Origin: Myxococcota bacterium
GTDB lineage: Bacteria > Myxococcota > UBA4151
DNA: 39,142 nucleotides
Direction of reading: 5' to 3'
NCBI GenBank assembly: GCA_036338695.1
Contig: JAYZBQ010000013.1
Location: forward strand, 1 to 39,142
The notes beneath the pieces are model-generated. The model saw nothing but the letters and a program-made list of their open reading frames with translations. It had not been told where the DNA came from and searched no databases. Shown piece by piece: positions 1 to 39,142 of this stretch. The position numbers and the translations under genes were made by a program. Numbering within the stretch: position 1 is the stretch's first letter; the number at the start of each line of letters is the position of its first letter.

Positions 1-479
1 GCGTCGGTGTCGACCTCGTTGCCGTCGTCGCAGACCTCGCCCATCTCGGGCTGAATCTCGCCGTCACCGCAGCCGACCACCACGCAGTCGTTGGTGCAGC
101 CGTCCCAGGGCTCGTCGTTGCCGTCATCGCAGCCCTCATAGGCTTCATCGGTCTCAAGCAAGTCCGTGCGCAAGATGCCGTCGCCGCAGGTCGCGGGCTG
201 GCACGAGCTCAAGCAGGCGTCGTTATCCTCTGTGTTGCCGTCATCGCAGCTTTCCGCGCCGACCACGCCTGGGTCCAGATCGCCGCGTACGATGCCGTCA
301 CCGCAGGTCGCGTTTTGGCAGGCGTTGGTGCATGCATCCTCGTCGATCGCGTTGCCGTCATCGCAGGTCTCACCGGCGCTGATCCGGCCGTCCCCGCAGC
401 GCCCTTCGCTGATCGTCGACGGCGGCGAACACGCCGCCGCGCCCATCAATACATACGCCAAGGCCCACGCTTTTCTCAT
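1..479 (-). CDS. Lipoprotein with Myxococcus cysteine-rich (DUF4215-type) repeats; runs off the left edge (partial)
   Basis: Not in ORF track (no stop in window). Manual translation from ATG at 479: [62 protein letters not shown]...; lipobox-like AAA-C, four CGDG...CDDGN...C...C units (the last incomplete), GAGGAG RBS upstream. Confidence 0.88.
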   Translation of the reverse strand, partial: MRKAWALAYVLMGAAACSPPSTISEGRCGDGRISAGETCDDGNAIDEDACTNACQNATCGDGIVRGDLDPGVVGAESCDDGNTEDNDACLSSCQPATCGDGILRTDLLETDEAYEGCDDGNDEPWDGCTNDCVVVGCGDGEIQPEMGEVCDDGNEVDTD

Positions 480-514
480 CCTATCCGCTCCTCTTGCGCT
501 CGATCGACGGCGCT

Positions 515-543
515 AGTGTGGACGCTGGCTTCGCCTTCGTCAA
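515..543 (-). promoter_or_regulatory. Possible sigma70-type promoter for the cysteine-rich lipoprotein gene
   Basis: Minus strand TTGACG (543-538), 17-nt spacer, CACACT (520-515), in the 480-549 intergenic gap. Confidence 0.35.
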
Positions 544-549
544 AGCCGC

Positions 550-1650
550 CTAGTAGCCCGCCAGCGCCGCCCAGGTACTGCGGCAGCTGTGAGCATCACC
601 AAACAACACAGAGCCCACCTGCGCGCTTTTGAGGTGGAAGCCGATGTCATGCTCGTCGGTAACGCCGATGCCGCCGTGCAGTTGGACCCCCTCGCGCGAC
701 GCGAGGGAGTACGCTTCACCGCACTGCGCTTTCGCAAGCGCGGCGGCGCGCGCCCGCTCGACGCCGCCGAGCGCAAACTGGTCGACCCCAATCCGCAGCG
801 CCGCCTCAGCCATCTGCAAGCGGATAAAGACCTGACTGATGCGGTGCTGAAGCGCTTGAAAAGAGCCGATCGGCACGCCGAACTGCTGGCGCGTCTTGAG
901 GTACTCCAGCGTCATCTCAAAACTCGCCTGTGCGCCGCCGACCATCTGTGCAGCGAGCCCAAGCCGGCCAGCATCGAGCATCCGCTTGATCGCCTCACGG
1001 GCAGGACCGCCGCGTGCGAGAAGCTGCGCGTCGGCGACGAGGACCTCATCAAACACCAGCCGTGCGCTGTTGCGGTGGTCGATCAAGGCTTGCGCCTGCA
1101 CCTCGAGCCCTGCTGCGTCGCGATCAACCCAGCACACCATCTGCCCGTCATCGCACCGAGCGCTGACCACATAACCCGAGGCGCCGAGCCCGCCGAGCAC
1201 CATGGTCGCCCTACCGCTCAAGCGCCAGCCATCAGCCGCTTGCGTGGCTTGGACGCTCGGCGCAAAGACATCAGGCCGTCTCGCCTCGCTCTGCCAGGCG
1301 ACCGCAGCGCGCCGTCCGCTCGAGAGCTCCGCGAGGCGTTGACTGCGCATGGCGCCGCCCGGGCAGCCCAAAAGCGCCTCGATCGGCAGCTGATGCGCGC
1401 TCAAAACGGGCAGTTCGATGAGGGCTTTGCCGCCCTCCTTGATCAAAGCCACCAGCGCCGGCCAGCCGAGGTCCATGCCGCCGTGCTCTTCAGCGAGCGC
1501 CACCCCCATAAACCCTTGCGCCACGCAGGCGTCGAACAGCGCGTCATCGCCAGGTTGACCGGCGCGCCGAGCGCGCAGCACCTCGGCGCCCCCGTGTTCT
1601 GCGCAGAACTGAGCCGCCGTTTGGCGGATGAGTTCGAGCTCGTCGCTCAC
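550..1650 (-). CDS. Acyl-CoA dehydrogenase family protein (short partner subunit of a heteromeric ACAD pair)
   Basis: RQQFGVPIGSFQALQHR and QLHGGIGVTDEH ACAD motifs; start re-assigned to GTG at 1650, which overlaps the upstream TGA (GTGA, 1647-1650). Confidence 0.88.
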   Translation of the reverse strand: MSDELELIRQTAAQFCAEHGGAEVLRARRAGQPGDDALFDACVAQGFMGVALAEEHGGMDLGWPALVALIKEGGKALIELPVLSAHQLPIEALLGCPGGAMRSQRLAELSSGRRAAVAWQSEARRPDVFAPSVQATQAADGWRLSGRATMVLGGLGASGYVVSARCDDGQMVCWVDRDAAGLEVQAQALIDHRNSARLVFDEVLVADAQLLARGGPAREAIKRMLDAGRLGLAAQMVGGAQASFEMTLEYLKTRQQFGVPIGSFQALQHRISQVFIRLQMAEAALRIGVDQFALGGVERARAAALAKAQCGEAYSLASREGVQLHGGIGVTDEHDIGFHLKSAQVGSVLFGDAHSCRSTWAALAGY

Positions 1651-2846
1651 GCAGACCCCTTCGGTAACCCCAGCACGCGCTGCGCGAGGATGTTCAGCTG
1701 AATCTCCGAGGTGCCGCCCTCGATCGAATTGGCGCGGCTGCGCAGCCAGGCGCGGGTCGTCTCGAGGTCCCCTTCGCAAAAGCCCGCGCCGGACCAGCCA
1801 AGCCCGTGCGTCCCGGCGATGCGCATCTCGAGATCATAGCGAGCCTTCTTGAGCTCCGTGCCGACCAGCTTGATGACCGACGCCTCGGGGCCGGGCGTTC
1901 GCCCGGCGCGGCGAGCCTGGTCGATCCGCTTGAGCAGCTCGTGATAGCAGGCCTCCTTCATGGCGTACGCTGCGACCTCCTGGCGCAAGCTCTCGTCTGC
2001 CAAGCGAGCGTCGCGCTCGCCGACTGCGCTGCGAGCCGAGTCCGCCAGGGACGCCTCAAGGCCCGACAGCTGACCAGCGATCGCTGCGCCGATCATCGAG
2101 CGCTCAAAGCCGAGCAGCGCTTTAGCGACCCCCCAGCCCTCATCGATCGCCCCGACGACGTGCCGAACCGGGACGCGCACGTCGCTGAAGAAGACCTCAC
2201 AAAACGGCGATGACCCGCTGATCAGTTCGATCGGCCGCACCTCGACTCCTGGGCTGTCGAGGTCGATCAAGAGGAACGTGATCCCCTGCTGCTTACGCTC
2301 ACCTCTGCTGGTCCGAACCAGCGCAAAGATCCAATCGCTTAGGTGGGCGTAGCTCGTCCAAATTTTTTGCCCCGTGATCACCAGCTCGTCGCCGTCGCGC
2401 TGCGCCTGCATGGTCAGGCTCGCCAGGTCGCTCCCCGCCCCTGGCTCGGAGTAGCCCTGACACCAGCGCAGGTCGCCGCGTACGATCGCTGGGAGGTGTT
2501 CCGTTTTTTGCGCGTCGGTCCCGTAGTGCAGCAGCGTCGGCCCGATCATGGTCAAGCCGAAGCCCACCACGGGCGGCGGCACCTTGGCGTCGACGAGCGC
2601 TTGCTCCCAGGCGGTGTACTCCTCGGCGCCGAGCCCTCCGCCACCGTACGCCTCGGGCCAAGTAGGTGCTGTCAGTCCATGCTCAAGGCATCGATCTCGC
2701 CACACGAGGTAATCGGGGTTTTCATGACACCAGCGGCGGCCGCCCCAAAACCCATCGAACGCGCCGAGCCGCGTCCCGCGCAGGCTCTCGGGCGCAGACG
2801 CTGCGATGAATTCGGCAAACTGATCTGACGACAGACGCTTCGACAT
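1647..2846 (-). CDS. Acyl-CoA dehydrogenase family protein (long subunit of a heteromeric ACAD pair)
   Basis: WCQGYSEPGAGSDLASL, GQKIWTS and IEGGTSEIQ motifs; ATG at 2846 with GGAG upstream preferred over TTG at 2861. Confidence 0.9.
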   Translation of the reverse strand: MSKRLSSDQFAEFIAASAPESLRGTRLGAFDGFWGGRRWCHENPDYLVWRDRCLEHGLTAPTWPEAYGGGGLGAEEYTAWEQALVDAKVPPPVVGFGLTMIGPTLLHYGTDAQKTEHLPAIVRGDLRWCQGYSEPGAGSDLASLTMQAQRDGDELVITGQKIWTSYAHLSDWIFALVRTSRGERKQQGITFLLIDLDSPGVEVRPIELISGSSPFCEVFFSDVRVPVRHVVGAIDEGWGVAKALLGFERSMIGAAIAGQLSGLEASLADSARSAVGERDARLADESLRQEVAAYAMKEACYHELLKRIDQARRAGRTPGPEASVIKLVGTELKKARYDLEMRIAGTHGLGWSGAGFCEGDLETTRAWLRSRANSIEGGTSEIQLNILAQRVLGLPKGSA

Positions 2847-2980
2847 CTCGGCGCGCTCCAACGCCCAAGCATCTAACGCTCACCCCCCTGAAAGGCTAGG
2901 GTCGCTCGCATCGTGGGACCGAGCTCACCCCTACCGTGCCGAGCCTCGATCAAAGTCTCGGGCGTCTTCTGGACGGTAAA

Positions 2981-2998
2981 ACTGAAACATGTTCTAGT
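2981..2998. promoter_or_regulatory. KstR-type operator (site 1) in the divergent region between the ACAD pair and the amidohydrolase-hsaACDE operon
   Basis: ACTGAAACATGTTCTAGT; core 2983-2996 TGAAACATGTTCTA fits TnnAACnnGTTnnA; about 25 nt upstream of GTG 3021. Confidence 0.8.
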
Positions 2999-3020
2999 GC
3001 GCTTGGAGGGAGAACCTGTC

Positions 3021-3848
3021 GTGGCGATCAGCGAGGCGGTGATCGATACCTTCGTCAACGTCAACATGGGTTCCACCGAGCGGCCGGACTGGCTCGTGCG
3101 CGTGGCCGAAGATTACTTCAAGCGGGCCGACGCGATCTTCCAAGACATCGAAGCCGACGAGCTGGTTGAGACCATGGACCGCTGCGGTGTCAGCAAGGCG
3201 ATCATCACGATGCGTGCGCTCGAGCCTGACCCGCGCATCCTCGCCTTCCCCGAGCGCTATCCCGAGCGCTTTAGCCTCAGCATCAGCTGCGACCCGCGCC
3301 AAGGCATGAAGACCGTCCGGGCGCTCGAGAGTCTCGCCCGAGCCCATCCGGTCAGCCTGGCGCGCATGGTGCCCTTCATGACTGGCGTTGCGCCGAACCA
3401 GGCGCCGTCCTATCCGGTCTTTGCGAAGTGCTGTGAGCTCGGTCTACCGATCTCGGTCAACACGGGGATCCCCGGACCGCCCGCCCCCGGCATGGTCCAG
3501 CACCCGATGCACCTCGATGAGGTCTGCTTGTTCTTTCCCGAGCTCGAGCTGGTCATGGCGCACGGCGCCGACCCCTGGTGGGCTGAGGCGATCCGGCTGA
3601 TGCTCAAGTACAAAAATCTCTACCTGATGACCTCCGCCTATGCGCCAAAGTACCTGCCGCAGTCGCTGCTGGACTTTATGAACTCGCGCGGGCGCCACAA
3701 AATCCTCTTCGCATCCGACCACCCCGTTTTGGGGATGGATCGTTGCTGCGCTGAGGCGCGTGAGCTATCGCTCAAACCAGAGGCTCTGCGCGCCTACCTG
3801 AATGAAAACGCTCAGCGCCTGTTTTTTGATCGACTGGAGGTGACATGA
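3021..3848 (+). CDS. Amidohydrolase_2 family protein
   Basis: TIM-barrel amidohydrolase_2 motifs (YPVFAKCCELGLPISVNTG, FPELELVMAHG, KILFASDHP, ENAQRLF); GTG 3021 follows GGAGGG RBS; stop overlaps hsaA start (ATGA). Confidence 0.85.
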   Translation: MAISEAVIDTFVNVNMGSTERPDWLVRVAEDYFKRADAIFQDIEADELVETMDRCGVSKAIITMRALEPDPRILAFPERYPERFSLSISCDPRQGMKTVRALESLARAHPVSLARMVPFMTGVAPNQAPSYPVFAKCCELGLPISVNTGIPGPPAPGMVQHPMHLDEVCLFFPELELVMAHGADPWWAEAIRLMLKYKNLYLMTSAYAPKYLPQSLLDFMNSRGRHKILFASDHPVLGMDRCCAEARELSLKPEALRAYLNENAQRLFFDRLEVT

Positions 3849-5023
3849 CGGTCGACGTCCAATGGCTCAAGAAAGCAGAGGCTCTAGGCGATGCGCTCGC
3901 CGAGCGCAGGACAGCCTGCGAGGCGCAGTCACGGATGCCGCAAGAAACGGTCGATGACTTTCACGACGCCGGGCTCTGGCGCTTGCTTCAACCCAAGCGC
4001 TACGGCGGCGCTGAGGCGCACCCGAACACCTTCATGGCTTGCCAAACAGCGATCGCAAAGCGCTGTCCATCCAGCGCCTGGGTCTACGGGGTCGTCGGTG
4101 TGCACTCTTGGCAGCTGGCGCTGTTCGACGAGCGCGCACAGGACGAGGTTTGGGGCGACGACACCCGCGTCCTCATCTCGTCTTCGTACGCGCCGACCGG
4201 GCAGGTCGAGCGGGTCGAGGGCGGCTATCGGCTGACCGGCACCTGGAAGTTCAGCTCAGGCTGCGAGTTCTGTGACTGGGTGTTCCTGGGTGGGTTTGTC
4301 CCAGCCGCCGAGGGCGCCCCGCCAGGTCCCCCGGACATGAGAACGTTCTTGCTCCCCAAATCCGACTATCGGATCGATCGGACCTGGAACGTGGCAGGGC
4401 TGCAGGGGACCGGGAGCCACAACATCGTCGTTGATGGCGCCTTCGTGCCCGAGCATCGGACCCACAAAATGTCGGACGGCTTCAACCTTAAAAGCCCCGG
4501 CAACTCGGTGAACACGGCGCCGCTGTTCAAGGTACCGTTCGGCTTGTTGTTTACCCGATCGGTCTCCACCACAGCGATCGGTCTACTTGAGGGCGCGCTC
4601 GACGCGTACCTCAAGGTGGCGCGCTCAAAGGTGAGCGCCTCGGACCAACGGCGCGTCGTCGAAGACCCCAAAAGTCAGGAGGTCTGCGCGGAGGCACGCG
4701 CAGAGCTCGAGAGCGTCAAGTTGGTGCTTGAGCGCACCTTTAATGAGCTGATGCAGGCGGCCGAGCGAGGCGAGCGACCGACGATCGAGCGGCGCGCCCT
4801 GTTCCGCTACGAGAGCGCCATGGCGGTGCAACGCTGTATGGAGCAAGTGGACAAGCTGATGAGCCAAAGCGGCGGCACGGCGATCTTCGCCGATGCGCCC
4901 ATTCAACCGTTTTTCCAGGGCATCCACGCGGCGCGAGGACACTACGCCAACAACCCGGCGAAGCCCGCGCAGAATCTGGGACGCGTCTTGCTCGAGCTCA
5001 AAACTCAGGACTTCTTTTTGTGA
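3845..5023 (+). CDS. hsaA: Flavin-dependent monooxygenase, oxygenase subunit (3-HSA 4-hydroxylase, HsaA/TesA type)
   Basis: VGVHSWQLALFDERAQDEVWGDD...ISSSYAP...WKFSSGC...GLQGTGS closely resembles HsaA as I recall it; adjacent extradiol dioxygenase and MCP hydrolase. Confidence 0.88.
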   Translation: MTVDVQWLKKAEALGDALAERRTACEAQSRMPQETVDDFHDAGLWRLLQPKRYGGAEAHPNTFMACQTAIAKRCPSSAWVYGVVGVHSWQLALFDERAQDEVWGDDTRVLISSSYAPTGQVERVEGGYRLTGTWKFSSGCEFCDWVFLGGFVPAAEGAPPGPPDMRTFLLPKSDYRIDRTWNVAGLQGTGSHNIVVDGAFVPEHRTHKMSDGFNLKSPGNSVNTAPLFKVPFGLLFTRSVSTTAIGLLEGALDAYLKVARSKVSASDQRRVVEDPKSQEVCAEARAELESVKLVLERTFNELMQAAERGERPTIERRALFRYESAMAVQRCMEQVDKLMSQSGGTAIFADAPIQPFFQGIHAARGHYANNPAKPAQNLGRVLLELKTQDFFL

Positions 5024-5919
5024 TCCGACCGGTAGCTCAGCTGGGCTATCTTGGCTTCGGCGTCTCCGACCTCGAGGCATGGGCGTCGTTCGCCACGCAG
5101 ATTCTCGGGTTGCAGCTCACCGATCCAGACGAACACGGCTTTGACCTGCGCCTCGACAGCCACCGGCGCCGCTTTCTTATCCGTAAGGACCCCTCAGACG
5201 ACCTCAACCTGGTGGGCTGGCAGGCGGCGGACGCCGACAGCTTTGACGCCTTGGCGGAGCGCCTCGAGACCGCAGGCGTCTCCCCGCGTAGTGCGCCGGA
5301 GCCCCTGCGCAAGGCGCGCGGCGTCAACCGCCTCGTGCAGTTCGAAGACCCGGCAGGGATTCCCAGCGAGCTGGCGCTCGGTTACGACACCGCAGCGACG
5401 CCCTTCACCTCTGAGCTCGTGCGCGACGGGTTCGTGGCTGAAGAGCTCGGCCTAGGACACCTCGTCGTCACCAGCGAAGATCAAGCGCGCAGCGAGCGGT
5501 TCTACGAGCAGACCCTGGGCTTTGGTTTCTCCGACCGGATCAGCTGTACGGTCTTCGGCTACGACGTCGACATCGCCTTCTTTCATACCAACGCCCGCCA
5601 CCACAGCGTCGCGGTCGGAGGGCGGCTCGATAAACGCATTCACCACTTCATGATCGAGGCGAAGGCGATGGATGAGGTCGGCCGCGCCTACGACCGGTGC
5701 ATTCGCCAGCGCATCCCGATCATGAACACGCTGGGTCGACACCCCAACGACCAGATGTTTTCGTTCTACGCGTTCACGCCGTCGGGGTTTCAATTTGAGT
5801 TTGGGTGGGGCGGGCGAGCCGTCGACCCGGCCGATCACCCCGCCGGTGCCTTTGACCGCATCTCAGAGTGGGGTCACCACCCCCCAGCGCTGCTCGCTCC
5901 CCGAAAGAAGAAGCCGTGA
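5020..5919 (+). CDS. hsaC: Extradiol ring-cleavage dioxygenase (HsaC/TesB/BphC type)
   Basis: QLGYLG N-terminus; metal-ligand motifs GLGHLV, RHHSVA, IHHFMIE; TLGRHPNDQMFSFYAFTPSGFQFEFGWGG. Confidence 0.88.
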   Translation: MIRPVAQLGYLGFGVSDLEAWASFATQILGLQLTDPDEHGFDLRLDSHRRRFLIRKDPSDDLNLVGWQAADADSFDALAERLETAGVSPRSAPEPLRKARGVNRLVQFEDPAGIPSELALGYDTAATPFTSELVRDGFVAEELGLGHLVVTSEDQARSERFYEQTLGFGFSDRISCTVFGYDVDIAFFHTNARHHSVAVGGRLDKRIHHFMIEAKAMDEVGRAYDRCIRQRIPIMNTLGRHPNDQMFSFYAFTPSGFQFEFGWGGRAVDPADHPAGAFDRISEWGHHPPALLAPRKKKP

Positions 5920-6749
5920 TCGATACGCCCCGAAGGGTCCCACGCGGCGCCAGCGTCCCCATCGGTGATGGGCTTGAGATTCACTATCACGAGGCAGGCA
6001 GCGGGCCGCCGGTCATCTTTGTTCACGGAAGCGGACCTGGGGGCAGCGGCTGGTCGAACTTTCAAGGCAACTATGAGCCGCTCGCCCAGGCTGGGTTTCG
6101 CTGTCTGGTGCCGGATCTGATCGGCTACGGCTACTCATCCAAGCCCGACGATGCGCGCTATACGCTCGATTACCTCACACGCGGCGTGGTCGCCTTTGCC
6201 GACCAACTCGGGCTCGAGCGCTTTGCGCTCATCGGTAACTCGCTCGGAGGCGCCATCTGCATCCGGTTGGCGCTCGACCACCCCGAGCGGGTCGAGCGCA
6301 TGGTGCTGATGGCTCCGGGTGGCATCGAGTCGCGAGCCGTCTACATGGGCATGAAGGGTATCCGCAGCATGCTGCGCGCGCTCTTTGACCCTGCGGGGCT
6401 CACGCTTGAGAGCATGCGTAAGGTGTTCAGCAAGCAACTCTTCGACCCGAGCATGGTCTCTGAGGCGCTGCTCGAGCAGCGCTTTCACATCGCCCAGCTG
6501 CAACCCCAGGCGGTGTTCGCGACCAGCCAGGTCCCAGATCAAAGCGGTGAGTTGCACCAGATCACTTGCCCGGTGCTCGGCTTATGGGGCGAGGACGACC
6601 AGTTCTGTCCGATCTCTGGGGCGGCGACGCTCGAGCAGGCGCTGCCCGATGTGCGCGTCGAGCGCTTTTCGAATTGTGGGCATTGGGTCATGGTTGAGCA
6701 TGAGGCGGTCTTCAACAACCTCGTTCGCGACTTTTTATCGGAGCGCTGA
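5916..6749 (+). CDS. hsaD: Meta-cleavage product C-C hydrolase (HsaD/TesD/BphD type)
   Basis: HGSGPGGSGWSNF, GNSLGG nucleophile elbow, CGHW; GTG at 5916 overlaps the hsaC stop (GTGA). Confidence 0.85.
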   Translation: MIDTPRRVPRGASVPIGDGLEIHYHEAGSGPPVIFVHGSGPGGSGWSNFQGNYEPLAQAGFRCLVPDLIGYGYSSKPDDARYTLDYLTRGVVAFADQLGLERFALIGNSLGGAICIRLALDHPERVERMVLMAPGGIESRAVYMGMKGIRSMLRALFDPAGLTLESMRKVFSKQLFDPSMVSEALLEQRFHIAQLQPQAVFATSQVPDQSGELHQITCPVLGLWGEDDQFCPISGAATLEQALPDVRVERFSNCGHWVMVEHEAVFNNLVRDFLSER

Positions 6750-7531
6750 TGGCTCTTGCACAACACCTCATCGACGCCCTCGGGGACGAGCTCTGGGCTT
6801 GTCTCAACGAGCGGCGGACCGTCGCGCCGATCACCGATCGTCACCCCGAAATGACGATCGATGATGCGTACGCCGTCAACCTGCGTCTGCGGAACCTACG
6901 CAGCGCCCGCGGGGACCGCCTCGTCGGGAAGAAAATCGGCGTCACGAGCCACGCAGTTCAGAGCATGCTCGGCGTTGACCAGCCTGACTTTGGGTTCCTT
7001 TTTGACACCATGGTGTACGAGCGAGAGATGCCGATCTCGAAGCAACTCATTCAGCCGCGCGCAGAGGGAGAGCTCGCCTTTGTGCTCAAGGCGCCGCTGC
7101 AAGGCCCGGGCGTCACCGACGAAGACGTCCTCACTGCCACCGAGGCGGTCATCCCCTGCTTTGAGGTGGTCGACTCACGGATCGCCGACTGGAAGGTCAA
7201 AATCCAGGACACGGTGGCGGATAACGCTAGCTGCGGGCTCTACATCCTAGGGCAGGGCGTCTCGCCGCACGGTCTGGATTTCCCCAACCTGGCGATGCGC
7301 GTGTTCAAGAATGGGGAGCTGCTGAGCGAGGGCGAAGGCCGCGCAGCGCTTGACTCGCCCGTCAAGTGCGTGACCTGGCTCGCCAACACCCTAGGACGCT
7401 ACGGGATCTCGTTGGACGCTGGTGATGTGATCTTATCGGGGTCCTGGGTCCCCCTCGAGCCGGTCCAAGCGGGGGATACCATGCGGCTTGAGATCGGCGG
7501 GGTCGGCGCCTGTGAGGTCGTCTTTACCTGA
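6749..7531 (+). CDS. hsaE: 2-hydroxy-penta/hexa-2,4-dienoate hydratase (HsaE/TesE/MhpD/DmpE type)
   Basis: GKKIGVTS...QPDFG, QPRAEGE, EVVDSRI, IQDTVADNASCG (FAH-superfamily hydratase). Confidence 0.88.
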   Translation: MALAQHLIDALGDELWACLNERRTVAPITDRHPEMTIDDAYAVNLRLRNLRSARGDRLVGKKIGVTSHAVQSMLGVDQPDFGFLFDTMVYEREMPISKQLIQPRAEGELAFVLKAPLQGPGVTDEDVLTATEAVIPCFEVVDSRIADWKVKIQDTVADNASCGLYILGQGVSPHGLDFPNLAMRVFKNGELLSEGEGRAALDSPVKCVTWLANTLGRYGISLDAGDVILSGSWVPLEPVQAGDTMRLEIGGVGACEVVFT

Positions 7532-7626
7532 GGCCACATCGTGCACCGCCTAAGGCTTTCCGAGGGTTGACGCTGGCGGCCGCCCACAGACTGCTCTAAA
7601 GACGTCCCGCTCATGCGGAGGTCACC

Positions 7627-10149
7627 ATGCGCTTTGCAGTTACTCTTTCGGCGCTCACGCTCGCAGCGTGTCCTATGTCCACGCCCGATACGCCGACGGA
7701 TGCGGGCGCAGCGGTCGATGCGGGACCCCTTGCCGACGCCGGCGCGCCGGCGAGCGATGCTGGCGTGGTTGCCTCCGAGCGATGCCCCGAGGCGCTGCCG
7801 TCGCCGCCAGAAGGTCAAGAGTGCTTGGTCGAGGGCGCTGGCGAGGAGCGGCTGCTCGGCGGGACGCTCCTTCTTGAGGACAAGACGCTCACCGACGGCT
7901 GGGTGCTCGTGAACGCATCCGGCGCCATCGCCTGCGTCGGCTGTGACTGCGCAGCGCAGGCGGCGAACGCCGTCACGATCAGCTGCCCGAGCGCGGCGAT
8001 CAGCCCCGGCTTGATCAACACGCACGACCACATCGGGTTCATTAACGGGCGCCCTTGGGTTGCGACCGAGAACCAGGTGGACGCCAATCAACGGTGGCGT
8101 CACCGCCACGACTGGCGGCGGGGCCGTCGCGACCACCCGCGGGTCTCGATCCAAGGAGGCGGTGCGAGCCGCGAGGAGCAACAGCTCGGCGAGATCCGCT
8201 TTGCGCTCGCTGGCGCCACGTCGATTAATGGCTCGGGCGGCGCCGCTGGATTTTTACGCAACGTCGACCGCGGCGACCTCGACGAGGGCTTGAGCGATGA
8301 GCCCGTCGATTATGAGACCTTCCCGCTCGGCGACGCCAACGGTTACCTCGACGACGGCGTCTGCACCTACCCAGGGATGGACGGCAACAGCCTGCGTAAC
8401 GCCCCCAACAAGCGCGCCTTTACCCCGCACGTAGCCGAAGGGATCGACGGCGAAGCCCAGAACGAGTTCGCCTGCATGACGGGCGCCAACATCGACGGCG
8501 CCGTCGATGTGCTCGGCGCCAACTCAGCCCTGATTCATGGCGTCGGACTGTCCACGGACGACATCGACCTGATGGCGCTGCGCGGCATGAAGCTGATCTG
8601 GTCACCTCGCTCCAACATCGCCCTGTACGGCGACACCGCAGATGTTCCGCTCTACAAGCGCCTGGGTGTGCCGGTGGCGCTGGGTACTGACTGGGTCCAG
8701 TCGGGGTCGATGAACATGCTGCGCGAGCTGCACTGCGCAGCGCAGTTCAGCGAACGTCACTGGGGCGGCGCCTTAACCGATAAAGACCTGTGGCAGATGG
8801 CGACGGGCGACGCAGCCCGCTCGCTCGGGCTCGAAGCCTCGCTCGGGCGGCTCGAGCCAGGCCTCCTCGGTGACGTTATGATCATCCGTAACGGCGCGCT
8901 CGGTTACGCAAGCGTCCTAAATGCGAGCAGTCGCGACGTCCTGCTCACGCTGCGCAGCGGCAAGCCGCTGACCGGCGACGCACGCCTCGTCTCGGCGCTC
9001 GCCAACAACTGCGACACACTCGACGTGTGCGGCGACATCAAGATGGTCTGCGCTCGCGACGAGACCGACAAAGACCTGAGCCAACTCAACAGCCAAGGCG
9101 ACATGATGTACCCGCTGTTTAGCTGCGACACGCCGCGCGACGAGCCCACCTGCGAGCCGCTGCGGCGCGAGGCGGACCGCTTTGGTGACTCGAACGCCTA
9201 CACCGGGGTACCATCCGCAGACGATCAAGACGGTGATGGGATCGCCAACGCGCAGGATAACTGCCCGAATCTGTTTAATCCGATCCGCCCGATGCACGGG
9301 GGAGCGCAACCGGACCTCGACGGGGATGGTGTCGGCGATGCGTGCGATGCCTGCCCCTTCGCAGCGGGCGAGCCGCCCTGCCCTGACACGCGCGACCGCG
9401 ACGGCGACGGTGTGGGTGACAACCAAGATAACTGCCCCTTGATCGCCAACGCAGATCAAGCTGACGGCGACGGTGACGGCAAAGGTGACGTCTGCGATGA
9501 CTGCCCGGCTGTAGCCAACCCGGGCAATGTCCAGTGTCCCGCACCGGAGGTCACCATCGCGTCGATCCGCGGCGGCGAGGTCGCTGAGGACTCGAGCGTG
9601 CTGGTTCGTGGCGCCGTGATCACAGCCGTGTCCGAGAGCCGCGGGTTTTGGATCGCTCAAGGGAGCGGCGCCAATCAAGGCATCTACGTGTATCATCGCG
9701 GCGAGAGCCCGGCCGAGTGGCAGCGCGGCGCCGTGGTCGATGTTCAGGGCACGTATGTCGAATACTTCAACCTCAGCGAGCTGACCGACGTGGAGGTCAC
9801 CGTCCTGCCTGGAGGTCCGGTCGACGTCCCCGAAGCTGTGGTCGTCACGGCGGAAGAGATCGCCGACGGCGGTGATCAGGCAGAGCGCCTCGAGGGCGTC
9901 TTGGTGACCGTTGAGGATGTCGCGATCATGAACCCCAACCCGGACGGTCCGAACAACGACTACGGGCAGATCGAGATCTATCAGGGCTTGTGGCTCGACG
10001 ACCTGATCGTGCGCAACCTGACCGACGGCGAGCTTTTTGCCCGCGAGACGGGCGTGCGGTTCCAATCGATCACCGGCATCGCCCACTACAGCTTTGAGCA
10101 CCGAAAACTGCTCCCGAGAGACGCAAGCGATTTGGTCCTCGCGCCCTAA
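7627..10149 (+). CDS. Lipoprotein: metal-dependent amidohydrolase (deaminase-like) domain + thrombospondin type-3 Ca-binding repeats + C-terminal OB-fold-like region
   Basis: Lipobox LAA-C; PGLINTHDH, PHVAEG (HxxE), LIHGVG, WSPRSN, ALGTDW; DxDGDG...DNCP repeats at about 9220-9540; C-terminal VITAV...GFWI...GIYVY...G.VVDVQGTYVEYF..AERLEGVLVTV; GGAGG RBS. Confidence 0.8.
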   Translation: MRFAVTLSALTLAACPMSTPDTPTDAGAAVDAGPLADAGAPASDAGVVASERCPEALPSPPEGQECLVEGAGEERLLGGTLLLEDKTLTDGWVLVNASGAIACVGCDCAAQAANAVTISCPSAAISPGLINTHDHIGFINGRPWVATENQVDANQRWRHRHDWRRGRRDHPRVSIQGGGASREEQQLGEIRFALAGATSINGSGGAAGFLRNVDRGDLDEGLSDEPVDYETFPLGDANGYLDDGVCTYPGMDGNSLRNAPNKRAFTPHVAEGIDGEAQNEFACMTGANIDGAVDVLGANSALIHGVGLSTDDIDLMALRGMKLIWSPRSNIALYGDTADVPLYKRLGVPVALGTDWVQSGSMNMLRELHCAAQFSERHWGGALTDKDLWQMATGDAARSLGLEASLGRLEPGLLGDVMIIRNGALGYASVLNASSRDVLLTLRSGKPLTGDARLVSALANNCDTLDVCGDIKMVCARDETDKDLSQLNSQGDMMYPLFSCDTPRDEPTCEPLRREADRFGDSNAYTGVPSADDQDGDGIANAQDNCPNLFNPIRPMHGGAQPDLDGDGVGDACDACPFAAGEPPCPDTRDRDGDGVGDNQDNCPLIANADQADGDGDGKGDVCDDCPAVANPGNVQCPAPEVTIASIRGGEVAEDSSVLVRGAVITAVSESRGFWIAQGSGANQGIYVYHRGESPAEWQRGAVVDVQGTYVEYFNLSELTDVEVTVLPGGPVDVPEAVVVTAEEIADGGDQAERLEGVLVTVEDVAIMNPNPDGPNNDYGQIEIYQGLWLDDLIVRNLTDGELFARETGVRFQSITGIAHYSFEHRKLLPRDASDLVLAP
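9220..9540 (+). repeat. Thrombospondin type-3-like repeats within the 840-aa lipoprotein
   Basis: DQDGDGIANAQDNCP, DLDGDGVGDACDACP, DRDGDGVGDNQDNCP, DGDGDGKGDVCDDCP. Confidence 0.8.
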
Positions 10150-10206
10150 GCGCCACCTTGCGCTCTTGGACGGAGCGTGCACTAAGGCGGCGAGGAGGGG
10201 GTGATC

Positions 10207-11112
10207 GTGACCAAACTCAAAGCGGCGATCATCGGCCCGGGCAACATCGGGACCGATCTCTTGTACAAAGCGCTCCGCTCGCCTTGGGTGGAGCCGACCT
10301 GGATGGTCGGGATCGACCCCAACTCCGAAGGGCTCAAACGCGCCAACGCCTTGGGTCTTGCGACGACGGCGCAAGGGGTCACCGGTCTGATCGAGGCTGG
10401 CGGTGCGGATGAGATTCAGCTCGCTTTTGACGCCACCTCCGCCAAGGTACACCGAGCTAACTACGAAGCGCTCAAGCCCTACGGCGTGACCTGCATCGAC
10501 CTGACGCCGGCGGCGATCGGCCCCTACTGTATCCCGCCGGTCAATCTCGACGAACAGGTCGACCAGGCGGTCGACAACGTCAACATGGTGACCTGCGGCG
10601 GTCAGGCGACGATCCCGATGGTCGCCGCAGTGCACCGCGTCCACCCGGTTGCATATGGTGAGATCATCGCCACGGTCGCGTCACGATCGATCGGTCCGGG
10701 CACGCGCAACAACATCGACGAGTTTACACGCACGACCGCCGCCGGGATCGAGCGCGTCGGCGGCGCCAAGGTCGGTAAGGCGATCATCGTCATCAACCCA
10801 GCCGAACCCCCGATCATGATGCGAGACACCATCCACTGCGTGATCGAAGAAGCGCCTGATGAAGACGCTGTTCGGCGATCGATCGACGAGATGGTGCGCT
10901 CCGTCCAAACCTATGTGCCGGGCTATGTGCTCAAAAATGGACCGGTGTTCGATCAACTTCCAGACGGTCGCTACCGTGTCTCCACGTTTATGGAGGTCAC
11001 CGGACTCGGTGATTTCTTGCCGCGCTACGCCGGCAACCTCGACATCATGACCGCAGCGGCTCTTCGAACCGGTGAGCTGATCGCGAGCCGCCGCGCGGAG
11101 GGCGCACGATGA
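10207..11112 (+). CDS. hsaG: Acylating aldehyde dehydrogenase (HsaG/TesF/DmpF/MhpF type)
   Basis: [58 protein letters not shown] 10207 lies 8 nt after AGGAGG (alternative start 10201). Confidence 0.92.
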
Positions 11113-12146
11113 GCATTCAAGGCCGACGCGTCACGCTGCACGACATGTGTCTGCGCGACGGTATGCATGCCAAGCAGCATCAGATCTCAGTCGACGAAAT
11201 GGTCGCCATCGCCGAAGCCCTTGATCAGGCGGGCGTCCCGCTGATCGAGGTGACGCACGGAGACGGCCTTGGCGGCGCATCGATCAATTATGGCTTCGCC
11301 GCCCACAGCGACGAAGAGTACCTGCGCGCAGTCGTCCCGCGCCTCAAACGAGCCAAGGTGTCTGCGCTGACGCTACCCGGCATCGGCACGGTCGACCACC
11401 TGAAGATGGCGGTCGACTGCGGCGTCTCGTGCCTGCGCGTCGCAACCCACTGCACCGAAGCCGACGTCTCCGGTCAGCACCTCGGTATGAGCCGAGCGCT
11501 CGGCGTCGACACGGTCGGATTTCTCATGATGGCGCATATGATCGAACCTGAGGATTTGGTCGTCCAAGCGAAGATTATGGAGGGTGAAGGCGCCACCACC
11601 ATCTACTGCACCGACTCCGCAGGGTACATGCTCCCTCAGGACGTCACCGATCGCATCGCCGCCCTAAGAGCAGGTCTTCGCCCAGAGACCGAGATCGGAT
11701 TCCACGGGCACCACAACATGGCGATGGGCGTCGCCAACTCCATCGCAGCGATCGAGGCGGGCGCCGTTCGCATCGACGCCAGCGCAGCGGGTATGGGAGC
11801 AGGCGCCGGGAACACGCCGCTCGAGGTCTTGGTCGCCGTCCTCGAGCGTATGGGCGCAGATCATGGCTGCGATCTCTATGGTGTGATGGACGCCGCCGAG
11901 GACCTCGTCGTGCCCCTGATGCGCCGAGCGCCAACTCATTCGGTGCGCGTGGACCGCAACGCGCTGGTCTTGGGTTATGCCGGCGTCTACTCAAGCTTTC
12001 TGCTCTTCGCCGATCGAGCTGCGCAGCGGTATGGGCTGGCGGCGCGCGATATCCTCGTTGAGCTCGGTAAAAGAAAAACCGTGGGAGGTCAGGAGGATAT
12101 GATCGAAGATGTGGCACTCGACCTAAAAAAGAGGCGGGATCGTTAG
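11109..12146 (+). CDS. hsaF: 4-hydroxy-2-oxovalerate/hexanoate aldolase (HsaF/TesG/DmpG type)
   Basis: [56 protein letters not shown]; coupled to hsaG by ATGA overlap. Confidence 0.93.
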
Positions 12147-12191
12147 GGAGGCGAAACGTTTGAGCTTATAGGTCGGCTTCGCCACCTTAAC
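12142..12191 (+). terminator. Imperfect inverted repeat / possible hairpin after hsaF
   Basis: GTTAGGGAGGCGAA (12142-12155) versus TTCGCCACCTTAAC (12178-12191): one mismatch and one G-U pair; no clear U-tract. Confidence 0.3.
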
Positions 12192-12206
12192 ACCTTAGGC
12201 TCTCTC

Positions 12207-13424
12207 ATGCCTCAGCCTCACTCGCCGCCGTCCAACCAGTTGATTCACGGGGACAACCTCAAGGTGCTCAAAGCCTTGCAGACGTCTCATCTCGAACAAG
12301 TCCAATGCCTTATCCTCGACCCGCCGAAGTCGAGCGTCAACAAGCGCTCATCGCTCGCCGAGTTTGAAGCAGCTCTCGACGGGTGCCTCTCGCTCGCCCT
12401 GCCGCTGCTCAGGGCGTCGGGCGTCGCCTTCTTGCACTGCGATGATCGCCACTTGATTGTGGCGCGCCAATGTGCGGAGCGCCACTTCGGGGCCGACAAC
12501 TTGCTCAACACCGTGATCTTGAAGACCTCAGAGCCCTCCGGGCTGCGCTCGGCCAACGCCTCGCTCTTCTCGCAGACCGAGTACCTGCTGGTGTTCGCTC
12601 GAAACCGCAGGGAGTTCACATACTACCCACAGTACACCAAAGCAGCCTACGATCCATGCTATCGAAGCGTCGTGGTCAACAGCGAGGAGCCGATGGAGAC
12701 CTGGCGGGTCGAGAGCTTCCCTCGGTTCATGGCAAAGTCCATGGGCTACCGCTCGGTGCGTGCGGCGCGCGCGGACCTTGGCGTTTTGTTCGAAAAGCGA
12801 CTCGGTGATTACGCGCTGGCGCACCCCGACGCGGTGTTTCAGAGCACCCGGGTCAACACCCGCGCAGGAGACGAGATCAAACGGCTTGCGCGGCAGAGCG
12901 CACGCCGCCCCAAAGGGGTCTTCAAGCTCGAGCGCGACGGCGCGCCCGACGTCTACCTGCGCGGCGGTCGGCAGATGACTTTTTACCGCACACGCGTGCG
13001 GCGACTCGATGGAGCCGACCAGCCGAGCAAAATGCTCACCAACCTGTGGACAGATGTCTCGTTTCACGGCGTCGGTTACGAGGGGCAGACACCCTTCGCT
13101 GACGGCAAGAAACCCGAACGGTTGGTGCAGCGTATCCTCGCGATGTGCACCCGCCCTGGTGACCTCGTCCTGGACCCCTTCGGCGGCTCGGGCACCACCG
13201 CGGCGGTCGCCGAGAAGCTCGGACGCCGCTGGACGCTGATCGAGCGAGAACGAAAACACGTCAACAAGCTCATCGTGCCCAGGCTGAGCGCCGTGGTATC
13301 CGGAGCCGATCAAACGGGCTTGAACAAGGTCATGGAGACCCACACCGGAGGGCGCTTTGACGTGTGCAAGGTGACCCGAAAGCAGCTCGTATGTGTCGAC
13401 ACGGTCGTTGGGGGCGCGTCCTGA
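12207..13424 (+). CDS. Type III Mod-like (beta-class) DNA methyltransferase homolog with atypical catalytic motif DPPK; no res gene adjacent
   Basis: [22 protein letters not shown] (normally YIDPPY), [52 protein letters not shown], and a Mod-like tail ([12 protein letters not shown]...GGRF). Confidence 0.82.
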
Positions 13425-13616
13425 TCACTCAGCGAGCGTAAGCGCGCCGCGCGGGCACAGCCGGATCGCCTCCATCAGCTCCGCTCGGCGCGCCGGCGTA
13501 ACGTGCTCGTGATGGACGACGAGGACGTCGAGATCCGTGACCTCAAACACCTCCGGGCAGGCGTCCATGCACAACCCGTTCGCCTCACAGAGGTCGAGAT
13601 CCACAGAAACCTTCAT
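13425..13616 (-). CDS. Small single-cluster ferredoxin (probably 3Fe-4S; FdxD-like)
   Basis: MKVSVDLDLCEANGLCMDACPEVF...CPRGAL: CxxNxxC...CP pattern; last gene of the side-chain operon. Confidence 0.88.
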   Translation of the reverse strand: MKVSVDLDLCEANGLCMDACPEVFEVTDLDVLVVHHEHVTPARRAELMEAIRLCPRGALTLAE

Positions 13617-14689
13617 GACACCTCCTGCGCGATCAGATCCCCGAGGCGCTCGAGCTGTGCCGCGGCGCCGCCCTCGAGGTATTCGATCGCTTTGACCCCT
13701 AAGAAGTAGCGATGCAGCGGATAATCTCGGTCAAAGCCCATCCCCCCGTGAAGGTGTTGAGCCGCCGAGACCACCTGGTGCGCACCCTGAGCGCAGACAT
13801 AGCGAGCCGAGCGGACCGCCTGAGCCGAGCCTCGACCCTGATCTTCGAGCCAGGCGGCTCGCCACAGGGTCACGCGCATGGTCTCAAGCGCAATAAAAGC
13901 ATCCGCAACGCGCTGACTCACCGCCTGAAACGAACCGATCGGGACCCCGAACTGCTCTCGCTCCTTGAGGTAGTCAGCGGTCATCTCGAGCGCGGCCTCG
14001 GCGAACCCAAGCAGCTCCGCACACAAGGCGAGATGAAAACGGCGCTCAAAGCCACTGAGTACCTCCTGGTCGCTCGTGAGCAACTGCGCCGAGGTGCGCT
14101 CAAAGCGAAGCGACCACAAGGGGGCGTCGTGGGTTCCACGCTGGGGTTGCGCAGCGCATCCGCCGGCGAGAAAGAGCGCCGGTCCTTCGGGCGTTTGCGC
14201 GAGCACGATCAGCCCCTGCGCGTCGTCCACATACGAAGCCGCTGTTTTTTCGCCGGACAGAAGCCACACCGAGTCCGCTCGCTCGGCTCGAGTACGAGGC
14301 GCGCTCAAGCCCGAGCCGCTCGGCTCATGAAGCGCGAGCGCAACGACGGTCTCGCCCTGAACGATCGAGCGCAAAAGGTCGTCACCTTGCTCAAAATCAC
14401 CCAGCTTCTCGAGCAGCGGTAGCGCCATCGCGATGGTGTCGCGCAGCGGCGTAGGCGCTGCGTGGCGAGCCGCTTGCCGCAGCACCAGCAGGCTCTCGAG
14501 CAGCCCAAGCCCCATCCCTCCGCGCTCGGTCGACAGCTCAACACGCAACAACTCGGTGCGCGCCAACTCAGCGTACAGCCGGCGCGCAAAATACGCGCCG
14601 CTCAAATCGGATGCGTCAAGGTGAGCGCTCAGCACCTCTTCGGCGAGCTCACGAATGGCGCGCTGTTCCTCAGACCAGGTAAAATCCAT
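13613..14689 (-). CDS. Acyl-CoA dehydrogenase, FadE27/FadE28 (ChsE5/ChsE1)-like partner subunit
   Basis: MDFTWSEEQ, REQFGVPIGSFQAVSQR, QHLHGGMGFDRDYPLHRYF; paired with the upstream long ACAD. Confidence 0.85.
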   Translation of the reverse strand: MDFTWSEEQRAIRELAEEVLSAHLDASDLSGAYFARRLYAELARTELLRVELSTERGGMGLGLLESLLVLRQAARHAAPTPLRDTIAMALPLLEKLGDFEQGDDLLRSIVQGETVVALALHEPSGSGLSAPRTRAERADSVWLLSGEKTAASYVDDAQGLIVLAQTPEGPALFLAGGCAAQPQRGTHDAPLWSLRFERTSAQLLTSDQEVLSGFERRFHLALCAELLGFAEAALEMTADYLKEREQFGVPIGSFQAVSQRVADAFIALETMRVTLWRAAWLEDQGRGSAQAVRSARYVCAQGAHQVVSAAQHLHGGMGFDRDYPLHRYFLGVKAIEYLEGGAAAQLERLGDLIAQEVS

Positions 14690-14691
14690 CG

Positions 14692-15864
14692 CTATCGCCT
14701 CCTCGGCAAGCCGAGGCCCGCCATTGCGATCATATCTCGCTGGACCTCGTTGCAGCCGCCGCCAAAGGTGAGCACGAGGCTCATACGATAAAACCGCTCC
14801 AGCCGACCGGACAAAGCGGCTCCAGCCGATCCGGTCTTGAGCATCCCGGCGGCGCCCAGAATTTCGGCGAGCCAGCGTGCGCCCTCGACATAGAACTCAG
14901 AGCCATAGACCTTAATGGCTGACGCCTCAGCCATCCCGAGGGTCTCGTTGGCGATCGCCCAAGCCTGCTTACCGTTGAGTAAGGTCAAACAGTCGAGCCC
15001 AACGCGAACCTGCGCTAAATTACGACGCACCCAAGGGCGATCGAGCAGCCGGGTCCCGGCGCCGTCCACCGCAGCGGCTGCAAAGGCGCGCGTCTCCTCC
15101 CAGAGCCGCTCGAGCGGACCCACTGCGCACAATGCCACGCGCTCGTGGTTGAGCTGGCTGGTGATGAGACGCCAGCCCCCGCCCTCTGTGCCCACCAGAT
15201 TCTCCAGAGGCACCTGAACGTTCTCGAAGTAGACCGCCGAGATGTTGTTGTCGCCTAACCCCCGGATGGGCGTCATCGAGACGCCGGGGCTGTCCGCGTC
15301 CACGATCAACATGGACAGCCCTTTGTGCTTTGGCGCATCCGGATCCGTGCGCACCGCCAGCCAGAAATGGTCTGCGTGATCGGCGAGCGAGCAAAAGATC
15401 TTTTGACCGTTGACGAGGTAGTGATCTCCCTGCCGCTTGGCGCTCGTGGTGAGGCTTGCAAGGTCCGTCCCTGCGCCAGGCTCGGTGTAGCCGATCGAGA
15501 AGTGGCACGTACCCGCCAAAATCCGAGGAGGATAAAGGCGCTTCTGCGCTTCGGTGCCATACTCAAGCAGGGTCGGCCCCACGGTATTGAGCGTCAAAAT
15601 AGGGACCGGAAAACCGCTGCGCTGCACCTCATCAAAGAAGATAAACTGCTCGATCGGACCGGCGCCTTGCCCCCCATAGGCTTGCGGCCAACCGATCCCT
15701 AACCAACCGTCGGCTCCGAGGCGCTCCATCGCCGCTCGATACAAGGGACCGCCTCCCTCACGCACCAGCAGCTCGGCTTCGAGCTCGTCGGTCATGAGCT
15801 CGTCTAGGTAACGCCTGAGCCGCTCGCGAAGCGCCACCTGCTCGTCCGTAAAATCGAGGTACAT
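14692..15864 (-). CDS. Steroid side-chain acyl-CoA dehydrogenase, FadE26/FadE29 (ChsE4/ChsE2)-like
   Basis: GWLGIGWP..YGGQG.GPIEQFIF, HFSIGYTEPGAGTDLASL, GWRLITSQLNHERVAL, TFGGGCNEVQR. Confidence 0.87.
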   Translation of the reverse strand: MYLDFTDEQVALRERLRRYLDELMTDELEAELLVREGGGPLYRAAMERLGADGWLGIGWPQAYGGQGAGPIEQFIFFDEVQRSGFPVPILTLNTVGPTLLEYGTEAQKRLYPPRILAGTCHFSIGYTEPGAGTDLASLTTSAKRQGDHYLVNGQKIFCSLADHADHFWLAVRTDPDAPKHKGLSMLIVDADSPGVSMTPIRGLGDNNISAVYFENVQVPLENLVGTEGGGWRLITSQLNHERVALCAVGPLERLWEETRAFAAAAVDGAGTRLLDRPWVRRNLAQVRVGLDCLTLLNGKQAWAIANETLGMAEASAIKVYGSEFYVEGARWLAEILGAAGMLKTGSAGAALSGRLERFYRMSLVLTFGGGCNEVQRDMIAMAGLGLPRRR

Positions 15865-15872
15865 GTTCCCCC

Positions 15873-16556
15873 TTACGACGACGGCGTCGTCGAGAGCGTG
15901 TCAGCAAATTGTGCGGGATCCAGGCGCACAAAGCGCGCTTGGGCGCTCGCCGTCTCGGCGCCGTCCAGAGCGCAGCTCGCCTTGAGGTCGACCGTGCGCC
16001 CCTGCTCGCGCTCGATCCAGGCGCGCAGCCGGAGCTGGCGATGAGCAGGCGTCGGGCGGTGATAACGCACCGTCAGCTCGGCGGTCACGCAGGGTGTTCC
16101 ACCCAGGATCAAGACAAAGCCCAACAGCTGATCAAAGACCGCCGCCAGCGCCCCACCGTGCACCCAGCCCGGGGCGCCGACGTAGCCGTTCTCAAAGCAG
16201 ACCGTCGCCGAGACCTCACCGTCCCCCTCCTCGAGCTCAGCCAGTGGACTGATCGGGTTGGAGCGACCGGTAATCCATGCGCGATCGGCGTACACCTCGG
16301 GTCGCTGAACGTAGTCCCCGTTTTGAAACTGCTCAAGGAAGGTCGGCGCCGGAAAAGGCTCGATCGTGCGGAGCGCCTGCTCGATCCGCTGAGCCGCCTC
16401 GAGCAGCTCAGCCTCCGGCGCCGCCGTGCAGATCACCAAATGATTCAGCCGGCGCAGCGCACGGGCGAGCCGGCGCTTGGCCGCCCAAGCCGGATCGCCG
16501 GGTGTCTCGATGATGTCCCACGAGCGACGTATGAAGGCTTTGATCTGCTCGTCCAT
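15873..16556 (-). CDS. PaaI-family (hotdog-fold) thioesterase
   Basis: GRSNPISP...YVGAPGWVHGGALAAVFDQLLG...TAELTVRYHRPTP. Confidence 0.85.
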   Translation of the reverse strand: MDEQIKAFIRRSWDIIETPGDPAWAAKRRLARALRRLNHLVICTAAPEAELLEAAQRIEQALRTIEPFPAPTFLEQFQNGDYVQRPEVYADRAWITGRSNPISPLAELEEGDGEVSATVCFENGYVGAPGWVHGGALAAVFDQLLGFVLILGGTPCVTAELTVRYHRPTPAHRQLRLRAWIEREQGRTVDLKASCALDGAETASAQARFVRLDPAQFADTLSTTPSS

Positions 16557-18151
16557 CAGCGCGCCGCAAGCTCGGCGGCGACCTGTTGAGCGGTGGTGTA
16601 GTCAGGTTTTCCAGTCGGATGGCGCGGCATCTCGTCGATGACAAAGAACTGCTTCGGGGTCTTGTAACCGGCGACCTTGGTTCGGGTGTGCGCGCTCAGC
16701 GCCGCAGCGTCAAAGGCCGCTCCTTTGCGCAGCGTCACGAGGGCGCAGACGCGCTGGCCCCACTGCGCATCGGCGACGCCTACGACGATGGCGTCTGACA
16801 CGCTCGGGTGCGCCTTAATTCCCTCTTCAACCTCTTCGGGGAAAACCTTCTCACCGCCGGTGTTAATGCAGACCGACCCCCGACCGAGCAGCGTGATGGT
16901 CCCGTCCTCTTCAAGCACCGCGAAATCCCCCGGTATGACAAACCGCCCCGAAGCCGTCTCAACAAAGGTCGCTGCGGTCTTCTCGGGGTCCTTGTAATAA
17001 CCGCGCGGCAAGTGGCCACCCGTCGCCAGCATCCCTGTCTCGCCCACGGCGCAGACCTCCAAGGTCTCGGGATTCAACACCTTGGTGCGCCCACCGAGCA
17101 TAAAGAACTTCGCCCGCCCGCCTTCGGCGCTGATCGCCATGCCTGCGTGGCCGGACTCCGACGAGCCGAAGTTGTTCATGATCATGGCGCAGGGAAAAGC
17201 CTCCTCAAGCTGCTCACGAACCGACTGGCTCAGCACCGCGCCCGCCGAGGTCACCACGCCGAGCATGGGGGCTTCGTAGTCGCCGCTCAAGTAGGTCTCG
17301 GCGAAGGGGCGCGCCATGGCATCGCCGACCAGATTCACGACGGTGACGCCCTCTGCTCCGAGCAAACGGCAGGTCTCTTCGGGGATAAACTTGGGACCGG
17401 GCGTCAGGCAATTCCGGCCTCCTGTGAAGATCGCGATCCAACACGCAAACTGAGCTGACCCGTGGATCAACGGCGCCGCCGTATGCATCGAGTAGGGCAT
17501 CCCGTCGCGAATAAAGTCCACGAGATCTTCCGGCCGCTCGAGCGGGTCATCGCCTGGTCGACCGCCTTGCAAGCCGGCAAAGAGGAGCTGGTCATGCTCC
17601 CACATCACCCCGCGCGGCATACCCGTCGTTCCGCCCGTATAGATGATGCACAGGTCCTTGCCTGAGCGCTCGATCTCACGGCGCGTGGGGTCCCCTGCGG
17701 CGAGCGCCGACGTAAAAGGGGTCGTGCGGGTCGAACCACAGGTGATGGCGTCGGCGCCTGCGGTGACCAAGACGCTCAGATCGGGCACACTCTCGAGCGC
17801 AGCCGAGACGCGCTCGACCAGTTCAGGCTCGAAAAAGAGCGCCTTCAAGTCGGCGTTGTCATACAGATAGGCGAGCTCATCGGCTACGTAGCGGTAGTTG
17901 ATGTTGATCGGCACGGCGCGCAATTTGTAGGCGGCGAGAGCAGCGACGAAATACTCATGCCCGTTGTAGAGCTGCAGCCCGACGTGGTCACCCGCGCCGA
18001 TCCCTTGACCACGGAGGTAATCTGCTAGCCGATTACTGACCGCCTCGAGCTCGGCATACGTCAGACGGACCTCCCCGGCGACCAACGCGACGTTCTCCGG
18101 GACCGTATCGACGACGATCTCAAACAGGTCCGCTAAGTTAAACACCGCCAC
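16556..18151 (-). CDS. fadD19: Steroid acyl-CoA synthetase, FadD19-like
   Basis: MAVFNLADLFE, ININYRYVADELAYL.DNAD, IYTGGTTGMPRGV, GYYKDPEKTAATF, LLGRGSVCINTGGEKVFPEEVE, GKPDY; GTG at 18151 after AAGGGGG; adjacent to ltp3/ltp4. Confidence 0.8.
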   Translation of the reverse strand: MAVFNLADLFEIVVDTVPENVALVAGEVRLTYAELEAVSNRLADYLRGQGIGAGDHVGLQLYNGHEYFVAALAAYKLRAVPININYRYVADELAYLYDNADLKALFFEPELVERVSAALESVPDLSVLVTAGADAITCGSTRTTPFTSALAAGDPTRREIERSGKDLCIIYTGGTTGMPRGVMWEHDQLLFAGLQGGRPGDDPLERPEDLVDFIRDGMPYSMHTAAPLIHGSAQFACWIAIFTGGRNCLTPGPKFIPEETCRLLGAEGVTVVNLVGDAMARPFAETYLSGDYEAPMLGVVTSAGAVLSQSVREQLEEAFPCAMIMNNFGSSESGHAGMAISAEGGRAKFFMLGGRTKVLNPETLEVCAVGETGMLATGGHLPRGYYKDPEKTAATFVETASGRFVIPGDFAVLEEDGTITLLGRGSVCINTGGEKVFPEEVEEGIKAHPSVSDAIVVGVADAQWGQRVCALVTLRKGAAFDAAALSAHTRTKVAGYKTPKQFFVIDEMPRHPTGKPDYTTAQQVAAELAAR

Positions 18152-18161
18152 CAGAGCCCCC

Positions 18162-19322
18162 TTATCCGGCCATCGGCGTCTCGCCGACGACCCACATCGC
18201 AAAAAATTGTGACCCACCACCATAGGCATGACCCACAGCGCGCCGGCAGCCCTCCACCTGATGCGCGCCCGCCAGCCCACGCACCTGACGCGCCGCCTCG
18301 GCGAATCGGATCATGCCAGACGCGCCGATCGGGTTGGAGCTGAGCACGCCGCCCGAGACGTTCGTCGGCAGCGCGCCGCCAAAATCCGTCACGCCGTCCT
18401 CGACCAGACGCCAGCCCTCCCCAGGGGCTGCGAATCCCAAATTCTCGAGCCACATGGGCTCGAACCACGAAAAGGGGACGTAGAGCTCGGCCATGTCCAG
18501 CTCATCGAGTGGGTTGCGGATCTGAGCCTGTGCGAAGACATCGGCTGCGCAGTCGCGCCCAGCCTGCGGGCTGACCTGATCTCGCCCGGGAAAGAAGATC
18601 GGCTCGCTGCGCAGCGATGTGCCTTGAACAAAAGCCGGTTTCTGAGGTGCTCGCTTCGCCGCCGGCTCCGACGACAGCACCATCGCACAGGCGCCGTCCG
18701 AGCTCGGACAGGTCTCAAGATAATTGATGGGGTCCCACAGCACAGGAGCTTGCGCGCACTGCTCGAGCGTCGGCTCGCTGTGCAGATGGGCCAGCGGGTT
18801 CTTGAGCGCATTGCGGCGGTCCTTGATCACCACCTTCCAGCCCACATCATGGGGCGCCTTCGCACGGCGAATGTAGGCGCGAATCAGCGGCGCAAAATAG
18901 CCACCCGCTCCCGCCACCGTCGGCGGCTGAAAAGGATAGGTCGGCGACAGCGCCCACATGGCGTTCGAGCAGCTCTGGACCTCGAACGCACAGCACAGCA
19001 CCCGCTCATGAACACCGGACTGTATAAGATGCGCGCCGACCACCGCTGTCGAGCCACCTACCGAGCCCGCCGTGTGCACACGAAGCAGCGGCTTACCGAC
19101 CGCACCGAGCGCGCTCGCAAGATGATGCTCGGGCATCATAATACCCTCGAAAAAATCCGGCGCTTTGCCGAGCACAACAGCGTCGATATCGCCCCACTCG
19201 ACGCCCGCCTCGAGCATCGCTGCGTCCACCGCCTCCCGGATTAATCCCGCAATGCTCTTGTCCTGACGCTTGGCGGCGTAGCGAGTCTGCCCCACCCCGA
19301 TGACGGCGCAAGGGCGGCTCAT
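18162..19322 (-). CDS. ltp3: Thiolase-fold (SCPx-type) protein Ltp3, putative steroid side-chain aldolase subunit
   Basis: GQTRYAAKRQD...VVLGKAPDFFEGIMMPE...GKPLLRVHTAGSVGGST...ELYVPFSWFEPMWLENLGFA...SGGVLSSNPIGASGMIRFAEAA...HAYGGGSQFFAMW matches Ltp3 as recalled. Confidence 0.9.
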   Translation of the reverse strand: MSRPCAVIGVGQTRYAAKRQDKSIAGLIREAVDAAMLEAGVEWGDIDAVVLGKAPDFFEGIMMPEHHLASALGAVGKPLLRVHTAGSVGGSTAVVGAHLIQSGVHERVLCCAFEVQSCSNAMWALSPTYPFQPPTVAGAGGYFAPLIRAYIRRAKAPHDVGWKVVIKDRRNALKNPLAHLHSEPTLEQCAQAPVLWDPINYLETCPSSDGACAMVLSSEPAAKRAPQKPAFVQGTSLRSEPIFFPGRDQVSPQAGRDCAADVFAQAQIRNPLDELDMAELYVPFSWFEPMWLENLGFAAPGEGWRLVEDGVTDFGGALPTNVSGGVLSSNPIGASGMIRFAEAARQVRGLAGAHQVEGCRRAVGHAYGGGSQFFAMWVVGETPMAG

Positions 19323-20233
19323 GGCGTACCCCCTAGATGACAGAGCAGGTTCTGCTGCATAGCGGGACCTGCGCTGGCGTGCGCCAGGGTGGAAGCCGCC
19401 TCACCGCGCCAGATCGCAGCTGCGGCTTCACCCAAGCGCAAGAGGCCGCTGACCATGTAGGTGTCAAATCGGCTCGTCGCGCCGAGGTTAACCGGCACGT
19501 CAACCGGGAGACCGATGGCGCGACGCAGCATGGGCAGCTGATGCTCGAAGCTGTAGTGCAACTCCGCGCGCTCGATCTCCACATCGCCTAAGTTGAGCGC
19601 TTGCGCGCAGGCTGCCGCTGAGCTCAGCTCAGCGATCGCTCGCTGAGACAACTCGCTGACGTCGATGCGATGATCGATGCCTCGGATCCACGCGGGTTGC
19701 TCACGCAAGGCCTGCGCTCGATCCCCGGCGGCGAGAATCACCGCCGCTGCGCCGTCTCGTAAGGGAACACGTCGAACAGCTTGGCGATGCCCTGCAGCGC
19801 TCGCTTGGAGCCCGGCGACCGACGCCTCATCGAGCCCGAGTGGCGCCGCCCAATACGGGTCGAGCTGCAGCGACAAGACCCGATCGAGGTCACCCAAGCT
19901 CGCCTGACCGAAGGCGTAGACGAGCGCGGTATCGATGTCGCCGTGCTGCAGGCGCACCCACGCCTCATACAAGGCGAACGCTCCGTCCATCTCGACGTGA
20001 CTCTCCTGGATGGGAGGGAAGGCTCCAACCCCGTCGAGCGCCGAGACAAAGGAGAAGGGGCGGCCGGATAAAAAATCGCTGGAGCCAGAGACCGTAAAAC
20101 CAATCTGTGGCTGCTCAAGGCCAACTTGTGCTCGGGCCTCCGAGCAGACAGCCTGGGTGAGCTCGACCTCATCAAGCGGAGTCGACGCGTCGAGCTCCGA
20201 ATGCGCAAAACCGACGATCGCAACCGGACGCAT
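19319..20233 (-). CDS. ltp4: Thiolase-fold protein Ltp4
   Basis: VAIVGFAH...SGSSDFLSGRPFSFVSALD..GAFPPIQESHVEMDGAFALYEAW...LAHASAGPAMQQNL; immediately upstream of ltp3. Confidence 0.87.
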   Translation of the reverse strand: MRPVAIVGFAHSELDASTPLDEVELTQAVCSEARAQVGLEQPQIGFTVSGSSDFLSGRPFSFVSALDGVGAFPPIQESHVEMDGAFALYEAWVRLQHGDIDTALVYAFGQASLGDLDRVLSLQLDPYWAAPLGLDEASVAGLQASAAGHRQAVRRVPLRDGAAAVILAAGDRAQALREQPAWIRGIDHRIDVSELSQRAIAELSSAAACAQALNLGDVEIERAELHYSFEHQLPMLRRAIGLPVDVPVNLGATSRFDTYMVSGLLRLGEAAAAIWRGEAASTLAHASAGPAMQQNLLCHLGGTP

Positions 20234-21189
20234 CAGAGGTGCTCCGCATAGTCTTCAAAGGGGGCGTCGGGCTCACCGGTGGGTTCAAAGTAACGGATCG
20301 CCTCCATCGAGGCAGCGGGTTCATCCGTCCACACGGCGCGCACGCGCATGCCCATGCGCACAGCGCCCGGGTCACCGCCGACCAAATGAATCAAGGGTAC
20401 ATCCGCCCCATCGAGGAGGATCGCCGCGCAGACGTAAGGCGGCTTGAGCCGCTGACCGGGGAACTCAATGCGGATGACCGAGAAGGTCGTCACGACGCCT
20501 GAGCTCTTGACCTCGACCTCTTCGACGCAGCTTGCTCCGCTGGCGGTGCACGCGCCGCGCGGCGGGATCAAGACTTGCCCGTTGACAGGCGAGCGGCGAC
20601 CCACGAGCCGCCGACGCTCAAGATGTCTGAGGAAAACCGACTGCGTAGCGCCTGCACGGATCACGTAATCGATGCCCACCGGGATCACGGCCACGTCGAG
20701 GTGTCCTAGAGGTTCTGAATCGGGGATTCGCCGCTGATCGAGAGGCACAAAGCACTGGATGTCGCTGATCGCCCCGTGTCGCTCCGTTCGCCAGCTCGGC
20801 GCCACGCGTAAGCCCGGCGCGGCTGCGGCGCGATCGCCGGAGGTATCGACTGCGTGGACAAAATAGCTGTCCGCGCCGTCGAGCCGAATACGCGCAAAGG
20901 CGAAAGGCCGATCGAGCGGATGATGCGCCTTCGGCTCATCGATCCAATAGACCGCCTCCAAGGTCCCCTCGCCGTTGAGCGGTACAAGCTCCGTCATCGC
21001 CTCTGCGGTCGTAGGATGATACTCCGTCGGCGGACAAAATACGGCTCCATCGGCGCTGCGAACGCCCAGCAAACAGCCCGCTTTGAGGCCACCAAAAAAC
21101 GCCCCGAGCACCGGACCGAGCCCCCGCTTGTAAGGATACTCGAGTCGGTAGGGTGCGGTCAGCTCCTCCACTTGGGTCACGCGCTTCAT
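20233..21189 (-). CDS. Tandem DUF35 (Zn-ribbon-like/OB-fold) protein, Rv3521-like partner of Ltp3/Ltp4
   Basis: Two repeats (LEYPYKRGLGP...PPTEYHP...PFAFARIRLDGAD and ...PPRG...PPYVCAAILLDGAD...VRMGMRVRAVW); ends FEPTGEPDA...YAEHL. Confidence 0.85.
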   Translation of the reverse strand: MKRVTQVEELTAPYRLEYPYKRGLGPVLGAFFGGLKAGCLLGVRSADGAVFCPPTEYHPTTAEAMTELVPLNGEGTLEAVYWIDEPKAHHPLDRPFAFARIRLDGADSYFVHAVDTSGDRAAAAPGLRVAPSWRTERHGAISDIQCFVPLDQRRIPDSEPLGHLDVAVIPVGIDYVIRAGATQSVFLRHLERRRLVGRRSPVNGQVLIPPRGACTASGASCVEEVEVKSSGVVTTFSVIRIEFPGQRLKPPYVCAAILLDGADVPLIHLVGGDPGAVRMGMRVRAVWTDEPAASMEAIRYFEPTGEPDAPFEDYAEHL

Positions 21190-22688
21190 CCCTCCTTAAG
21201 GATCATCGAGAGGTAATGCTTCTCAGGCCGACTCGAGCTCTGACCGACGTGGATGTGCTTGGTCTCGAAGTAGCCATTGAGCCCCTCGATGCCGAGCTCG
21301 CGCCCGAGACCGCTTTGTTTGTAGCCACCGAAGGGATACTTTGGGTTGATCAGGTGGTAATCATTGATCCAGACCGTGCCGGTCTCGAGCTGGCGAGCGA
21401 GCTCCGTGGCGCGCTCGAGGTCCTGAGACCAGATCGAGCCACCCAAGCCGTAGATCGAGTCGTTCGCCATGCGCACCGCCTCACGCTCGTCCGAAAACCG
21501 CTGAATCACGACCACCGGTCCAAAGATCTCTTCGCACGCCGCGGTCATGTCTGAGCGAACATCCGTGAAGGCTGTGGGCTCATAGTAGAAGCCGCTCGGG
21601 TCACAACCCGGTGGCCGCCGCCCGCCAAACAGCAAGGTGGCGCCCTCCTCCACAAGAGACCTGACGTAGCGCTCGGTGGTCTGGCGTTGGCCGTCAGAGA
21701 TCAGCGGCCCCATGGTGGTGTCCATGTCCATCGGATCCCCGACGATCACGTTCTCCATCTCGGCGCGAAGGCGCTCGACGAAGGCGTCATGCAGCGCCTC
21801 TGAGACCAGGATACGGGTCCCCGACTCGCAGACCTGACCGGAGTGAAAGAAGGTCCCAAAAATAGCTCCGGGGACAGCGATCTCGAGGTCGGCGTCATCA
21901 AGGATGATCGTCGCCGATTTGCCGCCGAGCTCCAAGAGGCAGCGCGTGACGCGCTCGGCGCATGACTTCATCACCTGCTTGCCGACGGCGGTCGAGCCGG
22001 TGAAGCTGACCTTGTTGACGTCAGGATGGCGAACCAGCGCTGCGCCGAGCTCGGGGTCGGGTCCCGTCACCACGTTGACCACACCTGCGGGCACGCCCGC
22101 TTCGTGGCAAATTTTTGCCATCATTAAGGCGGTGGCGGGCGTGTGCGGCGAGGGCTTGAGGACCATCGTGCACCCGGCGGCTAGGGCGGGCGCGACCTTC
22201 CACGAGGCGGCCGCAAACGGGAAGTTGAAAGGGATAATGGCGGCGACCACGCCGACGGGCTCGCGACGGATGATGTTGGTCGCCTCGATCGGGAAAAACT
22301 CCTGAGTTGCCTGCTCAAGCTCGAGCTGCTCGCAGAACTCTGCGTGCTGCCCAAAGCTCATGTTCGCGCCCATAATGTCTGCGCCGTTGCCTTTGCGCAT
22401 GGTGCCGCCGGAGTCTTGAATCTCCGCCATCACGAGGTCCATGTGGTGGTCGGTGATCAGGTCCGCAATTCGGCGTAAAATCTCGGCGCGCTCAGCCGGT
22501 GACTTAAGCCGCCAAACCCCTTCGTCATGCGCACGCTTGGCGGCAGCCACGGCCGCGTCGACGTCGGCCTCACCTGCTGCGGCAAAGTTCGCCCATGGCT
22601 GACCGTTCGCCGGGTTGATCGAGGCATAAACGGCGCCGCTGCGCGCAGGGCGCTCAGCGCCGTTAATGAACAGGCCGTGAGTCTCCAT
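21186..22688 (-). CDS. Aldehyde dehydrogenase
   Basis: PFNFP, LKPS, FTGSTAVG, LELGGKS, GQVC, EEIFGPV, PFGGYKQSGLGRE. Confidence 0.93.
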   Translation of the reverse strand: METHGLFINGAERPARSGAVYASINPANGQPWANFAAAGEADVDAAVAAAKRAHDEGVWRLKSPAERAEILRRIADLITDHHMDLVMAEIQDSGGTMRKGNGADIMGANMSFGQHAEFCEQLELEQATQEFFPIEATNIIRREPVGVVAAIIPFNFPFAAASWKVAPALAAGCTMVLKPSPHTPATALMMAKICHEAGVPAGVVNVVTGPDPELGAALVRHPDVNKVSFTGSTAVGKQVMKSCAERVTRCLLELGGKSATIILDDADLEIAVPGAIFGTFFHSGQVCESGTRILVSEALHDAFVERLRAEMENVIVGDPMDMDTTMGPLISDGQRQTTERYVRSLVEEGATLLFGGRRPPGCDPSGFYYEPTAFTDVRSDMTAACEEIFGPVVVIQRFSDEREAVRMANDSIYGLGGSIWSQDLERATELARQLETGTVWINDYHLINPKYPFGGYKQSGLGRELGIEGLNGYFETKHIHVGQSSSRPEKHYLSMILKEG

Positions 22689-22706
22689 GATGCCCGTCCG
22701 TTTGCG

Positions 22707-23036
22707 TTAGTTTTGCGGAAAGATCTGCTTGAGCTTCATCGCCATCGGGATCGCACCCTTGATCTTCATCTTGCCGGTCATGAAGGCCATCTGACCGTTG
22801 AGGTCGCCGTTCACCATCGAGACATAGTCTTCACCCTTCATAATAAAGGTGGTCGTGGGCTTCTCAGCGGCGCCCTCGTGGACGCTGAACGAGCCATCGC
22901 TCACGTTGACATGCCACGTACCCGACGGCTCGAGGTTAAACTGATAAGTCGCCGTCACCCCCTTGGACCCTTCCGCCGTAAAGCGCTGATCAAGGGTGTC
23001 GAAGTACTCTTGGACGTCGCTGACTCGAAAACTCAT
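22707..23036 (-). CDS. SCP2 sterol-binding domain protein
   Basis: 109 aa; ATYQFNL..SGTWHV.V.DG...G.LNGQMAFMTGKMKIKGAIPMAMKL; AAGGAG RBS; first gene of the side-chain operon. Confidence 0.9.
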   Translation of the reverse strand: MSFRVSDVQEYFDTLDQRFTAEGSKGVTATYQFNLEPSGTWHVNVSDGSFSVHEGAAEKPTTTFIMKGEDYVSMVNGDLNGQMAFMTGKMKIKGAIPMAMKLKQIFPQN

Positions 23037-23069
23037 CGATGGCTCCTTTAGCCGCTGTTTGGTGCGCCA

Positions 23070-23087
23070 ATTAGAACGTGTTCTAGT
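23070..23087. promoter_or_regulatory. KstR-type operator (site 2) upstream of the SCP2-led side-chain operon
   Basis: ATTAGAACGTGTTCTAGT; core 23072-23085 TAGAACGTGTTCTA; a consensus -35 TTGACA lies on the minus strand at 23110-23105, so the operator covers the expected -10 region. Confidence 0.85.
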
Positions 23088-23176
23088 CGGGCACAGGGGT
23101 TCGCTGTCAAGCAGGCATAGCGTGTAGCTGAGCCTTTGAACGCCGGGTGACCTGTGGCCCCGACGCCCACCGACGG

Positions 23177-23935
23177 CTAGTAGGCTACCCAGCCACCGTC
23201 GACCGGGATGACGGCGCCGTTGACGTAGCGCGCCTCATCGCTGGCGAGGAACACGGCGACATCGGCGATATCGCGCGCTTTGCCAAAGGGCGGTACGGTC
23301 GGGAAGTGCTTCGAGTAGCGCTCAAAGCCCTCAGTGTGGGGTGTAAAACTCGAGGCCATCGCCGTCATGATCGCGCCGGGGCAGATGGCGTTGCAGCGGA
23401 TGTTATGCGGACCATAAAACCAAGCGATGGACTTGGTCAGGCCCACCACAGCGTGTTTCGACGCGGTGTAGGCAGCGCCACCTCGCCCCCCATGATTCCC
23501 TGCCGCCGATGCCGTGTTAATGATCGATCCGCCCCCCTGATCCATCATCAGCTTGACCGCTAAACGGCTGGCTAAGAAGGGACCCTTGGCGTTGACGCCA
23601 AGCAGCCGGTCCCAGAGCGCCTCGTCGGTGTCATGAAGCGGCGTCAAATTATCGAGAATTCCCGCATTATTACACAGCGTGTCAACCCCGCCGAAGTCCG
23701 ACTGGGCGCGACCGATCAGCCGCTCGACGTCGGCAGCCTCGGAGACGTCGACCACCTCATAGGCTACCTCATGGCCCGCCTCGGCGAGCTCACCGGCTAC
23801 CTTCTCAAGCTTCTCGGTCTGCAGATCTGCCAGGACCAAACGAGCACCTTCAGCGGCAAATCGGCGCGCCATGGCGCGCCCCATCCCCGAGGCGGCGCCG
23901 GTGATCACCGCTACCTGACCGTCGAGCGCGCTCAT
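23177..23935 (-). CDS. Short-chain dehydrogenase/reductase (candidate hydroxysteroid dehydrogenase)
   Basis: TGAASGMG, NNAG, YTASK, ICPG, VDGG; coupled to the TetR gene by ATGA overlap. Confidence 0.88.
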   Translation of the reverse strand: MSALDGQVAVITGAASGMGRAMARRFAAEGARLVLADLQTEKLEKVAGELAEAGHEVAYEVVDVSEAADVERLIGRAQSDFGGVDTLCNNAGILDNLTPLHDTDEALWDRLLGVNAKGPFLASRLAVKLMMDQGGGSIINTASAAGNHGGRGGAAYTASKHAVVGLTKSIAWFYGPHNIRCNAICPGAIMTAMASSFTPHTEGFERYSKHFPTVPPFGKARDIADVAVFLASDEARYVNGAVIPVDGGWVAY

Positions 23936-24510
23936 GAGGCATCTCCGATCAGACGCTCGGTGGCGGCTTGTAGGTTCTCAATGACTTCGTCTTCGCTGAG
24001 CATCCCGTTGGCCCAGCCGAGTAAACTGGCGAAGCTCAGCTGCTGCAACCACCTCAGCCCTTGGAGCGTCTGCGCGTCGACAGCCGCCTCATCAGCGTGA
24101 CCGAGACAGCGCAGCATCAACCGACGCATCGTCGCCTGGTGGCTGTAGATCCGGTGAGTCGTCGCCTCGCCGCCTGCCGCTGCTGCGCGCAAGACGGCGC
24201 GCCCGAAGTTCGGGCGGTTGAAGAGCGCACGAGCCGCCAGGACCAAAAGATCGGCGATGCGCTGAACCGGGTCGGTATCAGACCAGGACAGATCGCTGAT
24301 CACGGCTTCAAAAGTTTGCGTGCTCTCATCCAAGGCAGCGACCAACATCTCCTCTTTGCTCGAGAAGCGGCTGTAGAGCGTCCCGAGCGCCACGCCGGCT
24401 TGATCTGCCACGTCGCGTAACCGCACGGCGTCAAAGCCGCCCTCCTCGGCAAGCTCAAAGGCGACACCCAAAATACGCTGCGCTTTCTCATCCAGCTGGA
24501 CTTGAGTCAT
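23932..24510 (-). CDS. kstR: TetR-family repressor, KstR-like
   Basis: Start re-assigned to ATG 24510 (AGGAGAG RBS): MTQVQLDEKAQRILGVAFELAEEGGFDAVRLRDVADQAGVALGTLYSRFSSKEEMLVAAL, HTH resembling KstR as recalled; KstR-type palindrome directly upstream. Confidence 0.8.
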   Translation of the reverse strand: MTQVQLDEKAQRILGVAFELAEEGGFDAVRLRDVADQAGVALGTLYSRFSSKEEMLVAALDESTQTFEAVISDLSWSDTDPVQRIADLLVLAARALFNRPNFGRAVLRAAAAGGEATTHRIYSHQATMRRLMLRCLGHADEAAVDAQTLQGLRWLQQLSFASLLGWANGMLSEDEVIENLQAATERLIGDAS

Positions 24511-24534
24511 CCGATCTCTCCTGAGTCGCCCACC

Positions 24535-24552
24535 ACTAGAACGCGTTCTAGT
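24535..24552. promoter_or_regulatory. KstR-type operator (site 3, perfect 18-bp palindrome), probable autoregulatory site
   Basis: ACTAGAACGCGTTCTAGT is its own reverse complement; 24 nt upstream of the TetR ATG; TTGACC lies just upstream on the minus strand. Confidence 0.88.
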
Positions 24553-24553
24553 T

Positions 24554-25588
24554 TCAGCGGTCAAGACTCGGATCGATGAGTAGGCGCCCCTGCACACCGC
24601 CCACCCGCAACGCCGCCATCGCCTGCTCACTCTCCGCCACACCAAAGCACTGAGCGAAGCGCGGCCGAAGAGGTCGCTCGGCATGCCATGCGAGCAGATG
24701 TTTGAGCTCCGCCTCGTTGGCGCCCGAGCTGCCGACGACCTGCAAACCGTAGACGATGATCCTGCCAAGCTGCAGCTCCGTGATCCGTTCGTCGATGTTC
24801 CCAACCACGACCAGCCGTCCGCCGACCCCCAAGCACCGCAGGGAGGCGTCGAAGGTCGCAGGTCCGACGCAATCAACGACGATACGCGCAGGCGCCGTCG
24901 GCAGGTCTCGATGAAACCGATCGCCTGTGTTGACCACGACATGCGCTGCTCCGAGCGCGCGCAAGTCGCCGTCATCCGCTCGGCGCACGACCGCGACGAC
25001 CTCGGCGCCTAGACGCGCTGCAAGCTCGACGGCGCACCGACCCACGCCACCGTGCGCGCCCACGACGACGACCACGTCACCCGGCTGAGGCTCCCCCCAC
25101 CGACTCAGGGCACGCCAAGCGGTCCCGTAGGTACACGCCAAGGTCGCTGCCAGGCGCGCATCGAGCGTATCGGGAACGCTAAAGAGTGCGCTATCCGGCG
25201 CGAGCAGATGGTTGCTGTAGCCGCCATCGATCGTGATCCCGAGGATCTGGACCGCCCGCTCACACAGCCCGCGCTCGTCATCGATGCACGCTGCGCATGC
25301 ACCGCACGCATCTCGATGAAAGGTGGCCACGCGCTCGCCGACAGACCAGCGGCTCTGAGCAGACCCCACCGCCTCGATCACGCCACAGACCTCATGACCC
25401 GGTGCCACCGGGAAATTGACGAAGGGGACGCGCCCGGCGCGATCGATCAAGTCACGATGACAGACACCGCAGCGCTCGACCCGAAGCCGAACCCACCCTT
25501 CCAAAGGTTGGGGCAGCTCTTCGGACTCAGTGATGTTGAGCGGGATATCGAGCCCCGGCGCGATCATCTGCGCACGCCGCCAGGTCAT
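24554..25588 (-). CDS. Zinc-dependent alcohol dehydrogenase (MDR family)
   Basis: CGVCHRD, PGHE, CGACAAC...C structural Zn motif, GAHGGVG; coupled to kstD (ATGA). Confidence 0.87.
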   Translation of the reverse strand: MTWRRAQMIAPGLDIPLNITESEELPQPLEGWVRLRVERCGVCHRDLIDRAGRVPFVNFPVAPGHEVCGVIEAVGSAQSRWSVGERVATFHRDACGACAACIDDERGLCERAVQILGITIDGGYSNHLLAPDSALFSVPDTLDARLAATLACTYGTAWRALSRWGEPQPGDVVVVVGAHGGVGRCAVELAARLGAEVVAVVRRADDGDLRALGAAHVVVNTGDRFHRDLPTAPARIVVDCVGPATFDASLRCLGVGGRLVVVGNIDERITELQLGRIIVYGLQVVGSSGANEAELKHLLAWHAERPLRPRFAQCFGVAESEQAMAALRVGGVQGRLLIDPSLDR

Positions 25589-27267
25589 CGATCGTCTCGA
25601 GCAGCCGCCTCAGCGGCGAGGAACCCGAAGGTGAGCGCCGGACCGATCGTTCCACCGGCTCCCGGGTAGGTTCGCGCCATCACGGAGGCTGCGTTGTTGC
25701 CAGCCGCATAGAGACCGGCGATCACCGAGCCGTCCGGGCGCAGCGCCCGACCCGATGAGTCGGTCTGGACCCCGCCTTTGGTCCCGAGATCTCCCGGGTA
25801 GACAGCGATCGCATAAAACGGCGGCTCCTCGATCGCAGCAAGGCACGGGTTCGTGCGGCCGCGCGGGTCGCCGTAATAGCGGTCTGAGAGGGTGTCTCCG
25901 CGGCCGAAGTCATCGTCGAGACCTGCGCGCGCTTGCTCGTTGAAGCGGTTCACCGTGGCGCAGAGTTGAGCCTCAGGGACACCGAGTTTCGCCGCCAATT
26001 CGCTCAGCGAATTGGAGCGGTTCATGAAGTCATCTTTGAGTCGTCGAGGGGTTCGCTGATCCGGCGCCGCGTAACCTGGCGCAACCGGACCGACCGGGTA
26101 GTTGTGACGAAAGCGGGCATCGAAGACCATGTACGCAGGTACGGCGGGAGCGCCCGCCTCATGCTCTTCGTAGAGCGCACGGCCGGCGTCCACATAGGGT
26201 CCCGCCTCGTTGCAAAAACGGCGACCTTGCTGATTGATGAAGATCGAACCCGGTAGGTTCTTCTCGACGACCAGCACCCAGCCGAGATCGGATCTCGGGA
26301 CCTTGGTCGTCGGGGTCCACCAGGCCTCATCCATCAAGCTCAGGCTCGCCCCAGCATCAGCGCCCGCTCGGATGCCGTCACCGCGAGAGAACGGGTTGGC
26401 TGCGGTCCACTCGACGCTGCTCGGCTGGGGGCCGTACTCGGCGCGCATCGCCGCATTCTTTTCAAACCCGCCCGCCGCCAGAATCACCCCCCGTGCGGCG
26501 CGCAGCACCTGCCGCTTCCCCGCTCGCTCGACCTCGACGCCGACGATGCGCCCTGACTCTTCGACCAAGCCTTCAAGCCCGAGTCCAAGCTCGATCGGGA
26601 CGCCGCGCTCGAGCAGCGACCACCGAAGACGCCCTGCCAGCGCGTTGCCTGCGAACAGCTTGGTGTCGCGTCCGTACAGCCGGCGCTTAAACGTCCGAGC
26701 GAGGTACCCGAGAAAGCACCAAGCCATGAGCAGCGTGCCACGCCACCCCCCTGTGAGCAGGCTGTGCGCCATGCCGGCGGTAATCCCAAACTTCCCAAGA
26801 ATCTGGCTCTGAGGATGAGGCGGGCGCAAGGTCCGCAGCGCATCGCCCAGGCGGGCTCCATCCATCGGGCGGCTCTCCATCGACCGCCCACCCGGTTTCC
26901 CCCCCGGCGCCTCGGCGTAGTAATCAGCGTACTTGTCGAGCGGGTCGAAGCGGACGCGGCTGTTGCGCGTCAGGTAATCGAGCATCCGCTGGCTCTCACG
27001 CACGTAGACCTCGAGCGCCTCCGGATCGCCCTCATCGCCCGTGATGTGTTTGAGGTAATCGAGCGCCTCTTCGCTGGAGTCGCTCGCTTTCATGTTCGGG
27101 TTGTTCGGGACCCAACAGACGCCGCCGGACATCGCCGTCGAGCCACCGAAGTGCTCGCTCTTCTCGAGCACCACCACGCGCAAGCCGAGGTCGTGCGCGC
27201 GCAGCGCCGCCGCCATCCCTGCGGCGCCGCTTCCGACCACGATCAGATCCACGTCATGACTCATCAT
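25585..27267 (-). CDS. kstD: 3-ketosteroid delta-1-dehydrogenase (FAD-dependent)
   Basis: VVGSGAAG, GGSTAMSGGVCWVPNN, DYYAEAPGG, NEAGPY, GDLGTKGG, GLYAAGN, TYPGAGGTIG; start uncertain among ATGs at 27276/27267/27264. Confidence 0.83.
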   Translation of the reverse strand: MMSHDVDLIVVGSGAAGMAAALRAHDLGLRVVVLEKSEHFGGSTAMSGGVCWVPNNPNMKASDSSEEALDYLKHITGDEGDPEALEVYVRESQRMLDYLTRNSRVRFDPLDKYADYYAEAPGGKPGGRSMESRPMDGARLGDALRTLRPPHPQSQILGKFGITAGMAHSLLTGGWRGTLLMAWCFLGYLARTFKRRLYGRDTKLFAGNALAGRLRWSLLERGVPIELGLGLEGLVEESGRIVGVEVERAGKRQVLRAARGVILAAGGFEKNAAMRAEYGPQPSSVEWTAANPFSRGDGIRAGADAGASLSLMDEAWWTPTTKVPRSDLGWVLVVEKNLPGSIFINQQGRRFCNEAGPYVDAGRALYEEHEAGAPAVPAYMVFDARFRHNYPVGPVAPGYAAPDQRTPRRLKDDFMNRSNSLSELAAKLGVPEAQLCATVNRFNEQARAGLDDDFGRGDTLSDRYYGDPRGRTNPCLAAIEEPPFYAIAVYPGDLGTKGGVQTDSSGRALRPDGSVIAGLYAAGNNAASVMARTYPGAGGTIGPALTFGFLAAEAAARDDR

Positions 27268-27362
27268 CAACAGCATCCGACCAGGACGAGCGCTGGTCAA
27301 GGCATCCGCTGTGTGATCGCCCCCTCTAGACAAAGGAGGGCGCGCAAGGGAGAGCCACGACC

Positions 27363-28145
27363 ATGAGTCACCCCCTCCGTCATCCGCTGGTTCTGTTCCT
27401 GTTCATCGGCGTCGGACTTTTCGTCCTCGACGGCTTCTTGCGCGAGGAGCCTGTGGACTCCGTGAGCATCTCACCCGCTCAGCGCGAGCAGCTGCGAGAG
27501 GCGCTTGAGCGTCAAGGGCGCTTGAGCCCTGAGGCGCTCGAGGCGAGCGTACAGAACTGGCTCGATGAGGAGATCCTCGTGCGCGAGGCGCGACGGCTCA
27601 ACCTGGTCGAGGATGACCCGATCGTGCGCCGCCGCATGGCGCAGGTGATGCGGTTTTACATCGCCGAGTCTGAGCCGCTCTCACCGCCAACCCGAGCGCA
27701 GCTCGAGCAACACATGGCGGAGCAGCCCGATCGCTACAAACGCCCCGAAAGCGTTGCGTTTGTTCAACACTTCTTCTCGGGCGAAGCCGCCGCTGAGCGC
27801 GCGAAGCAGGCGCAGAAAGAGCTGACAGCGAAGCGCAGCGTCCGAGGTGACCCCTTCGCACACGGCAACCGCTTTGTACGTCAGATCCAGCCCCAACTCT
27901 TGAGCCGATTTGGCGAGCGATTCACCCACCGCGTGTTGGCGCTGCGGCCGAGCGAGCGTTGGCATGTCATCGGCTCGAGTCTCGGTGTCCACGTGGTGCA
28001 GATCACCGACTACACCGAGGCGGGTATGGCGCGGCTTGAGGAGGTGGCGGCGGCGGTTCACAAGGACTGGATGCTTCAGCAGCGAAACCAGGCCGTGCAG
28101 CGCGCGCTCACGGACTTGCGCCTCCGATACAGCCCGGAGCGCTGA
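27363..28145 (+). CDS. Membrane-anchored parvulin/PpiC-like (rotamase) domain protein
   Basis: HPLVLFLFIGVGLF N-terminal TM, EEILVREARRLNL.EDDPIVRRRMAQ, FGERF, SSLGVHVV; typical of the protein found with HupE/UreJ and DUF3604. Confidence 0.75.
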   Translation: MSHPLRHPLVLFLFIGVGLFVLDGFLREEPVDSVSISPAQREQLREALERQGRLSPEALEASVQNWLDEEILVREARRLNLVEDDPIVRRRMAQVMRFYIAESEPLSPPTRAQLEQHMAEQPDRYKRPESVAFVQHFFSGEAAAERAKQAQKELTAKRSVRGDPFAHGNRFVRQIQPQLLSRFGERFTHRVLALRPSERWHVIGSSLGVHVVQITDYTEAGMARLEEVAAAVHKDWMLQQRNQAVQRALTDLRLRYSPER

Positions 28146-29053
28146 TGCGCATCCTCGTTGCGCTGCTGCTCGTGATCGCCTGGCCGGCGCAAGCCCATCG
28201 CATGGGGCTGGCGCGCCTGCTGATCGAGCAAGGCGAGACGGTCGAGCTGTCGCTCGCCATGAACCCACCGGCAGCAAAACACCGTCTGCGCCCACTGCCG
28301 CCGAGCGGTTGCGTAGCGCTGAGCGGTTGGCGCCCGACGCTGGATCGGCTGCATCTAGCGGCTCAATGGCGTTGCTCGAAACCGATTGAGCAGCTCACCA
28401 TCGATCAACAAGGCGACTACGAGGGGTCCTTGTTGGTCCAGCTCGACCGAGACGGTGTGCGCATCGAGCGCGTGAGTCGAGGCGGCGCCTCGCTCGACTT
28501 CCGTCTGCCGTCCAAAGGTCAGCCGGCGAACGCGTTTTGGAGCGGCTTTAATCACCTGCTCGCCGGTTGGGATCACCTGCTCCTGATCGCGCTGATCGGG
28601 GTGAGCGGTCGCAGCCTTCGGTCCCTCTTGTCTGCGACGCTGGCGTTCACGCTCGGTCACGCCGTGAGCCTGACCGTCGTAGCCCTCGGCTGGGTGCGCT
28701 TGCCGGGCGCGCCCATCGAGGCGGCGATCGCGCTGAGCCTGCTCATGATGGCATGGCTCAGTCTTCGCGAGGAGCCACGTTATGAGCCCACCGCGCTGAT
28801 CAGCTTTGGCGCGTTGCATGGGCTGGGTCTGGCTTCTGGGTTTGCGTCGGTGGGGCTCGACGGCTGGCCACTCGTTGAGGGGGTGCTGCTGTTCAACATC
28901 GGGGTCGAGCTCGCTCAGGTCGGCTGGCTCCTCGCCGTGGTCTTGATCCACCGCATGACGCCTGCCTATAACACCCGGACGCTGGTTGCCTACGCAGCCG
29001 GAGGGTTCGCAACCTATTGGATGATTCAGCGTACGCTCGAGCTCGGTTCCTGA
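28145..29053 (+). CDS. HupE/UreJ-family membrane protein
   Basis: Signal peptide AQA-H, GFNHLLAGWDHLL, AFTLGHAVSL, IEAAIALS, FGALHGLG, FNIGVELAQ. Confidence 0.85.
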   Translation: MRILVALLLVIAWPAQAHRMGLARLLIEQGETVELSLAMNPPAAKHRLRPLPPSGCVALSGWRPTLDRLHLAAQWRCSKPIEQLTIDQQGDYEGSLLVQLDRDGVRIERVSRGGASLDFRLPSKGQPANAFWSGFNHLLAGWDHLLLIALIGVSGRSLRSLLSATLAFTLGHAVSLTVVALGWVRLPGAPIEAAIALSLLMMAWLSLREEPRYEPTALISFGALHGLGLASGFASVGLDGWPLVEGVLLFNIGVELAQVGWLLAVVLIHRMTPAYNTRTLVAYAAGGFATYWMIQRTLELGS

Positions 29054-30960
29054 TCCGTTGCGTTGCGCTGACGCTCCTCGTCGTTGCGTGCGCTCGCTAC
29101 GAACCCTACGACATCCCACAAACCGAAGAGCGGACCGCCTGCTCAGACCGAAACCCGCTACGCCAGCTCTACTGGGGTGACCTGCACGTTCACACCGCGC
29201 TCTCCTTTGACGCCTTCTCGAGCCAGCTACGCGCAGGCCCGGTGGACGCCTATGCCTTTGCCCGCGGTGAACCTATCGCCTTACCCCCCTACCACACGGA
29301 CGATAGCCGGACGCGCCGGATCCAGCTCGACCGACCGCTCGATTTCGCCGCCGTCACCGATCACGCCGAGTACTTCGGCGAGGTCACGACCTGTGTGGAT
29401 CCAGACTCGGAGGGCTACAACAACAGCGCCTGTCAAAACTTGCGCAGCGCCGATGGCGCCACCTTTAACTTCGGCGTTCAGCTCTCCAACCCGAATCCTG
29501 AGCGCTTCGCCTGGTGCCGTGGGCTCGATGGCGACTGCGGTCAGCGGGCGCTCAGCGCCTGGCGGCTGGTCCAGGAGGCGGCCGAGGCAGCCTATGACCG
29601 CACCGACGCGTGCCGCTTCACATCCTTCATCGGCTACGAATACTCCAGCGCCGTCGAGGTATCCAACCTGCATCGGAACGTGATCTTTCGCAGCGCCCAT
29701 GTGCCGGAGCGTCCCACCAGCTTCTTCGAAGCGCCCACCGCCGCCGAGCTCTATCGACAAGTGGACACCGATTGCTCGGCGATCACGGGGTGCGATGTGC
29801 TCATGATTCCGCACAACGCCAACCTCTCGAATGGACGCATGTTTGCGCCCGTGTTCAGTGGCGCTGAGGCGAGCGCCGAGAACCTGAGGCTGCGGCAGCG
29901 CATGGAGCCGCTCATGGAGGTCTATCAGCACAAGGGCGCCAGCGAATGCATGAACGGCTTTGAGTCGGCTTTTGGCGCCACCGATGAATGGTGTGACTTC
30001 GAGCTTGTCCACGAACCTGAGTTCGAGGACTGCCGTGACGGGATCGGGGGCTTTGGCATGCTGGCGCAAGGCTGCGTCAGCCAGACAGACTTTGCTCGGG
30101 GGGCGCTGCTCGAGGGTCTACGCCGCCATCAGCAGCAGGGTGTCAATCCACTCAAGCTCGGTTTGATCGCGAGCACAGACACACACAACGCCTCTCCGGG
30201 TGCGGTGTCTGAGCAGACCTTTGCAGGGCACAAAGGGACCGATGACGACGACGACGTCGAGCGCATGAGCGGGGACGACATCACCGCCGGCACATGGCGA
30301 GACAGCCCAGGCGGGCTCGTTGCGGTCTGGGCGCAAGAGAACGCTCGAGACGCGCTCTTTGAGGCGCTCAAACGGCGAGAGGTCTACGGGACCTCAGGAC
30401 CCCGCATCGCGCTGCGCTTCTTTGGCGGGTTTGGGCTCGACGCGTCGCTCTGCGGTGATGATGAGCTCGTCACCAAAGGTTACGAGCAAGGCGTCCCGAT
30501 GGGCTCGGATCTGGCTCAACCCGGTCTGTTCTCTGCGCGCCCGACCTTCGTGGTGCATGCCCTACAAGATCCCGGCAGCGATCAGGTCCCCGGCGCACCG
30601 CTCGAGCGGATCCAGATCATCAAGGGGTGGGTCGATGAGGCTGGGGTCAAGCAGCGCACGGTGCACACCATCTCCCAAGGCAGCGGCGACTTCGTGACCG
30701 ATCCTTCAACCTGTCAAGCGAACGGAGCCGGCTCGAGCTCGCTGTGTGGGACATGGACGGACGACAACTTTCGAGACGATCAGCACGCCTTTTACTACGT
30801 CCGCGTGCTGGCGCAGCCGACCTGCCGCTGGACCTCACACCTCTGCCAGCAGCTGTCCTCCGACACGGTCAGCGCGGCGTGCAGCCGCGAGGACATCCCC
30901 GAGCTGATCCAAGAGCGAGCCTGGTCCTCGCCCATCTGGTACACGCCGAACTCGCCGTGA
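29017..30960 (+). CDS. DUF3604 (PHP-like metallohydrolase) lipoprotein
   Basis: YWGDLHVHT..SFDA, RPLDFAAVTDHAEY, FIGYEYS, NLHRNVIFR, IPHN.NLSNG, EVYQHKGASEC, ASTDTHN, IQERAWSSPIWY; lipobox VVA-C; start uncertain (TTG 29017). Confidence 0.85.
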   Translation: MDDSAYARARFLIRCVALTLLVVACARYEPYDIPQTEERTACSDRNPLRQLYWGDLHVHTALSFDAFSSQLRAGPVDAYAFARGEPIALPPYHTDDSRTRRIQLDRPLDFAAVTDHAEYFGEVTTCVDPDSEGYNNSACQNLRSADGATFNFGVQLSNPNPERFAWCRGLDGDCGQRALSAWRLVQEAAEAAYDRTDACRFTSFIGYEYSSAVEVSNLHRNVIFRSAHVPERPTSFFEAPTAAELYRQVDTDCSAITGCDVLMIPHNANLSNGRMFAPVFSGAEASAENLRLRQRMEPLMEVYQHKGASECMNGFESAFGATDEWCDFELVHEPEFEDCRDGIGGFGMLAQGCVSQTDFARGALLEGLRRHQQQGVNPLKLGLIASTDTHNASPGAVSEQTFAGHKGTDDDDDVERMSGDDITAGTWRDSPGGLVAVWAQENARDALFEALKRREVYGTSGPRIALRFFGGFGLDASLCGDDELVTKGYEQGVPMGSDLAQPGLFSARPTFVVHALQDPGSDQVPGAPLERIQIIKGWVDEAGVKQRTVHTISQGSGDFVTDPSTCQANGAGSSSLCGTWTDDNFRDDQHAFYYVRVLAQPTCRWTSHLCQQLSSDTVSAACSREDIPELIQERAWSSPIWYTPNSP

Positions 30961-31000
30961 GTTGCCGGCTGAGCCGCCCATACGCTAAGAGCCTTGTACG

Positions 31001-31759
31001 ATGCGCTGTTCACTGATCGCAGTCCTGCCCCTGATCGCCTGCTCATCTCCGGAGCCTGCGCCCGTGCCTGCTCGCGACGCAGGGCCTCAGGTACGTGACG
31101 GCGGCGTCGGCAACTGCGGTGACTCGTGGCTGCTTACGTATCAGATCGACGGCACCTTCTTCATCACCGACACGACAGGCGGTATGGGCAACGCCGATCG
31201 ACCGTTGACCACCGGCTCGCTCACGCTCCGAGTGCCAGATCAAGACGGCGCGCCGGGGTCGGGAGCGGCTCAAGTCGTTGATTTCGAGCACGGTGAGCAG
31301 TTCACCGTGACCGCCTTTGGTATCGAGACCATCACCGACGTGGCGGTGAAAGCCGGGCCGAACCCCTGCGGCGTGGCGGCGGGCACGCGCAGCGACGACA
31401 CGCTGACCTGGGCTGAATGCACCGCCAACGACCAACGAGGTGTCGACAAAAATAGCTGGACCCCCGATGACCCGGCCTCGGGCTCCGGGTGTCTCAACGA
31501 CTACTCGACGAGAGGCAACGTCGCCTGTGAGGGCTTGTTTTGTAGCACCGGCGGGCTCGAAGAGGGCGACAACCCGCAAGCTGAAGACTACCACCAACCC
31601 CTCGAAGCCTTCGTGTTTGAAGACGGCTGGGATCGGTTCACGATGGCGCGCTCGGAGATCCCAAACCGTACGCCGAGCCGGACTTGGTTCACGCTGCGCG
31701 GTGAGCTGCTCGAGCAAGAATTGTCCAACACGCCGATGTGTCTGTGCGCAGCGCCGTGA
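31001..31759 (+). CDS. Hypothetical lipoprotein (acidic, several Cys)
   Basis: MRCSLIAVLPLIA-CSSPEP lipobox, RDAG/RDGG linker; fits the operon (stop overlaps next ATG); no recognised family. Confidence 0.7.
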   Translation: MRCSLIAVLPLIACSSPEPAPVPARDAGPQVRDGGVGNCGDSWLLTYQIDGTFFITDTTGGMGNADRPLTTGSLTLRVPDQDGAPGSGAAQVVDFEHGEQFTVTAFGIETITDVAVKAGPNPCGVAAGTRSDDTLTWAECTANDQRGVDKNSWTPDDPASGSGCLNDYSTRGNVACEGLFCSTGGLEEGDNPQAEDYHQPLEAFVFEDGWDRFTMARSEIPNRTPSRTWFTLRGELLEQELSNTPMCLCAAP

Positions 31760-32700
31760 TGGCGCTCAAGCCTGCGCGCAGCAACTGGTCGCTGCGGCGG
31801 CTCACGGGGGGGCTGCGTAGCCCGACGCGCTGGGTCCGGCGGCTCCTCAAGCTGCGCTTTCGGCGCGCCGGGCTGGCACCGTACCGGCTCGAACTCGGCG
31901 ACGGACACCTACACGTTTGGAGCGGCGGCAAAGGCTCCGAGACGCTGGTTTTGCTTCACGGCTTTGGAGGCAGCTGCCTGTGGCAGTGGGCCGATATGGT
32001 CGGCGCGCTCGCCAAGCGCTACCGACTGCTCGTCCCCGATCTCTTGTGGTTCGGGGACAGCGACGGCGAGGCGGCGCAAGGCAGCTTGAAAACCCAGGCT
32101 GCGGCGATCCGTGCGCTGCTCGAGTCGGTCGGTGAGCCGGTCCACGTGGCGGGTATCTCGTATGGCGGCTTCGTCGGTTACATGATCGCCGACGAACACC
32201 CGGGGTTAGTACACAGCCTAACGCTGATCGACTGTCCGGCGACGGTTATGGGCAAAGACGACTACCACCGAGTCCTCGAACGCTTCGCCATTCCGGATAT
32301 GAACGAGCTGCTGGTGCCAGATCAGCCCAGCGTGCTGCCCGATTTGCTTGCGCTCGCCTACCATCGCCCGCCGCGCGTCCCCAAATTTGCCTGGCGAGAC
32401 GCACACCATCACCTCTTTACCGAACACCGCGCCAAGCGCGTCGAGCTGCTCGATGACCTGATCGCGTACCTTGAGACCCCTTACACCGAACAAGAGCGCC
32501 ACCACCCCGTGCTCATTCTCTGGGGTGAACACGACGCGTTGTTTCCGGTCTCGCTGGCGCGACGCCTCAAAGAACACCTCGGCGGCCGGGCGCAGCTTGA
32601 GATCATCCCCAACACGGCGCACGCGCCGATCGTCGAGGCGCCCAAGACCATCAATTCGCTCCTGCTTCGCTTTCTCGCCGGTCAAACCCAGAGCGCCTAG
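31759..32700 (+). CDS. Alpha/beta-fold hydrolase
   Basis: LLHGFGG, VPDLLWFGDS, GISYGG, LWGEHD, AHAP; ATG 31759 overlaps the previous TGA. Confidence 0.85.
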   Translation: MALKPARSNWSLRRLTGGLRSPTRWVRRLLKLRFRRAGLAPYRLELGDGHLHVWSGGKGSETLVLLHGFGGSCLWQWADMVGALAKRYRLLVPDLLWFGDSDGEAAQGSLKTQAAAIRALLESVGEPVHVAGISYGGFVGYMIADEHPGLVHSLTLIDCPATVMGKDDYHRVLERFAIPDMNELLVPDQPSVLPDLLALAYHRPPRVPKFAWRDAHHHLFTEHRAKRVELLDDLIAYLETPYTEQERHHPVLILWGEHDALFPVSLARRLKEHLGGRAQLEIIPNTAHAPIVEAPKTINSLLLRFLAGQTQSA

Positions 32701-32703
32701 TTC

Positions 32704-33948
32704 ATGATCTCAAAGCGTATTCGGGTGATCGAAGACCCGCCAACGATGAGCGTGAGCGAGCGGGAGGTCCCTGCGCACCACGCCGAGATCACGCAAGACG
32801 CCGTCGAATCCATCTGGAGCGCCGTGCTCAGCTACTATCGCATGGGCCTGCAGCCGGCGATGAGCTTGTGCGTTCGCGTGCGCGGCCACGTCGTCCTCGA
32901 TCGCACCGTCGGGCATCGCTTGGGGAACGCGCCGGACGACTCACCGAGCGCCCCCCTCATCCCGGCAACCCCCGATACGCCGTTTAACCTCTTCTCGGCG
33001 TCCAAGCCGATCACGGCCATGATCGTGCATGGCTTGATCGAGCGGGGCTTGCTCAAGCTCGACGACCCCATCAGCCGCTACCTCCATGAGTTCGATCAAG
33101 CCGGCAAACGCGACATCACGCTCCGGCACGTTCTGAGCCACCGCGCAGGGCTCGAAAAGATACCCGGCGCCATCGACCTCGACCGGCTCGATGACCACGA
33201 CCACTTCCGTCGCCTGTTTGCGACCACGCCGATGGCGAGCCAAAGCGGCAGTAATTCAGCCTATCATGCCATCACGGGTGGCTACATCTTGTGGGAGGTC
33301 GTGCGAGAGGTAACCGGTCGCTGCCTCAAAGACCTACAGCGCGAATGGGTCTGCGAACCGCTCGGGTTCACCCACATGAACTACGGCATCGACACCGCCC
33401 ACCGCGCCTCGGCTGCGCCGGATGTGTTCACAGGACCGCCTGCGCTGTATCCGCTTGGACAGATCCTCGAGCGTGCGGTCGGAGTCGACATTCGAGGGGT
33501 GGTCGAGACCACCAACGATGAGCGGTTCTTGGGCGCTGTCGTCCCCTCGGCGAACATCTTCGCCACCGCCAACGAAGCCTGCCGTTACTTTGAGATGCTC
33601 CGCTGTGGCGGCACCCTAGAGGGTCACCGCATCTTCGCTGAAGAGACCGTGCAACGCGCCGTGGGGCAGTCTGCGTTCACCGAGCTGGACTCCGTGATCA
33701 AGCTCCCGATCCAGTACGGGTTAGGGTTCATGCTCGGCAACCCCCTCCTGAGCCTCTTTGGGCCGCGCACGGCTGGCGCCTTTGGGCACCTCGGTTACAC
33801 CAACGTTTTGGTCTGGGCTGACCCTCAGCGCGAGCTCTCCGTTGCGTTCTTAAACAACGGCAAACCCTTTGTGACCCCGGAGCTCTTGGTTTGGCTGAAC
33901 ATCCCACGCACGATCTGTTCGCAGATCCCGCGACGATTGGCAGCCTGA
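32704..33948 (+). CDS. Beta-lactamase-fold serine hydrolase (family VIII esterase, LipE-like)
   Basis: FSASK (SxxK), ITLRHVLSHRAG, AYHAITGG, YGLGFMLG, AFGHLG. Confidence 0.85.
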   Translation: MISKRIRVIEDPPTMSVSEREVPAHHAEITQDAVESIWSAVLSYYRMGLQPAMSLCVRVRGHVVLDRTVGHRLGNAPDDSPSAPLIPATPDTPFNLFSASKPITAMIVHGLIERGLLKLDDPISRYLHEFDQAGKRDITLRHVLSHRAGLEKIPGAIDLDRLDDHDHFRRLFATTPMASQSGSNSAYHAITGGYILWEVVREVTGRCLKDLQREWVCEPLGFTHMNYGIDTAHRASAAPDVFTGPPALYPLGQILERAVGVDIRGVVETTNDERFLGAVVPSANIFATANEACRYFEMLRCGGTLEGHRIFAEETVQRAVGQSAFTELDSVIKLPIQYGLGFMLGNPLLSLFGPRTAGAFGHLGYTNVLVWADPQRELSVAFLNNGKPFVTPELLVWLNIPRTICSQIPRRLAA

Positions 33949-35036
33949 TGGATTTTCGCCCTGCGCCTGATGTGCTCGAGCTGCTCGCGCTCACCGAGCG
34001 CTGGCTGGAGCCTCAGCGGTCAATCGATGCGCTCCTTGAGGCGCAAGCGCAGCCCGCCGGCTATCAAGTCAGCGCCTGGAACCAATGCGCTGAGCTTGGC
34101 TTGTGCAGCCTCCTCATCGATGAAGCGTACGGCGGTACGCAGATGGGCCTTGAGGCGATGTGCCACCTCAGCGAAGCCTTCGGCCGGGCGCTGCTGGCTT
34201 CCCCCCACTTCGCCCACGCCGTGCTCGCCTCCGACCTCCTCAACATGAGCGAAGCAGAGGCGCTCAAGGCGCAGCACCTCGGCGCCTGGGCGATGGGGGA
34301 AACCTGCGCCACGGTAGCATCCGGGGGTCGGTCGGACTGGGTGGATGGCACCTTGAGCGGCACCTGGGACAATGTCCTCCACGGCGACACGGCTGATCAG
34401 ATCGTGCTGACAGCGCACGATCAGAGCGGTCAACCGCTCATCCTCCTGCTCAACGCCGATGCCTTTGAACGGACCGTACAGCACGGGTTCGATCAGAGCC
34501 GGCAGCGAGCCCGCCTCGTCCTGCCGAGACGACCGGTGGACCCGAGCGAAGTGATCGCCTCTGGTGAGCACGCGCAGCGTCTTGTTTCCCTCGCCCAGCA
34601 GCGAGCTCAGGTGGTCCTGGCCTACGAACAACTCGGGGTCGCGCAGGCATGTCTAGACGCCAGCCTTGAGTACGCCAAAACGCGCCGACAGTTCGGCACG
34701 ATCATCGGCACCTTCCAAGCCATCAAACACCTGATCGCAGACCTTTACACTCAGCTCGAGGCGGCTCGCTCAGCCGCAGTGTTCGCAGCCTGGTGTGCGG
34801 ATCACGAGCCCGATCAGCTCCCCTTTGCATCGCTCACAGCGGCTCAGCTGGCTGGCGACGCGGCCTTCCAATGCGCCGGGCAAAACATCCAGATCCACGG
34901 TGGGATCGGCTTTACCTGGGAGCATCCAGCGCACCTCTACTTCAAGCGCGCTCAGTCGAACCAGCATCTGCTCGGCTGCTCGCTCGATCAGCTTGATCAA
35001 GCGGCGCGCCTGCTCGAGCTCGAAGGAGGCTGCTGA
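33948..35036 (+). CDS. Acyl-CoA dehydrogenase partner subunit (candidate IpdE2/FadE33 equivalent)
   Basis: RRQFGTIIGTFQAIKH, QIHGGIGFTWEHPAHLYFKRA; ATG 33948 in TGATG overlap; precedes the fadE30-like gene. Confidence 0.85.
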   Translation: MDFRPAPDVLELLALTERWLEPQRSIDALLEAQAQPAGYQVSAWNQCAELGLCSLLIDEAYGGTQMGLEAMCHLSEAFGRALLASPHFAHAVLASDLLNMSEAEALKAQHLGAWAMGETCATVASGGRSDWVDGTLSGTWDNVLHGDTADQIVLTAHDQSGQPLILLLNADAFERTVQHGFDQSRQRARLVLPRRPVDPSEVIASGEHAQRLVSLAQQRAQVVLAYEQLGVAQACLDASLEYAKTRRQFGTIIGTFQAIKHLIADLYTQLEAARSAAVFAAWCADHEPDQLPFASLTAAQLAGDAAFQCAGQNIQIHGGIGFTWEHPAHLYFKRAQSNQHLLGCSLDQLDQAARLLELEGGC

Positions 35037-36217
35037 TGGATCTGCGCTTTAGCGACGAGGAGCAGGCGCTTCGGGCTCAGGTACGCGCCTTTTTGCACGA
35101 ACAACTCGGCGGTCGGTTCGCTGCGCTGCGCGGGCGCGGCGGCCCTGGGGACGAAGAGGAGCTGTTCGACGAGCGGCTCGAGTGGGAGCGTTTTCTGGGC
35201 AGCCAAGGCTGGAATTGCCTGAGCTGGCCGGCCCGCTACGGTGGGCGCGAGCTGCCGCTGATGCAGGAGGTTATCTTCTTTGAAGAGTATGCGCGCGCCC
35301 AAGCGCCCGGACGCCTCGGACACATCGGCGAGGGCCTGCTTGGACCCACGCTCATCGCCCTCGGCACCGAGGAGCAGCGCCAGCGGTTCTTGCCGAAGAT
35401 TGCATCGGCCGAAGAGCTCTGGTGTCAAGGTTACTCGGAGCCCGGCGCCGGCAGTGACCTCGCGGGCATTAGGACACGCGCTGAGCGGCACGGTGATGAG
35501 TGGGTGATCCATGGTCAGAAGGTGTGGACCTCTCTGGCGCATCGATCCGACTGGTGCTTTGTCCTCGCTCGCTCGGAGAAGGGCTCTCAGCGCCATCAAG
35601 GGCTCAGCTATCTGCTGGTCCCCCTGGATCAACCCGGCGTCGACATTCGCCCGATCACGCAGCCAACGGGTGAAGGCGATTTTAATGAAGTGTTTTTCGA
35701 CGGCGCACGAACGGAGGCGCGCTGGGTAGTGGGTGCCCCAGGCGACGGCTGGCGCATCGCCATGGCGACGCTTGCGTTTGAGCGCGGGACATCCACGCTG
35801 GCGCAGCAGCTCAATTTTGCCAACGAATGGCAGCAGATTGCCACCGCAGCAAAGACCCTAGGCGCCCTCAAGCACCAGCAGATTCGCCACCGCCTCGTGC
35901 AGAGCCGGATGGAGCTGCTCGCGATGCGCTGGTCGACCCTGCGTATGCTCACCGGCATGCTCGAGGGTCGACTCAGCCCCGAGGCGTACACCCTTAAGCT
36001 GTATTGGGCGAGTTGGCACCGGCGGCTGGGCGAGCTCGCCATGGACGTGCTCGGACCGAGCGGCGCCGTGGTGGGGTCAAACTACGACCTGTCCTCGCTG
36101 CAGCGCCTGTTTCTGTTCTCACGAGCGGATACGATCTATGCTGGCTCTAATCAGATCCAAAGGAACCTCATCGCCGAGCGCGCGTTGGGGCTGCCTAAGG
36201 ATCCCTGGAGAGCGTGA
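35036..36217 (+). CDS. fadE30: Acyl-CoA dehydrogenase FadE30/IpdE1-like (steroid C/D-ring, HIP catabolism)
   Basis: LGGRFAALRGRGGPGDE, EEYARAQAP, GEGLLGPTLIA, ELWCQGYSEPGAGSDLA, LFLFSRADTIYAGSNQIQRN. Confidence 0.82.
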   Translation: MDLRFSDEEQALRAQVRAFLHEQLGGRFAALRGRGGPGDEEELFDERLEWERFLGSQGWNCLSWPARYGGRELPLMQEVIFFEEYARAQAPGRLGHIGEGLLGPTLIALGTEEQRQRFLPKIASAEELWCQGYSEPGAGSDLAGIRTRAERHGDEWVIHGQKVWTSLAHRSDWCFVLARSEKGSQRHQGLSYLLVPLDQPGVDIRPITQPTGEGDFNEVFFDGARTEARWVVGAPGDGWRIAMATLAFERGTSTLAQQLNFANEWQQIATAAKTLGALKHQQIRHRLVQSRMELLAMRWSTLRMLTGMLEGRLSPEAYTLKLYWASWHRRLGELAMDVLGPSGAVVGSNYDLSSLQRLFLFSRADTIYAGSNQIQRNLIAERALGLPKDPWRA

Positions 36218-36990
36218 CGATGGCACCACCCGACTACCCAAAAGGTCGCAGCCTGCTCGAAGGCAAAAAGGTCGTCGTGACCGCGGCGGCGGGTACGGGG
36301 ATCGGCTTTGCGACCGCGAAGCGTTGCCTCGAAGAGGGCGCGTCGGTCCTCATCTCGGACCACCACGCCGTGCGCCTCGAACAGGCGGTCGCTCAACTGG
36401 CCGAGCTCGGTGAGGTGGTCTCGGCGGTCTGTGACGTTACCGACGAGCAACACGTCCAAGCGCTCGTTGCCGCCGCGGAGGCGAGCTTGGGCGCCGTTGA
36501 TGTCTGGGTCAACAACGCCGGTCTCGGCGGTCAAGCGCCGCTGATCGAGATGAGCGATGAAGCCTGGCAGCGCGTGCTCGATGTCTCTTTGACCGGCACC
36601 TTCCGGTGCGTGCGCGCCGCCATGAAGCACATGAAGCCCAACGAGCAAGGGGTCATCATCAACAACGCAAGCGTCCTGGGCTGGCGAGCTCAAAAGCATC
36701 AAGCCCACTACGCGGCGGCGAAAGCTGGCGTCATGGCGCTGACCCGCTGCGCTGCGCTCGAAGCCGCCGAGTTTGGTGTGCGCATCAACGCCGTTGCGCC
36801 GAGCCTGGCGATGCATCCCTTCTTGTCCAAGGTGATGGATCAAGGCGAGCTCGATGCACTCGCAACCCAAGAAGCCTTCGGGCGCCCCGCCGAGGTCTGG
36901 GAGGTCGCCAACGTCATCGTCTTTCTAGCCTCTGATCTGAGCAGCTACATGACCGGCGAGACGGTGTCGGTCTCCAGCCAGCGAGCCTAA
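36214..36990 (+). CDS. ipdF: SDR oxidoreductase IpdF-like (5-oxo-HIC-CoA oxidoreductase)
   Basis: LLEGKKVVVTAAAGTGIG...SDHH..RL, NNAGLGG, NNASVLGWRAQ..QAHYAAAKAGV, ending VSVSSQRA; follows fadE30 as in actinobacteria. Confidence 0.85.
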   Translation: MTMAPPDYPKGRSLLEGKKVVVTAAAGTGIGFATAKRCLEEGASVLISDHHAVRLEQAVAQLAELGEVVSAVCDVTDEQHVQALVAAAEASLGAVDVWVNNAGLGGQAPLIEMSDEAWQRVLDVSLTGTFRCVRAAMKHMKPNEQGVIINNASVLGWRAQKHQAHYAAAKAGVMALTRCAALEAAEFGVRINAVAPSLAMHPFLSKVMDQGELDALATQEAFGRPAEVWEVANVIVFLASDLSSYMTGETVSVSSQRA

Positions 36991-36992
36991 AG

Positions 36993-37421
36993 ATGGTCCA
37001 ACCGGTCGAGGGTTTGGTCGGCGAGACCTTTCGCATGCCGATCGAGGAAGGGAAGGTGCTCGAGTTTATCGAGAGCCTCGGGCTGAGCTCGTGGACCTCG
37101 CCCTATGTACCGCCGACCTTTCTCATCAGCGCCTTCTTTTGGGAGCGGCGCATGGCCGGAGCCGACGTCAAAGAGGCCGTCGCCTTCGACCCCGCCCGCT
37201 CCGTCCACGCCGAGCAGTGCTTTGAATTTTTTGGTGCGCCCCCTCGGATCGGCCAGACCTTGAGCGTGCAAAACCGAGTGGACCGCATCTACACCAAAAC
37301 CAACCGGCGAGGCGCCGAGCTCACCTTCGTGGATATCGTCACGGACTATCGAGACGAGACAGGCGATCGGGTCGCAACCAGCACCCTACGCGCCATTGAG
37401 CTGCCCAAGGACACACCATGA
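36993..37421 (+). CDS. MaoC-like dehydratase N-terminal-type (FAS1-like hotdog) subunit
   Basis: IEEGKVLEF...VPPTF...VHAEQCFEF..P..IGQTL...G.LTFV...YRDETGDRVA. Confidence 0.75.
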   Translation: MVQPVEGLVGETFRMPIEEGKVLEFIESLGLSSWTSPYVPPTFLISAFFWERRMAGADVKEAVAFDPARSVHAEQCFEFFGAPPRIGQTLSVQNRVDRIYTKTNRRGAELTFVDIVTDYRDETGDRVATSTLRAIELPKDTP

Positions 37422-37846
37422 ACCTGTGGGCGTTAGCGGCCGGGGAGGCGATTCCGCACTCGTGGGAGCTCGGCCCCATCACACGCAGTGACTGCGTCCG
37501 TTATCAAGGCGCTAGCGGCGATTTTGAGCCCATCCACCACGATGAGCCCTTCGCGCTAAGCGCCGGATACGACGCGCCGTTGATCATCGGGATGTATCCA
37601 GCCGGCGCAGTGAGCGCATGGATGGCGACCCTATGGGGCGTCGATTCGGTGCGCGAGACCACGATCCGTTGGACGGGTCAGGTCTGGCCGGGCGACAGCT
37701 TACGCGCCCAGGCCATCATCGAGGAGGTCGAACCCGCTGCGCGCTGGGTGGCGATCACGCTGAGCAATCAAGGGGCTCAAGAGGTCCTCAGGCTGCGGAT
37801 GCGCCTCGTGCAGACCTCGGCAGAATCCGATATAAGTCCATCATGA
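37418..37846 (+). CDS. MaoC-family (R)-hydratase/dehydratase, catalytic subunit
   Basis: VRYQGASGDFEPIHHD (D-x4-H hydratase motif), VWPGD. Confidence 0.8.
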   Translation: MNLWALAAGEAIPHSWELGPITRSDCVRYQGASGDFEPIHHDEPFALSAGYDAPLIIGMYPAGAVSAWMATLWGVDSVRETTIRWTGQVWPGDSLRAQAIIEEVEPAARWVAITLSNQGAQEVLRLRMRLVQTSAESDISPS

Positions 37847-39142
37847 TCGCTCGACTCAAGCGGACGTGGTGGCTCGCCCTGTGCATCGTGTGGACGGCCT
37901 GTCCACCGTCCGCCGAGTTCTACGACGTGACGCGCTGTGAGTCCGACGCGTCCTGCGGCGAGGGGGCGTCGTGTCGCGAGGGGCTATGCGTCGCCATGAA
38001 GTGCGGCGATGGGATCCTGCAGCCGGGAGAAGCGTGCGACGACGGCAACGTCGCTGATGGCGACGGATGCACCTCGATCTGCACCGAGCCCCGCTGCGGT
38101 GATGGGCTGATCGCCGAGGGCGAGTTTTGCGACGACGGCAACACCATCGACGCCGACGACTGCACCACCGAGTGCAACGCGCCCCGCTGCGGTGACGGCT
38201 TAGTCTCGGCGGGTGAGACCTGCGACGACGGCAACTACGACGAAGACGACGACTGCACCACCCTATGCGCGCCGCCGCGCTGCGGCGATGAGATCGTCTC
38301 GGGTGAGGAAGACTGCGACGACGGCAACGACAACGAGGACGACCTGTGCACGACCGCCTGCGGGCCGCCGCGCTGCGGCGACGGGATCGTCTCAAACGAT
38401 GAGCTCTGCGACGACGGCAACGATGACGAAGACGACGGCTGCAGCAGCCTGTGCCGCCCCGGCATCTGCGGTGACGGCATCCTCCAAGAGGGTGAGAGCT
38501 GTGACGACGGTAACCTCGAAGACGACGACAGCTGCACCAGCCTGTGCGCGCCGCCGAGCTGCGGCGACGGTCTGGTCACCGGGTCAGAAGGCTGCGATGA
38601 TGGCAACGATCAAGCCGATGACGCCTGCACCAACGCCTGCCAGGCTGCTCGCTGCGGCGACGGCGTCGTGCGCTCCGACCTCGACGAGGGGGCGCCCGGT
38701 TTTGAGCTATGCGATGACAACAACACCAACGCCAACGACGGCTGCACCGACGCTTGCGTCCCGGCGGTCTGCGGCGACGGTATCACCCGCACGGACCTAG
38801 CCGCCGGAGCCGAGGGCGCCGAAGCCTGCGACGACGGCAACCAAGAACAAGGCGACGCCTGCTTGAACAACTGCGCCATGGCGCGCTGCGGCGACGGGGT
38901 GATCCACCAAGGCGTTGAGGCTTGCGATGACGGCAACGAGAACAACCTGGATCAGTGCACGAACCGCTGCGAGCTGGCGGGCTGCGGTGATGGCTTCATC
39001 CAAGCGGGTGAGGTCTGCGACGACGGCAACCGCAGCGACAACGACCTGTGCACCAACGCCTGCCAAGTCGCCCGCTGCGGCGACGGGATCCTCCACACCG
39101 GCGTCGAACAGTGCGATGACGGCAACCAGAACAACAACGACA
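37843..39142 (+). CDS. Lipoprotein with tandem Myxococcus cysteine-rich (DUF4215-type) repeats; runs off the right edge (partial)
   Basis: Not in ORF track. ATG 37843 (ATGA overlap): [69 protein letters not shown]...; open to the window end. Confidence 0.9.
38002..39142 (+). repeat. At least 12 tandem CGDG-x(6-15)-CDDGN-x6-C-x3-C coding repeats, mostly 93-96 bp
   Basis: Counted by manual translation: 11 complete units plus a twelfth cut by the edge; units 8 and 9 carry a longer RxDL-containing insert. Confidence 0.88.

Follow-up and report, generated by a model that had tools for sequence, protein, structure and literature searches.

Gene content of the locus

The window, by which we mean the whole 39,142-nucleotide stretch that was analyzed, belongs to an uncultured coastal bacterium with genes for nearly every step of aerobic sterol breakdown. 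The original prediction placed side-chain, A/B-ring and C/D-ring genes together here. All of the genes it named lie where it put them, and the cluster is larger than it described, with a kstR-like gene, three operators, a ferredoxin gene and a continuation on a second contig, C78, as additions (Table 1). The end of the window overlaps C78 by 141 identical bases. The search of the rest of the genome proposed with that prediction recovered all the genes it listed except kshB and hsaB: ipdAB and fadD3 on C78, which also carries echA20, ipdC and fadA6; two kshA genes, on contigs C32 and C28; and one cyp125, on C28. On C78, FadD3, the EchA20- and FadA6-type proteins, a PRK08290 crotonase and an Rv3520c family member exceed their NCBIfam cut-offs. 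We take the PRK model numbers to correspond to the mycobacterial gene names used here, a naming that agrees with best matches and gene order in a Nocardia farcinica cholesterol region.

Table 1. Genes and predicted operators in the window (scores are bits/cut-off)
Feature	Position	Strand	Basis or remark
Heteromeric acyl-CoA dehydrogenase (ACAD) pair, 1647-2861 and 550-1650	550..2861	-	Pfam ACAD domains
Predicted KstR operator TGAAACATGTTCTA	2983..2996	.	Exact match; between ACAD pair and hsa operon
Amidohydrolase_2 protein, first hsa-operon gene	3021..3848	+	Pfam; start inferred from ribosome-binding site
HsaA-type 3-hydroxy-secosteroid monooxygenase	3845..5023	+	NF045629 398/450, best model but under cut-off
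Extradiol dioxygenase in hsaC position, divergent from HsaC/TesB	5020..5919	+	Only one of its kind in genome
HsaD/BphD-type meta-cleavage product hydrolase	5916..6749	+	HsaD model 198/400, BphD 183/462, both under cut-off
HsaE-type 2-hydroxydienoate hydratase	6749..7531	+	TIGR03220 (DmpE) 361/409, under cut-off
TSP3-repeat amidohydrolase lipoprotein, putative passenger between hsaE and hsaG	7627..10149	+	Pfam
hsaG 10201-11112, hsaF 11109-12146	10201..12146	+	Both over NCBIfam cut-off
63-aa single-cluster ferredoxin, last gene of side-chain operon	13425..13616	-	Candidate CYP125 electron donor
ChsE5/ChsE4-type acyl-CoA dehydrogenase pair	13613..15864	-	Best PDB 6WY8 and 4X28, ~1e-120
Thioesterase 15873-16556, FadD19-type steroid-CoA ligase 16556-18151	15873..18151	-	
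ltp3 18162-19322, ltp4 19319-20233, double-DUF35 protein 20233-21189	18162..21189	-	
Aldehyde dehydrogenase 21186-22688, SCP2 sterol carrier 22707-23036; head of side-chain operon	21186..23036	-	Pfam
Predicted KstR operator TAGAACGTGTTCTA	23072..23085	.	36 bases ahead of SCP2
SDR 23177-23935, KstR-like TetR repressor 23932-24510	23177..24510	-	PF17925 C-terminal domain
Predicted KstR operator TAGAACGCGTTCTA	24537..24550	.	27 bases ahead of repressor's own gene
Zn-dependent dehydrogenase 24554-25588, KstD 25585-27276	24554..27276	-	KstD model 588/788, under cut-off
PPIC, HupE/UreJ, DUF3604, lipoprotein, alpha/beta hydrolase, LipE-like esterase; accessory	27363..33948	+	Domain and family models
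ipdE2-like 33948-35036, ipdE1/fadE30-like 35036-36217, ipdF 36214-36990	33948..36990	+	
Two single hot-dog (MaoC-type) proteins	36993..37846	+	Pfam
Cys-rich repeat lipoprotein, putative passenger	37843..39142	+	Runs on into C78, which continues the cluster

Side-chain genes

The host has the side-chain set known from actinobacteria: Cyp125/142, ChsE4/E5, FadD19, EchA19 and Ltp3/Ltp4. The FadD19-type ligase (PRK07798, 613/543 bits) and Ltp3 (PRK08313, 621/514) exceed their cut-offs and Ltp4 (PRK07937, 345/419) falls short; Ltp3 shares 63-68% identity with actinobacterial homologues and 62-65% with those of Gammaproteobacteria. CYP125 has 8VXI as its best PDB match (2e-141), and ChsE5 and ChsE4 share 50% and 35% identity with the Nocardia pair. 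The ferredoxin gene also follows chsE5 in the relatives G001 and G004. The ACAD pair at the left end is divergent from the hsa operon, has an operator in common with it, and is kept in the steroid clusters of G003, G004, G403 and G147.

A ChsH1-ChsH2-Ltp2 set for the last C17 cleavage was not found. Ltp2 exceeded its cut-off in 0 of the 17 non-proteobacterial genomes tested, and the host genome has a single DUF35 gene and no ChsH2 that we could find. According to PMC6678751, Ltp3-Ltp4 cleave C24 branches in actinobacteria. Our best guess is that Ltp3/Ltp4-DUF35 doubles for the missing Ltp2/ChsH2.

Ring-degradation genes

An amidohydrolase_2 gene precedes hsaA in families f1 and f24 and in G403/G404. 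HsaA has a 3-HSA hydroxylase as its best PDB match (2RFQ, 9e-83) and lies inside the HsaA clade with 100/99 support, and hsaG (442/282) and hsaF (539/286) are clear family members. KstD matches 3-oxosteroid 1-dehydrogenase best (7P18, 2e-149); three tyrosines and a glycine of 4C3X, which we take to be catalytic, align with identical residues. Genome-wide absence of kshA would have counted against the original prediction, but the gene is present twice, each copy with Rieske and KshA_C domains. These proteins match the KshA structures 4QDC/2ZYL at 4e-66, with the next family at 1e-16, and KshA1 shares a branch with Nocardia and Pseudomonas KshA. No gene was assigned to a 3-beta-HSD or cholesterol oxidase.

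The extradiol dioxygenase is the outlier. It scores higher with the BphC model (281/366) than with the HsaC model (201/450) and the best tree places it apart from HsaC/TesB, whose clade has 100/100 support, although a tree uniting both is not rejected (p-AU 0.14). It groups with f24 and G403-lineage proteins and is not nested among BphC; its position and its uniqueness in the genome fit an HsaC role. Its best PDB match is 23AL/9X2G, an enzyme whose identity we looked for in papers and did not find.

One could suspect that the hsa-like block is a meta-cleavage operon of the biphenyl or alkylphenol type whose neighbors happen to be lipid genes. BphC (~41% identity) and BphD are the highest-scoring named matches of the dioxygenase and the hydrolase, with metal ligands and catalytic triad motifs in common; the hydrolase has a slightly better PDB score with BphD; and HsaE, G and F are common to aromatic pathways. 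However, HsaA belongs to the steroid clade, the block's KstR operator recurs in six relatives, kshA, kstD, ipdAB and cyp125 are steroid-specific, and the host, unlike biphenyl systems, has no bphA/bphB and no ring-hydroxylating dioxygenase that we could find. Grouping with biphenyl or phenol enzymes was also the outcome named as contrary to the original prediction. HsaA, KstD, KshA, IpdA, ChsE4 and the P450 all have steroid enzymes as their best solved relatives, and the objection survives in part for the dioxygenase, which does not group with HsaC/TesB. We regard the biphenyl-type explanation as very improbable and a steroid-ring operon as the better description.

The reductase partners are less regular. 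KshB and HsaB were not found in the host genome (93.6% complete), where three NAD-binding-domain proteins lack the KshB architecture, and no HsaB-family reductase was seen in the host, G001 or G060; hsaB occurs in the G004 cluster and a KshB-like protein in G060. Fre-like and Fpr-like reductases and a ferredoxin are candidate substitutes.

For rings C and D, the host carries FadD3, IpdF, IpdC, EchA20, IpdAB and FadA6. IpdF exceeds its cut-off (PRK07831, 423/336), the IpdE2-like protein does not (145/450), and ipdE1/fadE30 and ipdF are 60% identical to the Nocardia fadE30/ipdF neighbors of fadD3. IpdA matches 6CON at 8e-82, with the next match at 2e-20; IpdB and IpdC are assigned from 46-52% identity and gene order and not by a family cut-off. 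Among five f24 genomes, ipdA was found in one. The MaoC-type pair follows ipdF in G004 too and, by analogy with ScdD of Comamonas, probably forms a heteromeric hydratase that acts on the HIP side chain.

A KstR-like repressor and its predicted operators

The TetR-type protein has KstR structures as its best PDB matches (1e-15), with a near-identical recognition helix, at ~30% overall identity and 80/280 bits on the KstR model NF033703. Copies of the palindrome TnnAACnnGTTnnA stand in front of steroid genes and also of the gene for the repressor; genome-wide, ~11 sites of this kind were seen, before genes of both the upper and the lower pathway. One site on C78 is at position 6338. The site ahead of SCP2, TAGAACGTGTTCTA, equals the published palindrome TAGAAC(N2)GTTCTA and is conserved in G001 and G004; the site at 2983 keeps its position in G001, G002, G003, G004, G060 and G095. 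With 31 sites outside the host genus as its training set, a matrix found 13 sites in this ~94% coding genome. Nine of the ten best are intergenic and one precedes the aligned kshA2 start; the eleventh precedes kshA1, and two weak sites fall inside genes. The genomes that were scanned also supplied the sites used to tighten the pattern, and related genomes are not independent. In its loose form it is modestly enriched in the window (8 vs 3.7) and has 26 matches genome-wide, where one permuted control reached 59. The case for the operators rests on position and tight consensus and not on loose-pattern counts.

No operator was seen ahead of kstD or the ipdE operon in the host genome. In the host, G004 and G403 the stretch between fadD3 and echA20 contains a KstR box, and we saw no KstR2 orthologue or intergenic KstR2-type site that would indicate separate control of the C/D-ring genes. 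The pattern that we presume to be that of KstR2 had two matches in the host genome, both inside genes.

Lipoproteins and accessory genes

DUF3604, a lipoprotein and both hydrolases of the accessory block also occur in the G004 cluster. The TSP3-repeat lipoprotein recurs in G001 and G002; in G004 its place is taken by other genes, and G060 and G095 have no gap. The original prediction drew attention to an ATGA overlap that couples a Cys-rich lipoprotein to the cluster. The overlap at 37843-37846 is real, but neither it nor the presence of the lipoprotein goes beyond chance, because both are ordinary in this genome: four-base overlaps occur in 419 of 1946 adjacent same-strand gene pairs, and of the 2746 called genes 99 are Cys-rich repeat genes, spread over 50 of the 99 contigs. 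We rejected functional coupling on this abundance and on the absence of the gene at the same place in G004. We regard the Cys-rich and TSP3 lipoproteins as lineage-specific passengers. A link to myxobacterial sterol synthesis, also raised originally, does not apply here, since the host has no sterol cyclase (0 of 5 genomes tested).

Host and distribution

A myxobacterial-lineage host, as originally proposed, agrees with the labels on relatives: identical loci are labeled Myxococcota or Myxococcales in three of four cases (two same-genus genomes and one same-family genome), and the fourth bears the conflicting label Ca. Hydrogenedens. The host family is the sole family of its class. RpoB is 60-63% identical to most phylum mates and 53-57% to Proteobacteria, and clusters with the phylum mates, separated from four Proteobacteria (100/100), in a tree of these two groups that has a long branch. 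This choice of outgroups, the long branch, the conflicting label and the 99-contig assembly could point to mis-binned actinobacterial or proteobacterial DNA or a chimera, an outcome also named as contrary to the original prediction. Against this, contamination is 0.98%, the contig is compositionally ordinary (tetranucleotide distance rank 27 of 63 contigs), G001-G004 have the same gene order, with 60-90% identity and a GC content that tracks the respective host, and three independent marine runs cover 30 of 30 bins of 500-20400. An error of this kind is already largely refuted and, in our estimate, exceedingly improbable; recent transfer was likewise rejected on synteny and native composition. 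One salt-marsh RNA run gave short contigs over 17 of the 30 bins, mostly hsa genes. It was found with the same stretch, DNA carry-over is possible and contigs cannot show level, and we give it no weight as expression evidence.

Among 401 phylum genomes scanned, eight, from two families, have 7-16 operators and the rest 0-4. All eight carry kshA and the repressor, and seven carry hsaA at E <1e-110; the family members G005 and G075 have no kshA at that strength, no repressor and no operators. We left out of the pathway counts the f10 family, in which, of 178 genomes, 24 have weak KshA_C and 61 weak HsaA matches.

The complete genome G147 holds a truncated cluster that lacks hsaA-D, ipdA and kstR. 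This genome raises the prospect of a partial degrader, which would trim side chains and open the rings of short-chain or C17-oxidized steroids and leave the last C3 side-chain unit in place; were that unit not removable, the bacterium could not mineralize intact sterols alone. The missing Ltp2, ChsH2, KshB and HsaB point the same way, and C/D-ring opening starts from a 17-oxo indanone (PMC5380842). Yet in two families and a third lineage the upper- and lower-pathway genes stay together behind a single type of operator, the proven degrader Sphingobium Chol11 likewise lacks KshB and HsaB (PMC8399759), and the Fre-like and Fpr-like reductases and ferredoxin could substitute. We consider a partial degrader unlikely.

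A predicted sterol-breakdown pathway and its relatives

Taken together, the window very probably encodes, in a member of the Myxococcota and behind KstR-type operators, the aerobic breakdown of steroids by the 9,10-seco route. Genes, homology, catalytic motifs, operators, synteny and distribution support this reading, and from them we infer every enzyme activity and substrate, repressor binding and the removal of the last three side-chain carbons. A nearly full set of genes for oxygen-dependent sterol breakdown, with a mycobacterial-type DNA switch upstream, makes it likely that this marine lineage consumes sterols made by algae or other eukaryotes, and its diet probably includes C24-branched algal or plant sterols.

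As we picture the pathway, CYP125, fed electrons by the window's ferredoxin, would oxidize the side-chain end, and FadD19, ChsE4/E5, EchA19 and the Ltp3-Ltp4-DUF35 aldolase would shorten the chain. KstD and KshA would open ring B, and HsaA, the divergent dioxygenase and HsaD, E, F and G would destroy ring A. FadD3, IpdE1/E2, the MaoC pair, IpdF, IpdC, EchA20, IpdAB, FadA6 and a FadE31/32-like pair, encoded in the window and on C78, would finish rings C and D. A single KstR-like repressor would control its own gene together with the upper pathway and the C/D-ring genes, and a steroid-CoA intermediate would release it as in mycobacteria.

The closest known system is the 9,10-seco pathway and KstR regulon of Mycobacterium, Rhodococcus and Nocardia (PMC1995591; PMC5380842). 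The two have in common cyp125, chsE4/5, fadD19, echA19, the order DUF35-ltp4-ltp3, kstD, kshA, hsaA, D, E, F and G, the C/D-ring set, an autoregulatory TetR protein (predicted here) and the identical palindrome. They differ in host phylum, in the type of box between fadD3 and echA20 (here KstR, there KstR2), in the dioxygenase and the divergent repressor, and in ltp2/chsH2, kshB, hsaB and an Mce4 cluster, none of which was found in the host genome. With the tes/scd pathways of Comamonas, Pseudomonas, Burkholderiaceae and Sphingomonadaceae (PMC5790920; PMC8399759) the host shares a Gram-negative cell, with marine Halieaceae/Spongiibacteraceae in the same sources ltp3, and with sphingomonads the missing KshB/HsaB. 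Unlike the host, the proteobacterial genomes tested have no KstR or operator set; a review finds KstR homologues absent from bile-acid-degrading Proteobacteria, and a 2016 paper (PMC4810484) reports that Proteobacteria lack Cyp125/142.

In two surveys the 9,10-seco pathway is confined to Actinobacteria and Proteobacteria. Apart from scattered myxobacterial matches in a 2018 supplement, we found no published account of a sterol breakdown cluster in such a lineage. If our reading is true, coastal Myxococcota with Cyp125 and a KstR regulon would be an extra group in the marine sterol sink, with a bearing on the preservation of sterol biomarkers, and the question of the pathway's origin would be reopened. 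It can now be tested whether one repressor governs both pathway halves, whether Ltp3/Ltp4 can stand in for Ltp2, and whether cultured bacteria with Myxococcus-sized genomes and the truncated cluster modify eukaryotic prey sterols.

More speculatively, and with doubts of our own, myxobacteria-related lineages might form a third group, and an old one, in which aerobic sterol degradation is complete, with a single KstR switch for both halves and with non-standard enzymes that cleave ring A and make the last cut in the side chain, and they are perhaps the bridge by which Proteobacteria got the pathway. The bridge is suggested by the position of this lineage's HsaA, which falls between the actinobacterial enzyme and the whole set of proteobacterial ones. 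The Ltp3 and IpdA trees give no clear joining point for the lineage, and we therefore claim no donor. HsaA, KshA and IpdA of the lineage branch outside the proteobacterial clades, and HsaA is 41-53% identical to the proteobacterial enzymes, closer than to that of Nocardia (39%).

Gene content of the predicted pathway

The window is an entire contig (C13) of a 3.36-Mb genome, G000, that is 93.6% complete with 0.98% contamination, and its GC content is even (62-67%). Pfam and NCBIfam scans of its 37 ORFs recovered every gene named in the original prediction of a sterol-degradation cluster. Five genes (fadD19-type, ltp3-type, ipdF-type, hsaG and hsaF) exceed curated NCBIfam cut-offs; HsaA, KstD, ltp4-type, hsaE, HsaD and IpdE2 are the best models for their ORFs but at sub-threshold scores, as would be expected of a distant lineage. 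A 63-aa ferredoxin closes the side-chain operon.

The end of C13 is identical to the start of contig C78 over 141 bases, with a Cys-rich gene open across the join. Searches for fadD3 and ipdAB, proposed at the outset, found them on C78, alongside ipdC, two SDRs, a thiolase, an ACAD pair and the scored genes listed in the table. IpdA matches 6CON at 8e-82. In the relative G004, a single contig carries the C78-type genes together with ipdF, kstD and the hsa operon. Two kshA genes, also sought, lie elsewhere in G000, as does a P450 whose closest solved relatives are CYP125/124 enzymes. The P450 gene adjoins an echA19-like gene. G000 also encodes, outside the window, a PRK07121-family flavoprotein that we read as a putative Δ4 dehydrogenase, and a SnoaL-domain protein, probably a ketosteroid isomerase in our reading, whose homologues adjoin kstD in another family, f24.

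Features and their locations
Feature	Location	Observation
KstR operator	2983	Exact TnnAACnnGTTnnA match, 5' of an operon
Amidohydrolase_2 gene	3021-3848	First in the hsa operon in three lineages; adjoins cyp125 in G147; matches no assigned step of the known pathway
Orphan adenine methyltransferase	12207-13424	3' of hsaF; genus g1 only
KstR operator	23072	Exact TnnAACnnGTTnnA match, 5' of an operon
TetR repressor gene	23932-24510	Closest solved relative is KstR
KstR operator	24537	Exact TnnAACnnGTTnnA match, 5' of the repressor's own operon and gene
DUF3604 gene	29017-30960	Sole copy in G000; also in the G004 cluster
ATGA overlap	37843-37846
fadD3	C78	715/657 bits
echA20-type	C78	368/260 bits
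PRK08290 crotonase	C78	404/280 bits
fadA6-type	C78	681/591 bits
Rv3520c-family F420 enzyme	C78	357/335 bits
Region directly 3' of fadA6	L127:13836-20000 (G000:C78)	Rv3520c-family F420-dependent enzyme, then F420 synthesis genes (cofD, cofH, neighbors)
fadA-fadB-PRK07121 flavoprotein operon	L129:4198-11653 (G000:C22)	Headed by a KstR operator; adjoined by a steroid 5-alpha-reductase-family gene and a FadL-type outer-membrane transporter
f10 cluster	G147:C1:677000-702000 (L222/L223)	cyp125 and kshA2 with kstD, chsE4/5, fadD19, ltp3/4, split DUF35 and SCP2

With this gene set, the side chain would be oxidized and shortened, ring B opened by KstD and KshA, and ring A cleaved in the meta position before the HIP pathway, with one KstR-like repressor over the side-chain, ring and HIP steps. 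We consider such an aerobic pathway under one repressor very probable. Ltp3 and Ltp4 would point to C24-branched sterols as the substrate, and the FadL-type transporter is a candidate uptake route. No sterol or hopanoid cyclase turned up in any of the five genomes tested, and therefore the substrate would be foreign.

Some expected enzymes did not appear: G000, G001 and G060 yielded no HsaB-family reductase and G000 no KshB-like protein, and Ltp2 exceeded its cut-off in none of 17 non-proteobacterial genomes. The G004 cluster contains an HsaB-family reductase, Parahaliea has one Ltp2 above cut-off, and G000 has one DUF35 gene. These gaps bear on whether sterols are degraded only partially, which we consider unlikely; proven sphingomonad degraders are described without KshB and HsaB (PMC8399759).

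DUF3604 homologues also occur in 17 gammaproteobacterial loci, at most 10 kb from hsaA, and the product may be a steroid-related periplasmic hydrolase.

A predicted KstR-like regulon

Two of the three window operators are identical to the KstR palindrome given in the consulted part of PMC1995591, TAGAAC(N2)GTTCTA. With a matrix built from 31 sites of other genera, 13 sites were identified in G000; 11 precede genes and two weak ones are intragenic. Besides the three in the window, operators precede cyp125/echA19, kshA1, kshA2, fadD3/echA20, a beta-oxidation operon, a second SCP2, a second P450 and an esterase-like lipoprotein. The operator shared by fadD3 and echA20, which sits between the two genes, is significant, since their actinobacterial counterparts belong instead to KstR2, according to portions of PMC5380842 and PMC8399759. 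No operator lies 5' of kstD or ipdE in G000; one precedes kstD in G004 and G065. The repressor was not found in five proteobacterial genomes tested.

Phylogeny of the enzymes

HsaA of G000 falls within the steroid clade. The order is f24, then f1 (the family of G000) with the separate lineage G403/G404, between a single actinobacterial sequence and the proteobacterial clade (100/99), in a weakly rooted tree whose rows were picked by similarity to the query. KshA1 of f1 and f24 forms one group (98), which shares a branch with enzymes of Nocardia, Pseudomonas and Novosphingobium; KshA2 groups separately. For IpdA, a 100/100 split from Proteobacteria leaves the protein on the actinobacterial side.

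The gene predicted to be hsaC is in place, but its product does not group with HsaC/TesB in the best tree, where BphC/NahC lie in between; their union is not rejected (p-AU 0.14). An aromatic operon is a very improbable reading of the hsa-like block. Because the dioxygenase is the sole enzyme of its kind in G000, is encoded between hsaA and hsaD, and G000 has no ring-hydroxylating dioxygenase, we read it as a putative divergent enzyme for the HsaC step.

Host and distribution

Mis-binning or a chimeric contig would make the cluster an artefact, and here the host evidence leaves that hardly credible. Loci identical to those of G001, G002 and G004 bear the labels Myxococcota or Myxococcales. The G003 counterpart is labeled Ca. 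Hydrogenedens, yet the RpoB proteins of G003 and G000 share 96% identity. In an RpoB tree whose only other phylum is Proteobacteria, G000 joins its phylum mates on a long branch, apart from the four proteobacterial sequences, in keeping with the proposed myxobacterial host. Cluster GC tracks host GC from 49% to 72%, and therefore the genes are long resident.

The class of G000 comprises six genomes in two genera of a single family, and five of them have kshA. Across 401 phylum genomes, KshA_C (E < 1e-50) and HsaA (E < 1e-110) each occur in seven, all in f1 and f24, families that the RpoB tree does not place as sisters. Eight genomes, all f1 or f24, have at least seven operators and every other genome 0-4, in counts from a pattern tightened on sites of these same genomes, whose kin are not independent. 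G186, a genome flagged as unpublished, enters these tallies with a weak KshA_C match and supplies one leaf of a tree; no claim depends on it. Not every genome has the full set: ipdA was found in 4/6 f1 and 1/5 f24 genomes, and the dioxygenase in 4/6 and 3/5. G005 (f1) and G075 (f24), 93-94% complete, lack strong kshA, hsaA, ipdA, repressor and operators, a gap that would reflect clean loss or non-acquisition within the family.

G403 and G404, of a third lineage, are labeled Enterobacterales, but their RpoB groups apart from Proteobacteria. In this lineage, six of 41 sampled kin have 13-26 operators; all six have ipdA and the dioxygenase, and five the repressor. These genomes (G403, G404, G416, G423, G431 and G443; L071, L072, L226-L228, L231) are 5.8-8.5 Mb with the same pathway, and their operators are often in tandem pairs. 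Four complete genomes of family f10 (G147, G164, G181 and G209; 10.2-10.4 Mb) carry cyp125 and kshA2; hsaC, ipdA and kstR were not found in G147.

The hsa stretch is present in 20 public runs from 12 studies; nine of the runs contain half or more of its words, and the labeled runs come from marine, seawater, estuary or salt-marsh samples. Each of three DNA runs covers 30/30 bins of 500-20400.

As far as its consulted sections go, PMC4810484 places steroid degraders in Actinobacteria and Proteobacteria only, with no Cyp125/142 in Proteobacteria; myxobacteria are not named in its searched text or supplements, one picture file excepted. The sections of PMC5790920 consulted repeat that restriction, but the study counted Deltaproteobacteria as Proteobacteria and resolved 13 of its 49 genomes no further than phylum or domain. 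Among the first 32 of 230 occurrences in its Table S2 are scattered IpdA/B, HsaA, KshA and KstD matches assigned to Myxococcales and marine KshA matches nearest to Myxococcus stipitatus; traces are thus in print without interpretation. Searches of an open-access collection turned up no account of Myxococcota that catabolize steroids or carry a KstR regulon. Judged from sequence, the pathway and the regulon are known ones, in a phylum where they had gone unrecognised, and they genuinely depart from the known forms in control and in enzyme content.

Interleaved lipoproteins

The ATGA overlap exists, but it marks no special coupling of a lipoprotein gene to the cluster: 419 of 1946 same-strand neighbor pairs in G000 overlap likewise. 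Cys-rich CGDG/CDDGN repeat genes number 99 of 2746 called genes, spread over 50 of the 99 contigs of the 3.4-Mb genome. We rejected the lipoproteins as functional members, since no Cys-rich gene lies 3' of the MaoC pair in G004 and hsaE and hsaG are directly adjacent in G060 and G095; by gene order they are passengers. Several contig breaks close to steroid genes of G000 fall within Cys-rich repeat genes.

Follow-up and report, generated by a model that had tools for sequence, protein, structure and literature searches.

Three palindromic boxes in a 39,142-nt stretch of DNA, here called the window, are best read as operators of the KstR-type TetR repressor encoded at 23932..24510 on the minus strand, a pairing to which a probability of roughly 85% was assigned from the sequence evidence. 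With matching sites elsewhere in the genome (G000), they point to a regulon in which a single KstR-type repressor likely runs most of a steroid pathway, late ring-opening genes included. KstR is usually regarded as actinobacterial, and the Myxococcota, to which the host probably belongs, are known as a sterol-making phylum.

Boxes and repressor in the window

The original prediction placed three KstR-type 18-mers in intergenic DNA, about 22-33 nt upstream of operon-leading start codons. All three were found at the predicted coordinates and match TnnAACnnGTTnnA: box 1 (2981..2998, core 2983-2996) is 22 nt upstream of the GTG at 3021 (+), box 2 (23070..23087, core 23072-23085) is 33 nt upstream of the ATG at 23036 (−), and box 3, a perfect palindrome (24535..24552, core 24537-24550), is 24 nt upstream of the kstR ATG at 24510 (−), so that the repressor gene is itself preceded by the motif. 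TnnAACnnGTTnnA occurred 3 times in the window (2983, 23072 and 24537), compared with a mean of 0.17 in dinucleotide shuffles (0 of 100 reached 3), and no fourth KstR-type site was found in the 39,142 nt with up to 2 mismatches to the strict consensus. Each site directly precedes a start, as predicted; the leading role of these starts is conjectural, as boxes 2 and 3 lie within one same-strand run (kstD, Zn-ADH, box 3, kstR, SDR, box 2, SCP2 and onward), box 3 only 1 nt from the Zn-ADH stop, and promoters at these two would be internal to the run. Upstream of box 3, at a distance of 12 nt, is the start of a TTGAC hexamer; for box 2 the motif is TTGACA, starting 23 nt upstream. A sigma-70 promoter scan of positions 22600-25700 gave 3 matches, none at the boxes. 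In a hexamer count, 12 of 31 oriented sites had T[TG]GAC starting 9-13 nt ahead of the box (expected, ~0.01 per site). The box would lie within the spacer or −10 region, where a bound repressor dimer would block RNA polymerase, and box 3 is predicted to be the autoregulatory operator by which KstR would repress its own gene.

On one side of box 1 is an amidohydrolase-hsaA-hsaC-hsaD-hsaE run, in which an Amidohydro_2 family protein (3021..3848, +; start, GTG at 3021) is followed by A-ring cleavage genes (3845..7531, +) for an HsaA-like oxygenase (398 bits, cut-off 450), an extradiol dioxygenase nearer BphC than actinobacterial HsaC, an HsaD-like hydrolase and a 2-oxopent-4-enoate hydratase. Two acyl-CoA dehydrogenase subunits (550..2846, −), divergent from box 1 and 134 nt away, are possible targets; a further annotated feature lies at 10201..12146 (+). 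Box 2 precedes a side-chain run (13613..23036, −) encoding SCP2, an aldehyde dehydrogenase, a ChsH2-type OB-fold protein, two thiolase-like (Ltp3/Ltp4-type) proteins, a PRK07798 (FadD19-type) CoA ligase, a putative thioesterase and a FadE26/27-type dehydrogenase pair, to which we take the actinobacterial gene names to apply (assignment by family matches and synteny). The neighbors of kstR are on its own strand: an SDR oxidoreductase (23177..23935, −), which overlaps the kstR stop and is likely co-transcribed with it, and a Zn-dependent alcohol dehydrogenase with a KstD-like 3-ketosteroid dehydrogenase (24554..27276, −). Divergence of kstR from fadE34, the Mycobacteriales arrangement, is therefore absent here, as it is for the annotated Tsukamurella kstR.

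The repressor (192 aa) contains a TetR HTH (PF00440) and the KstR-type C-terminal domain (PF17925; 30.9 bits, cut-off 26.5). Of the 8 TetRs in the genome, no other is of KstR type. The repressor's best family was NCBIfam KstR (NF033703) at 82.5 bits, below the cut-off of 280, which makes it a KstR-type homolog and not the actinobacterial equivalog; its identity to actinobacterial KstR is 27-28%. The best PDB match was KstR (residues 8-191, E 1e-15), while KstR2 matched in the N-terminal half only (E 2e-7). The predicted structure (pLDDT 94) aligned with KstR entries and the Rhodococcus TetR 3bjb at Z 21.8-23.6 (rmsd 1.8-2.4 Å, 175-184 residues), the next match having Z 16.0, and the recognition helix is almost identical to that of Tsukamurella KstR. 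By sequence match and modeled fold, this TetR, for which a KstR-like HTH had been claimed, is a KstR homolog along its full length. At the positions of what we take to be the effector residues of mycobacterial KstR (R158 and W164), the repressor retains Arg and has Ser in place of Trp, and the repressors of genome G004 and family f24 retain Trp and have lost Arg; with these residues only partly retained, the effector may differ from that of mycobacterial KstR. In one metatranscriptome run, with no silent control for comparison, a small number of short contigs at a depth of 2-5 were 97-99% alike, and one of them covered part of kstR.

Box set and steroid genes of the genome

The genome was scanned with a matrix built from 26 sites of other genera, and sites of >18 bits were called strong. 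There were 11 strong sites, spread over 7 contigs, and the next match had 12.9 bits; an order-4 Markov null gave a mean of 0.15 and a maximum of 1 across 20 runs. All 11 are intergenic, in a genome with 5.5% intergenic DNA, and each lies 6-34 nt from a start; before this count, the start of kshA (C28) was set at the ATG at 14251, as the called gene ran over its box. Weak matches at C72:39165, C30:20852 and C18:26245 were rejected, having unrelated neighbor genes and being lost with the independent 26-site matrix. Genes of steroid or lipid catabolic families follow 10 of the 11 strong sites. Outside the window, the boxed targets are two KshA-type Rieske oxygenases (E 4e-66 to solved KshA), two P450s, EchA19, a second SCP2, a thiolase-FadB-PRK07121 flavoprotein set, FadD3, and EchA20-IpdA-IpdB-IpdC-PRK08290 hydratase-FadA6. 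The expectation that such boxes would also stand upstream of kshA, P450 and other steroid genes was thus borne out far above the null, and the regulon extends beyond the operons first proposed to 11 sites that include the C/D-ring operon. Genome-wide, the box is a palindrome with half-sites TAGAAC or TGAAAC; the asymmetric local consensus proposed earlier was an artefact of having only three sites.

Homologs of the aerobic 9,10-seco pathway (KshA, KstD, HsaA/C/D and the HIP genes) are all present. The FadD3, EchA20-type, FadA6-type and IpdF-type proteins score above their cut-offs, and HsaA, HsaC, HsaD and KstD below the NCBIfam equivalog cut-offs. kstD has no box upstream in this genome and has one in G001, G004 and locus L001. 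A search for an HsaB-type flavin reductase (PF01613) found none in this genome (0/1) or in three congeners (0/3); overall, 3 of 10 relatives carry it. A KshB-sized reductase was likewise not found in this genome, where the only PF00970 protein has 266 aa; ring cleavage may therefore be incomplete or rely on other partners. No squalene/oxidosqualene cyclase was found in the genome, so there is no link here to sterol synthesis.

The C/D-ring genes (fadD3, echA20-ipdABC) are boxed in all 7 genomes with a readable promoter, the box lying between fadD3 and echA20 in G000 (C78:6336), G001, G002, G004, G005 and G064, and upstream of the fadD3 run in G069; the IpdE2-, IpdE1- and IpdF-like genes in the window (33948..36990, +) have no box of their own in G000. 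In Nocardia, the fadD3 promoter has a KstR2 box. Five intergenic regions checked with up to 2 mismatches contained no KstR2 motif, and the 11 matches to AnCAAGnnCTTGnT in the draft genome included none in intergenic DNA and none on the C/D-ring contig. PF17932 was not found above cut-off in the draft genomes G000-G003, and Nocardia KstR2 as query matched G000 within the HTH only, so that neither a full-length KstR2 nor AnCAAGnnCTTGnT sites at the C/D-ring genes were found there. PF17932 TetRs of family f24 beside a AnCAAGnnCTTGnT-like site, taken first for KstR2, were rejected, as their neighbors (SDR, carboxylase subunits, acyl-CoA dehydrogenase, hydratase) are not C/D-ring genes. From these sequences, the C/D-ring operon is probably, if by no means certainly, under KstR control without a KstR2. 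Side-chain, A/B-ring and C/D-ring genes would then be repressed until an early steroid-CoA ester, plausibly a 3-oxo-steroid acyl-CoA, frees the repressor, and one early signal would turn on most of the pathway without a second HIP-CoA/KstR2 step.

Distribution in the phylum and rival explanations

PF17925 was found above cut-off in 10 of 401 genomes of the phylum, and the same 10 hold 4-12 strict boxes each; the remaining 391 hold 0-2. Two of these, G005 (1 box) and G079 (0 boxes), are family members, and no KstR was found in either with a profile of 89 homologs. The strict pattern was written after sites in the two families had been seen. The 10 genomes are related to one another, coming from two families with two within-family absences, and all are drafts, the assemblies being 59-94% complete; the unpublished genome G199 enters only these tallies, as one genome without KstR. 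The position of box 1 is kept in G001, G002 and G004, and a box also precedes amidohydrolase-hsaA in G099; box 2 is kept upstream of SCP2 in L001 and G004; and kstR is preceded by a box in G001, G002, G003 and G004, while in family f24 it is part of an operon with its box farther upstream. Boxes thus occur at orthologous promoters in G001-G004, and upstream of steroid genes in the second family. This retention, and the co-occurrence of box and protein across the phylum, support the regulon of box and repressor that had been proposed. A search for PF17925 in the phylum of the alphaproteobacterium G043, run without a positive control, gave no match in any of 301 genomes. A branch separated the Myxococcota from the actinobacterial KstR rows with support of 96/95 and 95/88 (LG+G4), and of only 86/70 and 90/81 under a mixture model; with 6 actinobacterial rows, no Acidimicrobiia, and 40 and 13 of 120 homologs picked by hand, the trees carry no claim on root or direction of transfer.

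The reading of the palindromes as chance matches or structural repeats draws on the 26 genome matches to the loose 14-bp consensus, many of them within genes; it is refuted by the enrichment of the strong sites, all intergenic, and by their conservation at orthologous promoters. Misbinned actinobacterial DNA or a recent intact transfer, leaving nothing outside Actinobacteria, is very improbable and largely refuted already: many genes have actinobacterial counterparts at 40-64% identity, and the closest named locus, L001, bears a non-myxobacterial taxon label, but the genome of L001 also holds ~150 Myxococcus-type cysteine repeats, such repeats occur in the window itself (37999-38085), the sites lie on several contigs of an assembly with 0.98% contamination, ortholog identity falls with genome distance, from about 63-69% among members of the genus to 40% at family level, and the repressors group apart from the 6 actinobacterial sequences. 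The host, with LpxC, 150 of 150 scored Myxococcus Cys-repeat candidates, and a ribosome recycling factor whose best taxon-named match is Myxococcales (63%), is diderm and probably a member of the Myxococcota, in keeping with the claim of a regulon outside Actinobacteria.

It is possible, if rather doubtful, that the regulon is real and the substrate or effector is not intact sterol: the cells would trim side chains or take up steroid breakdown products or other cyclic lipids as substrates, and the repressor would sense another acyl-CoA. The missing hsaB and kshB, the sub-equivalog scores of the ring enzymes, the variable effector residues, and the lack of an ipdA or echA20 match in 4 of 5 f24 genomes fit such a pathway; the two KshA-type enzymes, FadD3, the EchA20-, FadA6- and IpdF-type proteins, KstD and the side-chain genes, mostly boxed, argue for steroids, as does the flavin reductase gene divergent from kstR in G004. 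This alternative is compatible with the operator assignment. Unlikely as well is a two-tier logic in which KstR reads the A/B-ring and side-chain boxes and an undetected second regulator with a similar site reads the C/D-ring box. The fadD3/echA20 box is the TGAAAC/GTTTCA variant in 5 of 5 genomes of family f1, but so is the kstR box of G004, half-sites are often mixed, and the fadD3/echA20 box of G064 is the TAGAAC/GTTCTA variant. G005 (93% complete) keeps exactly the fadD3/echA20 box though no kstR was found there; it also lacks ipdA and kshA matches, consistent with a decaying pathway. The incompleteness of the assemblies and TetRs of G004 that match KstR2 at 27% across most of their length leave room for a second regulator, against which stands the single PF17925 protein among the TetRs of G000, where no full-length KstR2 match was found. 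Control of the C/D-ring box by KstR itself is preferred.

Implications and comparison with known systems

Tentatively, uncultured Myxococcota may include sterol eaters under one KstR switch over side chain, A/B and C/D rings. Their KstRs appear to be a deeply branching sister group of those of Actinobacteria, so that a layout with a single repressor may be ancestral and the Actinobacteria may have added the KstR2/HIP-CoA tier later. A KstR regulon here would add a third phylum to sterol turnover, and its operator, nearly unchanged although protein identity is 27%, makes it a natural case for testing the evolution of operator and effector pocket. The apparent fusion of KstR2 targets into the KstR regulon suggests that the two-step control of the textbooks can be dispensed with.

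The KstR regulon as such is a well-described kind of system. From KstR of Actinobacteria the present case differs in its low identity and sub-equivalog score, in a kstR not divergent from fadE34, in its partly retained effector residues, and in an extradiol dioxygenase closer to BphC than HsaC. As far as the passages on KstR (Rv3574/MSMEG_6042) of Mycobacterium, Rhodococcus and Nocardia describe it, the host here, a diderm, also differs, the regulon is smaller (11 sites versus 16-31 besides its own), and the C/D-ring genes fall inside it (Kendall 2007, PMC1995591). The KstR2 (Rv3557c) regulon is described, in the relevant passages, as that of HIP (C/D-ring) catabolism (Kendall 2010, PMC3068626; Crowe 2017, PMC5380842); its gene set (fadD3, echA20, ipdA, ipdB, ipdC, fadA6, ipdE1/E2 and ipdF) is common to both systems, whereas here the fadD3/echA20 promoter has a KstR box, and no KstR2 ortholog or AnCAAGnnCTTGnT site was found in G000.

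Two surveys give aerobic steroid degraders in Actinobacteria and Proteobacteria only, though their supplementary tables could list others (PMC4810484, PMC5790920). The main texts of two Myxococcota genome surveys (10.64898/2026.07.10.737566, PMC11821767) contain no passage on steroid degradation, and a literature search that covered neither supplements, subscription journals nor RegPrecise turned up no account of either KstR or steroid breakdown in this phylum. Bile-acid-degrading Proteobacteria are without KstR and KstR2 homologs, according to a passage in a 2021 review (PMC8399759). The steroid regulators described for Proteobacteria in the relevant part of another paper, TeiR and HsdR (Comamonas) and EdcR (Caenibius), resemble the present repressor in controlling steroid degradation clusters in Gram-negative hosts, and EdcR is also a TetR (PMC8700777); they differ from it in that their operators, as given there, are unrelated to the KstR-type box.

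Boxes and gene organization in the window

The original prediction placed three KstR-type palindromes at 2981–2998, 23070–23087 and 24535–24552, and all three positions were confirmed. The 14-bp KstR consensus matched the window 3 times vs 0.17 expected in shuffled sequence (three or more matches in 0/100 shuffles). The predicted spacing was also reproduced: box 1 lies 22 nt upstream of an amidohydrolase gene leading hsaA-hsaC-hsaD-hsaE-like genes, box 2 lies 33 nt upstream of the SCP2 gene leading the side-chain run, and box 3 lies 24 nt upstream of the TetR gene itself (kstR, 23932–24510, minus strand). Boxes 2 and 3 lie within a same-strand gene run, so their putative promoters would be internal. 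The kstD promoter (27276–27363) carries no box in G000, the genome holding the window, and carries one in its congener G001, in G004 of the same family (f1) and at related locus L001, which looks like operator loss specific to the G000 lineage.

The Amidohydro_2 protein (3021–3848, plus strand) is encoded first, ahead of hsaA and with the box immediately upstream, in G000, G001, G002, G004 and G099. Between hsaE and hsaG, 7627–10149 (plus) encodes a predicted 840-aa lipoprotein with amidohydrolase and thrombospondin type 3 repeats, which has a G001 counterpart at the same position (78%). An N6/N4 DNA methyltransferase (12207–13424, plus), for which no restriction partner was seen, ends the ring-cleavage run and is kept in G001 (59%). 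A trio of PpiC-type rotamase, HupE/UreJ and DUF3604 genes (27363–30960, plus) is embedded in the steroid cluster; G001 and G004 show synteny for it, as do G005 (also f1) and L001 in part.

Repressor and host

The best solved relative of the TetR was mycobacterial KstR (aligned residues 8–191, E 1e-15); KstR2 matched the N-terminal half only (E 2e-7). PF17925 was present, and the best NCBIfam family was NF033703 at 82.5 bits, far under its cut-off of 280. When an AlphaFold2 model built with 89 homologues (pLDDT 94) was searched with Foldseek, ranks 1–12 were KstR entries and Rhodococcus TetR 3bjb. In a separate structural comparison these scored Z 21.8–23.6 and the next TetR Z 16.0. Among the 8 TetRs of G000, this was the one KstR-type protein, and its recognition helix is nearly identical to that of Tsukamurella KstR despite 27% overall identity. 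Of two effector residues of mycobacterial KstR, the genus of G000 retains Arg but has Ser in place of Trp, with the reverse in G004 and in f24, a second family of the phylum, so that the effector may be a different one. Myxococcota-type and actinobacterial KstR proteins fell apart in two trees (moderate mixture-model support, thin sampling), and recent transfer of kstR from the sampled genera is unlikely.

The G000 draft (3.36 Mb, 64% G+C, completeness 93.6%, contamination 0.98%), of which the window is contig C13, was called as Myxococcota on the basis of LpxC, Myxococcus-type cysteine repeats (at least 150, of which one lies inside the window) and ribosome recycling factor, whose best taxon-named match was a Myxococcales bacterium (63%), later matches bearing mostly Deltaproteobacteria and Desulfobacterota labels. 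A Myxococcus cysteine-rich repeat protein (37843–39141, plus) continues past the contig end. The title of L001 carries a different taxon label, yet its genome has an equal cysteine-repeat load.

Predicted regulon across G000 and its relatives

With a matrix trained on the three boxes of the window, eight further G000 sites ranked high. A second matrix, intended to be less circular, was drawn from 26 sites at 12 loci; these came from seven genomes outside the genus and had been chosen by the same core pattern. Scanning G000 with the second matrix gave 11 matches above 18 bits, then a drop to 12.9 (order-4 Markov null 0.15, maximum 1 in 20 runs). All 11 sites are intergenic (one gene start corrected), in a genome with 5.5% intergenic DNA, and lie 6–34 nt from a start. 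Boxed targets outside the window are two KshA-type oxygenases, a P450/EchA19 divergent pair, a second P450, a second SCP2, a thiolase-FadB-flavoprotein operon, a fadD3/echA20-ipdA-ipdB-ipdC-fadA6 divergon and a PAE-family hydrolase, the only target without a steroid link. The last, a predicted lipoprotein (C4:18098–19336, L020) followed by DUF2817, is speculatively a candidate sterol-ester hydrolase. A 3-oxo-5-alpha-steroid 4-dehydrogenase family gene (C22:9113–9871, L019) is convergent with the boxed thiolase operon, likewise in G001.

Half-sites in the G000 boxes read TAGAAC or TGAAAC, as in mycobacterial KstR sites (Kendall 2007, PMC1995591, in the part cited). A T[TG]GAC hexamer starts 9–13 nt upstream of the box at 12/31 oriented sites, related sites counted, vs ~0.01 expected per site; a box position over the spacer or −10 region would fit this placement.

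Boxes occur at the same promoters in three congeners and G004, and boxes precede steroid genes in f24, where KstR shows 32–39% identity. PF17925 scored over cut-off in 10/401 genomes drawn from the phylum; strict 18-bp boxes numbered 4–12 in each of these 10 and 1–2 in 22 others, and were absent from 369. Profile search did not find KstR in G005 or G079 (f24), which have 1 and 0 boxes, respectively. Because the strict pattern was drawn up after f1 and f24 sites had been inspected and the genomes are kin, this co-occurrence counts as two lineages plus two absences rather than as 401 trials. A search of 301 genomes from an alphaproteobacterium's phylum, run without a positive control, gave no PF17925. 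In 5/5 f24 genomes (L098, L100, L104–L106), a gene resembling G000 C76:27173–29650 (~825 aa), possibly a transporter, adjoins boxed steroid genes.

We put the probability that the KstR-type TetR pairs with these boxes as its operators at about 85%. Most likely, a dimer would occlude the boxed promoters, that of kstR included (autorepression). By analogy with actinobacterial KstR, for which such release is described in the cited parts of PMC5389471 and PMC8700777, an early steroid acyl-CoA would free the repressor, with joint induction of side-chain, A/B-ring and C/D-ring genes.

G000 is likely to degrade steroids. Several steroid enzymes score under equivalog cut-offs, and the extradiol dioxygenase of the window resembles BphC more than HsaC. 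HsaB-type flavin reductase (PF01613) was not found in G000 or its congeners (3/10 relatives have one, that of G004, C45:10784–11260, being divergent from kstR), nor was a KshB-sized reductase in G000; HsaA and both KshAs may draw electrons from unusual donors.

The predicted actinobacterial-type KstR regulon outside Actinobacteria is supported, with 11 G000 sites and a host called as Myxococcota. No report of KstR or steroid degradation in Myxococcota was found in the published papers searched. Steroid-degrader surveys name Actinobacteria and Proteobacteria only (PMC4810484, PMC5790920; main-text portions), and a review, in the portion cited, gives KstR homologues as absent from bile-acid-degrading Proteobacteria (PMC8399759).

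C/D-ring genes and KstR2

The fadD3/echA20 promoter bears a KstR box in G000, G001, G002, G004, G005 and G064 (f24), and in G069 (f24) a box lies at the fadD3 run, so that 7/7 genomes with a readable promoter, of 11 examined, have a box at a C/D-ring promoter. C/D-ring genes gave no match with the queries used in G003, G099 and G125, and in G104 fadD3 is interrupted by a contig end. No KstR2 motif within 2 mismatches was found in five f1 fadD3/echA20 intergenic regions; the 11 exact matches in G000 all lie within genes. PF17932 did not exceed its cut-off in G000–G003, and Nocardia KstR2 matched G000 in the HTH only.

Regulation of the C/D-ring operon by KstR, with no KstR2 involved, is, on these sequence data, the somewhat favored reading. 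Counted against it are the box kept in G005 without detectable kstR, the divergent TetRs of G004, which may conceivably include a KstR2, and the absence of boxes at ipdE2-ipdE1-ipdF and kstD in G000, both of which are boxed in relatives. G005 retains fadD3 and echA20 with a box in between (L096, C4:34238–34255), and kstR, ipdA and kshA gave no match there; the locus is possibly a relic of pathway decay. At f24 loci L097 (G064:C408), L102 (G069:C44), L077 and L078, a PF17932 TetR adjoins a palindrome similar to the KstR2 consensus, beside a cluster of SDR, carboxylase, acyl-CoA dehydrogenase and hydratase genes, a neighborhood resembling acyclic terpene utilization (Atu/AtuR).

The same scan recovered the KstR2 arrangement at the C/D-ring genes of Nocardia. 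In actinobacteria, according to the cited parts of PMC3068626, PMC5380842 and PMC7807495, KstR2 governs a regulon of its own that comprises the C/D-ring (HIP) genes, with motif AnCAAGnnCTTGnT and effector HIP-CoA, whereas the fadD3/echA20 promoter here bears a KstR box.
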